A stretch of 64,000 bases of DNA from a virus. Lineage: Duplodnaviria > Heunggongvirae > Uroviricota > Caudoviricetes. The translations under genes and the position numbers were made by a program. The stretch is from IMG/VR virus record IMGVR_UViG_3300045988_155182; one strand, written 5' to 3'. The first letter of the stretch is position 1, and the number at the start of each line of letters is the position of its first letter. Positions 1 to 64,000 of the stretch are shown here, in pieces. The notes beneath the pieces were generated by a model. That model did no database searches. It was not told the DNA's origin and saw nothing but the letters and a program-made list of their open reading frames with translations.

Positions 1-1
1 A

Positions 2-3000
2 GCCGACGATACCGTAAATTCTCGTGCAATGGCCGCTATCCTCGATCTTCTTGGGGAAGGGGTAATTGGCGGCTTAGTAAATGGCGCAAGATCTATTTTT
101 ATCGACGATCTGCCGATTGTAAATGAAGACGGTTCCTCCAACTTCAGCGGAATCACATGGGATTTTCGCGACGGTTCACAAGACCAGACTCCAATGTCTG
201 GCTTTGATTTCGTTGAAACGCCTAAATCCGTCAATATCCAGTTAAAAAAAACACATTATGTAACGGTTTCAATCGATAACGATGAAGCTGATCGGGTTCG
301 TGTCATCATGAAGTTTCCTTCTTTGCGAAGCATAGATAAAAAAACTGGTGACACGAACGGTACGACTGTTGAGTACAAGTTCCAGATAGCAAATGGCGAC
401 TCAACATTTGTAGATGTGGTCGCTGAAGGTGAAAAAAGCGTTGGCATTAAGCTAACAGCAAAGAAGACCGGCGTTTATTACCGTAGCTATGAGCTGAAGC
501 TGCCTAAGCCTGGACGAGCATACAAGGTTCGTGTGGTCCGTATTACCGATGATAACAGTAGCCAGTATCTCTATAACGATACATGGGTGGATTCAATCGG
601 GGAAATTGTCGATACACCGATGAACTATCCAAACTCTGTTTTGGTTGGATTGAAGGTAAACTCTGAGCAATTCGGCAGCACCATGCCATCTCGCTCTTAT
701 CTGGTGCGTGGCCTAAAAATTCGAGTACCTTCAAACTATAACGAGTCCAGTAACACTTACGCTGGGGTATGGGATGGCACTTTTAAGCTGTTGTCTTCTT
801 CGAACCCCGCGTGGATTCTCTTTGATTTGCTGACCAATGCTCGATATGGCCTTGGTCAGTATGTGTCGGAATCTATGATTGACCTTGGCCAGTTGTACCA
901 GATTGGTCGATATTGTGACGAAGAGGTCGATGATGGCTTTGGTGGCAAAGAGAAACGCTTTGCAATCAATACGCAGATCACCAGTCGACAGGACGCATAC
1001 CGGCTAATTCAGGATATTGCCGGAGCATTCCGCGGCATGGTGTTTTGGGCTGGTGGGATGGTTAACATCATGCAGGATAGCCCATCAGATCCGGTAATGA
1101 TGTTTACCAACTCTAACGTCAAAGATGGATTGTTTACCTATAAAGGTTCTGCGCGTAAAGATCGCCCATCCGTTGCGCTCGTAACCTACAACAACAAGGA
1201 GGACGGTTATAAGCAAAACATCGAGTACGTCGAAGATCAGGACGCAATGCGCCGTTATGGTGAGCGTAAAACAGAAGTCGTAGCATTTGGCTGTACAAGC
1301 CGAGGGCAGGCTCACCGAGTTGGTTTGTGGCTTTTATATACCGCCAGAATGGAGTCGGATGTAATTACATTTACTGCCGGCTTAGACGCGTCATTTCTGA
1401 TGCCTGGTGAAACCGTTCTGATTCAGAACAAATATCGCGCAGGCAAACGTAACTCAGGTCGAATTGTGGCGTTTACCAAAAACAGCGTCACACTCGATGC
1501 GCCTGTGTCGTTAGCCAAAGGCGGCTGCTTTATTCGAATACTGAATCAGGAAGGCAAAATCGTTGAACGCGATGTTCTTGAAACTGGCGAAAATATAACA
1601 AAAGTTACGTTTTCAAAAGCCCTGTCTTCGGCTGAAACGCCTGTTTTGAACGGCGTCTGGACTATTACAGAACCAGACCTCGAACCTATGCGCGTTCGCA
1701 TCGTTAACATCGCGCAGGGGGAAACGCCGGGTAGCTTTGACATCACCGCTGTTGAGAACAATCCGTCTAAATATGAGGCAATCGACAATGGTGCAACGCT
1801 GATCCCGCAGAATACGACGGTATTGGACCCAACTTACTCCAAGCCATCTAATCTGCAAATCACTGAAGGGACTTATCTCTCAAGCCCGGGCAACCTGTCA
1901 GTAAAACTGACTGCAACATGGGAAGGGAAATCTCCAGAGTATTGGATCAGTTGGCGACGTTCTGATGAAAACAATGTATCGAACTGGCAATCGGCGCGTG
2001 TAACCGAAGAGCAATACGAAATCGTTAATGTCGCGGAGAATGGACGCTACGACTTCCAGCTGTATGCGGTTTCATTCAACGGTAAAAAAACAGAGATTAT
2101 CAGTACCGTTTATCAGGTGTTGGGCACAATGACACCGCCGGATGCCCCAACGTCATTAACGGCCGTTGGAGACTATCGTAATGTGATACTGAATTGGGTT
2201 AATCCAGATTCGGTAGACCTTGATCACATTAATGTTTACGCATCCCAGACCAACAATCTGGATACGGCGAAACTGATCGCAGAGTCTGCAAGCACCACCT
2301 TTACACATGCTGGTCTTGGGGATAGCGAAACGTGGTATTACTGGGTTCGAGCATCGAACAAGCGAGGTATGTTAAGTCCTCCGAACTCAAACTTGGGTAC
2401 AGAGGCGACAACTCGCGATGTACTGTCGTTCCTGACTGGCAAAATTACATCTTCCGAGCTTGGTCAGGCTCTGCTTGAGGACATCAACAGCAAAGCCTCT
2501 CAAGAAGCAGTTGACGAGTTAAATGAGCATATCAACCAGAGCGTCGAATCTTTGGAGGGGGCGGTAAACGACGTTAAGGAAGATATAGCTGAATTAGATA
2601 AGCAGTTCAGCGATAACCTCGCGGATTTTGAAATAAAATTCAACGAGCGTAGCGATGCTTTGGAGAACGCACAAACCGAGCTTAAAGGTGAGGTTTCGGC
2701 AACGATCGACAAGGTCAATGAAGCGTTTGAAAAAATTGATGCTACTGATGCTGCAATTGTTGAAATCGAAAACACCGTATCTGAACACGATAAAGCTCTC
2801 GCTAATACAGTCGAGGCAATAAAGGCTGCAAGAGATGAAGCGGCGGCTCTTATTGCTAAGGAAAGCGAGGCTCGTGTTGAAGGCGATGCTGCAAACGCTA
2901 AACAACTGGAAGTGTTGCAGTCAACGGTAGAGGAAAGCTCCGCTGCCGTTGAAGAAATGAAAAAGACGGTTGCAGAGGTCGATCGTGCCAGTGCAGAACT

Positions 3001-4636
3001 GACTACGAACATTGAGGCGTTAGCCAAAACAAATATTGACCTGGCTCTTCGTCAAGATGAAGACCAGCACAAGCAGATGGTCAATAACGCGAAGATCGCA
3101 ACAACACAGAAAACCTTTGCTGATGATATGTCTGCAATGGCCACGAAGGTTGAGGAAATTCGCGTAGAAATTGGCGAAGACATTAAGGCCAGTATTCTGG
3201 AAGAGTCCACCGCTCGTGCCGATGGCGATGAAGCGTTGGCAAAGCGTGTCACTCAGCTGCAATCTAAGTTTGAAGGAGATATCAGCGCGGCGATTAGTAC
3301 AGAGCAGGAGGCTCGTACATCTGCCGATGAAGCTCTGACGACACAGATCACTCAGCTTGAGTCGAAAGTAAGCAACGATATCGTCGCAGCCATTAAGGAA
3401 GAGCAAGAAGCCCGAGCAACGGAAGATTCGGCTCTGGCAAGCCAGATCACCCAACTTCAGGCAAAGGTTGATGATGATATTTCTGCTGCAATACGTAGTG
3501 AGCAGGAGGCCCGAGCAAGCGGGGACTCTGCGTTAGCCAAACAAATAAACCAGCTTCAGTCAAAGGTTGACGGTGATATATCCGCTGCCATCACTCAGGA
3601 GCAGGAGGCCAGAGCAAGTGCTGACCAGGCGCTCTCACGAGAAATTAACAGCCTGCGAGCACAAACCGGAACTGATATTGCCGCAGCGGTTGCTGTAGAG
3701 ACAAAAGCAAGGACTGATGCCGATAGTGCATTGTCTACCCAGATTACGTCTCTTACAGCAAAAGCTAATGATCTCGAGGCGTCTCTTGCCAGAGAAACAA
3801 CGGCTCGTGCAGATGGTGATACCGCTTTAACAAAAGAGGTTTCAAATTTAAAAGCACAGACAGCGAAAGATATTAGTGCGGCCGTTGCAGTTGAAACGCA
3901 GGCTCGAACTGATGCTGACTCGGCGTTGTCGTCTCAGATCACCAAGCTGACCTCTCAATACAAAGAGGATATTAAAGCGGCTGTAGCAACCGAAACGAAA
4001 ACGCGTACAGAGCAAGATGCTGCATTGGCGACTCAAATCACAAACTTAGAGTCTCAAACGGCAGCCAACATTTCCGCGGCGGTAACAACTGAAACGACAG
4101 CGAGAACGCAGGCAGATAATGCTCTGAGTGGGCGAATCGATACTCTGAAAGCAGAGGTGGATGGAAATACCGCGACAATTCAACAGCAGGCAACAGCTAT
4201 TGCTGATACCAACAAAAAAGTATCAACCGCGTGGACGTTGAAAATGGAGACTTCAACGAGCGGAGGGCAGAAGTATGTTGCCGGTATTGCGCTTGGTATT
4301 GACACCACTGGGCTATCTCAGTTTTTGGTTCAGGCGGACAGGTTTGGTTTGGTCAACTCTGTTAACGGGAAGATCACAACGCCATTTGTTATCGAAAACA
4401 GTATCGCCTATATGAATGGAGCGTATATCAAGGATGGCACAATCACCAATGCAAAAGTAGGCGATCTGCAATCTACCAATTTTGTTAGCGGTAGATCTGG
4501 ATGGCGGTTCGGCAAAAATGGAACGCTTGAGATCAACGGTAATAGCGGCGGCAATGGGCGATTGGTTATAAATGGTCAGCGGATTGACGTTTATGACGAT
4601 AACAACGTCCTACGAGTAAGAATTGGCCGTCTGTGA
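2..4636 (+). CDS. Central tail fibre / host-specificity protein (lambda J-like); 5' end lies upstream of the window
   Basis: Reading frame is open to the window edge, so the ATG at 29 is not the true start. N-terminal two-thirds carries J-like motifs (SEQFGS...RVPSNYN, FGCTSRGQAHRVGLWL). C-terminal third has a tandem coiled-coil repeat stalk, then a J-type distal domain (KYVAGIALGID...SQFLV). Confidence 0.85.
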   Translation, partial: ADDTVNSRAMAAILDLLGEGVIGGLVNGARSIFIDDLPIVNEDGSSNFSGITWDFRDGSQDQTPMSGFDFVETPKSVNIQLKKTHYVTVSIDNDEADRVRVIMKFPSLRSIDKKTGDTNGTTVEYKFQIANGDSTFVDVVAEGEKSVGIKLTAKKTGVYYRSYELKLPKPGRAYKVRVVRITDDNSSQYLYNDTWVDSIGEIVDTPMNYPNSVLVGLKVNSEQFGSTMPSRSYLVRGLKIRVPSNYNESSNTYAGVWDGTFKLLSSSNPAWILFDLLTNARYGLGQYVSESMIDLGQLYQIGRYCDEEVDDGFGGKEKRFAINTQITSRQDAYRLIQDIAGAFRGMVFWAGGMVNIMQDSPSDPVMMFTNSNVKDGLFTYKGSARKDRPSVALVTYNNKEDGYKQNIEYVEDQDAMRRYGERKTEVVAFGCTSRGQAHRVGLWLLYTARMESDVITFTAGLDASFLMPGETVLIQNKYRAGKRNSGRIVAFTKNSVTLDAPVSLAKGGCFIRILNQEGKIVERDVLETGENITKVTFSKALSSAETPVLNGVWTITEPDLEPMRVRIVNIAQGETPGSFDITAVENNPSKYEAIDNGATLIPQNTTVLDPTYSKPSNLQITEGTYLSSPGNLSVKLTATWEGKSPEYWISWRRSDENNVSNWQSARVTEEQYEIVNVAENGRYDFQLYAVSFNGKKTEIISTVYQVLGTMTPPDAPTSLTAVGDYRNVILNWVNPDSVDLDHINVYASQTNNLDTAKLIAESASTTFTHAGLGDSETWYYWVRASNKRGMLSPPNSNLGTEATTRDVLSFLTGKITSSELGQALLEDINSKASQEAVDELNEHINQSVESLEGAVNDVKEDIAELDKQFSDNLADFEIKFNERSDALENAQTELKGEVSATIDKVNEAFEKIDATDAAIVEIENTVSEHDKALANTVEAIKAARDEAAALIAKESEARVEGDAANAKQLEVLQSTVEESSAAVEEMKKTVAEVDRASAELTTNIEALAKTNIDLALRQDEDQHKQMVNNAKIATTQKTFADDMSAMATKVEEIRVEIGEDIKASILEESTARADGDEALAKRVTQLQSKFEGDISAAISTEQEARTSADEALTTQITQLESKVSNDIVAAIKEEQEARATEDSALASQITQLQAKVDDDISAAIRSEQEARASGDSALAKQINQLQSKVDGDISAAITQEQEARASADQALSREINSLRAQTGTDIAAAVAVETKARTDADSALSTQITSLTAKANDLEASLARETTARADGDTALTKEVSNLKAQTAKDISAAVAVETQARTDADSALSSQITKLTSQYKEDIKAAVATETKTRTEQDAALATQITNLESQTAANISAAVTTETTARTQADNALSGRIDTLKAEVDGNTATIQQQATAIADTNKKVSTAWTLKMETSTSGGQKYVAGIALGIDTTGLSQFLVQADRFGLVNSVNGKITTPFVIENSIAYMNGAYIKDGTITNAKVGDLQSTNFVSGRSGWRFGKNGTLEINGNSGGNGRLVINGQRIDVYDDNNVLRVRIGRL
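3202..4190 (+). repeat. About 10 tandem 99-nt (33-aa) coiled-coil repeats inside the J-like gene
   Basis: Repeating unit E(Q/T)(E/K)AR..AD.AL..QIT.L.(S/A)KV..DI(S/A)AA(I/V) read directly from the translation. Confidence 0.8.
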
Positions 4637-4667
4637 TGGTGGAAAAAAAATTTTATATCGGTAAAAA

Positions 4668-4686
4668 TAGGTAAGTATTTACTTAA
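4668..4686. promoter_or_regulatory. Dispersed palindrome copy (TAGGTAAGTA-TT-TACTTAA) between the J-like and stf genes
   Basis: TAAGTATTTACTTA core; the same core recurs at 23354-23375. Confidence 0.45.
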
Positions 4687-4729
4687 TGGCGGGCAAGGAT
4701 AACCCGCCAAATCAAGGAGCATATTCAAC

Positions 4730-7700
4730 ATGTGGTACAGGGAAGGTACTATCACATTTACACAGGGTAGCAATACTCTGGTTGGGGCAGGGACAGCCTG
4801 GAACGTAACAGCTAATGGTGTGTTGCCGGGGATGATCGTCATTGGCCCCGACAATAAGCTGTATGAGATCAAGCGCGTAATAAGCGATACGAATATTGTT
4901 CTCTCAGAACCTTATACCGGCGAAACTCAGTCTGAGGTTCCGTGCCGAATCATTACGACCTATGAAGGCGACTTAACACAGTTTAGCGCGCGCTTTACTG
5001 CGCTAATGTCGCGTATGTCGGCTGATTCCAAGTCCATGCGCAGTTGGTTGACTGCGCTGGATGAGGTGACAATCGAGCGTGAAGACGGTACAGAAGTAAC
5101 CGTTAAGCCGCTAATGCAGATCGTCAACGAGCACAACGAAAACGTTGAGTGGTATAAAAATAACACTGACGCGATTGATGCTGCTGGCGACAAAGCTCGT
5201 GAGGCGGCGGCCAGTGCTGCCGCAGCAGCAGAAAGCGCCAATACCGCTGGAGAAAAAGCCTCTCAAGCGTCTCAAAGTGCATCCGCTGCGGCATCCTCAC
5301 AAAGTGCCGCAAGTGCGAGTGCAACTGCTGCGAAAAAATCTGAAACGAATGCCGCAGCGTCACAACAATCAGCAGCCACTTCTGCATCCACCGCGACCAC
5401 GAAAGCGTCAGAAGCTGCCACCTCAGCCCGGGATGCGGCGGCCTCAAAAGAGGCAGCGAAATCATCAGAAACGAACGCATCCTTGAGCGCCAGTAGCGCA
5501 GCTTCCTCGGCAACGGCGGCAGGAAATTCCGCGAAGGCGGCAAAAACGTCCGAGACGAACGCCAGGTCTTCTGAGACGGCAGCGGGACAGAGCGCCTCAG
5601 CTGCGGCAGGCTCAAAAACAGCGGCTGCGTCGTCTGCCAGTGCCGCGTCAACAAGTGCCGGGCAGGCCTCAGCCAGTGCCACCGCCGCCGGAAAATCGGC
5701 AGAAAGTGCCGCATCGTCTGCTTCAACAGCCACAACGAAGGCTGGCGAAGCCACTGAACAGGCCAGCGCAGCAGCGAGGTCTGCTTCCGCAGCGAAGACA
5801 TCCGAAACGAACGCGAAAGCGTCGGAAACCAGCGCAGAATCCTCAAAAACGGCTGCCGCATCGTCCGCCAGTTCGGCGGCGTCATCGGCATCATCTGCGT
5901 CTGCTTCAAAAGATGAGGCGACCAGACAGGCGTCAGCAGCGAAGGGCAGTGCCACGACGGCATCCACGAAAGCAACAGAGGCGGCAGGCAGTGCGACGGC
6001 AGCATCTCAGAGCAAAACTGCTGCTGAATCCGCTGCGACCCGTGCGGAAGCTGCTGCTGATCGTGCTGAAGAGATTGCCGGTGCAGTTGCGATGGAAGAC
6101 GCAAGCCTTACAACTAAAGGTGTTGTGAAACTTAGCAGTGCTGTTGATAGCACCAGTGAATCGCTGGCCGCAACGCCAAAAGCAGTTAAAGCAGCCAATG
6201 ACAATGCGAATAGCAGGGTGCCATCTAACCGAAAAGTTAACGGAAAAGCACTGACTGCGGATATAACATTAACGCCGAAAGATATTGGTACTTTAAATTC
6301 AGTAACGATGTCTTTCTCTGGCGGGGCTGGGTGGTTCAAACTGGCTACGGTTACCATGCCACAAGCGAGTTCCATCGTTTACATCGCATTGATTGGTGGC
6401 GCTGGTTACAACGTCGGTTCCCCACATCAGGCAGGCATTTCAGAACTGGTTCTACGAGCAGGCAATGGAAACCCCAAAGGAATTACCGGGGCTTTGTGGA
6501 AGCGTACAGCCGTCGGATTAACGAATTTCGCCTGGATCAACACATCCGGCGATACATATGATATTTACGTTGAGATTGGCAATTATGCGACTCGTGTAAA
6601 TATCCATTGGGATTGTACTGCAAATGCGACAGTTTCTATTTATACATCGCCAACATATTCAGCGAGTAAGCCTTCCAGCGTTACCGATGGTGTTGTTTAT
6701 ACGATGTATAGCTCACATCAGAAACCGACGCCGTTAGATATTGGAGCACTGCCAACAACCGGAGGAACAGTTTCAGGTCCGTTGTCTGTTACAGGTGGAT
6801 TAACTGGTTCATTGAATGGTAATGCAAGTACAGCCACGAAATTGCAGACGGCAAGATCTATCGGTGGAGTTGTTTTCGACGGTTCTGCAAATATTAACCT
6901 TCCAGGTGTAAACACTACGGGTAATCAGAACACCACTGGTAATGCTGCAACTGCTACAAAACTTCAGACGGCAAGAACTATCGGCGGCGTGAGCTTTGAT
7001 GGTACTGCGAATATTAATTTGCCAGGTGTTAATACGACTGGTAATCAGAACACAACGGGCAACGCGGCTACTGCTACGAAGTTGCAGACTGCGCGTACTA
7101 TCAATGGGGTGTCGTTTGACGGCTCGGCAAATATTGCCTTGTCGCCAGCAAATATAGGTTGCCCGGCATCTCCTACTGGTTGGCTTGTAACAGGTGATAA
7201 TGGAGCTTCAATAACAACAGAGCAATTAGTGACTCTGCTACGAGATAATGGTGCTTTTAGTGTAAAGGCATGGATAGCGCGTTGTGCCTGGGCGTATGCA
7301 AATAGTGCATCCATACCAGACAGCGAAACAGGATGCGGCATTATTCCACTGGCTGGCGCAGTTATTGAGGTATTTAATAAAGGCAGTAGCTCAAACAATT
7401 ATACGATTCGTATAACAACGGCAACAACGACAGGTGTCTCTGGCGCACTCACTAATGCGGAGTTTGTCTATGTGTTTAATGGGACGACCTATTCACCAGG
7501 ATGGCGCAGAGCGTATAACACTAAAAACAAGCCTACTGCGGCTGATGTCGGAGCTTTACCACTATCTGGAGGGGCGTTAACTGGCGGATTAACTGCTGCT
7601 GGCGAGATAATTTCCAAATCGGCGAATGGTCTGCGCATTGCCTACGGAAACTACGGATTCTTTATCCGAAATGATGGATTGGACACATATTTCATGCTAA

Positions 7701-9181
7701 CAGCATCAGGAGACACATTAGGTTCATGGAACGGTTTGCGACCTATTACAATTAATAATACCAGCGGTTCTGTGTCCATTCGTAATGGACTCAATGTTAC
7801 TGGCGGCATCAATGGTAGTTTGAACGGTAATGCTGCAACTGCAACAAAACTGCAAACAGCACGCACAATAGGCGGAGTGTCATTCGATGGCTCCGCCAAT
7901 ATCAACCTGCCGGGTGTAAACATTGCTGGTAACCAGAACACTACCGGTAATGCAGCGACAGCGACCAAGTTGCAGACAGCATGTACTATCAACGGCGTCT
8001 CGTTTGATGGTTCTAAAGATATTGAACTTAACCCACGGTCTATAGGCACGATCAACTCCACAACAATGTCATTCAGCGGTGGTGCTGGTTGGTTCAAATT
8101 AGCAACGGTAACCATGCCACAGGCGAGTTCTGTTGTTTCAATTACGTTGATTGGTGGCTCGGGATTTAACGTGGGGTCACCTCAACAGGCAGGTATATCT
8201 GAACTTGTTTTGCGTGCAGGTAATGGTAATCCGAAGGGGATTACTGGTGCTTTATGGCAGCGCACATCGACAGGGTTTACAAATTTTGCCTGGGTCAATA
8301 CATCTGGTGATACTTACGATATTTACGTTGCAATCGGAAATTATGCGTGGCGTGTAAATATTCAATGGGATTATACCAGTAATGCCAGCGTGACGATTCA
8401 TACGTCACCAGCATATTCTGCTAATAAGCCGGAAGGGTTAACGGACGGTACAGTTTATTCACTCTATACGCCATCAGAGCAGTTTTATCCGCCTGGCGCA
8501 CCAATCCCGTGGCCATCAGATACCGTTCCGTCTGGTTATGCCCTGATGCAGGGGCAGACTTTTGACAAATCTGCCTACCCGAAACTTGCAGCCGCTTATC
8601 CGTCAGGCGTGATCCCTGATATGCGTGGCTGGACGATTAAGGGCAAACCCGCCAGTGGTCGTGCCGTATTGTCTCAGGAACAGGACGGCATTAAATCGCA
8701 CACCCACAGCGCCAGCGCATCCAGTACGGATTTGGGGACGAAAACCACATCGTCGTTTGATTACGGAACCAAATCCACGAATAACACCGGGGCGCATACC
8801 CATAGTATTAGCGGGACTGCAAATAGTGCAGGTGGGCACCAACACCATAGTTCTGGACCATATGCGAATTCTAATGATGGTGATCTCTTTCCTAACGGTT
8901 ATACCCAGGTTTCAGCCACAAACAAACCAGTTGTACCACGGCAAGGTGGCCAAGGTATGGCCCGTTTATCAGGGAAAACATCATCAGATGGAGCACATAC
9001 CCACTCGTTATCCGGTAGTGCCGCAAGCGCAGGTGCTCACGCACACACTGTTGGTATTGGTGCTCATACGCACTCCGTTGCGATTGGTTCACATGGACAC
9101 ACCATCACCGTTAACGCTGCTGGTAACGCGGAAAACACCGTCAAAAACATCGCATTTAACTATATTGTGAGGCTTGCATGA
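4730..9181 (+). CDS. stf: Side tail fibre protein (lambda Stf-like)
   Basis: 1483-aa ORF with RBS-like context. Ala/Ser-rich SETNA-type low-complexity N-terminal region, internally duplicated domains, and a C-terminus with the Stf/T4 gp37-type His boxes ([52 protein letters not shown]). Confidence 0.9.
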
Positions 9182-9978
9182 TTACGCTCATTCTTTCTGC
9201 ACCAGTAACAGAAATGGCTGAAGCATTTAAGCGGGTATTTGCAAACGCAGATAATGTGAATATTGTCGGAAAGCCATTTGAAACAATCAGAGAATTTGAC
9301 TGCATGGTAAGTGCGGCAAATAGTTTCGGCCTGATGGATGGCGGCGTTGATGCCGCCATTACCGCATTCTTCGGTACTCAGTTACAGTCCCGCGTTCAGA
9401 ATCATATTCTTCGTGAATATCTAGGCGAGCAGCCTGTAGGTTCTGCATTTGTTATTGAAACGGGGCATAATCATCACCCCTGGCTGGTACATGCGCCAAC
9501 AATGCGTGTTCCGCTGACAATTGACGGAACAGACTCTGTATATAACGCAACCTGGGCCGCTTTACTTGCCATCTTTCAGCACAATAAAAACGCAACGACA
9601 GACAGGAAAATAAAGACGGTGGTATTCCCTGCAATGGGGGCCGGATGTGGTCAGGTTCCGTTTGAAAGCGTTGCCCGGCAGATGAAGCAGGCGTGGGATA
9701 ACTTTAATAAAAAAACAGAAGCAATTAACTGGGAATATGCACAATCTCGCCAGTCGGCAGTATTTAGCACATATGCATACTGTCCAGGTAATTCTGTTTG
9801 CCGTTATGCGGATACTAAATATATTGGCTGTGGCGATTCCCGGACGTATTGCTCACGTTCAGGGCAGATCTGTATTAACCCTGAACATCAGGCTGATGAT
9901 GTACTGATACAACATCAGGCTAATAACCGGTTTCGCCCTGGTTCGCATATACACCGGATTAATCCGGAAAATACCTGA
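9178..9978 (+). CDS. Macrodomain (ADP-ribose binding/processing) protein; C-terminal tail looks like a degraded Stf 3' fragment
   Basis: ATGA overlap with the stf stop. Macro signature [19 protein letters not shown] plus [14 protein letters not shown]; the last ~14 codons ([13 protein letters not shown]) resemble the Stf His-box end. Confidence 0.65.
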
Positions 9979-10066
9979 GGCAATATCGCCACTGGCGCAT
10001 ATAATCACGGAAGGGGCATCACTGTTGGTGCTCACACCCATACACTCAATAAACAACATACTGTCT
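9937..10066 (+). pseudogene. Remnants of a side-tail-fibre 3' end (His-box coding fragments) between the macrodomain gene and tfa
   Basis: ggttcgcatatacaccgg...ggaaaatacc and ggtgctcacacccatacactc resemble the stf 3' sequence at 9036-9140 (GSHGH / GAHTH coding). Confidence 0.35.
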
Positions 10067-10088
10067 TTGATATTAAGTAGAGGTGAAC

Positions 10089-10670
10089 ATGGACTTCACA
10101 ATGAGTGAACAACCACGGACCATAAAAATTTATAATCTGTTGGCCGGAACCAATGAATTTATTGGTGAAGGTGATGCATATATTCCACCTCATACGGGGC
10201 TGCCAGCTTATTCTACGGATATAGCGCCACCGGATGTACCTGCTGGCTTCGTGGCCGTATTCAACAGCGAAAATAAATCATGGAGTCTCGTTGAAGACCA
10301 CAGGGGTAAAACGGTCTATGACGTGGAATCAGGGGACGCGTTGTTTATTTCTGAACTTGGGCCATTACCGGAAAATGTCACCTGGTTATCACCGGATGGG
10401 GAATATCAGAAGTGGGACGGCACATCCTGGGAGAAGGATGAGGAAACAGAAAAATTGTTTCAGGTACGGGAAGCGGAAGAAACAAAAAAAAGTCTGATGC
10501 AGGTAGCCAGCGAGCACATTGCGCCACTTCAGGATGCTGTAGATTTGGAGATTGCAACGGAGGAAGAAGCATCGTTGCTGACTGCATGGAAGAAGTATAG
10601 AGTTTTATTGAACCGCATTGACACATCAACGGCACCGGATATTGACTGGCCAACAATACCAGCAGAGTAA
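10089..10670 (+). CDS. tfa: Tail fibre assembly protein (lambda Tfa-like)
   Basis: AGAGG RBS 6 nt upstream of the ATG. Sequence [35 protein letters not shown]...[21 protein letters not shown] matches lambda Tfa as I recall it. Confidence 0.9.
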
Positions 10671-10803
10671 GGGGCAGATTATATCTGCATTATTAACAAC
10701 GATTAGTTTGCAAGATATATAGTAGGTAAGTACATACCTACTACAAATGGTTAAAATATGATATAAACACGCCATCCCGATTTGACTTTTCATGGAGGAA
10801 AAC

Positions 10804-11127
10804 ATGTCGAACGAGATGGCGGGAGTCACAACTGAACAGGTTGAGCGCATCGCCTCAATCGTTGCTCGGGAAGTCGTAGGCAAATTAGGTAAAGAAATAC
10901 GCGAGGAAATTGGCCAGGAGGTCAACGACCAGCTCAAAACCTACTTTGGCGATATGACGCCTTCGCAACACAGCATTCAGCACTCCAACCTGGACAAACT
11001 ACTTAATCGGCTAGACGCCATCTCCAGCGGGTTCTTTGGCGGCATTATCTCAAAGATAACGTCGTTCCTGATTACCGCGCTGCTGCTGGGTCTGGCCGCT
11101 TATGGCGTGAAGAATGGACTGCAATAA
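10804..11127 (+). CDS. Putative holin (single C-terminal transmembrane segment)
   Basis: GGAGG RBS; small protein with hydrophobic ITSFLITALLLGLAAYGV; first gene of an apparent lysis cassette. Confidence 0.45.
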   Translation: MSNEMAGVTTEQVERIASIVAREVVGKLGKEIREEIGQEVNDQLKTYFGDMTPSQHSIQHSNLDKLLNRLDAISSGFFGGIISKITSFLITALLLGLAAYGVKNGLQ

Positions 11128-11140
11128 CAGGAGATCAAGG

Positions 11141-11833
11141 ATGAAAACTCCGAGAGGCATTCGTAATAACAACCCTGGCAACCTCGACAAAGGTTCGCCG
11201 TGGCAGGGGCTAATCGACAACCCTGCCGAACCGCGCTTTTGCACGTTTAAAGACCCTGTTTGGGGGATTCGTGCGCTGGCGGTGACTCTAATTACCTACC
11301 ACGATAAACGTCGCGCAAAAGACGGCACAAGTATCGATACCATTCGTGAAGTTATTGAACGCTGGGCACCGCCGAATGAAAACAATACTGACGCCTACAT
11401 TAATGAGGTGTCTAAAGCCGTTGGTGTAACCGCAGACATGATCATCGATCTGCATGATTACGACATCCTTCGACCTTTGGTTGAGGCAATCATTCGCCAT
11501 GAGAATGGGCGAGGTCCGCTAAAAACGCTGAACACCTGGTATGCGGCAGAAGTTATTGAGGAAGGTCTGCGTCGAGCTGGCGTCGTTAAGCCGGTGAAAA
11601 CCGTGAAGGCTGTTCCTGTAACTAAAGAAACCGCAGGCGCAACTGTCACAGCAGGTATTGGTCTGGCGCAGCTGGCCGATGTTATGCCGCAGGTTTCCGC
11701 TGCTATGGATAAAGCACAAGGTCATATCTCTAGCGGGGATACAGTACGCATCATCTTCGGCATTGCCACTATTTTTGTGGCCGGATTCATTGCCTGGTCG
11801 CAGGTAAGAAGACACCAGAAAGGGATGGTCTAA
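11141..11833 (+). CDS. Putative endolysin / cell-wall hydrolase with C-terminal membrane anchor
   Basis: AGGAG RBS; conserved RGIRNNNPGN motif; sits between the holin candidate and the Rz/Rz1 pair; C-terminal hydrophobic segment. Enzymatic class not identifiable by eye. Confidence 0.45.
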   Translation: MKTPRGIRNNNPGNLDKGSPWQGLIDNPAEPRFCTFKDPVWGIRALAVTLITYHDKRRAKDGTSIDTIREVIERWAPPNENNTDAYINEVSKAVGVTADMIIDLHDYDILRPLVEAIIRHENGRGPLKTLNTWYAAEVIEEGLRRAGVVKPVKTVKAVPVTKETAGATVTAGIGLAQLADVMPQVSAAMDKAQGHISSGDTVRIIFGIATIFVAGFIAWSQVRRHQKGMV

Positions 11834-11834
11834 T

Positions 11835-12086
11835 ATGCTAGGCAGCCTGATGACAAAGCTAAAAGTTGCTTTGATTACGCTGGCTGCCGTTCTTTTCGTT
11901 CTGGTCGGCGCTTACACGATGGGCGGAAATGCGGCGCGACGAGCAATGGAAGAGAAGGCAAAACAGGAAGACAGGAAACGACTTCAAAACACAGTGAAAG
12001 TGGTGAATGAGACGAGCAGTAAAATACGTCAGAAAGATGCTTCTGCCGTTCATCGTGAGTTGTATGATAAGTGGGTGCGTCATTAA
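11835..12086 (+). CDS. i-spanin (Rz-like)
   Basis: N-terminal TM helix then charged coiled-coil region; an embedded +1-frame lipoprotein gene overlaps its 3' end. Confidence 0.6.
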   Translation: MLGSLMTKLKVALITLAAVLFVLVGAYTMGGNAARRAMEEKAKQEDRKRLQNTVKVVNETSSKIRQKDASAVHRELYDKWVRH

Positions 12087-12222
12087 ACCACAAACCACCA
12101 GCGTGTTGTTCTGCGATGGGGCTGAGCCTATCTATATCAGCAATAATGATGTAATGACTGAAGAAACCGAACGCCAAATCCTTTTTCACAATACGATGGG
12201 AGAGAGGGTTTGTGGTTGGTGA
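12007..12222 (+). CDS. o-spanin (Rz1-like outer-membrane lipoprotein), embedded in and extending beyond Rz
   Basis: Signal peptide with lipobox ISGC; classic Rz/Rz1 overlapping architecture. Confidence 0.55.
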   Translation: MRRAVKYVRKMLLPFIVSCMISGCVIKPQTTSVLFCDGAEPIYISNNDVMTEETERQILFHNTMGERVCGW

Positions 12223-12229
12223 TGTCGAA

Positions 12230-12251
12230 GTTCCCCTCAAATGAGGGGAAC
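12230..12251. terminator. Bidirectional hairpin terminator between the convergent lysis and TA genes
   Basis: gttcccctc-aaat-gaggggaac perfect stem-loop between two convergent stops. Confidence 0.55.
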
Positions 12252-12254
12252 ACA

Positions 12255-12776
12255 TTATTCTTCGAACAATTTTTCGATAGATTTTGTAGGATAGAACAAA
12301 GAACGCTCGTTGTTACCAACCAGCTGGATAAAGCCTAAACTTTTATAAAACGCCTTGGCTTTGTCATTTAACGCCTCAACGAAAAGTCCATGAATGCCTA
12401 CAGCAAGAGATGCATTGTACACAACGCGCATTGCATGTGTTACAAGCATTGAGCCAAATCCTTGACCTTGAAGGGACTTGTCCAAAGCCAGCCTACCCAA
12501 AGTAACACTTGGAACATTCCGATAAGGAACCTTCTTTTGTTTGCTTCTTGAAGGTAAGGACTCCTTTTCAAAACAACTACCTGACAAAGTGTAATATCCT
12601 AACACTTTTGGCCTTTCTTCTTGAGTGCAAAGCACATAAGCACGAAGAATTTTTCCCTCATGCTGCCTTTTTAAGTGGTTGGCTAAAAAGGCGTTTAGTG
12701 ACTCTTCGCCGCAATCAAAACCGTTTAGATCATAATCTTTCTCTCCAGAGAAAATCTCTATCGTTGTATTGCTCAC
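12255..12776 (-). CDS. GNAT-family acetyltransferase toxin (TacT/AtaT-like)
   Basis: Acetyl-CoA binding motif QGQGFGSMLV; ~170 aa; immediately downstream of a DUF1778-type small ORF with a 7-nt gap. Confidence 0.75.
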   Translation of the reverse strand: MSNTTIEIFSGEKDYDLNGFDCGEESLNAFLANHLKRQHEGKILRAYVLCTQEERPKVLGYYTLSGSCFEKESLPSRSKQKKVPYRNVPSVTLGRLALDKSLQGQGFGSMLVTHAMRVVYNASLAVGIHGLFVEALNDKAKAFYKSLGFIQLVGNNERSLFYPTKSIEKLFEE

Positions 12777-12783
12777 GAGTAAA

Positions 12784-13053
12784 CTACTCCATGCTTTTCA
12801 GACGATCAGCAGCTCGTTTCAGCTTGTCGTTCGGTGCCGGAGGATTGCTTATAGCGTCCATAACCAGATTCCAGGATTCTTCATTCAGAACTAGTCTACG
12901 GTGTTGCTCTATAACTTTCACGGCACGTTCAGATGCACTGCTAACCATAAACTGAGTAATGCTCTGGTTAGACATTGCGGCAGCTTCCTCGATGATGCTT
13001 TTATCGTCATCGGTTAATCTCAAATCGATGCGCTGCTTTTTTAGTGCTGACAT
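12784..13053 (-). CDS. DUF1778-type (RHH) antitoxin partner of the GNAT toxin
   Basis: AGGAGG RBS 5 nt upstream of the ATG at 13053; ~89 aa; operon order antitoxin then toxin. Confidence 0.65.
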   Translation of the reverse strand: MSALKKQRIDLRLTDDDKSIIEEAAAMSNQSITQFMVSSASERAVKVIEQHRRLVLNEESWNLVMDAISNPPAPNDKLKRAADRLKSME

Positions 13054-13371
13054 GTATTCCTCCTGATGGCCGTGATGTAGGAAGGCCATCAATCTCCTCT
13101 GTTCAAACTGAGTTTTCGACTCAAAAATTACTTTAAAAGGCTATAGCCCATTACGTGTGCATTATCAAATTGTGTACGGCATAACACCGTACTTGTAATA
13201 TAGAGGTCATTGTTACTTTTTTCAACAGACAAATACAAGCTATGATTGCCAATTGTTAATCACAACCTACCATTTAACCTTTACACCGCAGCCGTAGGCA
13301 TTTAGGCTATATCACATATAAGAAAACAAGTTGTTTCAGACGATAATTATATACGCAAAGGGAACTCTCCA

Positions 13372-14040
13372 ATGACCAAGATCTTTGTGGTTGGCGGCAC
13401 AAAGGGCGGGCCTGGCAAATCCACCGTTGCCCAGCAAATTGCCGTTTGCCTGAAAGTCAAAAAGAAGAAGAAGGTTTATATTACCGATATAGATATTCAG
13501 CGCACGACAACGAGCTGGTGTGAAGACCGTCGACAGAACGAAGACCTTGAGCTGATTCCTTTTGCATACGTTCAGGATGACATCATTAAGCACCTAAAAT
13601 CGCTTCAGGGTAGAGCTGAGTTTGTAGTGGTAGATGCTGGTGGCTTCGACTCCGAAATTCAGCGACAAGCGATGCTGATGGCCGACGTTATCATTATCCC
13701 GCTTCGTCCTAAGCGTCGTGATTTGAAATCTCTGCGTGATATCGATCCTATTATCGACAATGTTCGTAATGTAAACGATAAAGTGAAGGTCCGCGCGGTC
13801 ATGAACCAGTGTCCGGCTTTGCCATCACAAGTGTCTCGCATTCTGGCGGCTAAAGAGATTGTTGAGACGTTTGGCATCGAGTCTGCGCCAGTCAATCTAT
13901 ATAACCGCAACGTCTATGATGATGCGGAAGAGTCTGGTCGTTCTATCTTTGAAATGACCGGTAGCGAGCGCGACAAAAAGGCGGAAGCCGAGTTTGAAGA
14001 ATTTGTAGATTATCTGTTGAGTCTGGAGGAAAAAGAATAA
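13372..14040 (+). CDS. parA: ParA-family partition ATPase
   Basis: Deviant Walker A GGTKGGPGKST; ~220 aa; followed by a small RHH-like partner. Confidence 0.85.
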   Translation: MTKIFVVGGTKGGPGKSTVAQQIAVCLKVKKKKKVYITDIDIQRTTTSWCEDRRQNEDLELIPFAYVQDDIIKHLKSLQGRAEFVVVDAGGFDSEIQRQAMLMADVIIIPLRPKRRDLKSLRDIDPIIDNVRNVNDKVKVRAVMNQCPALPSQVSRILAAKEIVETFGIESAPVNLYNRNVYDDAEESGRSIFEMTGSERDKKAEAEFEEFVDYLLSLEEKE

Positions 14041-14399
14041 TGTCCATGAAAATGGGTGACCTAGCAAAGCGCAAAGAGCCTGATGCACCGGCTAAGAACA
14101 CAACTCCTTTGCGCCAACCAGTCAGACCACAGGGACGCCCGACTCGTGGCAAAGAGAAAATTAAAAGCCGCACAATGTCACTGGAGGACGAATACTTCGA
14201 ACTGCTGGAGATGATGAAGTTCATCCCTCGCTTCGAGAAGTTCACTCGTTCTGACGTGATTCGTGCTGCTATTTTCCATCTTGCGGAGAAGACACCGCAG
14301 GAAATCGAGGACATCGTGAAACTTAACGAGGCGATCACCGCTGCCGATGTCACGATGCGTACCGATGAAATCAAACGCGAGTTGATGAAGAAAGGTTAA
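14040..14399 (+). CDS. Small basic DNA-binding partition protein (ParG/RHH-like centromere binder)
   Basis: Start overlaps the parA stop; basic unstructured N-terminus then RHH-like SLEDEYFELLEMMKF...VIRAAIFHL. Confidence 0.5.
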   Translation: MSMKMGDLAKRKEPDAPAKNTTPLRQPVRPQGRPTRGKEKIKSRTMSLEDEYFELLEMMKFIPRFEKFTRSDVIRAAIFHLAEKTPQEIEDIVKLNEAITAADVTMRTDEIKRELMKKG

Positions 14400-14443
14400 T
14401 TTTATTGAGGTGCTGCTTGGCACCTCTTTCTATAGGTTCCCTA

Positions 14444-15163
14444 ATGCTCTACAAATATATTGGAAGTGAAGATTCGCAAAAAGTGTTACGTAACCTCAAA
14501 CGGTTTGTAGAGGACGGCACTATCTCTGCTAGCGCACCTTCTTCATTCAACGACCCATCAGAGTTCAAAGTTTCGATAACGATGGGAGGTACAGAAGTGG
14601 AGCGCCGGAAACACTTTGAAGACAATGGATGTAAGGATTTTTCCTTTGAAGACTGGGATGCTGTAGCTCCTGAAGCTGCAAAATCGTTGGCTGTGGATTT
14701 GCGGAAAGAATCATTAGGGGCTTTTGGTGTGGTGTGCTTGTCACCAAACGAAGATAACATCTTGATGTGGTCACATTACTCAGTGTCGCATAAAGGTTTC
14801 TGCATAGGCTTTGATGATGATTTTGTTACCTCTATTGAGGGGTATCACAGCTTTGATAATGTGAAATATATACCTTCTGTTCCCGTGTTCGATGAAGTTA
14901 CAGATGAGTTTAAGGTACTTTTTGATAAGCTCTTTTTCTACAAGCACGAATGCTGGAAATATGAGGAAGAACAAAGGGTTATTACTAAAAAAATAGGCGC
15001 TCAGGCATTTGATAAGAAATATATTAGAGAGATCATTCTTGGACATAACGTTTCTCCTGAAGTAGAAGAATATGCCCGGACACAGCTAGACACGAGCATC
15101 GAGGTTTACAAAATGAGTACACCTGATGATGGTTATCTTCTTGTCAAAGAAAAGCTGAAGTAG
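14444..15163 (+). CDS. DUF2971-like protein of unknown function (candidate defence/accessory gene)
   Basis: N-terminal LYKYIGSED...L...FNDPSEF signature typical of DUF2971-type proteins (from memory). Visibly A+T-rich coding compared with neighbours. Start could be TTG 14405 or ATG 14444. Confidence 0.55.
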   Translation: MLYKYIGSEDSQKVLRNLKRFVEDGTISASAPSSFNDPSEFKVSITMGGTEVERRKHFEDNGCKDFSFEDWDAVAPEAAKSLAVDLRKESLGAFGVVCLSPNEDNILMWSHYSVSHKGFCIGFDDDFVTSIEGYHSFDNVKYIPSVPVFDEVTDEFKVLFDKLFFYKHECWKYEEEQRVITKKIGAQAFDKKYIREIILGHNVSPEVEEYARTQLDTSIEVYKMSTPDDGYLLVKEKLK

Positions 15164-15229
15164 CTCCAGACTTTCCTCAAATGATTATGTTGGGCGCTTT
15201 TCTTATTGAACTGGTTAGTGAGGCTAATA

Positions 15230-16402
15230 ATGGATTTGTTCTCAACCAAAATAGCAAAAAACAAGCTGCACGAATCTTTTAAACAGATTTATCAAGATAA
15301 TACATATGCTCCAGTAAGAGAAGTGATACAGTCGTGGGGGCGTGGGTTACTGGAGCGTAGCGGTGAGCAGACTAAATTCGTTAAAGAGTTTCAGACAACC
15401 TTCAATTCCGCCTTATGGGAATTGTATCTGAACGAAATGTTTATTCGTCTCGATTATTCTGTCGACTACACAAAAGACAGTCCCGATTTCTGTGTTACTA
15501 CACCGTCAGGCTACCAGTTTAACGTCGAAGCTGTGATATCAGATCGGCCACATAATCCACCTGCAGGTGTTCTTTTTAGCGAATCAAAATTCAAACATCA
15601 ATCAACGCTAAAATTAATCGGAAAAATCAAAGACAAACATGATCTTTTTACAGGAGTTAATGGCAAAAAATTCCCGTACTCTACGATGTCTCATGTAGTT
15701 AATAAGCCGTTTGTTCTGGCGCTTGCACCCTTTGACTCCGATTTATCATTGTCTCAAAATAACACAATCATCAATCGAGTGTTGTTTGGCATTGAGGAAC
15801 CTACCACCAGAAATTTGGTGACTGGCAGCCAAACTAAAGTTACCTCAATCAAAAAGAATGAAGACGTTGAAATTCCATTAGGTATATTTACTAACGACTC
15901 ATATAAAGAAATAAGTGCGGTTATTTTCTCCACCACCGGCACTTTTGGAAAAGCCGTGGTTCAAAGCGGTATCGGTAGATATGTAAGGTCAACACGATAT
16001 CGAGCCATTGATGTGAATGATTTTATCGCCAATGAAGGGATGAAAAACGAGGGAAAGCACACACAAAGGATAGGACCTGATCATTTCATCACTACATATC
16101 GGCATTTTTTAAATAACGAAGTCACTGGTGCGGATATTGTAGTTTGTCATTCCACTGCTCATGAAGAGACGCACTTTGACGGCCTTCATATTTACTACAA
16201 TCCTTTTGCGACAGTGCCACTGGACAGAAATATTTTCTTCCCCCCAGAGATAACTCATAATTTTTACGATATGGAAAAAGAACAGTCTGTTCAGAATCAT
16301 CCTGATGGAGCGCTGGTATCTAGACAGGTTTTTGAACCAACTAGAGCACATTTTAGGTATATCATGAAACATTGGTTTCCAGGCTTTCTAAAAGATGTTT
16401 AA
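15230..16402 (+). CDS. Hypothetical 390-aa protein, partner of the DUF2971-like gene
   Basis: GAGG RBS 6 nt upstream of the ATG; co-oriented 66 nt after the DUF2971-like gene; followed by a strong terminator; no motif I can assign. Confidence 0.6.
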   Translation: MDLFSTKIAKNKLHESFKQIYQDNTYAPVREVIQSWGRGLLERSGEQTKFVKEFQTTFNSALWELYLNEMFIRLDYSVDYTKDSPDFCVTTPSGYQFNVEAVISDRPHNPPAGVLFSESKFKHQSTLKLIGKIKDKHDLFTGVNGKKFPYSTMSHVVNKPFVLALAPFDSDLSLSQNNTIINRVLFGIEEPTTRNLVTGSQTKVTSIKKNEDVEIPLGIFTNDSYKEISAVIFSTTGTFGKAVVQSGIGRYVRSTRYRAIDVNDFIANEGMKNEGKHTQRIGPDHFITTYRHFLNNEVTGADIVVCHSTAHEETHFDGLHIYYNPFATVPLDRNIFFPPEITHNFYDMEKEQSVQNHPDGALVSRQVFEPTRAHFRYIMKHWFPGFLKDV

Positions 16403-16426
16403 GCATCCTGCTGGTTGAATTTGGAA

Positions 16427-16488
16427 CCTGCTTCTGTATATAAATACTAAGTTACTTATTATTATTTATACGGAAGCAGGTCTTTTTC
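16427..16488 (+). terminator. Rho-independent terminator closing the two-gene island
   Basis: cctgcttc...gaagcagg stem followed by tcttttt; near-identical hairpin arms recur at 62040-62105. Confidence 0.7.
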
Positions 16489-16590
16489 TATGCCAACTTC
16501 CCAGACACATTCCCTTCCGTTTCCACTTCCAAAAACTGCCACCAGTCGCTATCATCCGCTCATTGCAATAAGTAAGTAACTACCTATCTG

Positions 16591-17340
16591 GTGAGCCACA
16601 TGAGCCAAATCTTTTTTGATACCATTGACAACGACCAGTACGACTTCATGACAGAGTGGAATACCGCTGTTATGGACAAGTGGGTCGCTGAAAACATTGG
16701 TTTGTCGCGCTGCAAAGACGAGGCTGAACTCTTCGAGACGAAGTGGTTTGATTACCGCGATATGCATCCTCTCATGGCCACCTGTCTGTTTACGGAGGCG
16801 TACAAACGTCAGTACTCAAATATCATGCTGACGCACGGTCGCGAACACTTTGAAACAGCTCCGTTCACCACCGGGTTAAAACGCCTGCCTTATCAGGAGT
16901 TGTCGACTGCCAATAAAACGTCGCTATGGAAAGCACGCCAGTTTGCTGATCGCTATTGCTGTTCATACGACTACTTTATCTCCACGGTTCTTTCCGCAGC
17001 TGCACGGCGTCTGTGGGACAAGTTGCCGCGCCCACAGCATTTATGGCAGCCAGAACTGATTGAGATATTCGAAGAGAAATTATCCAGACGCGCAACAACC
17101 CGTCTGGATGACTCTCTGGTTAGCTTTAAGCATATGGGAGACATGCAGTTCAACCCGATTCAGGAAAGCTATTTTGAGTGGATTCTGGAGCGTTTGCGCA
17201 CCATCCCTCGCAGCAAGCGCATACGCGCAATTTTCTCCGCTATCTGGCTAATGGAAATCGTTCCAGAGCGCCTTATTTCCGCCCACTTTCCAGAAGAACT
17301 GGAAGAAGCACGGCGGTTTATTGATCCCCTATCTAATTAA
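16591..17340 (+). CDS. Hypothetical protein
   Basis: 249-aa ORF upstream of the helicase; start codon uncertain (GTG 16591 or ATG 16600). Confidence 0.5.
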   Translation: MSHMSQIFFDTIDNDQYDFMTEWNTAVMDKWVAENIGLSRCKDEAELFETKWFDYRDMHPLMATCLFTEAYKRQYSNIMLTHGREHFETAPFTTGLKRLPYQELSTANKTSLWKARQFADRYCCSYDYFISTVLSAAARRLWDKLPRPQHLWQPELIEIFEEKLSRRATTRLDDSLVSFKHMGDMQFNPIQESYFEWILERLRTIPRSKRIRAIFSAIWLMEIVPERLISAHFPEELEEARRFIDPLSN

Positions 17341-17383
17341 CTAATACTAGAAAACAATTTGTTTAAAAAACAAAGGAAAGCAC

Positions 17384-18724
17384 ATGACCGAACTTTGCCA
17401 TACAGGACGCGGGCTGTCCGAAGAGTTTGATGAAGATTTTCAGAACAGATTGACGGCCTATTTTTGTCGTGATCACGAGTTTCTTACTCGTGCTGGAGAT
17501 CTGGTTGTACCTAGCCAATTTGCCAATGCGGCCAATGCCATATTGGTTAATATGGTTTCGGGCTATTACCGTATGTACAAGAGCGCGCCCTCTTCATCTG
17601 CGATTCTGGATATGCTTAAGCGTGCGAAACGCGATAAGACTATCCGTGAGGAACTATTCGCCGATGTTGTTGCTGCGTTTAAGCGCATCCTTGCAGAAAA
17701 ATTGTCTGATACCTCGTACATGGTTGACCAGGTATCAACCTTCGCAAAAAGCGTAGCGTTTGATGATGCTCTGATTAAGGCTGCTGAACTGAAAGAGAAG
17801 GGCGACTTTCAGGGGGCGATGGCAATCATGGCCAAGGTTCAGCAGATTGGATCGAACGAAGCGACCGGAATCTATGACTACTACACCTCCGCAAGTGAGC
17901 GATTGAAAGCGCGTGAATATGAGGCTTCAGAGGAGTATGTGCCAAACAGCATTACAACTGGACTCCCTCTGCTCGATAGGTTGCTGTACCAAAAAGGCTG
18001 GGCGAAGCGTGAAATGGTGCTCTTCATGGGGTTCGCTAAATCCGGTAAATCGACCGCAATGGGTGAGTTTTCCATAAACGCAACGCTTGCTGGCTACAAT
18101 GTTCTGTATCTCTCGCTGGAGGTTCACACCAACATTTTGTCCGACCGCTTTGATGCAAGATTGTCGGAGACGGAAATGTCCAAGCTGGTGGAACGGCGCG
18201 ATGAAGTTCATCGTAAGTTGGCAGAGTTGGGAGCCACTAAGGGGATTGGTAGTTTGTGGGTTGTTGAGCGTCCGTCAGGAAGTATGTCACCTGCAGATCT
18301 GGACCGTATGCTTAACAGTATGAAAGCCAATGGCATGGTGCCTGACATGGTTGTTGTCGACTACGCAGATTTGATGCGTGCCAGTTATGACCTTCGTGAT
18401 GATCGCGCCAATATTCGTAGTATCTACACCGATTTACGTGCTCTTTATGACAAGCATAACGTTGCTGGGATCACGGCATCGCAGACAAACCGTGAAGGTG
18501 GCGCGTCAGAAGTTGCCACAATGATGCACGCCGCCGATAACATCGAAAAAGTACGTATTGCTGACCTGGTAATAACGATCAACAAAACCGAAGAAGAAGA
18601 AGCGAAAGGAGAGGCTCGTCTCTACTTTGCTGGTTCACGTAACCAGCAGGGTGGGATCAGCATTCGCGTTAAACAAAACCTCGAACAAATGCGTTTCATT
18701 GAGCGAATCTTAGACGTTACCTAA
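17384..18724 (+). CDS. Replicative DNA helicase (DnaB-like RecA-fold domain)
   Basis: Conserved AAAGGAAAGCACATG initiation context; Walker A GFAKSGKST, Walker B VVVDYADLM, ASQTNREG motif. Confidence 0.75.
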   Translation: MTELCHTGRGLSEEFDEDFQNRLTAYFCRDHEFLTRAGDLVVPSQFANAANAILVNMVSGYYRMYKSAPSSSAILDMLKRAKRDKTIREELFADVVAAFKRILAEKLSDTSYMVDQVSTFAKSVAFDDALIKAAELKEKGDFQGAMAIMAKVQQIGSNEATGIYDYYTSASERLKAREYEASEEYVPNSITTGLPLLDRLLYQKGWAKREMVLFMGFAKSGKSTAMGEFSINATLAGYNVLYLSLEVHTNILSDRFDARLSETEMSKLVERRDEVHRKLAELGATKGIGSLWVVERPSGSMSPADLDRMLNSMKANGMVPDMVVVDYADLMRASYDLRDDRANIRSIYTDLRALYDKHNVAGITASQTNREGGASEVATMMHAADNIEKVRIADLVITINKTEEEEAKGEARLYFAGSRNQQGGISIRVKQNLEQMRFIERILDVT

Positions 18725-18805
18725 AAAATAAGCGTGGAGAACACCTCCACGCTTGATTCATTTGTGAAACAACTTTTCTTTTGCCAAACCACAAAAGAAA
18801 AACAC

Positions 18806-19984
18806 ATGAGCCTTTATGTTATATCAACATTTAGGTTGGTCACAATATTGCCTGTTAAAAGTGGAATTATCGTGAGCGAGCTGAAAGAGCTAATTGCCGA
18901 ATTAGATTTTGAACAATGGTTGGATACTGAAGGTATCGTTTATCGACGTGGAGGCGTGAGTGCTCGCGGTCGTGAAGTGAATATCAAGGAATGTCCGGTA
19001 TGCGGCAGCTCCAACTGGAAGGTATATTTCAATCTGACCAGTGGCGTCGGCAAATGCTTTGCTGGTGATCATCCCGAAGAGATTCAGTTCAATAAGCTGG
19101 TCTTCCTCAAGCACTACAGCGGCAAATCACGACGACAGTTCGAGGAATATGTGCAGAACGCCCTTCTTTCCCAGGGGTGGGCACCAAAGAAAGAAGAGAT
19201 AGTGCTTGCAAGCACAGTCGAGTTAGAGGGACCACTTGCACTCCCTCGTCATTACGAACTTCCTATAGATGGCCGTCTTCCAGACTATCTGGTTGAACGA
19301 AACATATCGCCTGAAATGGCAAAGTATTTTGACCTACGATACTGCGTCGAAGGTAAGCACGCTTATGTAGATCCGTATACAGATCAGGTTAAAGGACAGA
19401 TATTCGATATGCGAATACTGATACCGGTTTACGATCTGGATGGGGTAATGAAGACATTTCAGGGACGAGACATTACCGGTACAGCAGAACGCCGCTACCT
19501 CTTTCCTATGCAGCTTCCAGCTTCAGGTAAATTTCTCTACAACGGCCATAATGCAGTCGGCAAACAGACTGTAGTTGTCTGTGAGGGTGCGTTCGATGTT
19601 ATGGGGGTCAAACGAGCTATTTTCGACGAAGAAACATTACGTGATTACGTGGAGCCAATAGGAACGTTCGGGATGCATCTATCTGGCAACACCACTCAGG
19701 ATGCAGAAGATCAGTTGGGCGCGTTCCTGACGCTCAAAGCGCGTGGATTACGTAATGTGATCATGATGTGGGATAGTGAAAAGCAAGCTATACGTAATAC
19801 GATGGCCGCAGCCAGGCGACTGACCAGTATTGGTCTTAATGTCAAAGTGGCGTGTTTGGGCGAGGAAGGACTCGACCCGGGCGATGCAACGCCAGAGCAA
19901 ATCATCAAAGCCTATTATCGGGCAAAACCGTATACCAAGCAGTTGGAGTTACAAAGCAAGGTTTTGGGCATTAAGGCTCTATGA
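18806..19984 (+). CDS. DNA primase (zinc-ribbon + TOPRIM)
   Basis: Conserved AAAGAAAAACACATG context marks the start at 18806; CPVCGSS...C zinc motif; TOPRIM-like CEGAFDVMGV. Confidence 0.6.
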   Translation: MSLYVISTFRLVTILPVKSGIIVSELKELIAELDFEQWLDTEGIVYRRGGVSARGREVNIKECPVCGSSNWKVYFNLTSGVGKCFAGDHPEEIQFNKLVFLKHYSGKSRRQFEEYVQNALLSQGWAPKKEEIVLASTVELEGPLALPRHYELPIDGRLPDYLVERNISPEMAKYFDLRYCVEGKHAYVDPYTDQVKGQIFDMRILIPVYDLDGVMKTFQGRDITGTAERRYLFPMQLPASGKFLYNGHNAVGKQTVVVCEGAFDVMGVKRAIFDEETLRDYVEPIGTFGMHLSGNTTQDAEDQLGAFLTLKARGLRNVIMMWDSEKQAIRNTMAAARRLTSIGLNVKVACLGEEGLDPGDATPEQIIKAYYRAKPYTKQLELQSKVLGIKAL

Positions 19985-20062
19985 TAACAATCACCTTTAA
20001 AATAAGTAGATGATTACTTATCTTTCTGTGAGAATACTTTCATCTGTTAGCTAGGAGTTGGT

Positions 20063-20839
20063 ATGAAAGACGAAATTCAGAAATTAGCCTGCGACATCAT
20101 TGATAAAACTGGTTTAGAAATCAGCGAGAGCAATCGGCTAGACATCATTGAAAAAGCCGTAAAAACAGCAATGGATCATATCGCCACTCGTTTGGTCGAG
20201 ATCCCGCTACCAGGGCTACCTTATCTGAAAGTTGAGTTACACGTATGGGGTGAACCTTCTTGTTCACGGCGTTCTGCATTAGTTGTTTTTATTAGCAAAG
20301 AAAACCCGCTCAGTCTTAAAGTGCAGGTTGGTGCATGGATGGATGGAAAAGTGATCTACACAAATACCGTTTTTTGTCTTTCAAACGACGAAACTATTGA
20401 AGCGGCCATTCAAGAAGCAGTTCTAGCAATGCGCAGCAGCGGTTTGATGAAGAATAACTACGAAGAGTACTTGCGTTCGATAAGTGGTGAAAAGACATTA
20501 TCTCTGAAAGCAGATTTCGTTACCCCGAAAAATCTGTTGGAAGTCTTGCTTAATAAAGGGGCTAATGATGCCGTAAATGTAATCAGAGAGAGTGAGTATG
20601 CGTCTCTTTGCGACATGTGCAAAAGCCAGTTGGATCTGGTGCATATCGTTATTGATGCTGGGAAGGCATGTGATGGCGTAATGGCGGAATTTGCTTGGAA
20701 GGTGGTCAGGATTGCTAACGAATTACCGATGATAGAGCAAGAGGCCAAATCATACGCCACCAATCATGTCACAGAGCTTCTTGTCCCCTATCGCTTAGAA
20801 AGCAATCAGCGCAAGATGGTTAGCTGGGGAAGTTGGTAA
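20063..20839 (+). CDS. Hypothetical protein
   Basis: 258-aa ORF with AGGAG RBS. Confidence 0.5.
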   Translation: MKDEIQKLACDIIDKTGLEISESNRLDIIEKAVKTAMDHIATRLVEIPLPGLPYLKVELHVWGEPSCSRRSALVVFISKENPLSLKVQVGAWMDGKVIYTNTVFCLSNDETIEAAIQEAVLAMRSSGLMKNNYEEYLRSISGEKTLSLKADFVTPKNLLEVLLNKGANDAVNVIRESEYASLCDMCKSQLDLVHIVIDAGKACDGVMAEFAWKVVRIANELPMIEQEAKSYATNHVTELLVPYRLESNQRKMVSWGSW

Positions 20840-20894
20840 TCTCTCCGCGCGTCGTTTTTTACGCAAATAACGATAGGTAAGTACAAGATTATTT

Positions 20895-21377
20895 ATGGCG
20901 GTAGTTGTGAAAGCTGATTTGTCAAAAATCCCTTCTATTTCAGGAAATAACGGTTATTCACTTCGTTGTGAGGAAGTAAAGATAAACGGTGAGTCGGCAT
21001 ATTGCAGCTACTCCGTATGCCAGCACACCATTCTTGCCTTCAAAGAAAACCGTCTTCCTCGAACGTCTTTCCAGTCGTGCGCAACCGCTATTAAAGCAGG
21101 CAAATGCAAGGCGTTAAAAATGATGGTTGAAGAGATTCGTAAAGGAGAATCTCTGTATTTCGAAGATATGACCGCACTCATTAAGGAGGTTGAAGAACGG
21201 AATAAACAAGCCAGAACTATAAAACGAAAACGTGACAGTGTAACGATTAATAGCATGGTTAAGAAGAGCGCCACATCACAAACAGCGATCACTGACGTGT
21301 ATGCGGCGTTGATTGAAGAAACAACAAAAGAAACACATGAGCAAATCGATCAACATATGGAGGCAAAACAACAATGA
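20895..21377 (+). CDS. Hypothetical Cys-containing protein
   Basis: 160-aa ORF; stop overlaps the ligase start. Confidence 0.4.
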   Translation: MAVVVKADLSKIPSISGNNGYSLRCEEVKINGESAYCSYSVCQHTILAFKENRLPRTSFQSCATAIKAGKCKALKMMVEEIRKGESLYFEDMTALIKEVEERNKQARTIKRKRDSVTINSMVKKSATSQTAITDVYAALIEETTKETHEQIDQHMEAKQQ

Positions 21378-22696
21378 AAAAGTTGATCGCACTTAAGCAT
21401 AAGCTGGACGAAATGAAAGCTATGGGAACCAATGCAAAAAAAGAGGCATTGGCCAACATGGATGACTTCGAGCAAAGCATGGTTTCATTGATGCTCAACC
21501 CTTTCATCCGTTTTGGGGTAAAGAAATACAAAGTGGCAGAGCCGCTTAGTGAGTCCGTCCCAAGTGACGAAAAAGCCATTGATATACTGAATAAGCTGGC
21601 CTCTCGCGAGCTGACGGGGAACGCAGCAATAGCTGCTGTTGAGTCTATCGTGGCGTCAATGTGCGCCGATGGGCAGGACGTGTTCCGTCGTTTCCTCTTA
21701 AAAGATCCGAAAGCTGGCGTTGGGATTAGCCTATGCAACAAGGTTTTTGAAAATCCCATTCCGAAATTTGAGGTGCAGCTGGCGTCACCGTATAAAGAAA
21801 AAGGCGACAAATACCCCTTCAAGCCAAATCCTAAAGCCAAATGGCCGATGATTGGCAGCCTTAAGCTCGATGGTTTGCGAGTAATTTGTGAGGTTATTGT
21901 TGACGAGGAAGAGGTGAACTTCCTTTCTCGTACTGGTAATCCAATCACGTCTCTCGATCACCTAAAGCCAGCCATGCTCGAATTAGGCAAACTTTCAGGC
22001 CACAAACACATCTTCTTCGATGGTGAAGGAACAGCCGGTTCATTTAACCAGTCCGTATCTGCATTGCGCAAAAAGAACGTGCAGGCAATTGGCGCTATTT
22101 ATCATGTTTTCGACTTCTTCCTACCGGAATGGCGGGCACAGGCTAAATCCAAAGAGTATGCAAAGACAGGTATAAAGCTGAAAGAGCGCCTGGCTATGCT
22201 CGTGGCGTTGTTCAAAAACGATCGCAGTGAAGGCTACGCACAAGACATTCACCTGCATCCGTTCTACATCATCCATAGCCACGAAGACTTCATCGAACGC
22301 TTCATGAAACGCCTGGACGATAACGAAGAAGGGGAGATGGGCAAAGATCCGAACTCTGTTTACGAGTTTAAACGTACCCGCAGCTGGTGGAAGTTAAAAG
22401 ACGAAGATTCAGAAGATGGTGAAATTATCGATTTTGAGCCTGGCGACCCGGACTCTGGTTTTGCCAACACGCTTGGAAAAATTGTTATTCGTCTTGAAAA
22501 CGGCGTCATCGTTCGTGCGAGTGGCATTAAGCATAAATATCTGGACGAGATCTGGAACAACAAAGAGAAGTACCGTGGTCGTATTGTCGAGGTTCATTGT
22601 CACGAGAAAACACCTGATGGCAGCTTACGCCACCCACGACTGAAATGGCCGCGTTGCTTACGCGATACCGAAGATCGAATCGGAGATAAAGAATGA
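21374..22696 (+). CDS. ATP-dependent DNA ligase
   Basis: Adenylation motif I KLDGLR within SLKLDGLRV; ~440 aa. Confidence 0.7.
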   Translation: MKKLIALKHKLDEMKAMGTNAKKEALANMDDFEQSMVSLMLNPFIRFGVKKYKVAEPLSESVPSDEKAIDILNKLASRELTGNAAIAAVESIVASMCADGQDVFRRFLLKDPKAGVGISLCNKVFENPIPKFEVQLASPYKEKGDKYPFKPNPKAKWPMIGSLKLDGLRVICEVIVDEEEVNFLSRTGNPITSLDHLKPAMLELGKLSGHKHIFFDGEGTAGSFNQSVSALRKKNVQAIGAIYHVFDFFLPEWRAQAKSKEYAKTGIKLKERLAMLVALFKNDRSEGYAQDIHLHPFYIIHSHEDFIERFMKRLDDNEEGEMGKDPNSVYEFKRTRSWWKLKDEDSEDGEIIDFEPGDPDSGFANTLGKIVIRLENGVIVRASGIKHKYLDEIWNNKEKYRGRIVEVHCHEKTPDGSLRHPRLKWPRCLRDTEDRIGDKE

Positions 22697-22908
22697 TCGT
22701 ATTAAGTAAAAGGGAGAAAGAAACGCTTCATGAAATCAGTAAGTGGCCGGAGTTCCCTGAGTACTGGAAGCCTAAAACGCGAGCTAAGTTAGAGCGTTTA
22801 GGGTTGGTTGCAAACGTTTCTGAAACGTGGTGCTCGGCCAACTACCAGTTAACTGATAAAGGGAAAGTATTGCTACAGCAATTAGTAGAATCAGGAGTGT
22901 TAAAATGA
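22693..22908 (+). CDS. Hypothetical small protein
   Basis: ATGA-coupled to the ligase stop. Confidence 0.4.
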   Translation: MIVLSKREKETLHEISKWPEFPEYWKPKTRAKLERLGLVANVSETWCSANYQLTDKGKVLLQQLVESGVLK

Positions 22909-23057
22909 TTCCATACATCTCATTAGCTTTTATGGGTGGCTTCCTTGTCGGCTTCGGCATCTGTCGTGATTTAATTAAGCAGGAACTTAAAACCAAAACA
23001 CTGTGCATCGGAAAGCGTGTGTATCGGGTAGTTCATGAAACAAAGGTTAGAAAATGA
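22905..23057 (+). CDS. Hypothetical small membrane protein (50 aa)
   Basis: Not in the ORF track (under 60 aa). ATGA-coupled at both ends; hydrophobic core LAFMGGFLVGFGI. Confidence 0.35.
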   Translation: MIPYISLAFMGGFLVGFGICRDLIKQELKTKTLCIGKRVYRVVHETKVRK

Positions 23058-23344
23058 GCAATTTAACTTCTTGGGACTGGTGGTTGGCCACCTATTTCTT
23101 AGCGGCCGGAGTCGCATTCGCCTTTTACGTAGGTCAGTTAGTCGTAAAACTGCTGCTGATTAAATTTGCCAGTCATAAACGTATCGATGATGGTCTGTGG
23201 CGTCTTGGCACCCTGGTGGAAACTCGCTACGGGCAACTTAAGGAGAACGAAACCATTACTATCCAAGCGAAACGATTCACTGCCACCATCACAAGAACAC
23301 CTAGTCGTAGAGTGGCCTTGATCAAAAAAGTCACAACCGAATAA
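23054..23344 (+). CDS. Hypothetical membrane protein
   Basis: N-terminal hydrophobic helix WDWWLATYFLAAGVAFAFYV. Confidence 0.45.
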   Translation: MSNLTSWDWWLATYFLAAGVAFAFYVGQLVVKLLLIKFASHKRIDDGLWRLGTLVETRYGQLKENETITIQAKRFTATITRTPSRRVALIKKVTTE

Positions 23345-24122
23345 AATTACAATGATAAGTATTTACTTACTTATCTTTTATGTATAAGATGACTTTGTTT
23401 TCGTTGAGACGCGACTGTTTGAACTTAAATACAAGTGCAAACGAAGAAGTCTATCTGGCAGTAGCCTAATAAGCCAAACACCAGCGAGGTCAGTTTCCAG
23501 CCTCGTTACCGAAATGGGATACACTGAGCGAGTGTGATTACAGAACGCAGGAGGGAACATGAATGTTCCCTCCGATGAAGTAACAGAATGGGCGGTTGGT
23601 ATATTTTCAACTCCATATGACTCCCGGATTCTTAGCCACTGACCGCCCATCCTGTTACGTCATTTTGTTCAATTATGTCGTTTATACTGGGTTAAAAAGC
23701 GGCGACGTAGCCCGGCTGGTATGGTTAGCCAGCACACAACGTTGAGGCCATTACATTTTTATCAATTCTAAGGTTCTATTCACAGAGATACCGGCGAGCG
23801 TTGATATGTAACATGTTGGGCAAACATTCAATCGGAGTAGTGGCCTCAACGTTGTGAAGACAGGATTGTTGTGTAGGTTTAACCACTGTTGCCATTGGTG
23901 CCTGTTTTCACAACAAATGATTCCATACATCACATTGTATAAATTACAAAGTAGGTGCTGTCCTCAGAAACATCATCTACTTAAAGAGTTTGCCTTCTAC
24001 TATTGAGCGAAGTCGAAAGCGTCTGGCACTAACGAAAAGTGCAAGTAGCGGTGCGTTTCCTGGCAGAAACTAAACCGTCGCGATTGGCACTGTTGAGTAA
24101 TGAATACAGGCAGTGCTGAATT

Positions 24123-24197
24123 GATGGTGTAGCTCAGCGGTAGAGCAGTTGGCTGTTAACCAACTGGTCGGTGGTTCGAATCCACCCACCATCGCCA
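24123..24197 (+). tRNA. tRNA-Asn (anticodon GTT)
   Basis: Cloverleaf folded by hand: acceptor gatggtg/caccatc, D-arm gctc-agcggtag-gagc, anticodon loop ctGTTaa, T-arm ggtgg-ttcgaat-ccacc, 3' CCA encoded. Confidence 0.85.
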
Positions 24198-24199
24198 AT

Positions 24200-24275
24200 G
24201 CCGGTTTAGCTCAGTTGGTAGAGCGCCTGCCTTGTAAGCAGGATGTCAGCGGTTCGAGTCCGTTAACCGGCACCA
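24200..24275 (+). tRNA. tRNA-Thr (anticodon TGT)
   Basis: Acceptor gccggtt/aaccggc, anticodon stem cctgc/gcagg with loop ctTGTaa, T-loop ttcgagt, CCA encoded; 2 nt after tRNA-Asn. Confidence 0.85.
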
Positions 24276-24499
24276 ATACAACGATAAGATCATTACGGTT
24301 AATCGTCGTTCATGTGCACAATGACTGGTCGAAAGGTAGTGATCTTACCGTTGTGGTGGATTCGCAGACTGATGCGATAGCTTTCTTGGATGTTAGGGAA
24401 ATGCGGCCGCAAATCTTCCCTTTCGCGAGCGGTGATCGTCCGTAGTCCTAATTGGCTGCACCGTATGCCGGAGATTCAGTACCGGCCACCACAACGGCC

Positions 24500-24586
24500 G
24501 GAGAGTAGGGAGCATGGTGCTCAAGCGGTCTTGAAAACCGTCCCATTGCGCAAGCGATGATGGTTCGATTCCATTACTCTCCGCCA
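24500..24586 (+). tRNA. tRNA-Ser (anticodon TGA), class II with long variable arm
   Basis: Acceptor ggagagt/actctcc, anticodon stem gcggt/accgt with loop cttGAaa read as UGA, long variable arm, T-arm gatgg-ttcgatt-ccatt, CCA encoded. Confidence 0.7.
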
Positions 24587-24740
24587 GACACAGCGTTGAG
24601 CGGTTTGGCCTTTTAATCAACTCGATTAAGACTCCGCTAACATAAACCAGACCGCTCAACGCTGTGATAGACAATTACGGCAGACGTTCTTAACCATAGC
24701 TTGCTAACATCCTAGCAACACTTTTTTAAGCGCAAAATCC

Positions 24741-24763
24741 AAAGGGGCTTCGGCCCCTTTTTT
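24741..24763. terminator. Bidirectional rho-independent terminator (UUCG tetraloop)
   Basis: ggggc-ttcg-gcccc followed by tttttt on the plus strand; T-rich on the minus strand as well. Lies between the tRNA cluster and the convergent minus-strand ORF. Confidence 0.8.
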
Positions 24764-24764
24764 G

Positions 24765-25673
24765 TTAATGATTGCCTAGATATGATTTTAGTTCTTCTTT
24801 AATGATTAGTGAGTATTCTAAAATATCACTTAGTAAAAATTTTGCTCTGTTAAAATACCCACCAAAAGAACCTAAAATTTCAGATGGTCTTTCTAAGAGC
24901 ATCACAATATCATCTTCTTGCACTTTAGTAATGTAACTTCTAACAGCTCTTTCTCCAATAACTCTTTTCTTACCGTTTATTTCAGATTCATCTAAAACCT
25001 TATTTATAAATTTTTCTGTATCATTGAATCGTCCACTATTGTGTACTATTGTATGTCTTAGTAGTTCAATTAGCTTGATGTTAAAGCGATAGTTTTTGCC
25101 AATCTTGTTGTTTGTTTCTATCTCTTTGAAGCCAGGTATTTTATTTCTGAAAATTTTAGTTATTTTTTTCGATGGGTTACTTTTTGCTTTTAATAATCTG
25201 TAATAAACTTCCCTTTTCCCAATTTCATCATCTTCAACCTTACCAAAATCACTTGAGGACCATAAATCATTTCGAACACATACAGTATAGACATATATTG
25301 CCTCAATATAGTCTTCCAGTAACTCATAGGCTTCAGTAATAACCCACTGATATTGTTTATTTTTCAAAGTATTACACAATCTTATCTTTTCTTCTAAATC
25401 AATGGCGCTGTTACCTATCTCTAATGTTGAACCTGTATATGGGTTTGAACATAAATGGCGAGCTAACGTTGTGCCACACTTAATCTTAATAGTTTCATTA
25501 ATATTAATAATAGTATCTGGATTCTGTGCATACTCCACTTCTTTAAGAAGACGTTTTATATTTTTCTTTGTTGTATCATTTATCTGATTTAAATAGTCAA
25601 AAAGTAAAGATATTTCTTCTCTAAATTCGTTGTATTTATTTTCAATCAAAGAATCAGACAACTTACCAATCAT
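24765..25673 (-). CDS. A+T-rich hypothetical protein with HEPN-type Rx4H motif (candidate abortive-infection RNase)
   Basis: 302-aa ORF with A+T-rich codon usage unlike its neighbours; motif LLRHTIVHNSG (R-x4-H) in the C-terminal half; isolated between terminator and tRNAs. Confidence 0.5.
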   Translation of the reverse strand: MIGKLSDSLIENKYNEFREEISLLFDYLNQINDTTKKNIKRLLKEVEYAQNPDTIININETIKIKCGTTLARHLCSNPYTGSTLEIGNSAIDLEEKIRLCNTLKNKQYQWVITEAYELLEDYIEAIYVYTVCVRNDLWSSSDFGKVEDDEIGKREVYYRLLKAKSNPSKKITKIFRNKIPGFKEIETNNKIGKNYRFNIKLIELLRHTIVHNSGRFNDTEKFINKVLDESEINGKKRVIGERAVRSYITKVQEDDIVMLLERPSEILGSFGGYFNRAKFLLSDILEYSLIIKEELKSYLGNH

Positions 25674-25846
25674 TAAAACCTCTATAAAATGTACATTTCA
25701 AGGCAATCCTTACTGTAATCTATTGTCGTAATCACTTCAATTGTTTACTAGTCAATCAATAAGTTACTACATACTTATCAAAAAAATCTGTTTGTAGTAT
25801 AGTCTGATATGTTCGAATCAATATTTATAAAGGTATTTGTTAAGTT

Positions 25847-26092
25847 ATGACGATCACTATCTACGGACGAGATAACTGCTCATACTGCAAACGTGCGGTC
25901 GAGCTGGCGAAGCAACTAAAGGGACATGGCTACGGTGATTATGAGTACATCGACATCACCACTGCCGGTATCGACAAGGAAAAACTAAGTGAAATTGTTG
26001 GTAAACCGGTAGAGACTATCCCCCAGGTGCTGATCGATGGCCAGCCGATTGGCGGATACACAGAACTGGCTGCATACGTCAGCACCCTCTGA
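25847..26092 (+). CDS. Glutaredoxin (NrdC/NrdH-like redoxin)
   Basis: Active site CSYC near the N-terminus; TIPQVLIDGQPIGGYTEL motif; 81 aa. Confidence 0.85.
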   Translation: MTITIYGRDNCSYCKRAVELAKQLKGHGYGDYEYIDITTAGIDKEKLSEIVGKPVETIPQVLIDGQPIGGYTELAAYVSTL

Positions 26093-26171
26093 TTTTAACG
26101 GCTCACAGGAGCCGTTTTTATTCCCACCAAACTCACTCCCATTTCCCTTAAAATTCAAAAAACAACGTCAA

Positions 26172-26204
26172 AATGATTCCATACCTACTATGTATGGAAT
26201 CATT
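26172..26204. other. lox/dif-like recombination site candidate: 13-bp perfect inverted repeats around a 7-bp spacer
   Basis: aatgattccatac-ctactat-gtatggaatcatt, about 100 bp upstream of the tyrosine recombinase gene; half-site copies at 22904-22916 and 23916-23928. Confidence 0.5.
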
Positions 26205-26302
26205 GCTGAAAATGAGTTACTTTTACTCTTGATCCTATAAGAATCTATGCCTAATATACTGTTTACTTATACAGTGCATCGGCGTAACTCGGTGATTGTC
26301 AT

Positions 26303-27406
26303 ATGAAAAATAGCTTTGACAGAGCACGCGCTGCGGAGAACACCTCAAAAGAGGCGATAGAGTATCTCGAAAGAGCATCTCAAATGCAGGCCGTTATGAT
26401 CTCCCAGGTCAGCAATGACATGAGATTCTCGGACGCATTCATGTTATTCACTCGCTTATCTCTGCTGATAACCAGACGTCGGCCAGAGATCGCTGTTCAT
26501 TGTATTTTGATACATGTTTTGCCGCACATTGCCGATGTAAAAGTAAGTGACATTAATAGGTTCATGGTGAACCAACTGGTCAACCCACTAATACTGGATG
26601 GCAAAATTGTTATGGGCCGCCGCGTTTTCTCTCTGATGAAGCAGTTCCTTAGCTGGTGCGCCTTCCAGGGGATGATAGACGTGTCACCGTTGAACGATAT
26701 GTCACTTAACAAAGTTGCCGGTGGCGCAAAGCCCACACCTCGCGAGCGGAAGCTGACCGACGCAGAGGTATGGGTGTTCTGGAATATATGGGACTACTTC
26801 AATGTGTGTGCTGGTACAAAATGGGCGGCCAGGCTATGTCTTGTATCCGCAAGACGACCTGACGAAGTACTGCGGGCTAAAAAAAGTGAGTTCAATCTTA
26901 AGCGTGGGGTTTGGAATCAAGGCAAGAGGAACAAATCTGCCCGTGAGCATTCTCTGCCTTTAAGCTCATTAATGCGCACTTGTATTGAAGAGTTGTTCGA
27001 ATATGGTAAAGACAGCCAGTGGCTCGTGCCTTCGAATAAAAAAATCGGGAAAGACCTTCCTATGTCTAAAGTGGCAATAGCCCAGGCATTACGTCGTATT
27101 CTGGAACGACCAGAACTGATGGAGCTTGAGCCATTTACACCCCGAGATTTGCGCCGTACTGCGCGTAGTTACTTCCCAGCATTAGGCATAAGCCAGGAGG
27201 TATCACGTAAAATCATGAACCACAGTCTTGAGGGGATAGATCGGGTCTACGACCGGCACGATTATATGGACGAGATGCGAGACGCCTTAGAAAGTTTCTC
27301 GACGTACATCGCATCAATCGTAGAGCAACCGGATTTAGACGAAATTGACCACAAATTTAAGGGAGATCGTCTATCAACAGAGCTTATTCGTGTAAATTTT
27401 TCATAG
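26303..27406 (+). CDS. Tyrosine recombinase / integrase
   Basis: C-terminal catalytic region with RDLRRTARSY and HSLEGIDRVYDRHDY (H-x-x-R...Y pattern); start codon uncertain. Confidence 0.7.
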   Translation: MKNSFDRARAAENTSKEAIEYLERASQMQAVMISQVSNDMRFSDAFMLFTRLSLLITRRRPEIAVHCILIHVLPHIADVKVSDINRFMVNQLVNPLILDGKIVMGRRVFSLMKQFLSWCAFQGMIDVSPLNDMSLNKVAGGAKPTPRERKLTDAEVWVFWNIWDYFNVCAGTKWAARLCLVSARRPDEVLRAKKSEFNLKRGVWNQGKRNKSAREHSLPLSSLMRTCIEELFEYGKDSQWLVPSNKKIGKDLPMSKVAIAQALRRILERPELMELEPFTPRDLRRTARSYFPALGISQEVSRKIMNHSLEGIDRVYDRHDYMDEMRDALESFSTYIASIVEQPDLDEIDHKFKGDRLSTELIRVNFS

Positions 27407-27787
27407 AGACTTTATGGCCTCAACAACCTTTTGTGATGCGCCTTTCTCTTTACCGAATCGCTCGTTATATGCAGCAAGAACCTGTTTTTCGTCCTCGTTA
27501 AGAGGAGCAGTGCCTTCTTTGTATAAAAATGCTGCGAGTTCGGGTTGGCGTTCTTCCAGCACCATCATCATAAGACGACTTGGCTCAATGCCCAGTGCCA
27601 GCGCCAGCGGACGAACCTTATCGATAGGCAAAGGAATTTTGCCGCTTTTAATTAAAGAAAGGTTGTTGGCGTTTTTATACCCAATTGTTTTGGCTATCTG
27701 GGCCTGGCTCATAGGTGAGGATTCAATCAACCCTGCGATAAAAGCAGCGTAGCGACTTTCTATAAATTCAATCTTGTTATCAGACAT
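27401..27787 (-). CDS. XRE-family HTH transcriptional regulator (repressor-like)
   Basis: HTH SQAQIAKTIGYKNANNLSLIKSGK; convergent with the recombinase, divergent from the downstream block. Confidence 0.6.
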   Translation of the reverse strand: MSDNKIEFIESRYAAFIAGLIESSPMSQAQIAKTIGYKNANNLSLIKSGKIPLPIDKVRPLALALGIEPSRLMMMVLEERQPELAAFLYKEGTAPLNEDEKQVLAAYNERFGKEKGASQKVVEAIKSL

Positions 27788-28038
27788 GGTTACAACCTTT
27801 GCGCGTTCAATTCTCTCTGGTAAGTGCTTACCGATATTACATCAAAGGTTAGGGTTGTAAAGCTATTATCATTTTTTTCGATAGGCACTTAAAAGACCGG
27901 TTAAAGGCCATTGCACGGAGAAAAATTAGCCCAAAACAGGTAAGAAAATCAACTTGCATATGATATGAATGTATTCAGTATTGATACAAATTTTAGTAGT
28001 ATTCCTTACCATAGTATAAGTTAGAATGGATTGATTGA

Positions 28039-28251
28039 ATGAACACCACTATTTCCAGCCTAATCGCTCTTGAGATCGGACACGTACAGAAATTAGCTGA
28101 TGAGTGTGTAGCTGACATCCTCACCGATCTACCGAATGAGCAGATTCAGGTTGGTGTGAATGACACAACTGGATTTATATTCGAACTTAACAACAAACGC
28201 TTCACGCTTCTCAATACCGGCTCCGGGTCTTTAGCCGTCAGAATCTGTTAA
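28039..28251 (+). CDS. Hypothetical small protein
   Basis: 70-aa ORF divergent from the XRE regulator. Confidence 0.35.
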   Translation: MNTTISSLIALEIGHVQKLADECVADILTDLPNEQIQVGVNDTTGFIFELNNKRFTLLNTGSGSLAVRIC

Positions 28252-28349
28252 CCCCTCTTCTCCCTGCGCGAATGGCTTAGTTCCCTGTTCGCGCAGTGCT
28301 ACATTAAACACACTAGTAAATAATTTGTTTTCATAACAAAGGATTAGCC

Positions 28350-30458
28350 ATGTCTAAAAAACGTTCCATCAAAGAGGTTCAGGACTTCCGTGACAGTGTA
28401 AAACGAGTAGTCGCTCTCCTTTCAGGTAAAAACATCCCTGTTGCAGAACGAGGGGACGACGCTTATGTACGCTATAACGATGATGGAGAGCCAATTCTCG
28501 TAAACATCCCATCAATCCCGGATAACGCAACACCGGCATTGATGAATGCTGTGCGCGGATTTCTCGATCATGAGGTTGCTCACATTTTGTTTACCGATAT
28601 TCGTGTGTCCAACAAAATGAGAGAAAAAGGACGCGTTCCTTCCTGGTCGCTATGGAATGCCTTAGAAGACGTGTTCATCGAGCGAAAAATGGGTCAGGTC
28701 TTTAACGGAACAAGACGTAATCTGATGGCAACTCAGCGCCTTATAATCGAAAAAGTCTTTAAACCAAAGGCTTCAGAGGCTATTGCTTATTGTGGCAAAG
28801 ATCAGCGCGCGCTTTTTCTAAACTTCTTTCTCTGTCCGGTTGTAAGAGCCTGGGATGGCCAAGCACCGTTCGTAGACTTCATGGATGAATATTGGCCTGT
28901 CATTGAGAAACCAATTTCATTATTAAAAGAACATGGTATCGATGTGGCCGTGCGTAACATGTCTTGCACCGAGGATTGTGTAAAGGTGGCTGCGACCATA
29001 GCTAAGATCCTCAAAGACACTGAAAGTGAAAGCAAAGGTAAGGAGTCAGCTCCGGGAAAAACTTCCGATCCTTCAGACGCTGACCAGACGGATGCCTCTG
29101 GAGAAAACAATGAAGACAACGAAGATCATGAGACACCCTCATCGTTAGATAATCACAAATCTATTAAATCAGAGTCACATAGTAAGTACAAACATGATAA
29201 TAACGACAGTGATGACTCAGATAATCCTGAATCATCAGAAACAATATTCGATGATACAGAAAATGATAAAGCGGTATCAGATTCTGATGCTTCTGATAAC
29301 GCGGCGTCAGAATCATTAACCGCTGACCACGAAAAAAGAAAAACGACAGAAGACGGCTCTTCAGACATTCCAACTCCGTCAAAAATGAGTCTGGAAGAGG
29401 CTTTAGAGGAGTTGGATAGCATGGAAGATGAAGTCGGAGGCATGACAGAAGATGCGCTATCCGAAACGATTAAAAGCGAGTTAACAGAAAGCTCGAAAAG
29501 CGAATACAGGCCATACAATCGCTCATACGACTTCATCGGCTCGATTGATCAGGCAGAAGCCCATATCAAACGGCTTATTAAAACATTCTCCGATATTGAT
29601 TTAGGTGGATATCCAATCAGCCGTTATCGCATCGTTCCTGAAGGCAACCAACTCTTCGACAAATATATTGAAAAGCACCTTTCGTCAGGTGTTTCGTCGA
29701 CGCTGGCAAAAGACCTGGAACGTGCAATAGCAAGCAGAAACAGAGTTCAGTTTATACCTGGCCAGCGTCGGGGGCGCATTCATGGTTCAAGTATCTACAG
29801 ATTAACAATGAATGATGATCGCGTGTTTCGTAAAAAAGAAGAATCTAAAGCCGTTAACGCCTGTGTTCAACAAGTGATTGATTTATCGGGTTCAATGAGT
29901 GGCGAAACGATAAAACTAGCTCTTGCAAGTGCATATACCATCGCCGATGCACTTGATCGAATAAATGTTCCCAACATTATCACCGGCTTCACTACATTTG
30001 GCAGTCATATGGCAGCAGGAGAACTTAAGGCTATCAAATATGAGTTCTCTCGCTTTGAATCTTTAATGCTACCTATCATCAAAAATTGGAATGAAAAAGC
30101 AAATTCTCGCGAAGTTCGCTCACGTATGGGGTGCGTAGGCTACACATTCCCACTTCTTAATAACGTGGATGGTGAAAGCATAGCCAGCCTTGCATCGTTA
30201 TTTTCCGGTCGCTTGGAGGACAGGAAGATCATGCTTGTTCTGAGCGATGGCGCGCCGTGGGCTGTTGGGAGAGGTTTTGACGCCCATTTGCGGTCGGTTA
30301 CGAAGCAAATTGAAACGCAGACTGACATTGATTTGATGGCAATTGGCATCATGACTGATGCACCGGAGAGATTTTACGCAAATCATGCCCTGGTAACTAG
30401 TGTTGATAGTCTTGGTTCATCTGTAGTTACTGAACTATCTCGTATCATTTTGAAATAA
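28350..30458 (+). CDS. vWA-domain protein (CobT-like) with N-terminal HExxH motif and acidic linker
   Basis: MIDAS motif DLSGSMSG; HEVAH near the N-terminus; long Asp/Glu/Ser-rich low-complexity middle; paired with a downstream AAA ATPase. Confidence 0.55.
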   Translation: MSKKRSIKEVQDFRDSVKRVVALLSGKNIPVAERGDDAYVRYNDDGEPILVNIPSIPDNATPALMNAVRGFLDHEVAHILFTDIRVSNKMREKGRVPSWSLWNALEDVFIERKMGQVFNGTRRNLMATQRLIIEKVFKPKASEAIAYCGKDQRALFLNFFLCPVVRAWDGQAPFVDFMDEYWPVIEKPISLLKEHGIDVAVRNMSCTEDCVKVAATIAKILKDTESESKGKESAPGKTSDPSDADQTDASGENNEDNEDHETPSSLDNHKSIKSESHSKYKHDNNDSDDSDNPESSETIFDDTENDKAVSDSDASDNAASESLTADHEKRKTTEDGSSDIPTPSKMSLEEALEELDSMEDEVGGMTEDALSETIKSELTESSKSEYRPYNRSYDFIGSIDQAEAHIKRLIKTFSDIDLGGYPISRYRIVPEGNQLFDKYIEKHLSSGVSSTLAKDLERAIASRNRVQFIPGQRRGRIHGSSIYRLTMNDDRVFRKKEESKAVNACVQQVIDLSGSMSGETIKLALASAYTIADALDRINVPNIITGFTTFGSHMAAGELKAIKYEFSRFESLMLPIIKNWNEKANSREVRSRMGCVGYTFPLLNNVDGESIASLASLFSGRLEDRKIMLVLSDGAPWAVGRGFDAHLRSVTKQIETQTDIDLMAIGIMTDAPERFYANHALVTSVDSLGSSVVTELSRIILK

Positions 30459-30473
30459 TTAAAACAGCCTTAA

Positions 30474-30493
30474 TGATAAGTAACTACTTATCA
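30474..30493. promoter_or_regulatory. Perfect copy of the dispersed intergenic palindrome TGATAAGTA-AC-TACTTATCA
   Basis: 9-bp perfect inverted arms; lies between the vWA gene stop and the AAA gene. Confidence 0.5.
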
Positions 30494-30553
30494 TAGTTAA
30501 TGGTATATTTATATAAGAACTTGAACGCTCATTAGAGAACAAAGGAAAAGCGC

Positions 30554-31789
30554 ATGACTACTACTGCACTGCAAAATGATAAAAATCCTTCTGATTACCT
30601 TGTTTGCAAGTGGTGCGGCAAATCATTTCACTATTTTAAGTCCCATGTAGCCAATGGTAATTGCGAGGGCATTCCTGAGTCAGTAAAAAATGCCGATCCT
30701 GACACCGTACTGAAAATGTACACAACGCAGTTTCCAGATGAACCAACGCTATCGAAAAAGGCACTTGATGCAATTCAAGCTAAACGTGCCGAGCAAAAAA
30801 GCGAAATGGCGAAATCTTCTGGCTTGACCAGTAGCCCAGGCTACACAGGCACAGTTGAGTACAAGACAGATCTGGTCGCAGCTCACGAACTGCTAAACGT
30901 AACGGTGGAAGAACTCGGAACAAAACGTGGGACGCCGCTCATGGTTAGCGTCAACGTCAATACGCCGTATCCAGAGTTCGTTCCAGAAGTGAAGAAGGGC
31001 TACGTATATGGCGACTTCGAACTGATCAAAGATATTTTCATGATGCTTGAACTTGGCATACCTGGCTATTTGTGGGGTCATGCAGGAACAGGCAAATCGT
31101 CATTGCCTACACAGCTATGTGCTTTGCTCAATCGTCCGTTGATCCGTGCCCAACATACAGCATCAATGGAAGAGGCACATGTTACGGGGCAAATTCTGGC
31201 GCGTGATGGCTCTACGTATTTCGAGCCTGGCTTGCTTGCGCTCGCAATGAAGCATGGCTGGGTTTACCTCGCGGATGAATACGACTTTGCGTTTCCACAA
31301 ATTCTTGGCGTGTATCAGCCAGTGCTGGAAGGTGAGGCGTTGGTCATCAAAGAGGCAACTCCAGAATGGCGTCGCATTACTCCGCATGAACGGTTTGCTT
31401 TCATTGGCACTGGCAACACAAACGGTTCTGGTGATGAAACCGGCTTGTACCAGGGTACAAACATCCAGAACGCCGCGAACTTTTCGCGTTTTGGCATCGT
31501 TTCGAATGTGAAATACATGAGCAAAGAGGCAGAGATCAACATGTTGATAAATGCCGGTATCGTGGATGAATACGCAGAAAAGATGGTTAAGTTTGCCGGT
31601 ATCGTTCGCGATGGATACGAAGAACACCTTATCAGTCAGCCAATTGGCCCTCGTGAACTTTTGTTGTCGGCCAAGATTGGAATGATGCGAGGCGACTTTG
31701 TGACAGGTATTGAGCGTTCTTTCATTAACAAACTCCCTTCAGCTTCTGCACAAGCGGCTCGTGAAGTTGTTCAAAAAATATTTGGTTAA
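30554..31789 (+). CDS. AAA+ ATPase (CobS/MoxR-like)
   Basis: Walker A GHAGTGKSS; N-terminal Cys cluster CKWCGKS...C; conserved initiation context. Confidence 0.6.
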   Translation: MTTTALQNDKNPSDYLVCKWCGKSFHYFKSHVANGNCEGIPESVKNADPDTVLKMYTTQFPDEPTLSKKALDAIQAKRAEQKSEMAKSSGLTSSPGYTGTVEYKTDLVAAHELLNVTVEELGTKRGTPLMVSVNVNTPYPEFVPEVKKGYVYGDFELIKDIFMMLELGIPGYLWGHAGTGKSSLPTQLCALLNRPLIRAQHTASMEEAHVTGQILARDGSTYFEPGLLALAMKHGWVYLADEYDFAFPQILGVYQPVLEGEALVIKEATPEWRRITPHERFAFIGTGNTNGSGDETGLYQGTNIQNAANFSRFGIVSNVKYMSKEAEINMLINAGIVDEYAEKMVKFAGIVRDGYEEHLISQPIGPRELLLSAKIGMMRGDFVTGIERSFINKLPSASAQAAREVVQKIFG

Positions 31790-31969
31790 TCGTGCGTAAA
31801 GGATGTTTCGGCTCTCTTATCGCTGCTTCTGAAACTGGCAAGGCTTGTCTGGGGTGTCCAGACAAGCCCGATTGTCACCAATCAGCAAAAGAAGTTGCGA
31901 TTTCGATGTATGGGAAGTTCGTAGGCTTCCCCAATGACAAAATCAAAAAAACCAGAAAGGTAAAAACAC

Positions 31970-34900
31970 ATGAAGGCACTGATGGTTCGAACTGACTTCT
32001 CACTTGGGGAGTCGGCTCTAAAAGCAGAAAACGCGGTGAAGATTGCCAGAGAAGCTGGCTACACCGCTGTAATTTCAGCAGATAGCATGAATATTGCAAG
32101 TGTTATTCCACTACAACGTGCCGCTGGTGACGACATGGCGGTTATTTGTGGTGTGAAACTAAACATTGTTGATGATCCCACATACGAGCACCGGGCTAAA
32201 CTTGCTAAAGAATCTATGAGATGTATGGAATCATTAGAGCGGGGACGTAACTACTCGTTTACCGCTCTAATTAAAAATGAGCAAGGATATCGCGACATCT
32301 GCGAACTAATGACGGCGGCCAACACACGAGAACAGTTCTACTTTGTACCGCGTCTCTCGCTCGAACAGTTGGTTTCTACATATGCCAAAGGCAACATCAT
32401 CCTGCTTACTTCCGACATCGGTAGCGTGTTCCAACGCAACGATTTTGCAAAAATCATAAGCACACTGATTACAGCGGGTGGAAAAGACAACTTCTATAGT
32501 GTGGTTTATCCGCATCCTACCCCATTCTACGACCAGATTAACGTCCGGGCGATGAAAGTCGCCAGCGCATTGAAAATAGAGCCAGTGGCGTTCTATCCCG
32601 CTTATTACGAATCGATCGACGATGCAGACATTAAAGACATTGCGCACATGGTTACGAACAACATCAAAATCGACCAGCCGCATCGTCTGCGTATCCCCCA
32701 CCAGCGAGATAACGCCGTCAATGGTCGCCGCCATCTCCTTGAGGCGCTTAAAGCCTTCTCCGTTCGCATGGATGTGCCGGTAACAGCTGCAATGGCCTCA
32801 ACAACGCAGGATACCATTATCGATGCCTGCACATGGCGCTGGCATGAATTGCCGCCAGCACTGCCAAAGATGGCAGACGACGAGCCTGCAACGCTTATGA
32901 AACTGGCTGTTGCAGGGCTGCGTAAACGTCTTACCACAAAAGAGTTTGGATACACACCACCTGCTTCAGAGAACAGGGTTTATGTTGAGCGGCTAAAGTA
33001 CGAAATGGACACGCTGACTCGCCTGGGATTTTGTGGTTACTTCCTGATGGTACGCGATCTGATGAATCATAGTCGTGAAACTGGCATTCCCGTTGGGCCT
33101 GGTCGTGGTTCCTCTGCCGGTTCTCTGGTGGCGTGGTGCATAGGCATAACCAACGTCGACCCAATCCGTCACGGTCTTCTGTTTGAGCGTTTCATCAACC
33201 CTGAGCGTCTCGACTTGCCGGATGCGGACTTGGACTTCAGCCAGGCACGTCGCCATGAGGTGATCGAGTATCTGAATGAACGCTACGGCGAAGATTACGT
33301 TGCGGGTATTCCGAACTTCACCTACCTGGGCGCAGCCTCTGCACTACGTGATACCGCTCGTATTTATGGTGTGGAGTCCGCAGATATGGCGGTATCAAAA
33401 GAACTGAAGAACGCTGAGGATGATAGCCTTCCATTGGAAGAACTGCGCGAACAACTGGCAAGTCTCGACAAATACGCAACAAAATATCCTGATGCATTCA
33501 ATGCAGCCTGCAAGTTACAAAGCCTTATGCGTGGCTTTGGTAGACATGCGGCAGGGATGATCGTAGCAGGTGTTCCTCTGACAGAACGTACACCGGTTGA
33601 GCGCCGTGGTGACGCGCGTTGTATCGCATTTGACAAGCGTTACTGCGAGGCTATGGGCCTAATTAAGCTGGACGTGCTTGGCCTGGCAACTCTCGATTTG
33701 CTCGATAGTGCAAAACGCTACATAAAAGAGAACACAGGTGAAGATATCAATCTTGATGCCATTTCTCTTGAAGATCGCAAGGTGCTGGATGGTTTTGCTG
33801 CTGGGTACACTCAAGGTGTTTTCCAGCTTGAATCAGGCCCAATGCGCAAGCTGCTTAAAGATTTAGGTGGTGGAATTGAGCCAATGAGCTTTAAAACGGT
33901 CGTCGCTACAACTGCGCTCTTCCGGCCGGGGCCAATTCAATCAGGCATGTTGGATGACTATGTTTCTGTCGCCAAAGGCTTTATGACGCCGGAATCATTA
34001 CACCCCGTTCTTGATGAACTTACCGCGGAAACAAATGGCGTGATTCTCTATCAGGAACAGACGATGAACGCGACTCGATTGCTTGCCGGCTTCACAATGG
34101 CTGAAGCTGACGCTGTGCGTTCCGCAATCGGTAAGAAGAACATGGAAAAAATGAAGAGCATGGGCGAGAAGTTCATCGTTCAGGCTCAAGCTGGCTGGAT
34201 AGACGTTGAGCTGGAAGATGGCACTACACAGCGCATTCACCGTGCGGAACATTTTAAATGCGAAGACGGAACTCTGAAAACTGTCGAAGAGGCACTTGAG
34301 CACGGCGCAAAACTACCTATAAACGCAGTACGCGTTACAGCGTCACATCCAGGGCTATCAGAGATGAAAGCGAAGGAGATCTGGACCGCATTTGAGAAAA
34401 ACGGAGCCTATCAGTTCAATAAATCACACTCCGTTGCTTATTCTTTAATCAGTTATCAGTCTATGTGGCTAAAGACGCACTACCCTGCTGAGTTCTTCGC
34501 AGCTGCGCTCACCATTCTGGGCGAGGATAAGCATCAGGGGCTGGTGAAGGATGCGCTGACCTATGGCATTCGCGTATTGCCACCAGACGTTAATGTGTCA
34601 TCTAACCGAATTGAGATCCGCACACTCGAAGACGGCAGTCAGGCACTGTATGCGCCATTCTCTGCTGTGAAAGGCTGTTCTGAAAATGGTTGTCAGGCAA
34701 TTATGCGTGCGCGTGAGAAAGTTGGTGGCAAATTCGAGTCAGTGGCACAATTCGATGAAGCGGTCGAGAAGCGTGCATGTAACAGTCGTGTACGCGAGTC
34801 GCTTCATAAAGTAGGGGCTTTTGCGTCAATTGAGCCAGGCAGTCTGCCAGCAACTGATCCTGAACGACTGCGCGACCAGGCTGAGCTGATGGGCAATCTC

Positions 34901-35488
34901 ATCATTGACGCTGTTAAAGCATCACGTCCGTTCGAAATGAATCCTAAGCGTTCTGCCGAAATCAACGTACTCATGACACGTATGGCGGCTGAAATGGGCT
35001 TGGGTGAGGAGTTGATACGCCCGACTATTGGTATTAAACCCAAAATCATGATCATTCTGGACAATGCGAACGGCAATGACGCTCGTACCGGCTACTTCAT
35101 GGAGAACGGATACGACGACTTTAAGGCAAAACTACTGACAGTTGGAGATCTGCGCATGGGCGATCTTTATGTCACGGGTGTTTGTAAGAAGGTTAAGGAC
35201 AAAGAGAAAGACTATACCAAAGACGAGATAGGCCAGTTCACAGACTTTATGCGGGAAGAAATTAATCTTGTACGACCAACCTACATTTTGACGTGTGGTA
35301 GTCGTTCAACCGCACTATTTAACAATAAGAGTAAACCATCAGATCTGATTGGTCGTAAGGAGTACTTCCCAGAGCTTGATGCAACCGTCTTCTACGGATT
35401 TAACCCGAATATCCTGTACTTCCGACCGGAAGAAGGAGAGCGACTGGAGGCCATTCTGGCTGATATCGCGGAGACAATGAATAAGTAA
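31970..35488 (+). CDS. dnaE: DNA polymerase III alpha-type replicative polymerase (DnaE family, PHP + polymerase core)
   Basis: 1172 aa; signature GPGRGSSAGSLVAWCIGITNVDPI and other DnaE-like blocks; AAAGGTAAAAACACATG start context. Confidence 0.85.
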   Translation: MKALMVRTDFSLGESALKAENAVKIAREAGYTAVISADSMNIASVIPLQRAAGDDMAVICGVKLNIVDDPTYEHRAKLAKESMRCMESLERGRNYSFTALIKNEQGYRDICELMTAANTREQFYFVPRLSLEQLVSTYAKGNIILLTSDIGSVFQRNDFAKIISTLITAGGKDNFYSVVYPHPTPFYDQINVRAMKVASALKIEPVAFYPAYYESIDDADIKDIAHMVTNNIKIDQPHRLRIPHQRDNAVNGRRHLLEALKAFSVRMDVPVTAAMASTTQDTIIDACTWRWHELPPALPKMADDEPATLMKLAVAGLRKRLTTKEFGYTPPASENRVYVERLKYEMDTLTRLGFCGYFLMVRDLMNHSRETGIPVGPGRGSSAGSLVAWCIGITNVDPIRHGLLFERFINPERLDLPDADLDFSQARRHEVIEYLNERYGEDYVAGIPNFTYLGAASALRDTARIYGVESADMAVSKELKNAEDDSLPLEELREQLASLDKYATKYPDAFNAACKLQSLMRGFGRHAAGMIVAGVPLTERTPVERRGDARCIAFDKRYCEAMGLIKLDVLGLATLDLLDSAKRYIKENTGEDINLDAISLEDRKVLDGFAAGYTQGVFQLESGPMRKLLKDLGGGIEPMSFKTVVATTALFRPGPIQSGMLDDYVSVAKGFMTPESLHPVLDELTAETNGVILYQEQTMNATRLLAGFTMAEADAVRSAIGKKNMEKMKSMGEKFIVQAQAGWIDVELEDGTTQRIHRAEHFKCEDGTLKTVEEALEHGAKLPINAVRVTASHPGLSEMKAKEIWTAFEKNGAYQFNKSHSVAYSLISYQSMWLKTHYPAEFFAAALTILGEDKHQGLVKDALTYGIRVLPPDVNVSSNRIEIRTLEDGSQALYAPFSAVKGCSENGCQAIMRAREKVGGKFESVAQFDEAVEKRACNSRVRESLHKVGAFASIEPGSLPATDPERLRDQAELMGNLIIDAVKASRPFEMNPKRSAEINVLMTRMAAEMGLGEELIRPTIGIKPKIMIILDNANGNDARTGYFMENGYDDFKAKLLTVGDLRMGDLYVTGVCKKVKDKEKDYTKDEIGQFTDFMREEINLVRPTYILTCGSRSTALFNNKSKPSDLIGRKEYFPELDATVFYGFNPNILYFRPEEGERLEAILADIAETMNK

Positions 35489-35494
35489 TAAAGA

Positions 35495-35516
35495 AAACCC
35501 GCCTGTTGGCGGGTTT
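35495..35516. terminator. Hairpin terminator after dnaE
   Basis: aaacccgcc-tgtt-ggcgggttt. Confidence 0.55.
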
Positions 35517-35791
35517 ATAAAGAATTATGGCGCTTGTTGAGGAAGTCACTCCTCTTACGCACTTTGTTTTGCCATGCCGGCAGTTAGCTTCTGCCTTTGA
35601 CTATTCATGCGGCAACCCCGCATTTCGCCACAATGGGCAATTCACTTTTATGGAATAAACTGGCCGTTGTGTCGATTTAATTAGCATGGCCTTACCATGC
35701 TAATTTATTCAACTTGTACAATCCTACAAATCTATCCACTCAGGCTTACACCGTCTTCGTTATTGTAGAAATGAGGATCATCAGCGTTGAA

Positions 35792-36007
35792 TCAGCTTAG
35801 AGCAACGACATTTGCTGCTGCTGGGCCTTTAGCACCATTCTCGATAGAGAATTCGACCTGCTGGCCTTCTTCCAAAGTGCGGAAATTATTACTCTGAATT
35901 GCCGAAAAATGTACAAAAACATCTTTACTGCCATCAGCAGGAGAAATAAAGCCAAAGCCTTTATCAGAGTTAAACCATTTTACTAAACCAGTCATTTTAT
36001 TAGACAT
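35792..36007 (-). CDS. cspA: Cold-shock protein (CspA family)
   Basis: [38 protein letters not shown]... closely matches E. coli CspA from memory; AAGG RBS; the track start at 36103 is an upstream in-frame extension. Confidence 0.9.
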
Positions 36008-36311
36008 AGATATTACCTTCTTAATTTTGTGAGCCACATAGTGCGGCGAGAATTTGATCTGTATAGATTGGGACTTACTTAGGCACTTAAGGAGGAGACT
36101 CACGAAGAAGGGAAATCAGAAGATAACACTGAACTGAGACTGCTTTACTAAAACTGCTTACATAAGGTCTGTCTTGCAAACCAACGATGCTATTAACGCA
36201 TACCCCTTCTTTTCATGCAACCTTTATTTTTCAAAGATAACTAATTTTTGTCACCATTGGTTTAGTAAACGTTAACGAACCAGACGATGCCAGACACCTT
36301 TACAGAGAACA

Positions 36312-36335
36312 GATGCCCGCCAATTGGCGGGCATC
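36312..36335. terminator. Hairpin terminator downstream of the minus-strand gene pair
   Basis: gatgcccgcc-aatt-ggcgggcatc, 10-bp stem. Confidence 0.5.
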
Positions 36336-36336
36336 A

Positions 36337-36900
36337 TTATGCGCATTTCGCAATATCTTTGCGGCGTTTAATCAGTTTCTCCGCAATTTGCTCTATTTCG
36401 TTGAAATCTTTCGAGACGCTGTTTCGAAGCGCCAGATTCCATTTACTCAAAGTTCGGGCATTTTGGACAATTTGATCGCCCTCTTTAAGTCGTCCGTTAT
36501 TCATGAGCCATTCAGCCACATCAGCCCAATCCCAGAGAGGAGACTGGCCTTTTATGCGTTGTACAGGGCAAGGGAAGTCGCCGCTTCCGCGCTTACCGTC
36601 TTTGAGCAACGCCACTGCCTGGCGAGACAGGTCTGTCAGTTCCGCGATATCACTTAAGCCCACAAGAGCCGAGTCGACGGATTCAACAATTGCACCGATA
36701 CCGGCTGATTCAATATTGTCGACCGCAGATGCGATAGCTGCATCAAGTGATTGTGCTTCGCGGTCAAATTCTACATAGACGGAGTTTCCATATGCGCAAA
36801 TTAGCGCATCGTCACAGCCGTTTTGGTACAGCGCGTCTTCCAGTCCTTCCGTCTCATACGATACGCCTGAGAGCGTCAGAGTGAAGTTATAAAGCGCCAT
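36337..36900 (-). CDS. Hypothetical protein (second gene of a two-gene minus-strand cassette)
   Basis: AGGA RBS before the ATG at 36900 (MALYNFTLTL...); 187 aa. Confidence 0.5.
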   Translation of the reverse strand: MALYNFTLTLSGVSYETEGLEDALYQNGCDDALICAYGNSVYVEFDREAQSLDAAIASAVDNIESAGIGAIVESVDSALVGLSDIAELTDLSRQAVALLKDGKRGSGDFPCPVQRIKGQSPLWDWADVAEWLMNNGRLKEGDQIVQNARTLSKWNLALRNSVSKDFNEIEQIAEKLIKRRKDIAKCA

Positions 36901-36960
36901 AGTTTTCCTTTGAAGATAGTTGGACAGTTTCTGCAAAAGGCGGCTAATGCCGCCTTGAAA

Positions 36961-37185
36961 TCATTTACAACGATCAACCATTCGTTTGATCTGTTTGGCA
37001 TGGTTTTCGGGATTACCCGGAGTCGACCATACGCTCATTTGGTGAGTTTTGTGTTCACCTTCTGGATTACCGCATCGCAGTCTGCAAAAACAATGTGCAG
37101 CACCACCAGCAGCTACCCAGATCCAGCCTTTACTTAATGCATAGTCAATGGCTGCTTGAATATGCTTATTCGGATGTTGCTTCAT
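36961..37185 (-). CDS. Hypothetical Cys/His-rich small protein (first gene of the cassette)
   Basis: 74 aa with H..C.C..RCGNP...H; 24 nt upstream of the partner. Confidence 0.4.
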   Translation of the reverse strand: MKQHPNKHIQAAIDYALSKGWIWVAAGGAAHCFCRLRCGNPEGEHKTHQMSVWSTPGNPENHAKQIKRMVDRCK

Positions 37186-37439
37186 TCGCCTCCGATAATA
37201 GTATTCTATTCACAGTGTTGACATCTGTCAACGGCGACTGAATTTCATCCGTTCATGCCACACCCCCATCCATCTCATGTATGTGACCTAAAGATGGTCA
37301 GCACAGCTTACCAAAATAAGACAACTAATTATCTTCGGTGATCTCAATATTTTCCCCTGAACAAAGTTGACATGACGCCATAAACCCGTTCTCTGTTTGA
37401 TATAATTGATACAGATTTTATAAGTAGGAACCTATTAGA

Positions 37440-37871
37440 GTGAACACTGATATTTTTTCTAAAATCATGGCCGATCTGGAGTTCGACCGCGACAACCTTG
37501 AGGAAGTATGGCGTAAACAGCCACGGCTTTTAATGGAGTATGGGTCAAAACTAGCGCAGGCAGATCGAGATGTCGCAGAGGCAAAACTTAACCTTGAAGC
37601 TGTTGAAGCAAAGCTATACGACACAGAGCGTAAGAACTTGAGTATGAACGGCATTAAGTTCAACGAGTCTGTACTGGACGCTAAGGTTAAAACAAACCCA
37701 CAGTATCTGTCTAAACGGCAGAAGTTGGATGAAGCACGGCACATCGCAGACATATACAAACATGCTGTCGCCGCCTTTTCGCATCGCCGAGACATGATCG
37801 TTCAGGCGTCAAAGATGGCCATCGTTGAATTAGAGCGATTAGGCTCTGAACGCTTTATTACTCCCCGTTGA
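37440..37871 (+). CDS. Hypothetical protein
   Basis: 143-aa ORF; start uncertain (GTG 37440 or ATG 37467). Confidence 0.4.
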   Translation: MNTDIFSKIMADLEFDRDNLEEVWRKQPRLLMEYGSKLAQADRDVAEAKLNLEAVEAKLYDTERKNLSMNGIKFNESVLDAKVKTNPQYLSKRQKLDEARHIADIYKHAVAAFSHRRDMIVQASKMAIVELERLGSERFITPR

Positions 37872-37988
37872 TTTTTGATAGATAATAAGTAAGTACTGAT
37901 CTATCATTTAACAGCTCGAAAGAGCCACGAATGAACGAAAGCCCAACGCGCATAGCGCCATCGGCCAAATCACAACAAGGAGAAACAC

Positions 37989-39017
37989 ATGTCTAAGACA
38001 TTACTTGATTTGCTTAACAAAACTCGTGAAGACATTGCCGCCAAACGTGGTAACAACGTTGATCTGACTCGCTTAAAAGATGGCGTCAACTATATCCGTA
38101 TCTTCCCGAATAAGGACGACCCAAACGGTAAGTTCTTCCAGACTTTCGGTATGCACTACGTTAAGTATCAGAACGAGGACGGTAAAGAAGCCACCAACGC
38201 TTATATTTGTGAGCAACATACTCACGGTCGCGCTTGTCAGCTATGCGAAATGGTGATGGAAGGTCGCGCTCGTCACAAGGGTAACAAAGCAATGGAAGAG
38301 CGCATCGGCCAAATGCGCGCCACTCCTCGCTACCTGGTCAATGGCATTCTTTCTGCTCGTGAGGATTTCGCAGATGCTGAGAAATGCCAGTTAATCGAGC
38401 TGCCGTCTACTGTATTCGATGATATCTGCAAAGCAATCACCGAAGACATCGCTGATGATATCGGCAATCCACTGAGCAAAGAGGAAGGCTACGCATTCCT
38501 GATTAAACGTACTGGCTCTGGTCGCGATACCAAATATGACGTCTCGCCTAAGCGTAAAGTCTACAAAGGCGATATCGAAGATAAATTCTGGAACACCCAG
38601 CATGATCTGATCGCATACGCAAATCAGGCTGATGAAACTCGTCTTCTGTCGACAGTTCGCACTATGGGTCGTCTGATTGGCATCGCTGCACCAACTGCCG
38701 CAGCATCTGCACCAGCAATTTCCTCAACCGCGAAAACATCGGCTGCGGCACTACCTGGATTTGGCTCTGTCACTGGTCATACAGAAGGAGCGACGGCTGT
38801 AGCAACCGCGCACACACCGGCTTCTGAACCAACCAGTCTGGTTGATGAAGAAATCCTCCGTGCCGTTGAAACTGAATTTAAACCAGAGGCAAGTTCCGCT
38901 GCCGTTGCCGTATCAGTCAAAGAGTCTGAAGCAGTCGCAGCGACATCTGTAGCAACCGCATCTGCGACGGAAGATGAAGGTCTGGATGACCTACTGAGAG
39001 AGCTGGACTCTCTGTAA
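37989..39017 (+). CDS. Single-stranded DNA-binding protein (T4 gp32-like)
   Basis: Zn-binding His/Cys cluster CEQHTHGRACQLCEM; IRIFPNKDD block; Ala/Ser-rich linker and acidic C-terminal tail EDEGLDDLLRELDSL. Confidence 0.65.
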   Translation: MSKTLLDLLNKTREDIAAKRGNNVDLTRLKDGVNYIRIFPNKDDPNGKFFQTFGMHYVKYQNEDGKEATNAYICEQHTHGRACQLCEMVMEGRARHKGNKAMEERIGQMRATPRYLVNGILSAREDFADAEKCQLIELPSTVFDDICKAITEDIADDIGNPLSKEEGYAFLIKRTGSGRDTKYDVSPKRKVYKGDIEDKFWNTQHDLIAYANQADETRLLSTVRTMGRLIGIAAPTAAASAPAISSTAKTSAAALPGFGSVTGHTEGATAVATAHTPASEPTSLVDEEILRAVETEFKPEASSAAVAVSVKESEAVAATSVATASATEDEGLDDLLRELDSL

Positions 39018-39032
39018 TCCCATTACGTGACC

Positions 39033-39062
39033 AGTAAGGCGTCTACGGACGCCTTACTTTTT
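39033..39062 (+). terminator. Rho-independent terminator after the SSB gene
   Basis: agtaaggcgtc-tacg-gacgccttact then ttttt. Confidence 0.75.
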
Positions 39063-39077
39063 GGAAGGAATGTACCG

Positions 39078-40022
39078 GTGAATTATCTCTTCGTAGATGG
39101 CAATAGCCTGGGTTATTACCACCAACAATCTGACAAATTGCACAACGGCGAAATGGAAGTACAGGCTGCTTTCGGCTTTGTTAAGAACGTCCGTCGTTAT
39201 GCCTCCATCCTCCATGCCCGACCTATGATTCTTTGGGATGGATTTAGTGACAAGCGTCGCGACTTTTACCCGGACTACAAGGCAAATCGCGACGACGATC
39301 CTGATATGAAAAAGATGAAGGAAGGCTTTGCTATCCAGAAGCCATACATCCTCAAAATGATGACCGCGCTTGGAGTTACCCAACTCATTGCAAAAGATGC
39401 AGAAGCGGATGATCTGGCCGGGCTGCTGGTATCCCGCATGGCACCGCAGCCAACCGTTGAACACATCTATCTGTTAACAGGCGATAGCGACTGGCTTCAG
39501 TTAGTTCGCGAAAACGTAAGCTGGGTAAGCCTGCGTGAAGAAGCCAAAAACAAGCAGGTTAATTTTGAGCAATTTGCGGAGCTGACAGGATTCGCCACGC
39601 CTCGCGCATTTTTGGAAGCAAAAGCATTACAAGGCGATAACTCGGACAACATTAGCGGTGTTGGTGGCATTGGTGCTGGCGGTGCGAAAGAGCTGCTGCA
39701 TGAATGGGGAAGTGTCGCAACGATGGTACGCGGCATCAACGACGGCTCAATCGTGGTTAATAAAGGGCGTCATAAGACCGCCTTCAACAAACTAGCGAAG
39801 AATGCCTTCAACGAGAAAACAGGCTGTCGAATGCTCGAAGCGTTCAAGAGAAACATCACGCTAATGAACCTGATTGAGACGAAGTTTCCGCCTACCGAAA
39901 TCGAAACAATCAAAGGCAATCGTGACGTGAAAGCATTCGAGCAACTGTGCTACGAGCTGAATTTCCGTTCGTTCCTTGAAGACCTTGAAGTGTTTGTTCT
40001 TCCATTCGAAAGGTATTGCTAA
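39078..40022 (+). CDS. 5'-3' exonuclease / flap endonuclease (FEN, RNase H-like)
   Basis: GTG start after GGAAGGA RBS and downstream of the terminator; motifs NYLFVDGNSLGYY, TGDSDWLQLV, H3TH-like DNISGVGGIGAGGAKELL. Confidence 0.7.
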   Translation: MNYLFVDGNSLGYYHQQSDKLHNGEMEVQAAFGFVKNVRRYASILHARPMILWDGFSDKRRDFYPDYKANRDDDPDMKKMKEGFAIQKPYILKMMTALGVTQLIAKDAEADDLAGLLVSRMAPQPTVEHIYLLTGDSDWLQLVRENVSWVSLREEAKNKQVNFEQFAELTGFATPRAFLEAKALQGDNSDNISGVGGIGAGGAKELLHEWGSVATMVRGINDGSIVVNKGRHKTAFNKLAKNAFNEKTGCRMLEAFKRNITLMNLIETKFPPTEIETIKGNRDVKAFEQLCYELNFRSFLEDLEVFVLPFERYC

Positions 40023-40288
40023 TGCTTAAATCGATTATCAATGGCGCTACAACCACCCCTGCCCAACTGGCAAAAGAGATTGTCTTTTATCACGGTGAGT
40101 ACGCTGTCATCGCACTGCCGTCAATTCTAGGCGCTGCCGGAATGAAAGCGACAGATCGCGAGTTTGGATTAGTCAGCGAGCAGGTCGTAAAAATCCTCGC
40201 TCGTGTATCCAGACTCCTTAACCACGATGCGATTGTATTCGATGAATCCGCCGCTTTAAAACGAATCAACGAAACAAAAGGAGCCTGA
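40016..40288 (+). CDS. Hypothetical protein
   Basis: 90-aa ORF overlapping the FEN stop. Confidence 0.4.
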   Translation: MLMLKSIINGATTTPAQLAKEIVFYHGEYAVIALPSILGAAGMKATDREFGLVSEQVVKILARVSRLLNHDAIVFDESAALKRINETKGA

Positions 40289-40290
40289 TC

Positions 40291-41364
40291 ATGGCAAAAG
40301 GAAAATCCGCACTGGCACTTGCTCTGAAAAAGAAAATCGGTAGCAACGACGAAATTCAGAAAGTAACTCATTGGATTGATACAGGCTTTCCACCGTTAAA
40401 CAAAGCTATTTCTGGTCGTTACGATGGCGGCTTCCCATGTGGTCGTATCGTCGAAGTATTCGGTCCTCCAAGTGCAGGGAAAACGTTCCTTGCAACAGCA
40501 GCGATGATCTCCGCTCAAAAACAAGATGGTCTGGCGGTATTCCTCGATCATGAAAACAGTTTTGACGTTGGCCTGGCTGTCGCCAATGGCCTGAACGCAG
40601 ATGAGGATGACGGTCAGTGGGTATACAAGCAGCCAGATACCTTCGAAGACTCTGTAGAGTTGATCGGCACAATACTTAAATTGGTTCGTGATGAAGAGCT
40701 TATCCCTGAATCAGCACCTATCTGTATCGTGGCTGACTCTCTTGCGTCTATGGTTCCGAACTCCAAAGCCGAGAAGTTCGAAAAGATGGCTGAAGGCACT
40801 GCCAAAGACAAAGATCAGCTAAACATGAACGACAATACGGCACTGGCTCGTGCGACGAGTGCGAACTTCCCTACTCTGGCTTTGTGGGCACGCAAATACA
40901 ACGCCTGCATCATCTTCTTGAATCAGGTTCGCACAAAAATCGGTGTAATGTTTGGCGACCCTACTACGTCGCCAGGTGGAGATTCACCGAAGTTCTACGC
41001 TTCTGTACGTATCCGTCTTGGTGCATCGGTGATGAAGGATGGTAAAGAGAAGATCGGCCAGGACGTAGGCGCAGAATGCATCAAAAACAAAGTTGCACCA
41101 CCGTATGGCAAATGCACCTGGAAATTCTACTTCGATCCTACTCGTGGCCTCGACGTTATCGAATCGCTCGTCGAGTACATGCTGGAAGAAGGATACCTGC
41201 CAAAGAACGCCAGCGGGCGAGTTGAAATTGGTGACAAGAAATACACCAAATCGCAGATCGTTGAGATGTATCGGGAGAAGCCACTGGCTGAAATCATTGC
41301 GGCTTTGCAGGCAATCGACGACCGAAGAGCAAAAGACAACCCCACCGAGTCAGTAGAAGAGTAA
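40291..41364 (+). CDS. recA: RecA-family recombinase
   Basis: Walker A GPPSAGKTF; RecA core block IIFLNQVRTKIGVMFGDPTTSPGGDSPKFYASVRIRLG closely matches bacterial RecA. Confidence 0.85.
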   Translation: MAKGKSALALALKKKIGSNDEIQKVTHWIDTGFPPLNKAISGRYDGGFPCGRIVEVFGPPSAGKTFLATAAMISAQKQDGLAVFLDHENSFDVGLAVANGLNADEDDGQWVYKQPDTFEDSVELIGTILKLVRDEELIPESAPICIVADSLASMVPNSKAEKFEKMAEGTAKDKDQLNMNDNTALARATSANFPTLALWARKYNACIIFLNQVRTKIGVMFGDPTTSPGGDSPKFYASVRIRLGASVMKDGKEKIGQDVGAECIKNKVAPPYGKCTWKFYFDPTRGLDVIESLVEYMLEEGYLPKNASGRVEIGDKKYTKSQIVEMYREKPLAEIIAALQAIDDRRAKDNPTESVEE

Positions 41365-41368
41365 ACAC

Positions 41369-41393
41369 AAGGCGTCCACAGGACGCCTTTTTT
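41369..41393 (+). terminator. Rho-independent terminator after recA
   Basis: ggcgtcc-aca-ggacgcc then tttttt. Confidence 0.8.
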
Positions 41394-41408
41394 ATCTCTT
41401 GAAAATAT

Positions 41409-41424
41409 ATAAGTACTTACTTAT
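41409..41424. promoter_or_regulatory. Perfect copy of the dispersed palindrome ATAAGTA-CT-TACTTAT
   Basis: Between the recA terminator and the next gene. Confidence 0.5.
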
Positions 41425-41456
41425 TATTTTCGCATAACAACCACATAGGAAAACAC

Positions 41457-41657
41457 ATGATCAAAATCTATCTATTGGCAGTAGCCACAGGCCTTTCAGT
41501 GGCTCTCATCTACGGTTTACTGGTTCCGTCGCTGATTTCTACCAAGAGTGATTTAGCCGTCATGTTTGGAGTTATCGTTGGTTTTGGTGCTCCTGTAATC
41601 GGTCTTATTGCTGGTCGTAAGTTTATCAACTCATTAATCAAAGCAAAGGGGAAATAA
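41457..41657 (+). CDS. Small two-TM membrane protein (NfeD-like partner of the SPFH protein?)
   Basis: 66 aa with two hydrophobic helices; 4 nt upstream of the SPFH gene. Confidence 0.5.
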   Translation: MIKIYLLAVATGLSVALIYGLLVPSLISTKSDLAVMFGVIVGFGAPVIGLIAGRKFINSLIKAKGK

Positions 41658-41660
41658 GTA

Positions 41661-42491
41661 ATGAAGAAAGGTTTACTTGCAGTTGCTCTGGCGGCTATTT
41701 GCACAATGGGTCTTACTGGCTGCGATCGCGTGGAGCCTGGATACGTTGGCATCAAAGTAAACAAATTAGGTGAAGACAAAGGGATTGGTGAAGTGGTTGG
41801 CGTTGGTCGCCAATGGACAGGTCTTAACACCGAACTTTACGTATTCCCGACCTTCAAACAAATGAAGACCTACGACGAGCCGTTCACATTCCAGATGAGT
41901 GACGGTACTGCTATTGGTCACAAAATTGGCGTTGCGTATCTGGTTAATCGTGACAAGGTAACGACGGTGTTCCAGACCTATCGCAAAGGCGTAGACGATA
42001 TCACCGAATCAGATCTGCGTCAGAAAATTGCCGACTCTCTAAACCGTTTGGCCAGCCGTATGACCACTGACTCATTTATCGACGGTGGTAAGGCACAATT
42101 GCTGGACAACGCACTGAAAGATATTCAGAAAGAGATGTCTCCGGTTGGTATTGAGGTACTGAGCCTGTCATGGGTTGGAAAGCCTGATTACCCAAAAACT
42201 GTCATTGAATCTATTAACGCCAAAGTAACGGCTAACCAGCGTACTCTGCAACGTCAGCAGGAAGTTGAACAACGTAAAGCTGAGGCGAATATGCTACGTG
42301 AACAGGCTAATGGTGAAGCTGATGCTATCCGTGCTCGTGCGCAAGCAGAAGCAGACGCCATTCGTCTGCGCGGTGAAGCTCTGCGTCAAAACCCGAACGT
42401 TATGGAACTGGAAGCCATCAATAAATGGAATGGCCAGTTACCGCAGTACATGACTCAAGGGGCTAACACTCCTTTCATTACAGTGAAATAA
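41661..42491 (+). CDS. SPFH/band-7 domain lipoprotein
   Basis: Lipoprotein signal LTGC; SPFH-like core; coiled-coil ...QEVEQRKAEANMLREQANGEADAIRARAQAEADAIR...; C-terminal INKWNGQLPQYM. Confidence 0.6.
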   Translation: MKKGLLAVALAAICTMGLTGCDRVEPGYVGIKVNKLGEDKGIGEVVGVGRQWTGLNTELYVFPTFKQMKTYDEPFTFQMSDGTAIGHKIGVAYLVNRDKVTTVFQTYRKGVDDITESDLRQKIADSLNRLASRMTTDSFIDGGKAQLLDNALKDIQKEMSPVGIEVLSLSWVGKPDYPKTVIESINAKVTANQRTLQRQQEVEQRKAEANMLREQANGEADAIRARAQAEADAIRLRGEALRQNPNVMELEAINKWNGQLPQYMTQGANTPFITVK

Positions 42492-42507
42492 CTCCCCTTA
42501 AAAGTTC

Positions 42508-42532
42508 AGGCGTCCAGTTGGACGCCTTTTTT
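42508..42532 (+). terminator. Rho-independent terminator after the SPFH gene
   Basis: aggcgtcc-agtt-ggacgcct then ttttt; same stem as the terminators at 39033 and 41369. Confidence 0.8.
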
Positions 42533-42582
42533 ATCGCAATTATCTTATTAAGAAAACAATTTGTTTAAAGGGTTAAGAAAAT

Positions 42583-43008
42583 ATGACAGCTATTAAGAAA
42601 CTCTACGATGCCGCAAACGCGGCTCTGGATGTTATTGATGATGAAGTATCAAAAGGCTTTCCTGAACCTGATTGGGCGCATCAGCTACGAAACGCTATCG
42701 CCGAAATGAATCCACCAGATCCGACCACCGAGGAGACAGACTGGCAGCGATTCATCCGTATGTACGCTCAGGAAATAGGTCCAACGCCAACGGCAGAGCA
42801 GGCAATGCTGCTGAAATACTTCAAAGAGGCGGGAGAGGATTTACCAATTGATGACTCAGCATATTGGTTCCACTGCGCATGGCGTAAGTATGACGTGATA
42901 TTCACACAAGGCATGGGAAGCAAAGATATGGTTGTGTGGCATCTACTCCATATAGACACAGCCGTTGACAGAGTTATTGAACAGTTTTTCCCTAAACAAG
43001 AAGATTGA
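42583..43008 (+). CDS. Hypothetical protein
   Basis: 141-aa ORF preceded by the AAACAATTTGTTTAAA palindrome. Confidence 0.5.
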   Translation: MTAIKKLYDAANAALDVIDDEVSKGFPEPDWAHQLRNAIAEMNPPDPTTEETDWQRFIRMYAQEIGPTPTAEQAMLLKYFKEAGEDLPIDDSAYWFHCAWRKYDVIFTQGMGSKDMVVWHLLHIDTAVDRVIEQFFPKQED

Positions 43009-43063
43009 TCGCCTATTCATAACTAACAAAATAAGTAAACACTAACCACAAAAGGAAAAACAC

Positions 43064-43339
43064 ATGAGAGTTTTAGTTCGAATCGTTACCAGCACTGTCT
43101 ATGACGTGTTTCCGGTTTTTATGGTCAAAGCCGATGGCCTTAACGACGAAGAAACTGACGCGCTGATCCAGCGTATTCTCGTTGAATATACAGGTCATGA
43201 CGCTGATTCAGTGATGGTTGATGATGATGGTGTTTGTTGGCATAACGGCAACTGTTGGTACGTAGAAGAGACTCAACAAATCAGTGATGAAGATGCCGAA
43301 CATCTTGAGCGTATTTTAAGCATCAGCACTTTTGAGTGA
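43064..43339 (+). CDS. Hypothetical protein
   Basis: AAAGGAAAAACACATG start context. Confidence 0.5.
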   Translation: MRVLVRIVTSTVYDVFPVFMVKADGLNDEETDALIQRILVEYTGHDADSVMVDDDGVCWHNGNCWYVEETQQISDEDAEHLERILSISTFE

Positions 43340-43554
43340 GTTTACAGTAAAATTTATATAAGTTAGTATCTACCTATCATGAAGATTTTTATTGAATACT
43401 TGTTACTCATCGTTTCAATAGCTTTTGTCATCGACTGCATTTTCACTGGTGTCATTCGTAAAGTCTTTTCCCCGGTGCACGACGTAGTCATAAACGCTTT
43501 GGCTATCGTGCTCGTATTTAATTCAGCATTTGATGTAATCAAAGAGGTGGCAGC

Positions 43555-43890
43555 ATGAAGGCCATCCCATTCGCGCTGTTGTTCCTTTCTTCGATCGTTG
43601 TGGCCGACACCACTGTTTATCAGTGTGAAATGTCTGTAGCCGACGTTAAGAATGGCGCTCTTACCGACGTCATAAAAGCACCATATGGAGCGATGGTCGT
43701 AGACAGCGGCGACCAGTTCTATGTTGTGCGTGACGATCGAGTGTTGTCATCCCCATATCTCACAAATCGTAATGGCAAATTAACCGGCGTCGGAGAAGAC
43801 CACTTCGTATACAACAAATACAAGGGCTTCTATGGCGTTCACGCTTCTCAGCAAAGCTACCTTTTCGATGACTGCAAGGAGGTTGGATAA
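43555..43890 (+). CDS. Hypothetical secreted protein
   Basis: N-terminal signal peptide MKAIPFALLFLSSIVVA. Confidence 0.5.
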   Translation: MKAIPFALLFLSSIVVADTTVYQCEMSVADVKNGALTDVIKAPYGAMVVDSGDQFYVVRDDRVLSSPYLTNRNGKLTGVGEDHFVYNKYKGFYGVHASQQSYLFDDCKEVG

Positions 43891-44102
43891 TGGCATTAAC
43901 ACTGGCAGGTCTGGAAATCGAGAAAACAAGCGGCTACTGGCGTGCTAAGGGTTTCAAGCAGCCTGGCATTCTTGAGCGTCTGGAACGTGAAGATGGGTAT
44001 ATCGTCCACCAGCGGCGTGAATGGCGTATGTACGATCCAGAAACAGGAAAACTGACTACAAAAGCCGGAACACTTTGGGGTCTGTTGAAGAAAATACACT
44101 AA
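43890..44102 (+). CDS. Hypothetical small protein
   Basis: 70-aa ORF; start overlaps the upstream stop. Confidence 0.4.
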   Translation: MALTLAGLEIEKTSGYWRAKGFKQPGILERLEREDGYIVHQRREWRMYDPETGKLTTKAGTLWGLLKKIH

Positions 44103-44110
44103 TAGCACCA

Positions 44111-44590
44111 ACCACTGCGGTGAGTAGTCTGCTCACCGCATTCGTATCCAGCTCATTATCCACTGTAGTCAGTAACAAAACCTTCCTACATATCTGCTAA
44201 CCACTGTAGCGAGTAGACAGCCTTTCATTCGCATCAAACAACCACTATGGTGAGTATTGGAGTGAGATGTCCAGCGGGTATCCACTATGGTGAGTAAGCC
44301 TTTGCTGTTTTCAGTGGATATCCACTCGCCACAGTGGATACGCTCAAAGATGAGGGCGACAACAACCACTATAGACAGTAAATTTTCCAAGATACCCAGT
44401 GACCACTAACCTCGCAGCCCTTGTTTCATCAGTGTTAGTGATCACTAACATTTAATTCAGTATTTGCATTCTACTGCCTACAGTGGTTATCAACAGATAA
44501 CGATACTCACTATAGTGGATAGCGAATTACAGATATAAGTAAGGCTCACTACAGTGGATAGTGAGCCTTACTACTAACTACAGTGGTTGG
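44111..44590. repeat. Iteron array (about 11 copies, both orientations) downstream of repA; incA-like
   Basis: Repeated (A/T)CCACT(A/G)T(A/G)G(T/C)GAGTA at 44111, 44158, 44199, 44241, 44281, 44321, 44365; inverted copies at 44480, 44506, 44546, 44578. Confidence 0.8.
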
Positions 44591-44591
44591 G

Positions 44592-45647
44592 CTATTTGCG
44601 AGTCTTTGCCTTGCGCAACTCTTCGAGAAGCGCCAGTTCTTCTTTACTCAACATGACCATTTTGCCTTCTTTTTCGTCAGGCACAACGTCGATAATGTCA
44701 TCTTGATTCTCATCTGGGAGGCTATATTCCGTCTCATCATTATCGATTTTTGTTGATATTTGTGCCTGGCGTAACTTTGGCCGCCTATAGTGGATGACGA
44801 AGTAGACCGAGTTTCCGCGCTTAACTTCCGTGTAATCGAGATATCCTATCTCTCGCAGCTGTTCCATAGCCTTTCTTACCGTCGCATTCTGAGTAATAGT
44901 GCGACTTGTCAGATTAAGTCTGGCGCGTAAACGGGCTAGTGATATTGGTGCCGGATCAGGCGGCAAACTTTCAATAAAAGTATAAAGCGCCTGAGCGGAT
45001 TCTTTTCTTGAGAGTTCGTTTATAGCCCGGAGTTGCAGAAGAACCTTTTTGTCGAACTGGTAGAGTTCGAAAATCTTGGGATCTGCTTTCAGTTCGACCG
45101 TATCGTGCTTGACACTATATTTTGCCGTTTGCACAAGATGCGTTACGTAAAACTCATCAGAGCCTTTGCTACGGAACGAGATGGTATTTGTGGCAATACG
45201 GCTTAGCGAACTGTCCAGGCGTTTGCGTAACTTCGCTGATGACCTGGCGGTCGGAATGCCACACAGCCTTACAAACTCAACGAACGGCAACGTGACAGTA
45301 TCGCCAACGACCTTGTGTTTGGCAAACGCGTGGATTATTCCCACCCACGTTTTAAAGTCGTTATCCATATCAAGCCGAAGGCCAGAGATCCTTATGTCTT
45401 CGTACCCTTCGGCTTTTGCCAGAGACAGCTGTTTGAGTTCAGCAGAGGCATCCATAGAGACCATTTGCCCCTTTCTTCCTCTGGATGTCGATTTCAGCGT
45501 CGGAACGAAGAGGCCCAGACGCATCAAAGCAACAGGCTGAACAGTGTTATTAGTGTTAGGAACCAACGTAACAACTTCGCCTGTCTTTTTATCTGTTTCT
45601 GAAAATGCTTCAACGATCGCTATGTTTTTATTGCCGTTTTCGCTCAT
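44592..45647 (-). CDS. repA: Replication initiator protein (RepA-like, iteron-binding)
   Basis: 351-aa ORF flanked on both sides by iteron arrays; size and context typical of Rep_3-type initiators. Sequence family not verifiable by eye. Confidence 0.6.
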
Positions 45648-45694
45648 TCCAAATGTCTCTTGTTATTCGACGGCTTTGGTGGCCTTTGCTGATT

Positions 45695-45807
45695 ACAGTG
45701 GATAGTAGCACTCATCACAGCGGTTATCCTACCGTCTATAGTGGTTTTTCTCCTCTCTATAGTGGTTGCTTTGCTCCCTATAGTGGATTATTCGCTCTCT
45801 ATAGTGG
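45695..45807. repeat. Iteron array upstream of repA (incC-like): CTATAGTGG repeated at exact 21-bp spacing
   Basis: ctatagtgg at 45736, 45757, 45778, 45799, plus degenerate copies at 45697 and 45716. Confidence 0.8.
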
Positions 45808-45839
45808 ATATCGATCATGTCTGAAGGCAGATGGCACAA

Positions 45840-46310
45840 CGGTTTGAGGTGGGCGGGGATCTTATTGGGTCTTTATGGGTCTCTTTGGTTCTCTTTGTGA
45901 TCTGAATTACTGGATCGGGCCTGTGGATAAAAATCAGAGGATTTCAAGAACAGGTAACTCTACTCTTCTGTGGATATTTAAGGACATAAGAATCATGACT
46001 AAGAGTAGAGTTTAAAATATATCTATGTATATCAGTATGTTAATGAAGAATTAAGTCATTAAGTTATCCATAAAAGACAATGTGCTCTACTCTCTACAGT
46101 GGATATATACAGCTCTCCAGAGTGGTTGTTTTACTCTTCATAGCGGTTATTCAGCTCTCTACAGAGGTTTCTTTGCTCTCCATAGTGGATGGCAACACCC
46201 TTTCAGACCAGTAACCGCAACGGCTAGAGGCGATCGGGGATCTCTTTGGATCTTCTATTTGATCTTACTTGGGATCTCTTATTTGGATCTATCCAGTGGA
46301 TAACTGGGAT
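45840..46310. other. Origin-like region: DnaA boxes, a GATC cluster, A+T-rich DNA and a third iteron set
   Basis: Perfect DnaA box TGTGGATAA at 45922-45930 and 1-mismatch boxes near 45969, 46064, 46296; at least 6 GATC within 46224-46295 (mostly GGATCT). Confidence 0.6.
46094..46188. repeat. Third iteron set, five degenerate copies at about 21-bp spacing
   Basis: ctacagtgg, ccagagtgg, tcatagcgg, ctacagagg, ccatagtgg at 46094, 46117, 46138, 46159, 46180. Confidence 0.65.
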
Positions 46311-46390
46311 AAGTAAAACAGGCAAATGCAGATTAAGGTATGCCTAATGAGTTATCGTAGCATCGGCCAATAACTACTGAAAAAACGATT

Positions 46391-47035
46391 ATGGATCTAA
46401 AACGCACGCGCTGGGTTCGTCGTCTTGAGGACGGCTCCTACACTATCGAATCAAATTCCAACCTGAATAAGCAGAAGTTACTTTGTGATATCTGCGGTAT
46501 AGCGGCGAAGTGCCCGATCTACGAAACCAGAATTAAACTTGATAAGGCTGGTGTGAACTTTCATTTGAATAGTTGTATCAGGTACGTTCCATTGCTCGCA
46601 TTTCGTAAACCGATCATCGGATTGGATGCGCCCTACTTCAACACACTCCGTTCAGGAGTAACGTGGCGAGATCGTTTATCACCAGACAAACTGATTTGCC
46701 TTGTATCCGCAGATACAGGAAAAATCATTCGTTTTGGGAAAGTAGACAAGGTTTACTCAGGCCCAGTTGACGAGATGTTGCGGAAACACAGCCGGTTTAA
46801 TCACCTCTGCATGGGTGGTGAGAAAATCGAGAAGGTTGAAGAAGTGATCCGCAAATCCTACGGACACTTCCTGACCAAAGATAGCCTGCTCACTGCAATC
46901 TACATCAGACATGTAAAACGTGAGTTCGACCTTGAATACCATAGCGAAGAAGAACTGAACCTTGTCGATCCACGTCCTAAAGCTGGCGTCATAAGCATAA
47001 ATGCAGCGCGTAAAAAGCCCACTGACGCGCTGTAA
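46391..47035 (+). CDS. Hypothetical protein
   Basis: 214-aa ORF immediately after the origin region. Confidence 0.45.
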   Translation: MDLKRTRWVRRLEDGSYTIESNSNLNKQKLLCDICGIAAKCPIYETRIKLDKAGVNFHLNSCIRYVPLLAFRKPIIGLDAPYFNTLRSGVTWRDRLSPDKLICLVSADTGKIIRFGKVDKVYSGPVDEMLRKHSRFNHLCMGGEKIEKVEEVIRKSYGHFLTKDSLLTAIYIRHVKREFDLEYHSEEELNLVDPRPKAGVISINAARKKPTDAL

Positions 47036-47289
47036 CCCTCCAGATCGTATATTGGCGTAGATAGAATCTACGCCCCCTCAAAATAGCTCTCATAGCGTTC
47101 TACAGTGATCCTGTCTTATTTTTAGTCATACAGACAAGCAAAGTTGCGCCACGATAAATAGGTATATACTTACTTATAAATTTTGTATATTAAGGCGCTC
47201 GTTTCATTCCTAACATACCGTTATGCATAGTTGTTTACCTCCTCATTGCTCTTAGAATTTGTATCAAAATAACCACAAAGGAAAAACAC

Positions 47290-48375
47290 ATGACTTTGCC
47301 ATACGGCGTCATTTCTGACTGCCACTACCACAAATGGGATGCGTTCTCCACGACGAACGCTGAGGGGCTTAACTCCAGACTTGAAATACAGTTGGAAGCA
47401 ACGAAAGAAGCAGCCATCGCCATGAAGAAGGCCGGTTGTAAGTACATGTTGGTTGCCGGTGATACATTTCACGTCCGAGGAACTGTGTCCCCTTCTGTTT
47501 TGCATTACGTAACTGAAACGTACAAGTGGATTATCAACGAGCTTGATCTGACAGTAGTAATGCTGGCCGGTAATCACGATCTTGAAACCAACGATTCAGT
47601 ATATAGCGCCAACGCAGCAGCATCGCTGAGTTCTATCGGCGTGGTAATCGTATGTGGCAAGCGCCCACACTCAATAAAAATTGGCGATGTGACTGTCCAC
47701 CTGATTAGCTGGCGTAACAATCATGCGGAGCTTATCAGCGATCTGAAAGCATTACGTAAGAGCGTAGAAGGTGATAATCATGACGTTGTTATCCATACAT
47801 CCATTAACAAAGCCATTCCAACAATGCCTGACGTCGGTATCGATGCGCAGGAGTTAAAGGATATCGGCTTTCGTCTCGTGCTTAGTGGGCATTACCACAA
47901 CCACAAAGAGGTCATTCCTGGAGTTATCAGTGTCGGTGCACTGACTCATCAAAATTGGGGAGATGTTGGATCTCTGGCTGGCTACATGATCGTAAACCCG
48001 GACGGCAGTTTCAGTCACTACGAAACCAGTGCGCCTAAATTCATTAACCTGGAAGATGATGTTGCTGATGACCAAATTCGCGGCAACTACGTGCGTTTCC
48101 GCGCCGTAATTGAGAACGATGAAGAAGGCATTAAGTACCAGAACATCCTCAAAACAATGGGTGCAAAAGGTGTCGTGTGCAACTTCATCCGTAAGTCATC
48201 AATGATGGAAGGTACAGCCAGCACAACTGAAACCAGCAAAATCGATAGCCTGGGAGAGTCGGTATCTGCTTATTGCAAGATTGTCCACGATACTGACGGC
48301 GGATTTGATCTGAGCAAATTGGATATTTTGTGTCAGGAAATCCTCACCGAAGCGGAGAGTTCGGAGGCTGTGTGA
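47290..48375 (+). CDS. sbcD: SbcD/Mre11-family nuclease
   Basis: Calcineurin-like phosphoesterase motifs GDTFH, GNHD, SGHYH; AAAGGAAAAACACATG start context. Confidence 0.8.
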   Translation: MTLPYGVISDCHYHKWDAFSTTNAEGLNSRLEIQLEATKEAAIAMKKAGCKYMLVAGDTFHVRGTVSPSVLHYVTETYKWIINELDLTVVMLAGNHDLETNDSVYSANAAASLSSIGVVIVCGKRPHSIKIGDVTVHLISWRNNHAELISDLKALRKSVEGDNHDVVIHTSINKAIPTMPDVGIDAQELKDIGFRLVLSGHYHNHKEVIPGVISVGALTHQNWGDVGSLAGYMIVNPDGSFSHYETSAPKFINLEDDVADDQIRGNYVRFRAVIENDEEGIKYQNILKTMGAKGVVCNFIRKSSMMEGTASTTETSKIDSLGESVSAYCKIVHDTDGGFDLSKLDILCQEILTEAESSEAV

Positions 48376-48604
48376 AGCAAAGTCGTTATGGGAGCTTTCG
48401 AGACTTTGCCATCACGATGAAAAGACTTGAACGAGGCCAGACGGTGATGTTTCACAAGCCCTACCCGCCACAAGGAAATCCCGTAGCGTTTTATCTTGGA
48501 AGGTTAACAAGAAAAGGCGTATTGAGGCGCAGATCCTTCCCGGCGCATACGGAGTTCAGATTGAAAGAAGGCCAAAAGCTAACACACGGTATCAGAGGTG
48601 TTAT

Positions 48605-50521
48605 ATGAAGTTTTTAAAGCTCCAGGTTGAGAATTTTATGGCTATCGCCAGCGCGGAGGTCGAGTTAGATCAGCGTGGTTTAGTGCTTATTCAGGGTGTT
48701 AATAGTGATGATAGTTCCGCATCAAGTAATGGCTCTGGAAAGTCAACTCTAATGAATAGCCTGATGTGGTGTCTTTATGGCGAAACAGCTCATGGTGTGA
48801 AGGGTGACGATGTGTTGTCTACCGACCATGAAAAGAACTGTCGTGTTGCAGTAACCATCGAGGATGAAGGCAAGAGATACGCAATCATTCGTCACCGTAA
48901 ACACAAAGAGTTCAAAAATCGTCTTATCGTTCGTGGTGAAGATGGCGATATGACGAAAGGCAAAGATGCGCTGACGCAGGAGTTCGTCGAGCGTCTGATC
49001 GGTGCATCTAAAGAGGTTTTCATGGCTTCCATCTATGCGAGCCAAGAAGCTATGCCAGATTTACCTGGAATGTCCGACAAAAACCTCAAAACCATCGTAG
49101 AAGAAGCCGCTGGCGTTGACAGACTGACACGCGCCTACGCTATTGCTCGTGAGCGAGCTAATGCAGCTGCCGCACGTATGGATGTGGTTAAAACCAAATT
49201 GGAGTCGACAATCTCGACCATTGAGGCAACACAGTCAGAAATTGAGTCAGCGAAAGCCTCCTCTGAATCATGGGAGCAAGAGCGTTCTAAACGTTATGAC
49301 GATGCCCTGGCTGGGCTGGCCAGTGCCGAAGTTGAGTTAACGGAAGTTGAACTTGAGATCCGCACTCTTCCCGAACAGATACGTGATACCGAGAAGGCAA
49401 TCGAAAGTGAGCGCAAAAAGTTAGCCTCAAAAGAAGAACATGACGCCAAGTTGCTCAAAGTTCGTGGTGCGATAACTGATATTCGGGCAAGCATCAAAGC
49501 TACAGAAAATAGTCAGGCTGATGCAATGAACCGCGCGCGTAATTTTAAGACCAAAGCAGAAGAGGTTGGTACTAAAGTGGGATCACCATGCCCTACTTGT
49601 GGCAAAGCCTACTGCGAAGAAGATCTATCAACGGTGAAGGAGAGTTTCATTGAACAAGCACGTCAGGAAATTGGTCAGGCGAAGACACTTGCAGAGGCAA
49701 TGGCTAAACACAAAACGAATCTTGAGAAAGCGTTAAGCATTGAGTCTGCCCTTGTTAAAACGACACCTGATGTAACGGCTATCATTGCCCGGATTGAAGA
49801 GCTTACGAAACAACTCTCATCTTTGCGTCATCGTGAGAAGGAGGTTGTTGCTATTGAGTCTCTTGTGACTCGTGCTCGTACTGAGGTCGATCGTATATCA
49901 AAAGAGATTAATCCGTTTATTGCTCTTATCGCCAGACACGAAGATAACTTGGTATCCAGTAAGTCTACCTTCAAGTCCTTAAAAGATGAGTTGAAGGCTA
50001 TTCAGGAACAAACGTTGCTATTGGAAAAAGCTCGTCAGGTCTACTCTCCTGCCGGGGTGCGTTCTCATATTTTGACGTCTGTTACGCCTTTCCTGAATAC
50101 ACGCACTGCCGAGTATCTCAATACGTTGTCTGACGGGAATATTACTGCTGAGTGGTCGACGATGGATGTCACTAAAAAAGGTGAGTATCGCGACAAATTC
50201 AACATTAGTGTGCAGAAGAAAGGTTCAAGTAAGTCGTTCCAGACCCTCTCTGGTGGTGAGAAGCGGAAGGTTCGCATTGCGTGTTCTTTGGCATTGCAGG
50301 ATCTGGTTAGTAACCGGGCTAGTAAAAACATCGATTTGTTTATCGGCGACGAAATTGACGATGCACTCGATACAGCCGGTCTTGAACGCCTCATGGGTAT
50401 TCTGGAGTCCAAAGCTCGCGAGCGAGGTACTGTGCTGATTATCTCCCATAAAGAGATGAAGTCATGGTTCAGGGAAACTATTACGCTGGAAGTTAAAGAG
50501 GGGCGCAGCTATGTCGTTTAA
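48605..50521 (+). CDS. sbcC: SbcC/Rad50-family ATPase
   Basis: Walker A GSGKST, coiled-coil middle with CPTCGKAYC zinc hook, ABC signature LSGGEKRKV, Walker B LFIGDEIDD. Confidence 0.8.
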   Translation: MKFLKLQVENFMAIASAEVELDQRGLVLIQGVNSDDSSASSNGSGKSTLMNSLMWCLYGETAHGVKGDDVLSTDHEKNCRVAVTIEDEGKRYAIIRHRKHKEFKNRLIVRGEDGDMTKGKDALTQEFVERLIGASKEVFMASIYASQEAMPDLPGMSDKNLKTIVEEAAGVDRLTRAYAIARERANAAAARMDVVKTKLESTISTIEATQSEIESAKASSESWEQERSKRYDDALAGLASAEVELTEVELEIRTLPEQIRDTEKAIESERKKLASKEEHDAKLLKVRGAITDIRASIKATENSQADAMNRARNFKTKAEEVGTKVGSPCPTCGKAYCEEDLSTVKESFIEQARQEIGQAKTLAEAMAKHKTNLEKALSIESALVKTTPDVTAIIARIEELTKQLSSLRHREKEVVAIESLVTRARTEVDRISKEINPFIALIARHEDNLVSSKSTFKSLKDELKAIQEQTLLLEKARQVYSPAGVRSHILTSVTPFLNTRTAEYLNTLSDGNITAEWSTMDVTKKGEYRDKFNISVQKKGSSKSFQTLSGGEKRKVRIACSLALQDLVSNRASKNIDLFIGDEIDDALDTAGLERLMGILESKARERGTVLIISHKEMKSWFRETITLEVKEGRSYVV

Positions 50522-51254
50522 ATTAAGCCGCTCGCAGTTTTTGCAGGTATTTGCAGTGATGCAGTCGATAAAACTGATCAATGGGCATACTTCCAATGGT
50601 GCGGCTCCACGTATTCTGTGGGGCAGCAACAATATTGACGGAGTACAATTCGCCGCGTTGCTTGGTCTAATATCCGAGACGCCATTGATGCAAAGTTTGA
50701 AATCACTACCACCTGGATGTATTGCGCCGATCCTGATTAATCCTTTTGTTGAGGGGGGATATCTTCCCAACGTCGGGCCTGGGTTTATTGCATCCCATGA
50801 AACTGAAGATCTTAACATTAATAGCGAAGGGTTCTTTGGGGGAATGGGTGCGCATCACTGTATGGCTTTCACGAACCTTATTCGACTTGCCAATAAGCGG
50901 GTGGATAGTTTGGCATCGCCAGGTGATGCTTTTACTGGTTTCCTTATCCAAAGGAGGGATAAAAAGTACAGTGCGGACAAACTACAGTTTGTTGGTAAGT
51001 ATGGAGAAATGGTAGAAATCGAACTTCAGCTCCCTCATGTTTTAGCAAACGATAGTGCAGACAGTCGGAGGCTATTGGGCATCATGCGTCATTTCATAGC
51101 AAGTGGTGTTAAACATGCCGCAGATAAACGTGTCACGCAGGAAAATGAGTATTCAGACTTTGCAAACTATCCCCAACCAACGTTGCAAACGGCAATAGTA
51201 GCCAATTCGTTGGAGGCGAGATTATTGGAAAACCCTATATGGGGAACATGGTAA
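50511..51254 (+). CDS. Hypothetical protein
   Basis: 247-aa ORF; start overlaps the sbcC stop. Confidence 0.45.
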   Translation: MSFKLSRSQFLQVFAVMQSIKLINGHTSNGAAPRILWGSNNIDGVQFAALLGLISETPLMQSLKSLPPGCIAPILINPFVEGGYLPNVGPGFIASHETEDLNINSEGFFGGMGAHHCMAFTNLIRLANKRVDSLASPGDAFTGFLIQRRDKKYSADKLQFVGKYGEMVEIELQLPHVLANDSADSRRLLGIMRHFIASGVKHAADKRVTQENEYSDFANYPQPTLQTAIVANSLEARLLENPIWGTW

Positions 51255-51263
51255 GGAGACTAT

Positions 51264-51833
51264 ATGAGTAAAAAAATCAGCGTAGTTGGTGTTGATCCCT
51301 CAATGAGCAACTTTGGGCTTGCTGTGGGCACTTTAGACCTTGAGACGGACGAACTTGAGATTCACGGCCTTACTCTTGTTGAGACTAAAGCGGGGAGTAA
51401 CAAAAAGACCGTTCGTGTGAACAGTGACGATCTGCGCCGCGCCAGTGAAATATGGCGTGTTGCGAAGCCAATCATTGATAAGGCAAATATGGTTTTTTGT
51501 GAGCTACCGGTTGGGAGCCAAAACTCTCGTTCGCAGACGTCTTACGGTATTTGTATAGGTGTACTTGCGTGTGTGGATAAGCCATTGATCCAGGTTACTC
51601 CAAACGAAATCAAGCATTTTGTCGGCAATAAACTTACTACATCGAAAGAAGAGATTATCCAGTGGGCTACGAAAAAACACCCTAAAGCACCGTGGCTGCG
51701 TCGTAAGCAATCTGGACAGGATGTTCTCGTGAACAAAAACGAACATTTGGCTGATGCGGTGGCTGCCATCCATACCGGTATGCAAACAGATCAGTTCCGC
51801 CAGGTGCGCGATGTTCTTAAGTCTCTCATTTGA
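51264..51833 (+). CDS. RuvC-like Holliday junction resolvase (RNase H-fold)
   Basis: N-terminal VVGVDPSMSNFGLAV and C-terminal HLADAVAAIHTG resemble RuvC catalytic blocks; AAGGAG RBS. Confidence 0.55.
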   Translation: MSKKISVVGVDPSMSNFGLAVGTLDLETDELEIHGLTLVETKAGSNKKTVRVNSDDLRRASEIWRVAKPIIDKANMVFCELPVGSQNSRSQTSYGICIGVLACVDKPLIQVTPNEIKHFVGNKLTTSKEEIIQWATKKHPKAPWLRRKQSGQDVLVNKNEHLADAVAAIHTGMQTDQFRQVRDVLKSLI

Positions 51834-51906
51834 TTTCATTGATAGGTAAGTGCTTATCTATTAACATGGGCCACTATATTTAGTGGCCCTCTTTATTTGG
51901 TGATAC

Positions 51907-54222
51907 ATGATAAGCATCGTAAAACGTAACGGCCAAACAGAGCCGTTATCCGAAGAAAAATACAACCGCGTCGTAATGTATGGCGTAGAAGGCATTCGTG
52001 GTGTAAGCGCATCCGCTGTAGCAATGGGAGCTGCGGCCAGCATTTTTGATGGGATTACCACCAGCCAGTTGCATGAGGCTTTGGTTAAATCTGCCGCTGA
52101 TTTGATCTCACCAGAAGCACCAAATTACTCACAGGTGGCTGCCCGCCTGAACATTTTTAAAATCCGCAAAGATGCCTTCGGTCGTTACGACTATCCGAAC
52201 TTCTACCAACACATTGTCAAGAACGTTAACAAGGGCGTTTATGACAAGGATTTGCTGACACATTATTCGTTTGAAGAGATCGAAGAACTCGGCAATTACA
52301 TTAAGCCGAAACGTGACGATCTTTTTGGCTATGCAGCTACGGTGCAGTTGCAAAGCAAATACCTCGTTCAAAACCGTGTTACTGGTGAGATTCATGAGGG
52401 GCCGCAACATATCTATATGCTGGTAGGCATGTGTCTGTTCCAGAATTGGGAAGACGACTGCGCTGGCAAAACACGTATGGAGATGGTCAAAGGTTTCTAT
52501 GACGTTACAAGTACGTTCAAACTGTCTCTGCCCACACCAATCATGGCCGGCGTCCGTACTCCAACCCGTCAGTTCTCCAGTTGTGTGCTGATTGAGTCTG
52601 GCGATAGTCTGAAAGGGATTAGTGCAGCTTCAGCCGCAATTATCGACTACGTTTCACGTCGTGCTGGAATTGGTATTGGTTTTGGCCGTATCCGTGCGCT
52701 GGGCAGCGAGATCCGCAATGGTGAAGCCACCCATACCGGAGTTATTCCATTCCTGAAGCATTTCCAGACGGCTGTTAAATCTTGTTCGCAAGGTGGTGTT
52801 CGTGGTGGCGCAGCAACAGCGTTTTACCCGATCTGGCATCTTGAAGTTGAAAGTCTGCTGGTGGTGAAAAATAACCGTGGTATTGATGAAAACCGCGTTC
52901 GCCATCTTGATTACGGCGTCATGAGTAACCGTCTAATGTACCGTCGACTCGTCAGAAGCGAGAACATCACTCTGTTCAGCCCGCATGATGTGCCTGATAT
53001 GTACGAAGCCTTCTTCACAGACCAGGAGCTGTTTGAAAAGCTGTACCATAAATACGAAGCCGATGATTCAATTCGCAAGAAGTCAGTACCTGCCATTGAG
53101 CTGTTCTCATCTCTGATGCAGGAACGAGCGTCCACGGGCCGAATTTATATTGCGAACGTCGATCATATTAACGAGCATGGCGCTTTCATTCCTGCTCTTG
53201 CACCTGTTCGCCAGTCAAACCTGTGCATGGAGATCACTCTACCCACTCGTCCACTGGCATTTACCGACGACCCGAACGGTGAGATCGCGCTATGCACTTT
53301 ATCCGCTTTTAACCTCGGAGCCATCCGTTCACTGGAGTCTCTTAAAGAGGTGGCGTTCTATGCCGTTGCTGCACTGGATTCGTTACTGGATTATCAAGAC
53401 TATCCGATGGAGGCAGCCGAAGTGCCTGCCAAAGCTCGTCGTAGCTTGGGAATTGGTGTAACCAACTTTGCTTATTACCTGGCAAAGAATGGCGTTCGTT
53501 ATTCTGATACCGCTGGCAATAAACTGGTGCATGAAACGTTCGAAGCTATCCAGTATTACCTTCTTGATGCCAGCTGCCGACTTGCTGAAGCAAAAGGTGA
53601 GTGTGACTGGTTTGAGCAGACCAAGTACGCAATTGGTCAGTTGCCGATCGACCATTACCGTTCTTCATTAGACGAAAGTGGCGAAACCAACTTTGAGTTA
53701 AAGATGCCGTGGGAAGAACTGCGTGAACGTATTGCAAAATACGGCCTTCGCAACTCCACACTGACGGCACAAATGCCATGCGAGACTTCCAGCCAGATCA
53801 CTAATTCCACCAACGGCATCGAACCGCCTCGTGGCCCGGTGTCGGTGAAATCTTCTAAGGACGGCATCGTTAAGATGGTCGTGCCTGAGTTTGAAAAACT
53901 GAAGGAACAGTATGAATACCTGTGGGATATGCCGGACAACCGCGGCTATCTGACAAAGGTGGCGATCATCCAGAAGTTCTTTGACCAGGCTATTTCAGCC
54001 AATACCAACTATGACCCTTCTCGCTTTGAAGGCGATAAAGTCCCAATGATGACGCTACTGTCAGATTTGCTTCTCGCCTACAAGATGGGAGTTAAAACGC
54101 TTTACTACCACAACACCAGAGATGGGGCAGGAAAGCGTGATGACGACGAACCGCAGAATCCACTGACGCAAGCTGTAGCCGTCGAGCCAGAAGATGAGTG
54201 CGACGGAGCCTGCAAAATCTGA
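51907..54222 (+). CDS. nrdA: Ribonucleotide reductase class Ia large subunit
   Basis: 771 aa; ATP-cone-like N-terminus; C-terminal ...CDGACKI redox tail as in E. coli NrdA. Confidence 0.9.
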   Translation: MISIVKRNGQTEPLSEEKYNRVVMYGVEGIRGVSASAVAMGAAASIFDGITTSQLHEALVKSAADLISPEAPNYSQVAARLNIFKIRKDAFGRYDYPNFYQHIVKNVNKGVYDKDLLTHYSFEEIEELGNYIKPKRDDLFGYAATVQLQSKYLVQNRVTGEIHEGPQHIYMLVGMCLFQNWEDDCAGKTRMEMVKGFYDVTSTFKLSLPTPIMAGVRTPTRQFSSCVLIESGDSLKGISAASAAIIDYVSRRAGIGIGFGRIRALGSEIRNGEATHTGVIPFLKHFQTAVKSCSQGGVRGGAATAFYPIWHLEVESLLVVKNNRGIDENRVRHLDYGVMSNRLMYRRLVRSENITLFSPHDVPDMYEAFFTDQELFEKLYHKYEADDSIRKKSVPAIELFSSLMQERASTGRIYIANVDHINEHGAFIPALAPVRQSNLCMEITLPTRPLAFTDDPNGEIALCTLSAFNLGAIRSLESLKEVAFYAVAALDSLLDYQDYPMEAAEVPAKARRSLGIGVTNFAYYLAKNGVRYSDTAGNKLVHETFEAIQYYLLDASCRLAEAKGECDWFEQTKYAIGQLPIDHYRSSLDESGETNFELKMPWEELRERIAKYGLRNSTLTAQMPCETSSQITNSTNGIEPPRGPVSVKSSKDGIVKMVVPEFEKLKEQYEYLWDMPDNRGYLTKVAIIQKFFDQAISANTNYDPSRFEGDKVPMMTLLSDLLLAYKMGVKTLYYHNTRDGAGKRDDDEPQNPLTQAVAVEPEDECDGACKI

Positions 54223-54328
54223 CATATGGTGGGGGATATCCCCACCTTCTCTTTGATTTGTAAGCCTTGTTTAAACACATAAGATAACAACTTGTTTAAA
54301 CGCACCAAAAAAGAAAAAGGAAAAACAC

Positions 54329-55471
54329 ATGTCATATTCAACGTTCCGTTTGGGTGCTAATGATGCAACCAAAGAGCCTATGTTCCTCGGACAATCTGTC
54401 AACGTGGCACGTTACGATCAGCAAAAATACCGTGATTTTGAAAAGTTGATTGAACGTCAATTGTCTTTCTTCTGGCGGCCGGAAGAAGTTGATATTTCGA
54501 GCGATCGTATCGACTTCAACACGAAGCTGCGGGACCACGAACGTCACATTTTTCTGAGCAATCTCCGTTATCAAACGTTACTCGATTCAGTTCAGGGACG
54601 TAGTCCAAATGCAACGCTGCTGCCGCTTATCTCTATTCCTGAACTGGAAACGTGGGTTGAAACGTGGTCTTTCTCTGAGACTATCCATAGCCGCAGCTAC
54701 ACCCACATTATTCGTGGCATGGTGGACGATCCGAGCATTGTTTTTGACGGTATTGTTACGGATGAAGAAATCATCAACCGAGCGATCAGTATCTCTGCTG
54801 AATATGACAGGCTTTATGGGATGACCTGCGAGCGCCAGTCGTTAGGTGAGAAGGAGTTTGAACGTCTGTACGTAAATGAATATGGCTGGGAGCCATACCC
54901 TTTGCACCGTCAGCTTTTCCGCACGTTGGTGTCCATTAATGCGCTTGAGGCGATCCGTTTCTATGTAAGTTTTGCATGTACGTTTGCCTTTGGCGAACGG
55001 AAGTTGCTTGAGGGTAACACCAAAATTATGCGCTTTATTGCCCGTGATGAAGCTCTGCATTGCGAAGGAACTGAACGCATGATCCGCTTCATGCGTACCG
55101 GTCGCGAAGGTTTATTGTGGAAAGAGATTGCTGCTGATGAAGAAAACGTCATTTACGACACCATGAAATCAGTCGCCGAACAAGAAATGAACTGGGCAGA
55201 CTATCTCTTCAAAGACGGTTCGATGATTGGTTTAAACGCGGATATTCTCAAAACCTATGTAAAATACCGCACCAATCTGGCTATGAATCGTCTTGGCCTG
55301 AAGGCTTTATTTCCAGAGGTTACCACCGATCCGCTGGTCTGGATGAACAAGTGGTTGTTAACCGACACACTGCAAATTGCACCACAAGAGGCAGAGCAAA
55401 GCACATATCTGGTAGGTCAGATCGATTCTACCGTGGATAAGGCTTCTCTAAGCCAGTTTGCTGACCTGTAA
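54329..55471 (+). CDS. nrdB: Ribonucleotide reductase class Ia small subunit
   Basis: Long blocks match E. coli NrdB from memory ([47 protein letters not shown]). Confidence 0.95.
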
Positions 55472-55548
55472 ACCGATACAAAGCATTATGTGGCCTGGCA
55501 ACGCTGGGCCACAATGGATCACAAGAATTAAGAAGGAACAAAACTAGC

Positions 55549-56418
55549 ATGAACTTTACCAAACTGACTGACCACCTGAAACTTGCCACCGATCGACTCA
55601 TTGGATTTAAGCCAGAACCATATGAGTTGCATGAAGGTCATGGTGTAGCTACTGAAAGTATTTACAAGATGGTCGATCAGTTTCATGAACTCTTCCAGCA
55701 TCCGAGACGCGTTATGCCGACACCAGAGCTGCTTCGTCTCCGTGCAAGCCTGATTCATGAAGAAGCTGTAGTGGAAGGTATTCCAGCCGCAATGAATGGG
55801 GATATTGAGCAACTGCTGGATGCAATGGCCGACTTTTTATACGTTGGTGTTGGTACGATGGTCGCCATCAAAGGTGGTATTTCTACCGGCATGACCTATT
55901 ACACGCAGGAACAGAGCATTGATCGCTTTATGCAGACAATTTTTGTGCCTGGTAACACTGTTTTCGATGATATGGCAATGCCATTTCAGGAAGCTCGTGA
56001 GGCGTCATGTATGCTCGAAGAGCTGGCAGATAAACTTGAGAACAAGACTGTTAAGGATTCTGAGCTGATTCAGGAACTGCGCCGTGTCATGAACAAAATC
56101 TATGTGGCGTGCATGATGACCTATCGACTGGCTGATTTCCTCGGTATCAATGTAGTCGAGCTGGTTGGCGAAATTCATCGGTCTAACATGACAAAATTAT
56201 GGCCTGCTGATGTTGAGGAACGTCGCCAGGCTGTGGCCAACTGCAAATACGACTCTTCAGATCTGGGATTCCGCCATGCTGATGGCACCGATAAGATGAT
56301 CGGTTTTCGAATTTCCGATGGAAAGATTCTGAAGTCTCCAACCTATAGTGATGTCGATTTATCCTCCTTTGTTGAGCAAGCTAAAGCCTCAGCAATGTAC
56401 GGAATGATCAAAAAATAA
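55549..56418 (+). CDS. Hypothetical protein (possibly an all-alpha nucleotide pyrophosphohydrolase; uncertain)
   Basis: 289-aa ORF with good RBS inside the nucleotide-metabolism block; acidic helix motifs (EEAVVEG, EQLLDAMADF) only weakly suggestive. Confidence 0.5.
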   Translation: MNFTKLTDHLKLATDRLIGFKPEPYELHEGHGVATESIYKMVDQFHELFQHPRRVMPTPELLRLRASLIHEEAVVEGIPAAMNGDIEQLLDAMADFLYVGVGTMVAIKGGISTGMTYYTQEQSIDRFMQTIFVPGNTVFDDMAMPFQEAREASCMLEELADKLENKTVKDSELIQELRRVMNKIYVACMMTYRLADFLGINVVELVGEIHRSNMTKLWPADVEERRQAVANCKYDSSDLGFRHADGTDKMIGFRISDGKILKSPTYSDVDLSSFVEQAKASAMYGMIKK

Positions 56419-56589
56419 TTGTAGGTAGTTATCTATCTGTGTATATTGCGTTGGCGCGTTAAATTTCTGAAACAACTATTCGTTTTTGGTGGCCTATGGC
56501 CACCATTTTTTTATCTGTCTGGTCTTGTTCTCTCAATAAATGTAAACTCACGCAATGAATAAGTGGTTACTTATCTTTGTGAGGTTTTT

Positions 56590-57693
56590 GTGTCACTCCT
56601 TTTGAATCGTGAGCATACGAACGGTCAGGTAACAAACGCATCGTATGCAAAAGTTATTGAGACGGTGCTTAAAAGCGGCGTGCAGGCTGATGATCGCACA
56701 GGCACTGGTACTTTAAGCACCTGCTACGTTCCCTCTTACTACATGCTTACTGGTGGGACTGTGCCGCTTATTTCTGGAAAGGCGGTAAATCTTAAGCCAC
56801 TGCTTGTCGAACTTGAGTGGTATCTGAAAGGCACGGGCAACATCCAATTTCTCAAGGATAACGGCGTTAAGATTTGGGATGCATGGGCCGATGAGAATGG
56901 CGATTTGGGGCCGGTTTACGGTAAGCAGTGGCGTCGATGGGAAGATACCCGCATCGTGAGCCATAGTGAATATCTGAGCAAGATCGCTACTTTCCGTGAA
57001 CGCGGGTACAAAGTCGAGGGATACCTGGGTATCAGTGAAGATCGCGTAGTGCTGTCCCGTGAAATCGATCAGCTACAGCGTATTGTCGATACACTGCGCA
57101 CGAACCCTACCGATCGTCGCATCATGCTTAACGCATGGAACGTAGGCGAGCTTGAGGATATGAAACTGCCACCTTGCCACTTTGTCTTCTCTTTGTGGAG
57201 TCGTGAGCTGGATTTTGAAACCCGTTTAACGATGGCAACTGACATTGGTCTTCAACACAGTCGCCTCGGTTACGAGTCTATCTACACCAAGATGCTATAC
57301 GATCTGGAGATGGACGGCAGTGTTACTGAAGCTGAACTGGATGAACTTGGAATCCCCAAACGCATCCTCAACTCCTGCCTCGTACAGCGTAGCGTAGACA
57401 CTTTTGTTGGTATGCCATTCAATATTGCTGGCTATGGCATTCTCACTCATTTTCTCGCGAAGATTACGGGTCACATGGCCGGTGCATTTGTGCATTTTGG
57501 CTTTGACGTGCATTTGTACAACAACCACATGGAAGGTGTGTGTGAGCTAATGAAACGACAGGCTCCAGAGCATTCAGATCCGGTCGTTATTTTCCCTCAT
57601 GAATGGTCAGAGTTGGATGATTTCAAATGGGACGAGGTTTTAATTCTTGGCTATGACCCTCTATCGTGGATCAAGGTTCCAGTGGCGGTGTGA
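56590..57693 (+). CDS. thyA: Thymidylate synthase (ThyA family) with an internal ~55-aa insertion
   Basis: DRTGTGT, WADENGDLGPVYGKQWR, DRRIMLNAWNVGEL, LPPCH, GMPFNIAGY blocks; start probably GTG 56590 after GAGG. Confidence 0.85.
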   Translation: MSLLLNREHTNGQVTNASYAKVIETVLKSGVQADDRTGTGTLSTCYVPSYYMLTGGTVPLISGKAVNLKPLLVELEWYLKGTGNIQFLKDNGVKIWDAWADENGDLGPVYGKQWRRWEDTRIVSHSEYLSKIATFRERGYKVEGYLGISEDRVVLSREIDQLQRIVDTLRTNPTDRRIMLNAWNVGELEDMKLPPCHFVFSLWSRELDFETRLTMATDIGLQHSRLGYESIYTKMLYDLEMDGSVTEAELDELGIPKRILNSCLVQRSVDTFVGMPFNIAGYGILTHFLAKITGHMAGAFVHFGFDVHLYNNHMEGVCELMKRQAPEHSDPVVIFPHEWSELDDFKWDEVLILGYDPLSWIKVPVAV

Positions 57694-57694
57694 T

Positions 57695-58108
57695 ATGGCA
57701 AGAGGTATGTATGTCTTATGCGAAATTGAAGGTGTGCTGGCAAATGCCAGCCATCGTAAATCAGTATCTGACGCGGATGCAGGCCAGCTCATTGCCGGTG
57801 ATGAACTCATTTTCCCCACCAGCCGTATGTTGCGTGGTTTTGCTCGCTCAGGGGCTGAAGTGGTGCTTATCAGTAGCCGCTCTGAAACTCTTGAAGCGCC
57901 AACTAAACGATGGCTGAAAGATTTTGGCGTTGATTATGACTGGCTTCATCTCGTACCGAATGGCACCAGTTATGAGAAGCATATTAAGCGCACATTAGCG
58001 GAGCATAAAGGCGATCTGCTTATCGCTGCGCTGGTGCACGATCCTCGACTCCGTGCCGCTTTAGCCGACTCTCACCATCGACCGGTCATCTATGAGGTGA
58101 GCAAATGA
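57695..58108 (+). CDS. Hypothetical protein
   Basis: ORF between thyA and the DHFR gene; start uncertain (57695 or 57707). Confidence 0.4.
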   Translation: MARGMYVLCEIEGVLANASHRKSVSDADAGQLIAGDELIFPTSRMLRGFARSGAEVVLISSRSETLEAPTKRWLKDFGVDYDWLHLVPNGTSYEKHIKRTLAEHKGDLLIAALVHDPRLRAALADSHHRPVIYEVSK

Positions 58109-58581
58109 AGATGATCGCTGCTGTTGGCCGTAACTATGAGATCGGCATAGCGAATGAACTCCCCTGGCGTTGTTCTACCGATCTGAAGCTATTTAAGAGA
58201 CTCACCAAAAACGCCACTGTCGTTATGGGGCGTAAAACGATGGAAAGTCTCAAACGCCCTCTTCCAGAGCGTCATAACCTCGTTTTGACGCGCTCTCATG
58301 GCTTTGTACCAAATGGATTCTACCCTGCTGGTGTGGATGATGTGTTGCGATTACCAGAGCCTGTGTGGGTGATTGGCGGGGAACAAATTTACTCGCTATT
58401 CATGCCGCATGTTGAAGAGATTTGGCTCTCCCACATCGGCGTTGATGTGCCAAACGCCGATGCATTCTTCCCGGCAAGCATGATGCGTAATTTAGGCTTT
58501 GTGCCTGTTGAAACAGCTTATACCCAACGAGCCAGCGAGGAAGAGCCTGGCTTTTCGCAGATCGTATACAGAAGGTCGTAA
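58105..58581 (+). CDS. folA: Dihydrofolate reductase
   Basis: MKMIAAVGRNYEIGIANELPW...VMGRKTMESL...VIGGEQIY pattern matches DHFR. Confidence 0.85.
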   Translation: MKMIAAVGRNYEIGIANELPWRCSTDLKLFKRLTKNATVVMGRKTMESLKRPLPERHNLVLTRSHGFVPNGFYPAGVDDVLRLPEPVWVIGGEQIYSLFMPHVEEIWLSHIGVDVPNADAFFPASMMRNLGFVPVETAYTQRASEEEPGFSQIVYRRS

Positions 58582-59225
58582 TGGATTACCGGATTGGGAT
58601 CACTGGTGCTCAGGGCAGTGGGAAAACAACCCTGGCTAAATATATCGACAAACATTACGGAATCCCTTACGTGGATGCTGGTGTCGGAAGTTTGATGAGC
58701 CGCCTCGGTGTTCGAGTAGGTGATTCTATGCCTCTATATGAGCGGCTTCAGATTCAAATGGAAATAGCAAAGCATATAGAGCTACTTACGCGTGGTGTTG
58801 AAGGCTTTGTTATCGATCGCACACCTGCTGATGTTATGGCCTACACGTTGGATTTGGTCGGCCATACAAATGAAGATCGGTGTATTGAGTTAGCCCTCGA
58901 TATCGAAAAGTTTTGCCACAAAACTGCTATTTCAAACTTTAACGCCATTGCTGGCTTACGCCCGGGAGTCGCTCTCTCAGAGCGAGATTACTTGCGATCA
59001 CAACGAGCATCATTAGACCGTCTGTATGTCGCTCGTATTGATGCGTTGATGTGCGGGGAACTGACAAAAATTCACCTGCATCCGCAAAGGGGAGATCTGC
59101 AAACCTTCGTCGTTTCCAACCGATATCGCACGGTTGAAGCAAGAGCCAGATCAGTAATGAGAATGCTAGATAACGCTGTAGAAAAGATAGAAAACCGGTT
59201 CTGTGGCCGAGTGACCGTTCATTAG
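58581..59225 (+). CDS. P-loop kinase (putative (d)NMP kinase)
   Basis: Walker A GITGAQGSGKTTLA at the N-terminus; within the nucleotide-metabolism operon. Confidence 0.5.
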   Translation: MDYRIGITGAQGSGKTTLAKYIDKHYGIPYVDAGVGSLMSRLGVRVGDSMPLYERLQIQMEIAKHIELLTRGVEGFVIDRTPADVMAYTLDLVGHTNEDRCIELALDIEKFCHKTAISNFNAIAGLRPGVALSERDYLRSQRASLDRLYVARIDALMCGELTKIHLHPQRGDLQTFVVSNRYRTVEARARSVMRMLDNAVEKIENRFCGRVTVH

Positions 59226-59286
59226 AAATTGTTCGCCTCTTCGACATTGCGACAATAAAACTCTCAAAATGGGTTAAGGATAAAAA

Positions 59287-59706
59287 ATGTTTAGTGAAAT
59301 GTTGCTTGAAGATGAACTGGATCGGAAAACAACAGAGGCTTTGATTCGTGTAGCGGACGAACATTCCCGGTCGCTTATGAGCGATCGAGAGGCTCGTCTG
59401 GCTATTCGTGCCATATTCGAAACTGCGCAGGGGCTTGTTGGTACACAAGTGGGTGAAGCCATTAACATCGCCATGTCTCAGTTCAGTGAAGGCAGTAAAA
59501 AGCCTCTGTTTCCTATGCATTTGATGCTGGCTGGTGGCACGGTGCTTTATATCTCTGTTTGTCTGGATAGCAACCAAATCAATATTCTCAACACTGTGTC
59601 AGGTAAGTGGAAAGATCCGATTGTCTGTGAAACCAGTGAAGAAACTTTGAAAAAAGCGGCTCAATTTGTACGTAGCGCACTACTTAAGGGCGCTAAGAAG
59701 TTGTAA
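59287..59706 (+). CDS. Hypothetical protein
   Basis: 139-aa ORF with AAGGA RBS. Confidence 0.45.
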   Translation: MFSEMLLEDELDRKTTEALIRVADEHSRSLMSDREARLAIRAIFETAQGLVGTQVGEAINIAMSQFSEGSKKPLFPMHLMLAGGTVLYISVCLDSNQINILNTVSGKWKDPIVCETSEETLKKAAQFVRSALLKGAKKL

Positions 59707-59715
59707 GGAGTTCTG

Positions 59716-60273
59716 ATGACAACGATTGTTGCAGGCATCGATATCGAGTCTACGGGACTGGATTTCCTTGCTGGTCATAAAATTATTGAAATCGCAATTA
59801 CCCGCTATGAACTGGAGACACAGAGACATATTGATAGTCTGGAGATGCGTTTTAACCCTCGCAGAAACATAGATCCGAAAGCTCAAGCCGTTCATGGCAT
59901 TTCATTGGAACAGCTCGCAGCTGAACCTTTGTTGTCAAATCATGCCAGCGAAATTGGCGCTTATATGGGGGCATGTAGTGTGTGGGTTGCTCATAACGGC
60001 GAAGCATTTGATATACCATTTATTCGACACGAGTTTTCAGGGTATGGAGTAAGACTGCCAGAAGTTCCTGTTATAGATACTATGTTATCGGGATTGTGGG
60101 CCACAGAAGACGGTAAACGTCCCCGCCTTGAAGAGTTGGCCTTCTCTCTTGGCTTTATATACGATCATGCCAAAGCACATAGTGCCTTATATGACACAAA
60201 CTTAATGATGCAATGCTTCTTTAAGGCACGTAATAAGTACGGATTTTTTAAATTACCCTCTGAAATTGTGTAA
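59716..60273 (+). CDS. dnaQ: DEDD-family 3'-5' exonuclease (DnaQ/epsilon-like proofreading subunit)
   Basis: Exo I GIDIESTG, Exo II VAHNGEAFDIPF, Exo III HSALYD; AAGGAG RBS. Confidence 0.8.
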   Translation: MTTIVAGIDIESTGLDFLAGHKIIEIAITRYELETQRHIDSLEMRFNPRRNIDPKAQAVHGISLEQLAAEPLLSNHASEIGAYMGACSVWVAHNGEAFDIPFIRHEFSGYGVRLPEVPVIDTMLSGLWATEDGKRPRLEELAFSLGFIYDHAKAHSALYDTNLMMQCFFKARNKYGFFKLPSEIV

Positions 60274-60277
60274 AACA

Positions 60278-60315
60278 AAAGCCTACTTTAAAAAGTTTAA
60301 AGTAGGCTTTCTTTT
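60278..60315 (+). terminator. Rho-independent terminator
   Basis: aaagcctactttaa-...-ttaaagtaggcttt stem followed by a T-rich tract. Confidence 0.75.
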
Positions 60316-60431
60316 AAAGAACAGTCGCCTTTTAATCATTTCCTGCCTGTATTTAATACTTTTCCGCCTGATAGGTTTAGTCAAAATGTAGCCATCGAAA
60401 CGCAAATGTAACCAAACAGAAGGAGACTTAC

Positions 60432-61241
60432 ATGAGTTCGGTTGAAAATGTAATGACAAATGATGATCTGGACGAGCTGACAGCCATGTTGCAATCACTT
60501 GATGAACCAGTAAAAAAAGCTGCACAGGTTGAAAATACTGATGATATTGACGATCTGCTGCTCGGCCTAGATGCTGGCGTAGCCATGAGTTCTGATGATG
60601 TTGCCGAAGAACTGTTCAATGAAGAAAAAGCAGGTGATTTCAGCTCTGCTTTAAATGAGTTGGAGTTAGCGCATGAGCCTATAAACGTAATTAACGCTGA
60701 AAGTGTTGAAGCTGCCGAAAACGAGCCAGAACAATTGGGATTTATTGAGGTTGAAGAGTGTGTTGAGGTTAATGATGAATTAAAAGTTCAACAGTCAAAT
60801 GATAGCAATACAAATAAAAAAGCTCGTACTGCAAGAGGTCCTCGTTTTACTTTAAGTGATAAAGATGATTCGTTTTTCAATAAAGCGGGCTTAGAAAAAG
60901 ATATTTTCTTAGACGCTTACGATAACGCGCCTGTCAAAGCAAAGGATAAGATATTAAACCTTCTTAATTGGTTTAGCGGAGGTCCAGATATTAGTGTTTA
61001 CACGGTAATTTCCATGAGACACCTTCTCACAGAAAAGAAGGCTACAAGTAATAGTATTAAGATTGCTTTAATGAGCAATCCAGAAAAACCGTATCCGCTT
61101 AACACTGCGTCAACTCAGGCTGGGCAAATGATGGCTGTATTTCCAGCGACAGGAATTGCCGTTAGAGACGGTGGAAATCTAACATTGAACGAAGAATCAC
61201 CGATCGTTAAGAAGTTTGTCGCGGAGTACACTATTGGATGA
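60432..61241 (+). CDS. Hypothetical acidic protein
   Basis: 269-aa ORF with AGGAG RBS and a strongly acidic N-terminal third. Confidence 0.5.
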   Translation: MSSVENVMTNDDLDELTAMLQSLDEPVKKAAQVENTDDIDDLLLGLDAGVAMSSDDVAEELFNEEKAGDFSSALNELELAHEPINVINAESVEAAENEPEQLGFIEVEECVEVNDELKVQQSNDSNTNKKARTARGPRFTLSDKDDSFFNKAGLEKDIFLDAYDNAPVKAKDKILNLLNWFSGGPDISVYTVISMRHLLTEKKATSNSIKIALMSNPEKPYPLNTASTQAGQMMAVFPATGIAVRDGGNLTLNEESPIVKKFVAEYTIG

Positions 61242-61424
61242 CGTTCCCCTACTGAAAATAAAGCCCATAGAGAGCTTTATAGTGCTGGGCAAGCCAATCA
61301 CATACCCAGCACCACAAAAACGCGCCAGAGAGCTTCTCGTTTGCATTTCTGGCGTGTTTTATTTGATTGCCAGACATAAAATCAAATGCAAAAATAGGTA
61401 TTTACTTACCTATCGAGAAAGAAG

Positions 61425-62018
61425 ATGATTGCAGCCGAAAAAATCAAACAGCGAAAGCGCGACAACTCTCTTCGTGACCTCTGGAGAACACCTGACTGGC
61501 TGTTTTCTGCCATTCAACGTTATCTTGGGGTGACATTTGATGTTGACGTTGCCTGCAACAAGGACAATGCAAAGCTGCCTAATTTCATAGGCGTTGAGCG
61601 TGATGCTTTGAAATCTGAATGGGGACAGCCAGGTACAATTGCCTTCCTCAATCCCCCCTACTCCAAAATCTCCCCCTGGATTGATGCGGCTATACGTGAG
61701 CAGGCTCGCGGAGTTACAACAGTGATGCTAATTCCTCAATCCCTAGATACAAAGTGGTATGAGCGTGCAACAGAGTGTGCGAATGAGACGATTATTCTGT
61801 CTGGTGGCCGCGTAGCGTTTGTCGAGCCTGACGTCAATCTGGGTCAGGTAGAAGTAAACATCAACCCAGGTGGCAGTATGCTCGTTGTTTTTCGAGGATT
61901 CTGTCAGGACGCTGGGCACTCTATAAGCAAGATCCCTTTGGACGTCATGAAAAGTCTGGGAGGGTATGATCCTGCGAATGTGATCAGGAAAAAAAGACCA
62001 TCAAAGAAGGCTGCTTAG
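61425..62018 (+). CDS. DNA N6-adenine methyltransferase (phage Dam-like)
   Basis: Catalytic NPPY motif (LNPPYS) and WRTPDWLF block. Confidence 0.7.
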   Translation: MIAAEKIKQRKRDNSLRDLWRTPDWLFSAIQRYLGVTFDVDVACNKDNAKLPNFIGVERDALKSEWGQPGTIAFLNPPYSKISPWIDAAIREQARGVTTVMLIPQSLDTKWYERATECANETIILSGGRVAFVEPDVNLGQVEVNINPGGSMLVVFRGFCQDAGHSISKIPLDVMKSLGGYDPANVIRKKRPSKKAA

Positions 62019-62039
62019 TTTGTTCTGGCGTCTGTAATT

Positions 62040-62105
62040 AGCCTGCTTCTGTATATATAAATAACTACATATTAATTATTAATATACGGAAGCAGGCTGT
62101 TTTGT
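62040..62105 (+). terminator. Rho-independent terminator; stem nearly identical to the one at 16427
   Basis: agcctgcttc...gaagcaggct followed by gttttgt. Confidence 0.7.
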
Positions 62106-62203
62106 ATCAGAGACTCCAGACCTGAACATCACTACAGAATCCACTAGAACCCCTTCCCAGACGCTTTAAAATCGATTTTATGAATCACTTTAAGGAAACT
62201 AAC

Positions 62204-62434
62204 ATGTCATACCCGACTAATGTCGTTGCGCTCGTAGAGAGCGATTTTCTGGCCCAGGCCCGTGAAATGATGAAAGATCGCGAGCAGGCTTTCAACTTGT
62301 ACGAATGGGCAATTAAGTGCTTGCATCTTGGGGAGCATCGCGAACTTGTTGAACAGCTTTTAGGTGAGTTGATCAACGAGGTGTTTGCCTTGAATGTTCA
62401 ACTACATGGTCGAGAAAATAATCAATCGAAATGA
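62204..62434 (+). CDS. Hypothetical small protein
   Basis: AAGGA RBS 7 nt before the ATG at 62204. Confidence 0.4.
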   Translation: MSYPTNVVALVESDFLAQAREMMKDREQAFNLYEWAIKCLHLGEHRELVEQLLGELINEVFALNVQLHGRENNQSK

Positions 62435-63018
62435 TAGATAAGTACAAACTATTCATAAAGTGAATTGTAAGTGCTAAGATCTGATAGTTTCCAGTCGTAG
62501 ACTGGAGACTCGACCTGATGGGTGGGGGTAAGCGTCACTGGCGTCAGGTTTAAAAAAGCTCACTACCAGCGTAGAACCGGTGCCGTTTAGGTGTCGGGGA
62601 AGGGGGAACCAAAGTGAGCGGAGACAAGGGTCACTTTATGATTGTCGAGTCTGGGGTGTTTCGAGAGGTTGAATCCAGTACTCCCCTTCATAAAGTGTGG
62701 GAAGATCTCGGTTCTGGGGTGCTGTCATCCATAACTTCCCAAGTCTAAGCTGGCAGTAGACTTAGGCCATAACTTTTTCAGGTTATGAAACGACCAGGTT
62801 GGTGAGGGATTTTTATACTCACCTCCCTGGGAGAGTATTACCTGAAAAGACAACCTCTCACTTCGTTCGAGGTGAACTTCACTCACTTCGTTCGTTCAGT
62901 TCAGGTTTATAAAAACCTGTTCTGGGAAGTAATTTGTTTATTTTAATAATTATTAACACGCACGCGTGTGCGCACGCGCGAGGAAAAAATCGGCGCGGCG
63001 CTTGATTCAGGAGTTTAT

Positions 63019-63609
63019 ATGACGACGAAGACACCAGCCCGATCGCAAGAAAAAACTCGCAAAAAAGCCAAAAACAAAAATTCTCCCCGCACCAATTCCA
63101 CAACGCCTGTCGTAGAGTTCAATCCCCAGCTTAAAACCGTGAAAATCTTCAGTGATGGCTCTTGCCTTAAAAATCCGGGTGGCCCGGGCGGTTACGGTAT
63201 AGTTCTCCAGTATCGTGGTGAGGAACGCGAGTTCTCAGATGGTTTTCATAGCACCACCAATAACCGCATGGAGATGATGGGGGCACTTATCGGGCTGGAG
63301 CGTTTGAAATATCCATGCAACGTTATTTTGCACTCTGATAGCCAGTATCTGAAAAACGGCATGACACAGTGGATGAAATGGTGGAAACGCAATGGATGGG
63401 TGACTTCTGACAAAAAACCGGTAAAGAATGTTGATCTGTGGAAGCGTCTGGATGAGGCCGCAAGTCGACATAATGTTCGCTGGAAGTGGGTTAAAGGCCA
63501 CGCCGGGCATCGTGAAAATGAAATATGTGATCGACTCGCGAAGATCGCAGCTTTTTCCGCAGCAGATATGCCTCACAAGAAAGATATTGGTTTTGTTTAT
63601 AACAAATAG
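63019..63609 (+). CDS. rnhA: Ribonuclease HI
   Basis: AGGAG RBS before the ATG at 63019; [17 protein letters not shown]...[11 protein letters not shown]...SDSQYL...[15 protein letters not shown] matches RNase HI catalytic blocks. Track start at 62968 is an in-frame extension through an alternating Pu-Py tract. Confidence 0.9.
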
Positions 63610-63757
63610 TAAGTAAGTGTTTACCTATCATTTTAAATCATGTATCTTATCGGCGTCAGGATGACAATGTGTCGGTAAGACACAGTTCCAGGATGGAACG
63701 AGAAAGGCGGCTGGCAATCGCCAGCCGCAACTCTTTCTGACACTGGATGGAGTCCAC

Positions 63758-64000
63758 ATGGCACGTCAAACCTATTTCACTTCTGCAACTAAACGTCCTC
63801 GTTCTTTACGTCAAATTTTGGCCGAATTGTTTAGCGGTCGTGTTATGTCACGTCTTGATGAACTAGAGACTACCGTTCGGTTGCTGAATGAACGTTTAGA
63901 TAATCAAGCGTCAGTTGTTGCGAACGTGGGGGCGATTGTTGCCTCTGGTTCTTCACGCGAAGCGAAAAGTACACGGCCTTTAGTGAAGGAGAAAAACAAC
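63758..64000 (+). CDS. Hypothetical protein, 3' end beyond the window
   Basis: ATG at 63758 opens a frame that runs to the window edge. Confidence 0.3.
   Translation, partial: MARQTYFTSATKRPRSLRQILAELFSGRVMSRLDELETTVRLLNERLDNQASVVANVGAIVASGSSREAKSTRPLVKEKNN

Follow-up and report, generated by a model that had tools for sequence, protein, structure and literature searches.

In the plasmid prophage of P1 a single repressor, C1, keeps many dispersed lytic operons silent by way of more than 12 promoter-overlapping operators around the genome; an operator also controls the C1 gene. The sites of C1 are asymmetric, 17 bp long and bound by a monomer, and the structural-gene block of P1 is under Lpa-dependent late promoters. 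Mycobacteriophages L5 and Bxb1 carry some 24–34 scattered repressor sites, known as stoperators, in the short gaps between genes of early and late operons alike; these are asymmetric 13-bp sequences that block elongation in an orientation-dependent manner. The repressor of the Streptomyces phage phiC31 uses many conserved palindromic operator copies at early promoters throughout the genome.

The window analysed here, a stretch of 64,000 nucleotides of viral DNA, is approximately 98% identical to the Escherichia phage-plasmid Cyrano of the SSU5/pHCM2/pMT1 group. A 20-bp dyad, ATARGTAAGTACTTACYTAT, occurs in it 22 times, where approximately 0.9 would be expected, and nearly all copies are intergenic. 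We consider it probable (roughly 0.8), on comparative sequence evidence, that these dyads are operators of a dimeric XRE-type HTH repressor encoded at 27401–27787, which would silence the lytic promoters in the plasmid state. The logic of dispersed operators overlapping the lytic promoters of a plasmid prophage (29 sites in Cyrano) would then resemble that of P1 C1, but the protein is unrelated and the site symmetric: the consensus here is a perfect 20-bp dyad and the candidate binder a 128-aa XRE-type HTH protein, which on site and protein class does not place the system with C1. The sites also occur within the structural-gene block, unlike the arrangement in P1.

The Cro/C1-type XRE fold class, promoter-overlapping dyads and putative autoregulation at the repressor's own promoter are features shared with lambda CI, 434, P22 C2 and the C-proteins of restriction-modification systems. 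Those repressors work from one or two operator clusters (OL/OR), whereas here there would be approximately 30 single operators over approximately 100 kb, and the XRE protein lacks the S24 autocleavage domain of lambda-type repressors. Many scattered sites in short intergenic gaps are reminiscent of the L5/Bxb1 stoperators; however, the present sites are palindromic and promoter-like sequences are found at 13 of 20, so that they do not belong to that class, although the third of the sites without a recognisable promoter may have a roadblock role. One highly conserved palindromic operator in many copies is also found in phiC31, which differs in repressor family, host promoters and sequence and is not a plasmid prophage. 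The host LexA regulon likewise consists of dispersed 16–20-bp promoter-overlapping dyads read by a single repressor, but with a different consensus (CTGT-N8-ACAG). One LexA-like box is found in the window, at 26259, 5′ of the integrase gene.

A dispersed 20-bp dyad family

A preliminary description of this DNA had proposed a family of dispersed intergenic palindromes, and had noted that the idea would fail if the motif were no more frequent than background. The family is real, and its frequency stands well above that of Markov shuffles: a symmetric PWM finds 22 window sites of at least 9 bits compared with 0.93 in the shuffles, most of these sites score 17–32 bits, and the top score of any shuffle is 16. 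Simpler patterns give the same picture, with five window matches to TAAGTA-N(0–6)-TACTTA (0.01 expected) and 22 matches to GATAGGTAAGTA when up to two mismatches are allowed (2.7 expected). The top intergenic 7-mer is ATAAGTA/TACTTAT, which occurs 19 times in the 6.1 kb between genes and three times in 57.7 kb of coding sequence, and in the whole Cyrano genome, where the non-coding share is 13%, 27 of the 29 dyads are intergenic. The palindromic core had been described with a spacing of n = 0–6. While its enrichment is borne out, the variable spacing is only apparent, because the arms have a 4-nt periodicity (GTAA-GTAA); a single 20-bp register, ATARGTAAGT|ACTTACYTAT, fits every site. Identity is 89–95% within the dyad and 78–82% in the flanks, which outlines a footprint. 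A search of the literature found no earlier description of the motif.

The dyads lie 5′ of structural, lysis, replication and nucleotide-metabolism genes. The first two precede a tail-fibre gene at 4730 (4667–4686, 25.2 bits) and the holin and lysis cassette at 10792 (10722–10741, 24.3 bits). A moderate site at 16440–16459 (17.8 bits) lies 5′ of a CYRAN_31-like gene and helicase operon, with a stronger one directly 5′ of the CYRAN_31-like gene at 16568–16587 (24.4 bits). The site at 20873–20892 (18.6 bits), in which only the left arm is strong, precedes 20895 and the ligase gene, and those at 47158–47177 (27.9 bits) and 56555–56574 (20.2 bits) precede sbcD and thyX. Two further dyads at 62057–62076 and 62434–62453 score 22.8 bits each, and one at 63609–63628 (27.4 bits) lies past the RNase H gene and 5′ of the next gene. 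An intragenic dyad in cobT at 29145–29164 (17.2 bits) occupies a position that is also filled in Cyrano, SSU5, Klebsiella and pMT1. Weakest are a dyad past a MazG-like gene at 56417–56436 (14.9 bits) and a weak site or half-site at 43031–43050 (13.8 bits).

The 19 copies located earlier thus comprise 16 clear sites, the moderate one given as 16446, the weak one given as 56421, and one given as 43021 that is barely beyond a half-site. Sites at 25759 (26 bits), 62057 (23 bits) and 29145, and a core at 27818–27831, had not been included. Both palindromes called perfect are so, as 9+2+9 (30474) and 7+2+7 (41409), and the placement past stop codons, 5′ of the next gene and beside terminators was correctly observed.

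Promoter overlap and the candidate XRE repressor gene

Two registers are seen where dyads overlap sigma70-like promoters: the dyad either fills the spacer between −35 and −10 or covers the transcription start. The −10 positions cluster at position 18 and approximately −3 relative to the dyad. In the first register, the dyad at 20002–20021 (25.5 bits) lies within the spacer of TTTAAA-17-TATCTT, 5′ of 20063; that at 37885–37904 (29.0 bits) within the spacer of TAGATA-17-TATCAT, 5′ of a gp32-like SSB gene; and that at 41405–41424 (30.0 bits) takes up the whole spacer of TTGAAA-17-TATTAT (41399–41427) right past a terminator at 41369–41389. The dyad at 51842–51861 (29.9 bits) is inside TTGATA-17-TAACAT (51839–51867), with a hairpin directly after it at 51868–51889, 5′ of nrdA. 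The dyad at 23355–23374 (31.6 bits) abuts TTGATC-18-TAAAAT (23318–23347), 5′ of a tRNA cluster, and that at 61394–61413 (29.1 bits) is directly 3′ of a TG-extended promoter (61367–61395) and 5′ of an adenine methyltransferase gene. Promoters are also overlapped at 30472–30493 in the cobT/cobS gap, where the perfect dyad TGATAAGTAACTACTTATCA meets TTGAAA-16-AATGAT; at 43358–43377 (25.9 bits; promoters 43341–43369 and 43353–43380); and at 25759–25778 (26.2 bits), between an ORF on the minus strand (24765–25673) and the glutaredoxin gene, where the dyad covers the −35 of a promoter at 25775–25803.

This association is directional although the sites are symmetric, the best sigma70 score reaching 8 or more on the gene strand at 13 of 20 sites and on the opposite strand at four of 20. 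Of the approximately 24 plus-strand consensus promoters, nine overlap or adjoin dyad sites, which together make up approximately 2% of the window, and in the Rhizobium phage X66 some sites read exactly TTGCAA-dyad-TACAAT. At approximately one-third of the window sites a recognisable sigma70 promoter is absent.

The XRE-family gene on the minus strand at 27401–27787 encodes the proposed dyad binder, identical (100%) to the 128-aa “putative repressor” CYRAN_45 of Cyrano. A single-sequence AF2 model shows a five-helix HTH_3-like domain (pLDDT 83–92 for residues 11–70), the N-terminal domain matching C.AhdI in Foldseek at 2.2 Å over 62 residues with a probability of 1.0; lambda repressor, 434 repressor, Stl and HigA are also matched, with weak E-values throughout (0.04–0.4). 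A profile of the orthologs finds the HTH repressors 2kpj and 8bny in the PDB (E = 0.002–0.005), and while the Pfam HTH scores of the window protein fall under the curated cut-offs, the X66 ortholog clears that for HTH_3 (29.4 > 23). The C-terminal 50 residues are helical in the model, and Pfam gives HTH matches only, with no C-terminal S24 peptidase domain; the protein is therefore not a LexA/CI-type SOS-cleavable repressor. Binding as a dimer would be compatible with the symmetry of the 20-bp dyad.

The predicted promoter of the gene, TTTACA-16-TAATAT on the minus strand at 27834–27861, carries a proposed autoregulatory operator core, GGTAAGTGCTTACC at 27818–27831, a sequence identical to the central 14 bp of the canonical dyad. 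The core starts 2 bp 3′ of the predicted −10, spans the predicted transcription start and lies approximately 30 nt upstream of the start codon. With further GGTAAG/CTTACC half-sites at 27939–27944 and 28005–28010, the divergent control region of the XRE and CYRAN_46-like genes has four half-sites within 250 bp (two of them in the core) compared with approximately 0.12 expected. A dyad copy on or 5′ of the XRE promoter is present both in the window and in six other lineages: Klebsiella (L134:19435), pMT1, X66, L116, RHEph10 and Acinetobacter.

In the plasmid-prophage state, the XRE repressor would occupy approximately 25–30 dispersed operators, each overlapping a sigma70-type promoter in the −35/−10 spacer or across the transcription start, and would shut RNA polymerase out of every lytic operon, including those for structural, lysis, replication and nucleotide-metabolism functions. 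The core copy across its own start, presumably of lower affinity, would provide negative autoregulation, and all promoters would be freed simultaneously once the repressor is lost. In the Cyrano lysogen the putative repressor gene is expressed 10-fold above background, and the dyad-flanked target genes are silent in the same transcriptome (PMC9928086).

Co-distribution in relatives and competing explanations

XRE orthologs and dyads co-occur and co-vary across nine lineages. Both are present in Cyrano, Klebsiella pJN2-26 (13 sites in 40 kb), Yersinia pMT1 (seven in 40 kb), Rhizobium X66 (27 sites, at 59% GC) and L116, and cobT adjoins the XRE ortholog in every motif-bearing lineage. The syntenic lytic relatives Pseudomonas nickie, Stenotrophomonas and Xanthomonas lack the XRE ortholog, the motif (0 sites in 112, 50 and 50 kb respectively) and, over the same lengths, any other dyad family. 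Among plasmids, XRE counts equal those of the CobS marker in each genus, for example 348/347 in Klebsiella and 63/63 in Yersinia. Any gene that always adjoins the XRE gene would show an identical phylogenetic profile.

Where the protein diverges, so does the site. RHEph10, with an XRE protein 40% identical to that of X66, has 14 sites of AGTCAATCAATATTGATTGACT and no canonical dyad in 50 kb, and Acinetobacter, with an XRE protein approximately 48% identical, has 12 sites of AGTCAGTACTGACT, 10 of them intergenic. All five proteins that go with the canonical operator have Y-[K/S]-N at the N-terminal edge of helix 3, where RHEph10 has W-T-Q and Acinetobacter F-K-R. SSU5 retains 27 good sites and lacks the XRE gene. 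This can be explained, though not proven, by a unique recent deletion: the SSU5 junction is present in none of 822 related plasmids, and plasmids 98–99% identical in the SSU5 flank do carry the XRE module.

The sites could instead be read by another lineage-specific binder that replaces or joins the XRE protein, such as a Cro-like or CYRAN_46-like neighbour, CYRAN_37 or the FljA-family protein CYRAN_114. In lambdoid phages the repressor and Cro commonly use common operators, the small gene adjoining the XRE gene has the same distribution, CYRAN_37 is in Cyrano and SSU5 and missing from nickie, and CYRAN_114 is a conserved “transcriptional repressor”. We regard this as unlikely, as CYRAN_37 and CYRAN_114 are limited to enterobacterial members and absent from the motif-sharing Rhizobium phages, the CYRAN_46-like neighbours of Cyrano and X66 have no detectable homology to each other and CYRAN_46 has no Pfam domain match, and recognition-helix changes matching operator variants are seen only in the XRE protein. 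The preliminary description had also offered phage-specific promoters as an alternative to operators. A promoter element read by a phage activator or alternative sigma to turn on lytic genes, comparable to P1 Lpa-type late promoters, would account for promoter-like regions 5′ of lytic genes, for the missing good −35 at many sites, typical of activator-dependent promoters, and for the retention of sites in SSU5 without the XRE gene; a sigma70-family protein is encoded past cobS in Rhizobium relatives. However, Cyrano and SSU5 share the motif without that sigma gene, no conserved activator tracking the motif was found, and the motif is also on the repressor gene's own promoter. The dyad takes two registers relative to the −10, in the spacer or at +1, which an activator or sigma of fixed geometry would not allow, so that occlusion by a repressor fits better. 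Promoters are indeed marked by the sites, but the promoter is not the conserved palindrome: in the four of six equivalent gaps that allow this reading, the lytic relatives of matching gene order have −10-like or full sigma70-like promoter sequences without the palindrome. We therefore think a promoter element quite improbable.

Least likely is a function of the palindrome as an RNA hairpin, be it a site for RNase III or processing, an operator of translation or an intercistronic element resembling a terminator. The sites are transcribed intergenic palindromes, many of them 0–15 nt past a stop codon or a few nt 5′ of a ribosome-binding site, and the lineage encodes an FljA-family protein; Salmonella FljA binds fliC mRNA. 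Against this, G·T and A·C arm mismatches are equal (19:14, 26:20, 17:22), indicating no selection for sense-strand pairing, and arm sequence is conserved beyond complementarity even at 59–64% GC. The A+T-rich arms without a T-run (U-tract) resemble neither intrinsic terminators nor REP-like elements, genuine terminators being separate adjoining hairpins, and the XRE promoter copies are on the opposite strand. Of the two readings in the preliminary description, the comparative evidence favours operators for a phage repressor, and specifically the XRE protein that it had named as one candidate.

A possible lineage-wide immunity network

A broader reading, which we offer tentatively and regard as rather unlikely, is of an ancient immunity network across the lineage in which at least three specificity classes have co-evolved: one in Enterobacterales and X66-type Rhizobium elements (GTAAGTAC), one in Acinetobacter (GTCAGTAC) and one in RHEph10 (GTCAATCAAT). 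Sites that lack a promoter, a third of the total, would serve to block elongation. An unconventional SOS trigger would operate through a conserved LexA box driving the integrase gene, with transcription convergent into and overlapping the repressor gene, so that neither cleavage of the repressor nor a classical antirepressor would be needed for induction, which would proceed via transcriptional interference or antisense. If this is true, the still intact repressor and operators in Yersinia pestis pMT1 would keep shaping virulence-plasmid expression.

A repeated 20-bp dyad and its placement

The window shares ~98% identity with Escherichia phage Cyrano (OV696614), the phage-plasmid known as pLF82 in E. 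coli LF82, and ~80% with Salmonella phage SSU5. Its genes run from tail-tip protein J through tail fibre and lysis genes to toxin-antitoxin and ParA genes, DnaB/primase/ligase and a tRNA cluster, followed by an integrase-XRE pair, CobT/CobS and a remainder that includes Pol III alpha, UvsY/gp32/RecA, RepA, SbcCD, RNR and ThyX. Portal, TerL, MCP, CobT/S and Pol III alpha proteins related at 30-55% identity define the lineage, which also contains Klebsiella and Yersinia (pMT1) elements, two Rhizobium phage clades, Acinetobacter plasmids, Pseudomonas phage nickie, Xanthomonas JGB6 and Stenotrophomonas BUCTxx99. Phage-plasmids of the SSU5/pHCM2/pMT1/pKpn type account for about 800-1000 records in the plasmid collection and are common in clinical Enterobacterales; the Y. 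pestis pMT1 backbone belongs here, and published work reports resistance genes on such elements.

The family of intergenic palindromes noticed in the preliminary description occurs far above chance. TAAGTA-N0-6-TACTTA is found 5 times in the window against an expectation of 0.01, GATAGGTAAGTA with up to two mismatches 22 times against 2.7, and the top intergenic 7-mer, ATAAGTA/TACTTAT, 19 times in 6.1 kb of intergenic DNA compared with 3 times in 57.7 kb of coding DNA. An anchored, iterated symmetric position weight matrix (PWM, site cut-off at least 9 bits) converges on ATARGTAAGT followed directly by ACTTACYTAT and gives 22 window sites, compared with 0.93 in shuffles, which bears out the enrichment. 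The core palindrome originally proposed stands, but its variable spacing does not, as every site fits one 20-bp register; the spacing between half-sites, with peaks at 2, 6 and 10, only seems to vary because the arms have a 4-nt periodicity. Sixteen of the 19 coordinates first listed are clear sites and 16446 is moderate, while 56421 is weak and 43021 near a half-site. That list had overlooked members at 25759, 62057 and 29145 (in cobT), and a core copy on the XRE promoter.

The complete Cyrano genome contains 29 dyads, 27 of them in the 13% of the sequence that is non-coding, and these are distributed over the structural, tail-fibre, lysis, replication and nucleotide-metabolism modules. None of the 29 lies ahead of a plasmid-maintenance, toxin-antitoxin or integrase gene, the 85-105 kb accessory region has a single dyad (105107, in the divergent gap between UvsW and parB), and the genome-wide site scan found no full-strength dyad in the repressor region. 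The intragenic cobT dyad at 29145-29164 keeps its position in Cyrano (43932), SSU5 (43661), Klebsiella (L134:18002) and pMT1 (L137:18497), and Cyrano and SSU5 have another conserved intragenic copy in common, towards the 3' end of the portal gene (3527 and 3544 respectively). When the window is compared with SSU5, Klebsiella or pMT1, the dyads show 89-95% identity and the alignable flanks 78-82%. When the collection was scanned with a 14-base motif the matches were mostly chance, and the PWM filter recovered divergent members of the family.

Another dyad family, directional and unrelated to the first, is AGAAAACAAnTTGTTTAAA, found 4 times in the window against 0.2 expected, at 13321-13339, 17349-17367, 42551-42569 and 54282-54300, each 14-33 nt upstream of a start codon and ahead of parA, dnaB, the 42583 ORF and nrdB respectively. 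The AAACAA..TTGTTT dyad is present at 9-11 loci in Cyrano and SSU5, with at most 3 in shuffles.

Relation of the dyad to promoters

Palindromes between genes could act as RNA hairpins or as sites on DNA. Mismatches between the arms are divided equally between G.T and A.C (19:14, 26:20 and 17:22 in three genomes), so pairing within the sense transcript is not under selection, and on this balance the hairpin reading was rejected. The arms are also conserved as sequence, with the same A+T-rich core in relatives of 58-64% GC, and the stems have no U-tract, the real terminators being separate adjoining hairpins. On these three grounds the dyad is treated as a putative protein-binding site on DNA.

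The symmetry of the site makes the other strand at each dyad a fair control for promoter content. The best sigma70-type score reaches at least 8 on the gene strand at 13 of 20 window dyads, compared with 4 of 20 on the other strand; the corresponding counts are 13 and 3 in Cyrano and 11 and 5 in SSU5. An independent consensus scan of the window gives ~24 plus-strand promoters, 9 of which overlap or abut dyads. By register, the -10 elements form two clusters. Those of the first begin at dyad position 18 and leave the dyad filling the spacer, for example at 41399-41427 (TTGAAA-17-TATTAT); those of the second begin at about -3 relative to the dyad, which then spans +1 to +20. The pattern is plain in Rhizobium phage RHph_X66, which at 59% GC has some dyads that read CTTGCAAGTAAGTAAGTCCTTACTTACAAT, i.e. 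TTGCAA-17-TACAAT, and a second class of site in which a conserved GCGCTATAAA box adjoins the left arm. Overlap in two registers would suit a steric repressor and would not be tolerated by an activator or sigma factor. Approximately one third of the dyads have no recognisable promoter, and these could serve as roadblocks.

In the LF82 lysogen the Cyrano genes that are switched on are the toxin-antitoxin modules, CYRAN_43, the XRE "putative repressor" CYRAN_45 and a few others (PMC9928086), among which CYRAN_81 is the only dyad-flanked lytic gene. The published lysogen transcriptomes thus fit a repressor acting at the dyads. Ciprofloxacin induces Cyrano 39-fold (PMC9928086).

Compact promoter/terminator modules are seen at 51839-51889 and 41369-41427. 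At 51839-51889 a terminator-like hairpin starts directly after the -10, an arrangement in which upstream transcripts would end at the hairpin and transcripts from the local promoter, starting inside the stem, would escape. Similar modules occur in RHEph10, where a -10 (TACAAT) is followed at once by a hairpin, and in nickie, where a hairpin is followed by a TATAAA box and then a terminator.

The XRE protein as the likely binder

The likely ligand of the dyad, in the form ATAGGTAAGTACTTACCTAT, is CYRAN_45, the XRE-type helix-turn-helix protein encoded in the window at 27401-27787 on the minus strand. A single-sequence structure prediction gives an HTH domain of five helices (pLDDT 83-92, residues 11-70) and a helical C-terminal part, with C.AhdI (2.2 A over 62 residues), the lambda and 434 repressors, SaPI Stl and HigA as structural neighbours. 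The ortholog profile matches HTH repressors in the PDB (E=0.002-0.005). In Pfam the window protein falls under the curated cut-offs, the X66 ortholog passes HTH_3, and no S24 domain is present.

XRE orthologs adjoin cobT in Cyrano, Klebsiella, pMT1, X66, L116 (a Rhizobium-type relative), RHEph10 and Acinetobacter. Identity to the window protein is 65% for pMT1, 56% for Klebsiella, 36% for L116 and 29% (E=2e-11) for X66; the Acinetobacter ortholog is about 48% identical, and the RHEph10 protein is 40% identical to that of X66. In the plasmid collection the XRE count follows the count of the CobS lineage marker in each genus (Klebsiella 348/347, Escherichia 230/227, Enterobacter 92/92, Yersinia 63/63, Salmonella 49/49). 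Counts of the canonical dyad go with the gene, with 27 sites in X66, 13 in 40 kb of Klebsiella and 7 in 40 kb of pMT1, and none in three phages that lack it (nickie in 112 kb, Stenotrophomonas and Xanthomonas in 50 kb each). An unbiased dyad census found no other dyad family in those three phages; of six equivalent intergenic gaps inspected in nickie, four nevertheless have -10-like or full sigma70-like promoter sequences.

Two lineages with diverged XRE orthologs, RHEph10 and Acinetobacter, have altered dyads in an unchanged architecture. RHEph10 has no canonical motif and instead carries 14 copies in 50 kb of AGTCAATCAATATTGATTGACT, which is absent from ten shuffles and from Cyrano, X66 and nickie. 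Acinetobacter has 12 sites of AGTCAGTACTGACT, 10 of them in the 9% non-coding DNA, against 0-3 in shuffles. When seven orthologs are aligned, three residues on the N-terminal edge of helix 3 separate by operator class. The five proteins that go with the canonical operator all have Y-[K/S]-N there (Y37-K38-N39 in CYRAN_45) despite an overall identity of only ~27%; RHEph10 has W-T-Q and Acinetobacter F-K-R.

The other proteins considered as binders have distributions that do not follow the dyad. CYRAN_114, an FljA-family regulator, is an accessory-region gene confined to enterobacterial members. The small protein CYRAN_37 is likewise restricted to these and was not found in the Rhizobium phages save for one marginal match, an X66 hypothetical protein (34% identity over 50 aa in a small local comparison) that the phage-collection search did not recover. 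ParB homologs are also present in the motif-free nickie, and a sigma70-family gene after cobS, a candidate phage sigma factor, is found only in the Rhizobium members and is absent from Cyrano and SSU5.

Two observations concern these genes themselves. Cyrano 100780-101301 (L003:780-1301, outside the window) encodes an FljA-family protein of full length (Pfam Flag1_repress, E=1e-80). Enterobacterial SSU5-like elements conserve this protein, which shares ~40% identity with phase-1 flagellin repressors encoded on chromosomes, and its gene may serve lysogenic conversion by targeting the flagellin of the host. The sigma70-family protein (Sigma70_r2, E=7e-8) directly follows cobS at L130:14303-14947 (RHph_X66), L132:39826-40461 and L116:5346-5990, and the GCGCTATAAA box, conserved in Rhizobium-type relatives ahead of many replication and nucleotide-metabolism genes, may be its promoter.

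An exception is SSU5, which has 27 excellent dyads at orthologous positions and no XRE gene, and on its own would argue against the XRE protein as binder. The wider comparison and a unique deletion junction overturn this argument. None of 822 related plasmids shares the SSU5 junction of tRNA-Asn to cobT, and in all 822 the match to SSU5 stops just after the tRNA. These include Enterobacter plasmids 98-99% identical to the SSU5 flank, one of which, NZ_CP134668, carries an XRE gene in the intervening ~5 kb. As the junction is unique, and as SSU5 was isolated as a virion and has been described as virulent (PMC5427195), the most likely reading is that SSU5 lost the repressor gene by a recent deletion and retains putative operators.

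The immunity region and the proposed switch

A predicted XRE promoter (TTTACA-16-TAATAT, minus strand, 27861-27834, consensus scan) is followed after 2 bp by GGTAAGCACTTACC, which corresponds to the central 14 bp of the dyad, and further GGTAAG/CTTACC half-sites lie at 27939 and 28005. In Klebsiella and pMT1 the equivalent site precedes the start codon of the XRE gene by ~30-35 bp. X66, L116, L009 (another relative) and RHEph10 have a variant dyad whose right arm incorporates a TTGACT hexamer; it lies upstream of the XRE gene in X66, L116 and RHEph10, and at the equivalent position upstream of cobT in L009, where no XRE gene was identified. Three dyad copies are stacked upstream of the Acinetobacter XRE gene. 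Binding to such a weaker copy at its own promoter would let the repressor autoregulate.

The integrase gene (26303-27406, plus strand) converges on the XRE gene with a 6-nt overlap. A LexA-box-like sequence, TACTGTTTACTTATACAGTG, lies at 26259-26274 (context 26257-26276), 28 nt upstream of the integrase start codon, and is the sole CTGT-N8-ACAG in the window, where 0.85 are expected by chance. Its position is conserved in Cyrano, Klebsiella (TACTGTGTTTATATACAGTA) and pMT1; the arms are retained there and the spacer differs. An SOS input to the switch is possible. A near-perfect inverted repeat upstream of the integrase gene, AATGATTCCATACCTAC-TAT-GTATGGAATCATT at about 26175-26207, recurs in Klebsiella and pMT1 and resembles a lox/dif-type core site for the tyrosine recombinase, perhaps used in plasmid multimer resolution. 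The 302-aa ORF at 24765-25673 (minus strand, phrog_35492) replaces CYRAN_43, the Cyrano gene with the highest lysogen expression, 723x background (PMC9928086). Because this slot adjoins the immunity region and its content varies, it is a candidate for defence or exclusion cargo. In pMT1 of Y. pestis the F1 capsule operon (caf1R, caf1M, caf1A, caf1; L137 20001-27373) is inserted beside the integrase-XRE module, and this virulence plasmid keeps the XRE ortholog, its putative promoter operator and 7 dyads.

The best-supported reading of these comparisons is that a single XRE-type repressor would hold the ~100-kb element silent through ~25-30 promoter-embedded dyad operators and regulate its own gene. 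The control logic would resemble that of the dispersed operators of P1 C1, the phiC31 CIRs and the LexA regulon, and the XRE protein belongs to the same family as the lambda and 434 repressors and the C-proteins. We found no earlier description of the motif or its regulon in the searchable literature, nor of the lysis-lysogeny switch wiring of SSU5/pHCM2/pMT1/pKpn-type phage-plasmids. If this reading is true, it names the likely master repressor of SSU5-type phage-plasmids, provides a regulon map of the promoters that are kept off and explains the virulent behaviour of SSU5. Immunity groups would then follow a simple sequence rule, operator variant plus recognition-helix residues, that predicts which elements coexist or superinfect.

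Follow-up and report, generated by a model that had tools for sequence, protein, structure and literature searches.

Macrodomains with which phages counter host defence have been shown only recently, and those known are DarG-like, stand-alone proteins encoded outside the fibre module. These AdfM proteins (Tk.4 of T4, gp104 of PhiKZ, and gp108 of PhiPA3) are anti-DarT2 macrodomains, the proven case of a viral macrodomain reversing host ADP-ribosylation, and they counter DarTG2 (PMC13309987; bioRxiv 10.1101/2025.11.20.689424). In other phages, alleles of tail fibres and their chaperones can trigger type II Thoeris, an ADP-ribose-signalling system; the triggering by side tail fibres was found in Pseudomonas phages (bioRxiv 10.64898/2026.06.04.730250). 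Tail fibres also carry His boxes, and in T4 gp37 folding depends on the histidines of these boxes, which three chains contribute and which coordinate iron (PMC6957217).

A macrodomain gene at the stf-tfa junction

In phage lambda, the side tail fibre gene stf and the assembly gene tfa overlap directly (TAATG), with nothing in between. In the window, by which we mean the whole 64,000-nucleotide stretch of viral DNA analysed here, a macrodomain gene separates the two, and its carrier is a phage-plasmid of E. coli. The junction has the following features.

4730..9181, + strand: stf, side tail fibre gene, 1483 aa (ORF; Pfam Gp34_trimer and Collar)
8990-9178, + strand: C-terminal 63 aa of stf, a His-box array beginning GAHTHS (sequence)
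9178..9181, + strand: ATGA overlap of the macro start codon and the stf stop codon (sequence, GCATGA)
9178..9978, + strand: macrodomain gene as it stands in the window, 266 aa, up to a premature TGA (ORF, Pfam)
9976..9978, + strand: the premature stop TGA, GGA (Gly267) in relatives, from one G-to-T change at 9976 (DNA alignment)
9979..10080, + strand: orphaned remainder of the ancestral ORF, in frame (translations)
10080..10670, + strand: tfa, 193 aa, lambda-type tail fibre assembly protein (Pfam Caudo_TAP, E 4e-44)

An earlier, sequence-only reading of this DNA had proposed a macrodomain ORF inserted into a lambda-type stf-tfa pair, and this much was confirmed. The interval 9178-10088 is extra sequence relative to lambda, both peptides quoted in that reading are present in the 266-aa translation, and the Pfam Macro profile (PF01661) matched aa 44-169 over 118 of its 118 positions with 68.8 bits (gathering cut-off 22; E 5e-19). 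The Macro_2 profile (PF14519), the second one suggested for checking, gave a weak match of 23.9 bits against a gathering threshold of 27, covering profile positions 81-159 of 290. Neither a Collar domain nor Caudo_TAP was found in the protein by Pfam, and its best NCBIfam matches, an ADP-ribose-binding protein and an OAADPr deacetylase, were sub-threshold.

The His-box array of stf runs into a near-invariant terminus of 22 residues, and the same fibre terminus stands 5' of the macro gene in 62 of the 62 related loci with the fibre resolved. The 4-nt ATGA overlap is likewise identical in 62/62 related loci and, judging by this overlap, the macro gene is translationally coupled to stf, as had been claimed. 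On the other side, the distance from the macro stop to the tfa ATG is -11 to +30 nt in all intact loci. A Shine-Dalgarno sequence for tfa (GAGGTGA) lies at 10080-10086, and the true start of tfa is most likely the ATG at 10089 rather than the GTG at 10083, since the homologous tfa genes of relatives are annotated there and share a conserved MDF[RT]MSEQ N-terminus. Promoter-like sites of the macro gene numbered three (4.2 expected by chance) and terminator-like sites one (2.7 expected by chance). Expression from the prophage is not expected, as the gene lacks its own promoter and terminator and is tied by coupling to both neighbours in the late operon. The GC content is 44-49% across the macro gene, as in the flanks, so that no foreign composition was seen. 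A programmed frameshift joining fibre and macro protein was dropped as a candidate, there being no slippery heptamer at CTT GCA TGA.

The window carries a shortened form of the gene. In a DNA alignment that took in pTB212, a P2-like prophage of O157, and phage Chuche, the relatives have a 903-bp gene for a 300-aa protein, with a TAG stop 8 nt before the tfa ATG. The 801-bp ORF of the window, given as an 800-bp ORF in the sequence-only reading, is by this alignment a truncated allele cut at codon 267. The orphaned remainder equals the last 33 residues of the relatives' 300-aa proteins; it holds a degenerate box GAYNH (9994-10008) and an intact His box GAHTHTL (10027-10047), and the ancestral TAG stop is at 10078-10080.

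The sequence-only reading had seen, in the 3' part of the ORF and in the spacer before tfa, two degraded fragments of the stf 3' end (9937-9978 and 10027-10047) that looked like recombination scars. The His-box pieces themselves stood up, with GSHIH at 9940-9954 and GAHTHTL at 10027-10047 as in Stf, but they are not degraded copies of stf. Aligned with the relatives, they are C-terminal His-box (GxHxH) repeats of the macro gene: since a single-base change made the stop and the reading frame continues through 9979-10080, what had been called "spacer" and "fragments" is 3' coding sequence. The supposed scars are thus a conserved in-frame C-terminus cut by a nonsense mutation.

The codon-267 mutation costs only the variable last 34 residues. 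The truncated protein retains all elements that are universally conserved, namely the macrodomain, the four cysteines, HQxDD, and the first His box. Twelve public contigs, of which the longest has 110,032 bp, record exactly this 266-aa protein, and the form is therefore a circulating allele and no sequencing error. The family proteins have 262-300 aa, intact natural variants are as short as 253-274 aa, and in one variant of 203 aa (L088) the His-box tail is absent. Independent inactivating mutations occur elsewhere, in pLAO18, E. fergusonii plasmids, and the loci L075 and L086. In pLAO18 (L004) a +1 frameshift falls at the site corresponding to 9637..9660, and three E. fergusonii plasmids list no macro CDS, the gene probably being disrupted as in pLAO18. 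These mutations imply that the macro gene is dispensable, at least in the plasmid-prophage state.

Protein architecture and macrodomain clade

Read from the aligned sequences, the ancestral product of about 300 aa consists of a macrodomain, a Cys4 module, and one to three His boxes that reach up to the tfa ribosome-binding site. The macrodomain is therefore not the stand-alone protein that had been proposed, and has a family-specific Cys4 module and fibre-type His boxes attached to it.

9178..9762, + strand: macrodomain proper, aa 1-195, with the Pfam match of aa 44-169 at 9307-9684 (Pfam, PDB, Foldseek)
9319..9351, + strand: loop 1, N48-x6-G55-G56-V57-D58, predicted MacroD-type ADP-ribose-binding/catalytic motif (sequence)
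9637..9660, + strand: loop 2, G154-A-G-C-G-Q-V-P161, predicted phosphate-binding glycine loop (conservation, alignment)
9763..9906, + strand: Cys4 module, aa 196-243, then H237-Q238-x-x-D241 (conservation, dN/dS, profile search)
9781-9783, 9799-9801, 9850-9852, and 9871-9873, + strand: cysteines C202, C208, C225, and C232 of the module (sequence)
9940..9954, + strand: first His box, G255-S-H257-I-H259 (conservation in 58 sequences)

Loop 1 of the window protein (N48-SFGLMD-G55-G56-V57-D58) fits the pattern N-x6-G-G-[VLI]-D; of the 58 unique family sequences, all have N48, G55, V57, and D58, and 57 have G56. In loop 2, which aligned with GTGVGGLP of TTHA0132, G154 and G158 are invariant and G156 is found in 57/58. 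The loop departs from the motif G-[VIA]-[YF]-G, having G156-C157-G158-Q159 in its place without the aromatic residue. With G-C-G-Q in place of this second MacroD motif, the protein may be a hydrolase or may only bind its ligand.

The best PDB sequence match of the window protein was TTHA0132 (E 3e-6), and its neighbours comprised TTHA0132, MacroD-type proteins, macroH2A1.1, and YmdB; DarG and TARG1 were not among them. The AlphaFold2 (AF2) models were of low confidence, with a pLDDT of 56 for the full length and 47 for the C-terminal part. On the full-length model (mean pLDDT only 56), Foldseek returned 157 PDB matches at E<=1e-3, of which the best 50 were all macrodomain structures or macrodomain-derived designed proteins with a probability of 1.0. 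The top structure, still from this low-confidence query model, was the yeast ADP-ribose-1''-monophosphatase Ymx7 (1njr), and this match keeps a relation to the Appr-1''-pases as a lead. Structure prediction was too poor to serve as a guide to the tail, the His-box part being unstructured as a monomer.

The sequence-only reading had suggested a counter-defence against DarT-type toxins. Thymine-linked ADP-ribose removal is a property of the DarG/TARG1 clade, whose catalytic lysine is K80 in T. aquaticus DarG and K84 in TARG1; the window protein is too distant from DarG for a reliable alignment. The PADLOC DarG model gave no match to the window protein at E<=1, whereas the control, AdfM of T4 (Tk.4), matched at 1.3e-9 and itself also matched DarG (5m31) and TARG1 in the PDB. 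DarG 5m31 reached E 0.23 with the single sequence of the window protein and was absent at E<=1 with the profile, and an hhalign profile comparison with T4 AdfM gave a probability of 1.5%. Judged by these comparisons, the macrodomain is MacroD/Appr-1''-pase-like and belongs to another clade than DarG/TARG1. DarG mimicry was rejected on these grounds, which disfavours the DarT-type role.

The four cysteines are present in 57-58 of the 58 unique family sequences. AF2 placed beta strands in this region at modest confidence (pLDDT 57-73), and the module is probably a small metal-binding beta domain. A profile of the module searched against 1.84 billion representatives matched only the family itself and fragments of it, so that borrowing of the Cys4/His-box module from another family was rejected at HMMER sensitivity. 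A match of SEN34 to aa 184-244 proved to be what is left of a gene, with an acyltransferase gene on one side and int on the other, and no independent module. Similarity between the Cys4 region and Stf was not above chance (527/2000 shuffles as high).

The first His box is the only one conserved family-wide (G255 in 52/58, H257 in 56/58, and H259 in 57/58 unique sequences). The boxes of Salmonella variants have the 9-residue period of the neighbouring fibre. At the protein level, the tail and the Stf C-terminus aligned with a score of 59 against 34 +/- 6 for shuffles, 3/2000 of which scored as high (z about 4), a similarity that exceeds the effect of composition. A recent duplication of the stf 3' end was rejected, as 68/1000 codon shuffles reached the score of the DNA local alignment with the last 300 nt of stf. 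By tblastn against 50,697 phage genomes, no phage fibre with a similar tail was found and only the Chuche orthologue matched; a recent recombination scar is accordingly not supported.

Selection differed along the protein. The dN/dS was 0.05-0.35 in the macrodomain (most 0.05-0.19; 11 pairs with finite dS), 0.14-0.52 in the Cys4 module (most 0.14-0.32; pairs with finite dS, one pair with dN = 0), and 0.25-1.35 in the His-box tail, where some pairs were near neutral (omega about 1.3). The tail frame is nevertheless open in at least seven divergent tail types, whereas a random stretch of 57 codons is free of stops in only 4% of cases. The open frame could be kept merely to preserve the translational coupling of tfa.

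A conserved family in exchangeable fibre cassettes

The window protein matched PHROG 2613 over its full length (E 3e-143; aa 1-270 against profile positions 1-271 of 274). This match and the gene order place 9178-10080 in a conserved family of accessory genes that belongs to the distal tail-fibre cassette of the lambda type. Members include STM2588.1n of Gifsy-1 and genes of SEN4/5 and Chuche, and they are annotated as "macro domain-containing protein" or "phage tail protein". The family always lies between a fibre ending in a set 11-residue sequence and a lambda-type Tfa. This order was found in SSU5-like plasmids, a P2-like prophage, phage Chuche, Gifsy-1, an Erwinia prophage, and a Mu-like prophage of Enterobacter, and thus in lambdoid, P2-like, Mu-like, and SSU5-like phages. 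The 300-aa protein, with its in-frame C-terminus, is conserved down to 60% identity.

The tail-fibre cassette is the phage cassette most frequently exchanged. In the same place, a sister plasmid whose backbone is 99.6% identical carries a different fibre cassette, which confirms cassette exchange here. The site of the macro gene between the two most conserved blocks of the exchanged cassette accounts for its spread across the four phage types. Among 5426 complete E. coli genomes, 3604 matched part of the query 9100-10100, and 127 matched at least 80% of it with the macro gene included; the gene is thus not a tail component common to all relatives, as the sequence-only reading also required. 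A full-text literature search on macro domains with tail fibres, prophages, Gifsy-1, or Thoeris returned no study of the PHROG 2613 family.

Proposed function and comparison with known systems

We propose, with a probability of roughly 45%, that the gene encodes a protein made late in infection that hydrolyses or binds ADP-ribose and moves with the exchangeable cassette of fibre tip and Tfa. It would probably serve in late counter-defence against NAD/ADP-ribose-based responses, and its tail may oligomerise or tether the protein. Lacking a promoter of its own, the gene would be translated late and coupled to the fibre, and because of this its product would accumulate together with fibres and Tfa. 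The macrodomain would bind ADP-ribose and most likely hydrolyse ADP-ribosyl esters or related ADP-ribose derivatives, and so may undo or blunt a late-acting host response based on NAD or ADP-ribose. The Cys4 module and His-box tail may bind metal and oligomerise the protein as in fibre needles, and the tail might tether it to the fibre or Tfa; since both AF2 models are of low confidence, oligomerisation and metal binding are conjecture. The counter-defence role itself is plausible. Late expression, however, is unusual for a counter-defence enzyme and counts against this proposal.

Furthermore, we speculate, at long odds, that the fibre cassette carries its own antidote. Fibre tip and Tfa would be late structural proteins of the kind that triggers NAD-derived signalling or ADP-ribosylating abortive infection, and the macrodomain, translated along with them and kept on the fibre by a His-box tail stapled through metal, would break down or capture the ADP-ribose signal or modification where it arises. 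The cassette would then pass on trigger and antidote together as a single exchangeable unit, the first case of an ADP-ribose enzyme forming a structural part of a receptor-binding module.

It is unlikely that the protein is instead a metabolic or RNA-repair helper, disposing late in infection of by-products derived from NAD as an Appr-1''-p phosphatase or O-acetyl-ADP-ribose deacetylase, and that its place in the fibre cassette is accidental hitchhiking. The Ymx7 and Macro_2 matches and the two sub-threshold NCBIfam matches point this way, as do a phiM12 homologue annotated as Macro_Appr_pase (cd02900) and a homologue in jumbo phage FBKp24 with an RNA 2'-phosphotransferase gene about 2 kb away. 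However, the Macro_2 score is below threshold and the structural model poor, the conserved cysteines, His boxes, and invariant coupling to fibre and Tfa are left unexplained, and no Tpt1-like or sirtuin gene is among the PGAP products listed for the sister plasmid AR_0104 (about window 1-50,000). Tpt1/KptA and sirtuin reactions are examples of the sources named for such by-products.

We also doubt that the protein is displayed on the virion, with its tail co-assembled with the fibre tip or docked on it, aided by Tfa, and its macrodomain acting on or binding a ribose-phosphate surface structure during adsorption. The strict site, the coupled translation, and the fibre-type His boxes with their 9-residue period would suit such an enzyme or adhesin, and the alternative cassette of the sister plasmid has gp38-type adhesins in the equivalent position; a related macro gene of Microcystis phage Mae-JY35 adjoins an S74-peptidase fibre gene. 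However, the type of macro tail shows no co-variation with the part of the fibre that binds receptors, the same tail occurring with several fibre tips, and the tail is variable and dispensable in L088 and in the window allele. The "tail protein" labels on jumbo and Rhizobium phage homologues were rejected as evidence, as these genes lie in early or metabolic regions and annotation transfer is likely, and the SEN4/SEN5 paper contains no virion proteomics. We know of no ADP-ribose-like substrate on the enterobacterial surface. A place on the virion would make the protein a novel type of enzyme carried by fibres.

There is a similarly small chance that the window's gene is a decaying passenger without current function, pseudogenised by the nonsense mutation and left with no role but that of a leader translated ahead of tfa. 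The stop comes earlier than in relatives, disruptions arose independently in pLAO18, probably in the three E. fergusonii plasmids, and in L075 and L086, and tfa has its own Shine-Dalgarno sequence. Against this stand the retention of every universally conserved element, the intact natural variants down to 253-274 aa, and the persistence of the allele on 12 contigs; a family-wide dN/dS of about 0.1 indicates that the gene is normally under selection. Although the insertion relative to lambda is real, His-box motifs do lie downstream of the macrodomain, and DarG-like phage macrodomains do counter DarTG2, the reading of a stand-alone DarG mimic dropped between stf and tfa, clearing DarT-type ADP-ribose from phage DNA and leaving degraded stf copies behind, is very improbable given the in-frame conserved C-terminus, the non-significant DNA similarity to stf, the failure to find a donor fibre, and the clade assignment.

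If the preferred reading of an enzyme against late ADP-ribose-based defence is true, host-range cassettes carry immune-evasion cargo beside receptor specificity, which bears on the prediction and engineering of phage host range. The gene is common in well-studied prophages, such as Gifsy-1 of Salmonella LT2 and P2-like prophages of E. coli O157:H7, and given these and the 127 of 5426 complete E. coli genomes, genetics is immediately possible.

Several described systems share single traits with this locus. The gp38-type adhesins ("receptor-recognizing protein") of the sister plasmid follow the distal fibre gene directly, in the place that corresponds to that of the macro gene, but they have no sequence or domain relation to the macro protein, and in our locus Tfa still follows downstream. 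Like the tail-region morons lom and bor of lambda, the macro gene is extra relative to lambda and present in a minority of related phages; unlike morons, it is coupled to the genes before and after it in the late operon and has neither promoter nor terminator of its own. The protein shares the GxHxH motif with the His-box needles of tail fibres (T4 gp37, lambda Stf, P2 H, and Mu S). However, it has no shaft, Collar domain, N-terminal virion-attachment region, or 11-residue fibre terminus, it has only one to three boxes, and ahead of its tail stands a Cys4 module, which is absent from fibres.

Macrodomains of the MacroD/AF1521/YmdB and TTHA0132 types have the N-x6-GG[VLI]D pattern, a glycine-rich loop 2, and probably the fold in common with the window protein. 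They differ in their loop 2 (G-[VIA]-[YF]-G against G-C-G-Q) and in lacking its N-terminal strand-helix extension of about 40 aa; by profile search, its C-terminal region of about 100 aa is carried by no other macrodomain protein. The likeness to the Poa1p/Ymx7 Appr-1''-p phosphatases (CDD Macro_Appr_pase) comprises the top structural match and the partial Macro_2 match, and is limited by the sub-threshold score and the low-confidence model. AdfM is likewise a phage-encoded macrodomain, but of the DarG/TARG1 clade, and its genes are short, stand-alone, and outside the fibre cassette, that of T4 (155 aa) lying among the small tk/vs/regB genes. In contrast, the PHROG 2613 family belongs to another macrodomain clade, is probably expressed late, and is coupled to the fibre within the tail-fibre operon, with its macrodomain fused to a Cys module and His boxes.

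The stf-tfa junction and its macro gene

In the window, an ORF encoding a macrodomain (the macro gene) lies between the side tail fibre gene (stf) and a lambda-type tail fibre assembly gene (tfa), which matches Pfam Caudo_TAP.

4730-9181, + strand: stf, 1483 aa, with Pfam Gp34_trimer and Collar matches
9178-9978, + strand: macro gene as it stands in the window, 266 aa, with a Pfam Macro match (68.8 bits, E 5e-19) over aa 44-169
9940-9954, + strand: His-box motif GSHIH in translation
10027-10047, + strand: His-box motif GAHTHTL in translation

The sequence-only reading, which had described a macrodomain gene coupled to the stf stop and additional to the lambda arrangement, was largely right. 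The HMM check returned the Pfam Macro match together with a weaker Macro_2 match, and the macro ATG overlaps the stf stop in GCATGA. Lambda itself has no gene here: its stf stop and tfa start share bases (TAATG). Lambda-like phages align to the window as two pieces, one on each side of the macro ORF, which makes 9178-10088 an insertion with respect to lambda. A sequence scan of the macro gene gave no more promoter or terminator signals than chance would, and no compositional anomaly of the gene was seen. It should be noted that GTG 10083, where a mechanical ORF call starts tfa, is not the conserved start, which is ATG 10089 behind GAGGTGA.

Both His-box motifs had been located correctly, but they are not degenerate scars of recombination with stf, as had been proposed. 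In two close relatives, the SSU5-like phage-plasmid pTB212 and a P2-like E. coli O157:H7 prophage, the macro gene is 903 bp long, encodes 300 aa and carries the PGAP label 'macro domain-containing protein'. It begins at the ATGA overlap and stops at a TAG that precedes the tfa ATG by 8 nt. A four-way DNA alignment revealed one decisive base unique to the window, a G-to-T change at 9976 that converts GGA (Gly267) to TGA; the frame is otherwise intact. Since 9979-10080, downstream of the premature TGA, is still in frame, the supposed fragments and spacer encode the C-terminus of the ancestral protein. The ancestral stop TAG (10078-10080) abuts the tfa Shine-Dalgarno sequence GAGGTGA.

At the protein level, the tail of the macro protein resembled the Stf C-terminus (score 59 vs 34 ± 6; 3 of 2000 shuffles as high). 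At the DNA level, the tail showed no similarity to stf above shuffles (68 of 1000 as high), and no fibre with a similar tail was found among INPHARED phages, both of which speak against a recent recombination scar. It is possible that the His boxes of the family came from a fibre gene anciently.

A family with a fixed position and a distinct architecture

The macro protein matched PHROG 2613 (E 3e-143), a family of unknown function. Its 1704 relatives (90% clustering) came from Escherichia, Shigella, Salmonella, Citrobacter, Enterobacter, and Erwinia, were 262-300 aa long, and were named 'macro domain-containing protein' or 'phage tail protein'. Members included STM2588.1n of Gifsy-1, Salmonella phages SEN4 and SEN5, and Escherichia phage Chuche. 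In every genome examined, a Collar/His-box fibre gene was followed by the macro gene and then by a Caudo_TAP Tfa gene. This order was found in SSU5-like plasmids, a P2-like prophage and phage Chuche, lambdoid Gifsy-1, an Erwinia myovirus-type prophage, and an Enterobacter Mu-like prophage.

Loci for comparison of the junction were fetched from IMG/VR (80) and from annotated records. The 4-nt ATGA overlap was present in 62 of the 62 loci with a resolvable upstream fibre, and in all of them the fibre 5' of the macro gene shared one terminus or a close variant of it. Among intact loci, the distance from the macro stop to the tfa ATG ranged from -11 to +30 nt. When 9100-10100 was queried against 5426 complete E. 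coli genomes, 3604 matched partially and 127 held at least 80% of the query, macro gene included; the macro gene is a minority feature among E. coli genomes. In Salmonella phage SEN34, a remnant of the Cys4 region (5001-5325 of the fetched locus; aa 184-244 at 60.7% identity) is flanked by int and an acyltransferase gene, well away from any fibre-Tfa junction. It appears to be left over from an earlier cassette.

Architecture of the macro family, from an alignment of divergent members and 58 unique sequences
Macrodomain, aa 1-195: N48-x6-G55-G56-V57-D58, H105, and the glycine loop G154-A-G-C-G158, each in 57-58 of 58
Cys4 module: C202, C208, C225, C232, H237, and Q238 in 57-58 of 58; D241 in 55 of 58
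Tail: one conserved His box, G255-x-H257-x-H259, with 0-2 further boxes; length and sequence vary

When 1.84 billion protein representatives were searched with a profile, the Cys4 module turned up nowhere but in this family. In the Salmonella variants, the tail (GAHTHTIDT-GAHNHTIQT) shares the 9-residue period of the neighbouring fibre. Pairwise dN/dS, for pairs with finite dS only, was 0.05-0.35 in the macrodomain (most pairs 0.05-0.19), 0.14-0.52 in the Cys4 module (most 0.14-0.32), and 0.25-1.35 in the tail. The tail frame was open in at least seven tail types, and a random 57-codon stretch of such composition is stop-free in 4% of cases. Two explanations fit: a tail function under weak constraint, or a need for ribosomes to stop beside the tfa start.

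The macro gene has long appeared in public annotation (e.g., in Gifsy-1). A full-text literature search found no study of the family. We also found no description of its full architecture (a macrodomain, a unique Cys4 module, and fibre His boxes), of its invariant coupled position in an exchangeable fibre-tip/Tfa cassette across four phage types, or of its placement outside the DarG clade.

Cassette exchange in the phage-plasmid

The window is an SSU5/pHCM2-like phage-plasmid with 99.6% identity to several E. coli plasmids. A sister plasmid (NZ_CP020118.1), whose backbone is 99.6% identical, has a different distal fibre cassette at the same place (4473-10505 of the fetched locus vs 4730-10670 in the window), composed of a 5.2-kb fibre gene and a gp38-like 'receptor-recognizing protein' gene. 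The fibre tip, macro gene, and Tfa gene thus behave as an exchangeable unit, and the two plasmids clearly illustrate how SSU5-like phage-plasmids swap host range by whole cassettes. The two blocks that flank the macro gene, encoding the fibre terminus and the Tfa N-terminus, are the most conserved in the cassette. Classical studies of the fibre genes of P2, Mu, P1, and lambda describe homologous exchange, and the macro gene would travel with such exchange.

The stf gene (4730-9181, + strand) is unusually long, with an Ala/Ser-rich low-complexity stretch of ~330 aa. It contains two copies of a ~200-aa domain and further repeated units, and these internal duplications suggest two stacked receptor-binding modules. 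Immediately 3' of the tail module is a TacAT-like toxin-antitoxin pair (12255-13092, - strand), in which a GNAT acetyltransferase toxin gene (12255-12776) adjoins a TacA-type DUF1778 antitoxin gene (12784-13092). Two anti-phage defence genes (14405-16402, + strand), with PADLOC matches to PDC-S31 (14405-15163, E 4e-38; Pfam DUF2971) and PD-T7-5 (15206-16402, E 2e-139), lie in a variable island between genes for a ParA-like ATPase (13372-14040) and a DnaB-like helicase (17384-18724). Sister phage-plasmids have a LEM-3-like GIY-YIG gene (pTB212) or a P-loop NTPase gene (AR_0104) in this island.

Possible function and relation to known macrodomains

A counter-defence role of the macro protein is plausible. 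The product would be made late, in amounts similar to the fibre and Tfa. It would bind ADP-ribose and probably hydrolyse ADP-ribosyl esters or related derivatives, and so would weaken a host response that depends on NAD/ADP-ribose. For the Cys4 and His-box part, the analogy is with T4 gp37, whose folding depends on iron-coordinating histidines contributed by three chains (PMC6957217); this part would likewise hold metal and make the macro protein oligomeric, and it might serve as a tether to the fibre or Tfa. Iyer et al. 2022 (PMC9503650) observed that Macro genes of phages are frequently found among morphogenesis genes and proposed packaging of their proteins. According to a 2026 preprint, activation of type II Thoeris, whose signal is His-ADPR, depends on the alleles of the side tail fibre and its chaperone (bioRxiv 10.64898/2026.06.04.730250). 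Both lend the mechanism plausibility, not proof.

Jumbo, Rhizobium, Sinorhizobium, and Microcystis phages have more distant homologues (30-38% identity), which are stand-alone macro proteins that lack the C-terminal extension. Most of the genes for them stand in early or metabolic surroundings, and one of these is close to an RNA 2'-phosphotransferase gene. The macro protein could be a metabolic or RNA-repair phosphatase. We consider this unlikely; such a role leaves the conserved Cys4 module, the His boxes and the invariant coupling unexplained. The macro gene lies within the late operon, coupled to the fibre gene, with intact alleles ending at the tfa ribosome-binding site. One distant homologue adjoins an S74-peptidase fibre gene, and an enzyme or adhesin displayed on the fibre would suit the His boxes. 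With so variable a tail, we regard such display as quite improbable. The stand-alone macrodomain genes of Klebsiella phage FBKp24 (4914-5513 of the fetched locus) and Rhizobium phage P106B (3905-4453) are labelled 'tail protein' or 'tail assembly-like protein', despite standing among early or metabolic genes. These labels probably spread from the name 'phage tail protein' in the enterobacterial family.

Disrupted copies do occur. In plasmid pLAO18 (3179-4090 of the fetched locus), the macro gene was independently inactivated by a +1 frameshift in the G-run encoding GAGCG of loop 2 (ATGGGGGCC), and the gene is also disrupted in two further loci (L075 and L086). For three related E. fergusonii plasmids, whose match length equals that of pLAO18, the annotation has no macro CDS, which suggests the same disruption. 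The gene in the window could accordingly be read as a decaying passenger, to which we give little probability. Its truncation removes the variable part only and keeps every universally conserved element, and the 266-aa protein was found on 12 public contigs and is thus a real circulating allele.

The nearest solved structures by sequence were TTHA0132 (E 3e-6), MacroD-type proteins, macroH2A1.1, and YmdB; DarG reached E 0.23 with a single sequence and dropped out with the family profile. A Foldseek search, run with a model of low confidence (pLDDT 56), retrieved macrodomain structures, with yeast Ymx7, an ADP-ribose-1''-monophosphatase, at the top. No PADLOC model matched the family in the same search in which the control, T4 Tk.4, matched the DarG model at 1e-9, along with DarG/TARG1 in the PDB, and alignment of the family with Tk.4 had a probability of 1.5%. 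These comparisons speak against a DarG mimic and mark the family as MacroD/Appr-1''-pase-like; counter-defence of the DarT type, one of the options in the sequence-only reading, seems unlikely.

AdfM (T4 Tk.4; PhiKZ gp104), a phage counter-defence macrodomain, is DarG-like (PMC13309987; bioRxiv 10.1101/2025.11.20.689424), whereas the window's family falls outside the DarG clade by sequence. It also differs from MacroD in the second motif, with G-C-G-Q in place of G-[VIA]-[YF]-G, and was therefore not filed as a canonical MacroD enzyme. The family is a variant of a known wider kind, the phage macrodomain accessory proteins.

Follow-up and report, generated by a model that had tools for sequence, protein, structure and literature searches.

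Between the lysis genes and the partition genes of the window (the whole 64,000-nucleotide stretch of viral DNA that was analysed) lie two small genes on one strand. This locus raises the question of whether the two genes form a working toxin-antitoxin (TA) module and, if so, what the carrier element gains from it. An earlier note, made from the sequence alone, had described the pair as a TacAT-like module of a GNAT toxin and a DUF1778 antitoxin and had suggested roles in plasmid addiction or abortive infection. Here, we examine the genes, their control region, their distribution and the readings that compete for their function.

Two genes in antitoxin-toxin order beside the partition locus

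The local gene order is holin, endolysin and Rz/Rz1, followed by the toxin and antitoxin genes on the opposite strand, and then by parA and a parB-like gene. The coding features of the locus are as follows.

12255–12776, minus strand: GNAT toxin gene, 173 aa, GTG start; by homology, a predicted AtaT/KacT-clade aminoacyl-tRNA N-acetyltransferase
12784–13053, minus strand: DUF1778/TacA1 ribbon-helix-helix (RHH) antitoxin gene, 89 aa, ATG start; PF08681, E = 5.7e-26
13372–14040, plus strand: small ParA ATPase; NCBIfam ParA_partition, E = 1.9e-33; Pfam MipZ/AAA_31
14040–14399, plus strand: 119-aa protein in the ParB position of the divergent partition operon, assigned by position

The presence of a GNAT acetyltransferase with the motif QGQGFGSMLV, as claimed in the earlier note, was confirmed. 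Residues 102–112 of the encoded protein are LQGQGFGSMLV, and the acetyl-CoA-binding motif Q/R-x-x-G-x-G/A occurs within them as QGQGFG (residues 103–108), with G108 aligning with G108 of AtaT. The GNAT models PF13508, PF00583 and PF13673 matched the toxin above their cut-offs. In contrast, the protein scored far below the cut-offs of RimI-type models of Pfam and NCBIfam, and the NCBIfam search of toxin and antitoxin returned only sub-threshold matches to generic GNAT, RimI, MobA and RelB models, which were uninformative.

The note's small RHH-type ORF upstream of the GNAT gene was likewise found, with the antitoxin gene first and behind a single upstream promoter. The antitoxin stop codon (12784–12786) is separated from the toxin start (12776) by 7 nt on the same strand. 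The upper end of this ORF had to be corrected: position 13092 is the end of a mechanically TTG-extended reading frame, whereas the real start is the ATG at 13053. This ATG is preceded by the Shine-Dalgarno sequence AGGAGG at 13059–13064, five bases upstream, and the protein that begins there can be aligned with KacA and AtaR from its first residue. The same start is used in RefSeq for a 270-bp CDS (WP_001351987.1) on a copy that is 100% identical over 12200–13371. RefSeq already annotates the gene pair (WP_000072677.1 and WP_001351987.1), with the antitoxin named 'TacA family antitoxin'. The module also adjoins the partition locus, as the note had said: parA is divergent from the antitoxin gene and lies 318 bp from its start.

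The pair belongs almost certainly to the AtaRT/KacAT clade

Searched against all PDB sequences, the toxin was most similar to AtaT (6gts, E = 1.4e-79) and KacT (5zgn, E = 3.9e-75), whereas the next-best GNAT toxin was found at 1e-21 and the TacT-type chains (5fvj, 7ak8 and 6g96) at 1e-11 to 1e-20. The antitoxin behaved in the same way. It matched KacA with E = 6.6e-42 and 80% identity and AtaR with 76% identity and no gaps, in contrast to TacA-type antitoxins, which reached only 1e-4 to 1e-13 in the PDB search. A chance match is excluded because of the E-values of 1.4e-79 and 6.6e-42 against solved structures. As judged by these similarities, the pair is almost certainly a member of the AtaRT/KacAT clade (clade A of Bikmetov et al. 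2022, PMC9177977). The label 'TacAT-like' in the earlier note thus holds at the level of the superfamily but not below it. Assignment to TacAT sensu stricto (Salmonella, clade D) was considered and rejected, since the closest similarity by PDB E-values was not to TacT/TacA.

The sequences of toxin and antitoxin were then compared with functional residues of their relatives. The toxin is 69% identical to chromosomal AtaT over 173 residues, with 0 gaps. Of 18 AtaT residues used for comparison (PMC7595197), 17 had been mutated and assayed, while A26 was assigned to the aminoacyl pocket by a structural model. Fourteen of the 18 are identical in the toxin, including the catalytic Y144, the acetyl-CoA residue G108, Y85, R95, K79/K81/K82 and the pocket residues L27 and L136. 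Two further substitutions are conservative (R71K and K77R) and two are non-conservative, namely R40E, which falls in helix alpha1, and A26S, which falls in the aminoacyl pocket. Because of the latter two, the substrate range or potency of the toxin may differ from that of AtaT. In the antitoxin, the DNA-reading residues R8, D10 and R12 (KacA numbering) are present and are invariant across relatives, and the residues M65 and I68, by which KacA neutralises its toxin (PMC6698736), are also found. Positions 70 and 77 are Asn and Lys, as in AtaR, whereas KacA has Gln and Arg.

The closest known systems share this organisation and differ mainly in their genomic setting. AtaR-AtaT of enterohaemorrhagic Escherichia coli (PDB 6GTS, 6AJM and 6AJN) has the same gene order and similar protein lengths (88–89 aa and 173–175 aa), but the AtaRT locus is chromosomal, between panM and livJ, whereas the module described here has parA as its neighbour on a phage-plasmid. 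KacA-KacT of Klebsiella pneumoniae (PDB 5ZGN and 5XUN) has a matching operator core on a different replicon. Growth arrest and its neutralisation by the antitoxin were shown for AtaT, KacT and KacT1-4 (PMC7595197, PMC9431474), and N-acetylation of aminoacyl-tRNA for AtaT and KacT, which form the basal, broad-specificity clade A (PMC9177977). Tested members of this clade acetylate Gly- as well as Trp-, Tyr-, Phe- and Met-bearing tRNAs and act on elongation (PMC9177977); clade membership therefore predicts a substrate range broader than that of the Gly-specific TacT. TacA-TacT and TacAT2/3 of Salmonella, ItaRT, AtaRT2 and GmvAT have the same superfamily and architecture but are only distantly similar. 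All of them fall into clades B and D, with GmvAT listed as a clade D toxin, and their substrates are Gly-specific or Ile-biased (PMC9177977).

The earlier note had further proposed that the element carries more than one tRNA-directed activity, pointing to the following features elsewhere in the window.

24123–24586: tRNA genes for Asn, Thr and Ser
24765–25673, minus strand: sole HEPN candidate ORF, 302 aa, with an RHTIVH (Rx4H) motif only

This proposal was not supported. A link between the toxin and the tRNA genes was rejected, as Asn, Thr and Ser are not among the clade A substrates Gly, Trp, Tyr, Phe and Met. Moreover, one relative with an identical module carries a tRNA-Tyr gene that is absent here, so there is no consistent tRNA association. 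The HEPN candidate had no match in Pfam, NCBIfam, PADLOC or PDB, and its single-sequence AlphaFold model, with a pLDDT of 33, was too poor to be informative.

The control region carries a putative operator of the AtaRT/KacAT type

The following elements were located upstream and downstream of the two genes.

13197–13225, minus strand: sigma-70-like promoter, TTGAAA and TATATT separated by 17 nt; 10 of 12 matches in the promoter scan
13174–13192, no strand assigned: putative operator palindrome GTACGG-N7-CCGTAC, here GTACGG-TGTTATG-CCGTAC
13054–13173, minus strand: 5' leader of ~120 nt, from the operator to the antitoxin start
12230–12251, no strand assigned: terminator-like G+C-rich hairpin GTTCCCCTCAAATGAGGGGAAC from the terminator scan, inside the variable cassette

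The palindrome lies directly 3' of the -10 hexamer and thus spans the predicted transcription start. Only this one copy occurs in the 64-kb window, where chance would give 0.02 matches. The same half-sites are present in the crystallised KacAT operator 27-mer AAATGTACGGTTATTAACCGTACATGA (PMC6698736) and also upstream of chromosomal ataR, TGTACGGTGACATACCGTACA. The operator motif was present upstream of every diverged copy that was fetched. Both promoter hexamers are kept in pYY76-1-1 and Cyrano. In a 90%-identical variant of the module, both hexamers and both half-sites were unchanged, whereas the 7-nt spacer differed. By this sequence comparison, the half-sites are constrained and the spacer is free.

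The leader sets the plasmid-borne copies apart from chromosomal ataRT. Its length of ~120 nt here compares with 110–230 nt in other plasmid-borne copies, whereas chromosomal ataRT, with the same GTACGG-N7-CCGTAC half-sites, has a leader of only ~28 nt. Folding of the 153-nt 5' leader revealed no significant structure (z = -1.17) and hence gave no evidence of a structured RNA element in it, and an Rfam scan of the whole window returned no match in or near the module. At the other end of the operon, the terminator-like hairpin is located between the toxin stop codon and the convergent lysis operon, where Rz1 ends at 12222. The hairpin is absent in relatives without the module.

By close homology to the solved and assayed AtaRT and KacAT systems, the toxin would act as a dimer that uses acetyl-CoA for alpha-amino acetylation of charged tRNAs and would thereby stall translation, with the clade A set (Gly together with Trp, Tyr, Phe and Met) as its expected targets. 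The C-terminal half of the antitoxin would wrap around the toxin and block it. The N-terminal RHH dimers, held in a T-A2-A2-T hexamer as in 5ZGN and 6AJM/6GTS, would bind the putative operator and repress the operon, and an excess of toxin may lift this repression. The latter behaviour, conditional cooperativity, was shown only for KacAT (PMC6698736).

The module is cargo in a variable slot of SSU5-like phage-plasmids

The window is an SSU5-like phage-plasmid. Over the region of the module, identity to Escherichia phage Cyrano (= pLF82) and to 'phage CMS-2020a' is 99.6%, while SSU5 itself is alignable only from the parA promoter onward. Alignment of five relatives placed the boundaries of the cassette at ~12223 and 13265, and no flanking repeats were detected in this multiple alignment of the slot. 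The slot between the spanin genes and parA holds different genes in different elements: two unrelated plus-strand ORFs in SSU5, pSTEC409 and pS2, and a helix-hairpin-helix protein in a Klebsiella-type element. Variable cargo slots lie on both sides of parAB.

The partition locus itself was also inspected. A search for centromere or recombination repeats around 13090–14500 revealed only short two-copy matches. The 119-aa protein in the ParB position had no Pfam match. In Cyrano, the gene in this position is labelled 'RelE/ParE toxin', but this label has no Pfam or PDB support, and the gene was therefore not counted as a second toxin. A further two-gene module, PDC-M06, which is annotated as HicAB in Cyrano, may be present in the window.

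Of 5426 complete E. coli genomes, 152 contain the full module, in plasmids only and never (0 copies) in a chromosome. The plasmids are roughly 95–190 kb in size, mostly about 105–125 kb. All 257 matching places in the complete E. coli genomes are on plasmids, with ~100 further genomes containing only the conserved stretch upstream of parA. Approximately 100 SSU5-like elements of E. coli, as well as SSU5 itself, have other genes in the slot and no module. The module is thus dispensable for maintenance of these elements.

In PLSDB, 143 near-full nucleotide copies of the module were found. At the protein level, an AtaT-clade toxin is encoded on 583 plasmids. In ~144 of them the toxin is at least 90% identical and represents the phage-plasmid lineage described here, and in ~423 it is 60–80% identical, with many of these plasmids being conjugative and F-type. 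In a variant with ~90% nucleotide identity, the toxin is still 94% and the antitoxin 98% identical, by which measure the module is under purifying selection. In SSU5-like elements of other species, more diverged copies are found in this slot, again with the same orientation. In Enterobacter hormaechei, the toxin, antitoxin and ParA are 63%, 87% and 88% identical to those of the window; the corresponding values are 61%, 87% and 82% in Klebsiella variicola and 51%, 66% and 74% in K. pneumoniae. These diverged copies across genera, together with the absence of the module from other elements, indicate that it is a long-standing but dispensable resident of the slot.

Some of this was known. For the SSU5 supergroup, TA systems have been noted as part of the shell genome (Pfeifer et al., PMC7969092). 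The Cyrano annotation reads 'KacT acetyltransferase-type toxin' for CYRAN_26 and 'putative antitoxin' for CYRAN_27 (PMC9928086). No functional test of this module variant was found in the searchable literature. The module is real but ordinary and already known.

Stabilisation of the phage-plasmid is the favoured role

Judged by homology and gene organisation, we consider it likely that the pair is a functional type II TA operon of the AtaRT/KacAT clade and forms part of the accessory cargo of an SSU5-like phage-plasmid. Its main role is, with moderate confidence, addiction, i.e., post-segregational stabilisation of the element. This role is favoured by the exclusive phage-plasmid location of the module, its place beside parAB, low copy number and expression in lysogeny. 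From this context, cells that lose the low-copy plasmid-prophage would be expected to undergo post-segregational killing or growth arrest, which would complement the adjacent ParAB. An addiction module needs a low-copy extrachromosomal replicon and expression in the carrier state, and both are on record for Cyrano, whose copy of the module is 99.4% identical, which is maintained at ~5.5 copies per cell and whose morons CYRAN_26 and CYRAN_27 are expressed during lysogeny at 35 and 60 times the local prophage background (PMC9928086).

Two other systems offer a comparison. GmvAT stabilises a large Shigella plasmid. The phd-doc operon of phage-plasmid P1 is likewise a type II TA system on a plasmid-prophage, but the two can be compared in function alone: Doc, a Fic kinase, targets EF-Tu, and the proteins and their chemistry are unrelated to those of GNAT/DUF1778 pairs. 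In sources cited by PMC6698736 and PMC7969092, phd-doc is described as serving addiction and as being autoregulated by conditional cooperativity. For the element described here, the putative PDC-M06/HicAB module could make any stabilising effect of the GNAT module redundant.

Some type II TA systems act by abortive infection, and the earlier note had offered this as an alternative to addiction. Under such a scenario, host shut-off by an incoming phage would end antitoxin synthesis, and the freed toxin would arrest translation and abort the infection, so that the resident element would be protected. The neighbourhood lends this some colour: the other, likewise variable flank of parAB carries PDC-S31/DUF2971 (14405–15163) and PD-T7-5 (15206–16402), recognised or candidate defence genes identified by PADLOC, and defence systems including PD-T7-5 have been reported in SSU5-group phage-plasmids (bioRxiv 10.1101/2025.09.12.675607). 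However, whereas these neighbours match, PADLOC v2 assigned the toxin and antitoxin to 0 families, so the module has no catalogued defence role. Furthermore, one full-text literature search for a link between GNAT/DUF1778 pairs and anti-phage activity brought up a single paper, which does not seem to bear on such a role, and close homologues reside on chromosomes and on conjugative plasmids in neighbourhoods free of defence genes. A main role in defence or in competition between mobile elements is therefore improbable.

The probability is lower still that the host is the main beneficiary and uses the module as a switch for stress or persistence, e.g., for drug tolerance or survival in macrophages, with the plasmid location being incidental. 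KacT halts growth and induces antibiotic tolerance, according to work cited in PMC9431474, and LF82, a macrophage-adapted strain, expresses the near-identical copy of Cyrano (PMC9928086). Yet no phenotype was reported for this copy (PMC9928086), and the E. coli copies of the lineage are confined to phage-plasmids, with 0 on chromosomes, and their slot beside parAB is conserved across genera. This pattern fits selection acting on the element. Finally, an ordinary, non-toxic acetyltransferase (e.g., a resistance or metabolic enzyme) next to an unrelated small regulator is very hard to believe in, since the generic Pfam and NCBIfam matches to broad GNAT models, which would allow it, are outweighed by the full-length, ungapped 69% identity to AtaT with toxin-specific tRNA-contact residues kept, the cognate DUF1778 partner 7 nt upstream and the family-specific operator.

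Possible cross-talk with chromosomal ataRT

If post-segregational stabilisation is the main role, its strength may depend on what else the host encodes. In a distant nucleotide search, 1853 of 5426 E. coli genomes proved to carry an AtaRT-clade locus, with 1625 chromosomal (annotated ataRT) and 299 plasmid occurrences. Two such loci were found in 71 genomes, compared to ~90 expected if they occurred independently, a crude estimate that ignores phylogeny. These 71 double carriers are an upper bound for chromosome-plus-plasmid pairs. The shared operator half-sites and DNA-reading residues make cross-repression, and possibly anti-addiction, plausible. Chromosomal ataRT with the same operator, present in 30% of E. 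coli genomes, could thus blunt addiction.

A wider reading joins these observations, and we put it forward only tentatively, as we think it unlikely to hold. The spanin-parA slot would have been home to the module since ancient times throughout the SSU5 supergroup, with the copies co-diverging. All copies, including the F-type and ataRT ones, would share half-sites and RHH residues and so cross-repress, and perhaps cross-neutralise, one another. Chromosomal ataRT would then be an anti-addiction locus that decides which hosts are able to shed the phage-plasmid, or the module would double as an abortive-infection device in the defence-rich flanks of parAB.

The module adds little that is new to a family that has already been characterised structurally and biochemically. 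Its modest value is contextual: repeatedly, and over a long time, it has occupied one defined cargo slot next to parAB in SSU5-like phage-plasmids of several genera. Because the operator is common to the module and chromosomal ataRT, cross-talk or anti-addiction between phage-plasmid and host is directly testable.

Variable cargo on both sides of the partition genes

The features next to parAB are as follows.

14040-14399, plus strand, 119-aa protein in the parB position
14405-15163, plus strand, DUF2971 protein, matching candidate defence system PDC-S31 (PADLOC, E=4e-38)
15206-16402, plus strand, 398-aa ORF with a match to PD-T7-5 (PADLOC defence model, E=2e-139)

In relatives, the slot to the right of parAB, which holds the DUF2971 gene in the window, is occupied either by a GIY-YIG protein or by a large P-loop NTPase. 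It therefore varies among them, and parAB is bordered on both sides by variable cargo slots. The PD-T7-5 ORF lies between the DUF2971 gene and a 249-aa ORF; since it is missing from the corresponding place in Escherichia phage Cyrano, it represents an additional insertion. PD-T7-5 has previously been described in SSU5-group phage-plasmids (bioRxiv 10.1101/2025.09.12.675607).

The 119-aa protein is annotated in Cyrano as 'RelE/ParE putative toxin', a label that was supported by neither Pfam nor PDB. Rather than a RelE/ParE toxin, it more probably represents the centromere-binding protein that partners the small ParA. A repeat search for centromere repeats around parAB (13090-14500) found none.

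Operator and leader of the toxin-antitoxin module

The predicted operator palindrome GTACGG-N7-CCGTAC was retained in all toxin-antitoxin copies compared (L009-L013), namely chromosomal ataRT, the F-plasmid copies, and the copies in SSU5-like elements of other genera. The leader is 110-230 nt long in the plasmid-borne copies, whereas that of chromosomal ataRT measures ~28 nt.

2290-2330 of L013 (E. coli O157 chromosome), region upstream of ataRT

tRNA genes and the adjoining ORF

24123-24586, plus strand, tRNA cluster Asn-Thr-Ser
24765-25673, minus strand, A+T-rich 302-aa ORF adjoining the cluster, with an RHTIVH motif (Rx4H, HEPN-like)

AtaT acetylates Tyr-tRNA in vivo (PMC9177977). The relative pPEC178_2 (L003 24995-25552) carries an extra tRNA-Tyr between Asn and Thr, and its toxin-antitoxin module is identical to that of the window. 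Thus, comparison of these two elements revealed no consistent association between the tRNA-Tyr gene and the module. The 302-aa ORF was assigned to phrog_35492 (unknown function), with zero matches in Pfam, NCBIfam, PADLOC, and PDB, and its single-sequence AlphaFold model had a pLDDT of 33. Another gene occupies its position in Cyrano.

Further candidate defence and RNA elements

36337-37185, minus strand, two-gene PDC-M06 candidate system (PADLOC)
35767-36185, minus strand, cspA thermoregulator RNA (Rfam RF01766, 188 bits)
10432-10630, plus strand, IS009 sRNA match (Rfam RF02111, 190 bits)
9178-9978, plus strand, macro-domain protein (PF01661, E=5e-19)

Both parts of PDC-M06 were matched, component A by a 74-aa protein (E=1e-19) and component B by a 199-aa protein (E=2e-32). 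Their counterparts in Cyrano, paired with the module by position alone, are annotated HicA/HicB; a HicAB identity for the window's proteins was not supported by Pfam. The cspA thermoregulator RNA is located upstream of the phage-plasmid's cold-shock-domain protein gene, and the IS009 match falls within the tail-fibre assembly gene.

The macro-domain gene sits between this assembly gene and a tail-fibre gene, its start falling within the tail-fibre stop codon. It is annotated as frameshifted in the related element pYY76-1-1. Weak DarG-like and ADP-ribose-binding matches were also present, and the protein may serve as an anti-ADP-ribosylation counter-defence.

Follow-up and report, generated by a model that had tools for sequence, protein, structure and literature searches.

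Do the two A+T-rich genes lying between the partition and replication modules of this phage-plasmid encode an undescribed anti-phage system, and do they act as one unit? A sequence-only reading of the window (the whole 64,000-nucleotide stretch of viral DNA analysed here) had proposed the former. ORF calling recovered the two co-oriented genes exactly where that reading had placed them, at 14444-15163 (239 aa, hereafter gene A) and 15230-16402 (390 aa, gene B) on the + strand, and RefSeq gives matching coordinates for the identical plasmid pHXH-2, where it labels the genes 'hypothetical' or 'DUF2971'. The interval 13372-18724 is 100% identical to pHXH-2, and the host element is an SSU5-like E. 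coli phage-plasmid. The features of the locus are as follows.

13372-14040, + strand: ParA-type partition ATPase (Pfam MipZ, 7.3e-14; also AAA_31 and CbiA), the conserved left flank of the slot.
14040-14399, + strand: 119-aa second gene of the par operon, a possible RHH centromere-binding protein; its stop codon is the left edge of the slot.
14400-16423, no strand: hotspot cargo, spanning about 2.0 kb; limits taken from flank alignments against eight relatives.
14407-14426, + strand: small G+C-rich hairpin followed by TTTCT (terminator-like match, 8 pairs), located in the leader of the DUF2971 cassette.
14444-15163, + strand: gene A, a 239-aa DUF2971 protein by profile match (PADLOC PDC-S31); its predicted fold is that of a DarT-like ADP-ribosyltransferase.
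15164-15229, + strand: 66-bp spacer; it contains the ribosome-binding site of gene B (GAGG) and a short 5' stretch that moves with that gene.
15230-16402, + strand: gene B, a 390-aa protein assigned by profile to the PD-T7-5 family; a PD-(D/E)xK-like nuclease core at the N-terminus is followed by a beta-rich C-terminal domain.
16426-16489, + strand: intrinsic terminator of the backbone, made up of a hairpin (16426-16481) and a U-tract; it bounds the slot on the right.
16591-17340, + strand: conserved 249-aa gene, phrog_2500 (PHROG match, 4.6e-113), the right flank before the helicase and primase.

The pair is compositionally distinct from its surroundings, as had been remarked from the letters alone. 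The G+C content of genes A and B together is 0.398, whereas the window averages 0.459 (sd 0.0275); just 2.9% of equal-sized windows have a value as low, and GC3 is 0.36-0.40 in the two genes versus 0.50-0.57 in those flanking them. The original placement of the pair between a ParA/RHH couple and a helicase-primase block stands as regards ParA and the gene order, but needs amending in two respects. The 119-aa gene has no match in a Pfam search, and its RHH-type resemblance is a faint aCcr1 match over residues 54-79 that falls far under the cut-off. Furthermore, the helicase block is not the immediate neighbour of the pair, since the 249-aa phrog_2500 gene, found in every relative inspected, lies in between and is followed by a DnaB-like helicase and then a primase. 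Partition genes adjoin the pair on one side, and a TacA/GNAT toxin-antitoxin pair is located nearby.

Comparison with related elements identifies the par-to-replication interval as a true cargo hotspot. Of 718 related plasmids, only thirteen span 80% or more of 13372-18724, and in alignments of the flanks of eight relatives homology breaks at 14395-14400 and resumes at 16415-16427. One relative, CP113488, is empty, with 31 bp in place of the cargo interval; elsewhere the slot holds DUF2971 alone, PD-T7-5 alone, PD-T4-3, DUF2971 with an unknown gene, or an unknown 352-aa gene. Across SSU5-family elements, phage SSU5 included, the slot is most often filled by DUF2971, which stands without a partner in pB20, Cyrano and SSU5. 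The DUF2971 alleles in the slot share only 40-52% identity with one another against 96-97% in the flanks, and the ParA gene is 96-98% identical in E. coli relatives bearing different cargo. Conversely, the Citrobacter plasmid pCAV1741-110 carries a cassette 99% identical to that of the window between flanks of 80-89% identity, so that genes A and B may travel jointly as one block through recombination in the conserved flanks. The interval is therefore variable and not universally syntenic, and the description of the pair as compact foreign cargo at a module boundary is borne out by its low G+C content, the swappable slot and the conserved flanks. The cargo runs in the direction of par, so its expression probably falls in the plasmid-prophage phase of the element.

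The right-hand boundary calls for a different interpretation from the one first given. A strong terminator had been thought to close the island, and the hairpin is indeed real: at 16426-16481 a 15-bp stem with one G-U pair and a long A+T loop precedes CTTTTTCT, and the 93-nt terminator stretch folds with an energy of -29.3 kcal/mol (z = -4.75). This hairpin was missed by a consensus terminator scan, owing to the loop-size limit of the scan, and was recovered by direct folding. It belongs to the backbone rather than to the island, however, because the 16426-16489 terminator is kept at 92-96% identity in ~190 related plasmids that lack the island; in the empty relative it follows the 119-aa gene by 31 bp. 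It also falls within the conserved right flank. We suggest that it is the par operon's own terminator, which would make the slot extend from the end of the second par reading frame (14399) to 16426-16489. At the opposite edge, the small hairpin at 14407-14426 is common to relatives with DUF2971-first cargo and is without counterpart in the empty slot, with homology of the cargo leader extending to 14467 in pB20 and to 14454 in Cronobacter. It may serve as a terminator-like element of that leader.

Gene B is, on the strength of its profile match, the known single-gene anti-phage system PD-T7-5. It matches the PADLOC PD-T7-5 model (PDLC04110) with an E-value of 1.8e-139 and 462.6 bits, over a full-length alignment of residues 1-371 to profile positions 1-342 of 346. 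Residues 1-241 also match positions 108-347 of the PD-T7-1 model (PADLOC, E 4.4e-42), which suggests that an N-terminal nuclease-like module is common to both families. PD-T7-1 nevertheless begins with ~107 additional positions and differs from gene B in its C-terminal part, and the PD-T7-5 score of gene B is far above its PD-T7-1 score. For PD-T7-5, protection against phage T7 was demonstrated with one gene cloned by itself and expressed from its native promoter on a low-copy plasmid in E. coli K-12 (Vassallo et al. 2022, Nat Microbiol); the clone contained one CDS of 1173 nt with 143 bp upstream and 119 bp downstream (Vassallo 2022, Table S2). The system has previously been found by DefenseFinder in SSU5 phage-plasmids of E. 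coli and Shigella. Gene B is equal in length to the prototype RRM82777.1 (390 aa, 1173 nt), which is likewise from E. coli, and the two enterobacterial clusters of gene B relatives would put this prototype at either near 76% or near 100% identity. The 76% homologue sits in an E. coli P4-like element, and the text of the PD-T7-5 paper gives no statement that the prototype lies in an SSU5-type element.

The nuclease-like E...PD...E pattern that the sequence-only reading had put forward as speculative corresponds to the invariant residues E64, P85-D86 and E100. These form a PD-(D/E)xK-type core, with E64 in helix 1, P85-D86 before strand 2 and E100 in strand 3, and this region coincides with the published HHpred nuclease matches of PD-T7-5 at residues 58-107. 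The canonical (D/E)xK lysine is absent from position 102, and the catalytic lysine is probably supplied by helix 118-141 (K128, K132 or K136). Gene B would cut nucleic acid upon sensing infection, perhaps through its C-terminal domain as the sensor; we infer the nuclease activity, its target and its trigger alike. The organisation also fits that of PD-T7-5, a single gene with a short native upstream region: ~40 bp 5' of the gene B ATG are kept in homologues whatever gene stands upstream. Promoter predictions for the 66-bp spacer did not exceed the frequency expected by chance and so are not relied on. One difference from the validated clone is that gene B lies directly 3' of a DUF2971 gene, which that clone did not include.

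The profile evidence likewise places gene A in the DUF2971 ADP-ribosyltransferase (ART)-like family, already flagged by defence databases. The DUF2971 signature recognised by eye was upheld in Pfam, where PF11185 scores 30.1 bits (cut-off 22), and its LYKY and FNDP motifs are invariant in the family. The PADLOC PDC-S31 model PDLC04990 matches with an E-value of 4.7e-38, as do three more PDC-S31 models; PDC-S31 is a single-gene phage-defence candidate of PADLOC. DUF2971 proteins have been predicted to be ART-like in the literature. The predicted fold of gene A is closest to that of DarT, and the protein retains the motif II tyrosine (S-H-Y112) and the motif III ExE (E174/E176), an ART-like core as described for the DUF2971/PDC-S31 family. 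The likeness to DarT is one of fold, sequence identity being just 8-15% and gene A having large helical inserts. Membership of DarTG was rejected: gene A has no Pfam DarT match at E-values up to 0.1, and neither of its neighbours (the 119-aa par gene and PD-T7-5) is a macrodomain DarG or other antitoxin-like gene. With no antitoxin gene present, gene A would have to be self-restrained until triggered. For both genes, no NCBIfam model matched, and a PDB sequence search with the two family profiles returned no relative with a solved structure.

The closest functional precedent for gene A is Aristaios, a validated, plasmid-borne single-gene DUF2971 abortive-infection system of lactococci, predicted to be ART-like, which blocks phage transcription and protein production (Grafakou et al. 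2024). The two are likened by domain and description, Aristaios (pUCCL641_199) being a 316-aa Lactococcus protein and gene A 239 aa in length; both have the DUF2971 domain, occur as single genes and are borne by mobile elements. On infection, gene A would most likely transfer ADP-ribose from NAD+ to nucleic acid or to a component of the gene-expression machinery, thereby aborting phage development, an activity, target and phenotype that we infer. Anti-phage defence, as originally suggested, is the best functional reading of the pair. The accompanying claim that the pair matches no named system cannot be sustained: PADLOC names both genes, PD-T7-5 was validated in 2022 and reported in SSU5 phage-plasmids, and the family of gene A includes the validated Aristaios. 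The pair is real, imported anti-phage cargo of already-known types and not a new kind of system.

A further candidate identity is suggested by the layout of AbiG, in which an ART-superfamily-like protein of ~240-285 aa is followed by a co-oriented protein of ~390-400 aa, as here. True AbiGi genes stand 5' of PD-T7-5 homologues in Yersinia and Proteus. Gene A itself, however, has no AbiGi (PF10899) match by Pfam or PADLOC, and the YExExR motif alone aligns between the two. A BLASTP comparison of gene A with the Proteus AbiGi was negative, and hhalign probabilities were 0.4-5.6% for DUF2971 versus AbiGi and 0.3% for gene B versus annotated AbiGii. On the hhalign results, gene A as a divergent AbiGi and gene B as a divergent AbiGii were both rejected, and the pair falls outside AbiG.

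We consider it likely that the island comprises two independent single-gene anti-phage cassettes, placed side by side in a recombination-exchanged slot of the SSU5 family, since each gene is widespread without the other. In PLSDB, relatives of gene A occur in 309 plasmids and relatives of gene B in only 14 enterobacterial records, and ~95% of the plasmids with a gene A relative lack gene B. Gene B in turn stands without the partner in Salmonella SSU5-like elements, E. coli P4-like elements, Serratia, Pseudomonas and rhizobia, and in Cronobacter it is intact beside an internally deleted DUF2971 gene. Both genes are therefore found alone, in the same slot and elsewhere, contrary to the idea of an obligate two-gene system. 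A conserved operon was likewise rejected on three counts. With a DUF2971 HMM derived from 42 homologues, no match came up within 4 kb of gene B relatives at 87 non-SSU5 loci; all-against-all clustering of the gene B neighbours at these loci yielded no shared family; and among 48 distinct co-oriented genes upstream of gene B outside SSU5, Pfam identified only two as ART-like, both AbiGi.

Enterobacterial PD-T7-5 homologues are nevertheless found repeatedly 3' of an ART-like gene, either DUF2971 or AbiGi, in several element types. This recurrence exceeds what simple independence would lead one to expect, and a functional link is possible, if unproven. The pair could on this basis be a coupled module, in which one of the ART-like partner and the PD-T7-5 nuclease senses or regulates and the other executes, or in which the two together widen or strengthen protection beyond that of PD-T7-5 alone; taking these variants jointly, we regard such coupling as unlikely. 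The pairings seen span two ART-like families and three element types, with DUF2971 upstream in SSU5 phage-plasmids and AbiGi upstream in Yersinia prophages and a Proteus prophage, and all are co-oriented with short gaps of 41-86 bp. At least three diverged A+B allele pairs occur in SSU5 elements (identity to A/B of 100/100, 73/80 and 54/76%), the 99%-identical block in the 80-89% identical Citrobacter backbone shows A and B moving together, and the AbiG-like layout recalls AbiGi genes, whose downstream partners of ~400 aa are varied. Against this, cloned PD-T7-5 works without any upstream gene, the solitary occurrences of both genes and the survival of gene B after gene A decay in Cronobacter are hard to reconcile with coupling, ART-like genes make up just two of the 48 upstream neighbours, homology between gene B and AbiGii is absent, and clustering of defence genes is expected in any case. 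The broader proposition that an ART-superfamily protein and PD-T7-5 form a recurrent, exchangeable, AbiG-like two-gene defence module in mobile elements of Enterobacterales is doubtful to the same degree.

Two readings that dispense with host protection by one or both genes fare less well. Some phages encode ARTs for host take-over, and gene A could serve the phage-plasmid itself, whether by altering the machinery of the host or of a rival element in the course of lytic growth or by counteracting a host defence; its prevalence in the slot, phage SSU5 included, is compatible with this. We judge it improbable, because gene A is accessory and missing in many close relatives, its highly divergent alleles are swapped between near-identical backbones, and the slot also houses validated defence genes; moreover, co-orientation with par suggests expression in the plasmid state, gene A matches a defence-candidate model, and one DUF2971 family member is a validated defence system. 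Even less credible is a module of the toxin-antitoxin or addiction type, by which the plasmid state would be stabilised and phages affected only incidentally. The adjoining partition genes, the TacA/GNAT pair nearby and the DarT-like fold, a known toxin fold, would all suit such a module, but the persistence of each gene alone is a poor fit to a toxin and its cognate antitoxin, no macrodomain or other antitoxin-like gene neighbours the pair, and the slot can be empty. Two side-by-side defence cassettes remain our preferred explanation.

Naming these genes as PD-T7-5 and DUF2971/PDC-S31 ART-like corrects the record for a cassette present on hundreds of clinical E. coli contigs, while the pairing of ART-like genes with PD-T7-5 and the enterobacterial DUF2971 alleles are still worth examining. 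Should the two-gene module be true after all, the role of the ART-like partner would be to modulate, set off or broaden the nuclease, or to stand guard against its phage inhibitors, and the 'single-gene' PD-T7-5 would be the minimal form of a larger system. More generally, the SSU5-family par-to-replication slot is a natural test bed in which defence cargo is exchanged by recombination, and it could serve both in the search for new defence genes and in studies of how phage-plasmids arm the bacteria that carry them.

Genes A and B are each members of a described defence family, carried as cargo in a hotspot of an SSU5-family phage-plasmid. A sequence-only reading of the window had proposed an undescribed two-gene defence or abortive-infection island. 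Defence was right in kind, but the undescribed two-gene system is unsupported, as gene B is a full-length match to PADLOC's PD-T7-5 model (E 1.8e-139) and gene A matches the PADLOC defence candidate PDC-S31 (4.7e-38). Both reading frames lie at exactly the positions first proposed, in the order ParA, 119-aa gene, gene A, gene B, conserved 249-aa gene, helicase and primase:

14444-15163 (+), gene A, DUF2971 protein, 239 aa
15230-16402 (+), gene B, PD-T7-5 family protein, 390 aa
16426-16489, strong hairpin with U-tract, -29.3 kcal/mol, z = -4.75

Positions 13372-18724 are 100% identical to E. coli pHXH-2 (NZ_MH257954.1, 111.9 kb), and the flanks of this stretch are matched by 717 further plasmids and 11 phage records, among them SSU5, pHCM2 and phage Cyrano. 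The island is indeed A+T-rich: GC averages 0.459 over the window and drops to 0.398 across the two genes, a value equally low in only 2.9% of equal-sized windows, and GC3 is 0.36-0.40 compared with 0.50-0.57 in the flanks. Just 5' of parA, 12255-13092 (- strand) encodes a TacA antitoxin (PF08681, 8.6e-26) and a GNAT TacT-like toxin; this position is variable in sister elements, some having uncharacterised 139-aa and 257-aa genes and others a 183-aa opposite-strand gene.

The interval between the 119-aa second par gene (stop at 14399) and the hairpin is a real hotspot, empty or differently filled in related elements, as the comparison suggested by the sequence-only reading revealed.

Content of the par-to-replication slot in related elements (L handles denote compared loci, in local coordinates)
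CP113488: none
pB20 and phage Cyrano: DUF2971 alone
SSU5 (L006 1227-2271): 214-aa and 136-aa genes without database match, plus DUF2971
pHCM2 (L005 2099-3154, -): DUF2971 plus 351-aa opposite-strand gene
ETEC plasmid and K. pneumoniae plasmid (L007 1288-2346 and L008 1289-2347, both -): 352-aa gene alone
pRM9975-1: PD-T4-3 homologue (E 1.3e-23)
Further relative: IS3 element
Salmonella: PD-T7-5 alone

The 351/352-aa opposite-strand gene has no database match. When the flanks are aligned with those of eight relatives, the match ends at 14395-14400 and picks up again at 16415-16427, and in the empty slot of CP113488 the 119-aa gene and the hairpin are only 31 bp apart; the cargo is therefore inserted downstream of the last par gene and upstream of the terminator that belongs to the par operon. 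The terminator at 16426-16489 is backbone. It had been taken for the island's own closing element, but a 74-bp stretch containing it is the sole match in ~190 plasmids without the island, and CP113488 retains it. DUF2971 alleles within the slot share just 40-52% identity, against 96-97% for their backbones. In Citrobacter pCAV1741-110, the two-gene block shares 99% identity with the window and its flanks 80-89%, which shows that the block was recently transferred by recombination.

PD-T7-5 was discovered in E. coli by functional selection and labelled 'Nuclease' (Vassallo 2022). The clone comprised a single 1173-nt CDS flanked by 143 bp of upstream and 119 bp of downstream sequence, and validation used the native promoter on a low-copy plasmid (Vassallo 2022); the literature credits this prototype with anti-T7 activity. 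Its presence in E. coli and Shigella SSU5 phage-plasmids was already described in a 2025 preprint. Published HHpred matches to Hjc, FokI_C, PDDEXK_5 and RmuC cover residues 58-107. The nuclease-like E...PD...E pattern noticed at the outset falls within this region, with E64, P85-D86 and E100 invariant in an alignment of 32 homologues, and in the AlphaFold model (pLDDT 87.9) they lie on a core of helix-strand-strand-strand-helix order. Since Foldseek and PDB sequence searches returned no match, support for the predicted nuclease-type fold is moderate rather than strong. In PADLOC, residues 1-241 (15230-15952) also match positions 108-347 of the PD-T7-1 model (E 4.4e-42). PD-T7-5 and PD-T7-1 thus have a homologous N-terminal module of ~240 residues in common, which makes these two named systems related. 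One 76% identical homologue (L112, NZ_CP141089.1 3352879-3364030) has no annotation beneath it; its record is labelled 'plasmid' in PLSDB yet is chromosome-sized (4.94 Mb).

The early recognition of DUF2971 in gene A was borne out by Pfam (30.1 bits, cut-off 22). In the family alignment S-H-Y112 and Y173-E174-x-E176-x-R178 are invariant, which fits the published prediction of an H-Y-E-type ADP-ribosyltransferase (ART) akin to DarT and AbiGi. One DUF2971 protein has reported anti-phage activity; the lactococcal single-gene system Aristaios, which shares DUF2971 with gene A, blocks phage transcription and protein production.

Weighing the evidence for independence against the recurrence of ART-like upstream genes, we consider the pair probably two independent cassettes. 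The validated PD-T7-5 clone leaves out any upstream gene, and each gene can persist without the other. Gene B is solitary in Salmonella SSU5-like elements, an E. coli P4-like element and other loci; in Cronobacter sakazakii pCS1 (L010 3310-3514) the DUF2971 gene is internally deleted, reduced to the start codon region and last ~30 codons with an internal stop, while the PD-T7-5 homologue downstream is intact. In PLSDB, 309 plasmids carry a relative of gene A and only 14 enterobacterial records a relative of gene B. None of 87 non-SSU5 gene B loci has a DUF2971-like ORF within 4 kb, and they share no conserved neighbour family; of 48 distinct co-oriented upstream neighbours, just 2 are ART-like.

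A coupled module, which we regard as unlikely, would nonetheless accord with the co-oriented ART-like gene found repeatedly upstream of close gene B homologues (73-80% identity). This gene is DUF2971 in at least three allele pairs from SSU5 elements, and AbiGi (PF10899) lies immediately 5' of co-oriented, 76-77% identical homologues in Proteus terrae and Yersinia enterocolitica prophages (L022 5187-7176; L109-L111 4249-6182), with gaps of 86 and 66 bp; the window gap is also 66 bp. The layout recalls AbiG, but gene B has no homology to AbiGii, and the ExE motif is the only part of gene A that aligns with AbiGi. AbiGi-family genes take varied downstream partners of ~400 aa (L115 2824-4883; L116 2342-4406; L117 2438-3259), including canonical AbiGii in Enterococcus and a 403-aa protein without PADLOC match in an E. 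coli SSU5-like plasmid; a solitary AbiGi adjoins Avs4.

A better candidate for something undescribed is 23900-26800, where the window is at its most A+T-rich (GC as low as 0.356) and which looks like a second cargo hotspot. Here a 302-aa ORF (24765-25673, -) with no Pfam, PADLOC or NCBIfam match adjoins a tyrosine integrase (26303-27406, +). Sister plasmid pR7-S2K78-1 has AbiGi and an uncharacterised 403-aa gene in the same place (window 24761-25847).

For the two independent cassettes, we envisage that gene B may act as a nuclease through E64, D86, E100 and a helix-borne lysine, with a putative sensing role for its C-terminal domain, and that gene A may bring about abortive infection by NAD+-dependent ADP-ribosylation. 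Cargo in this slot would be expressed in the plasmid-prophage state.
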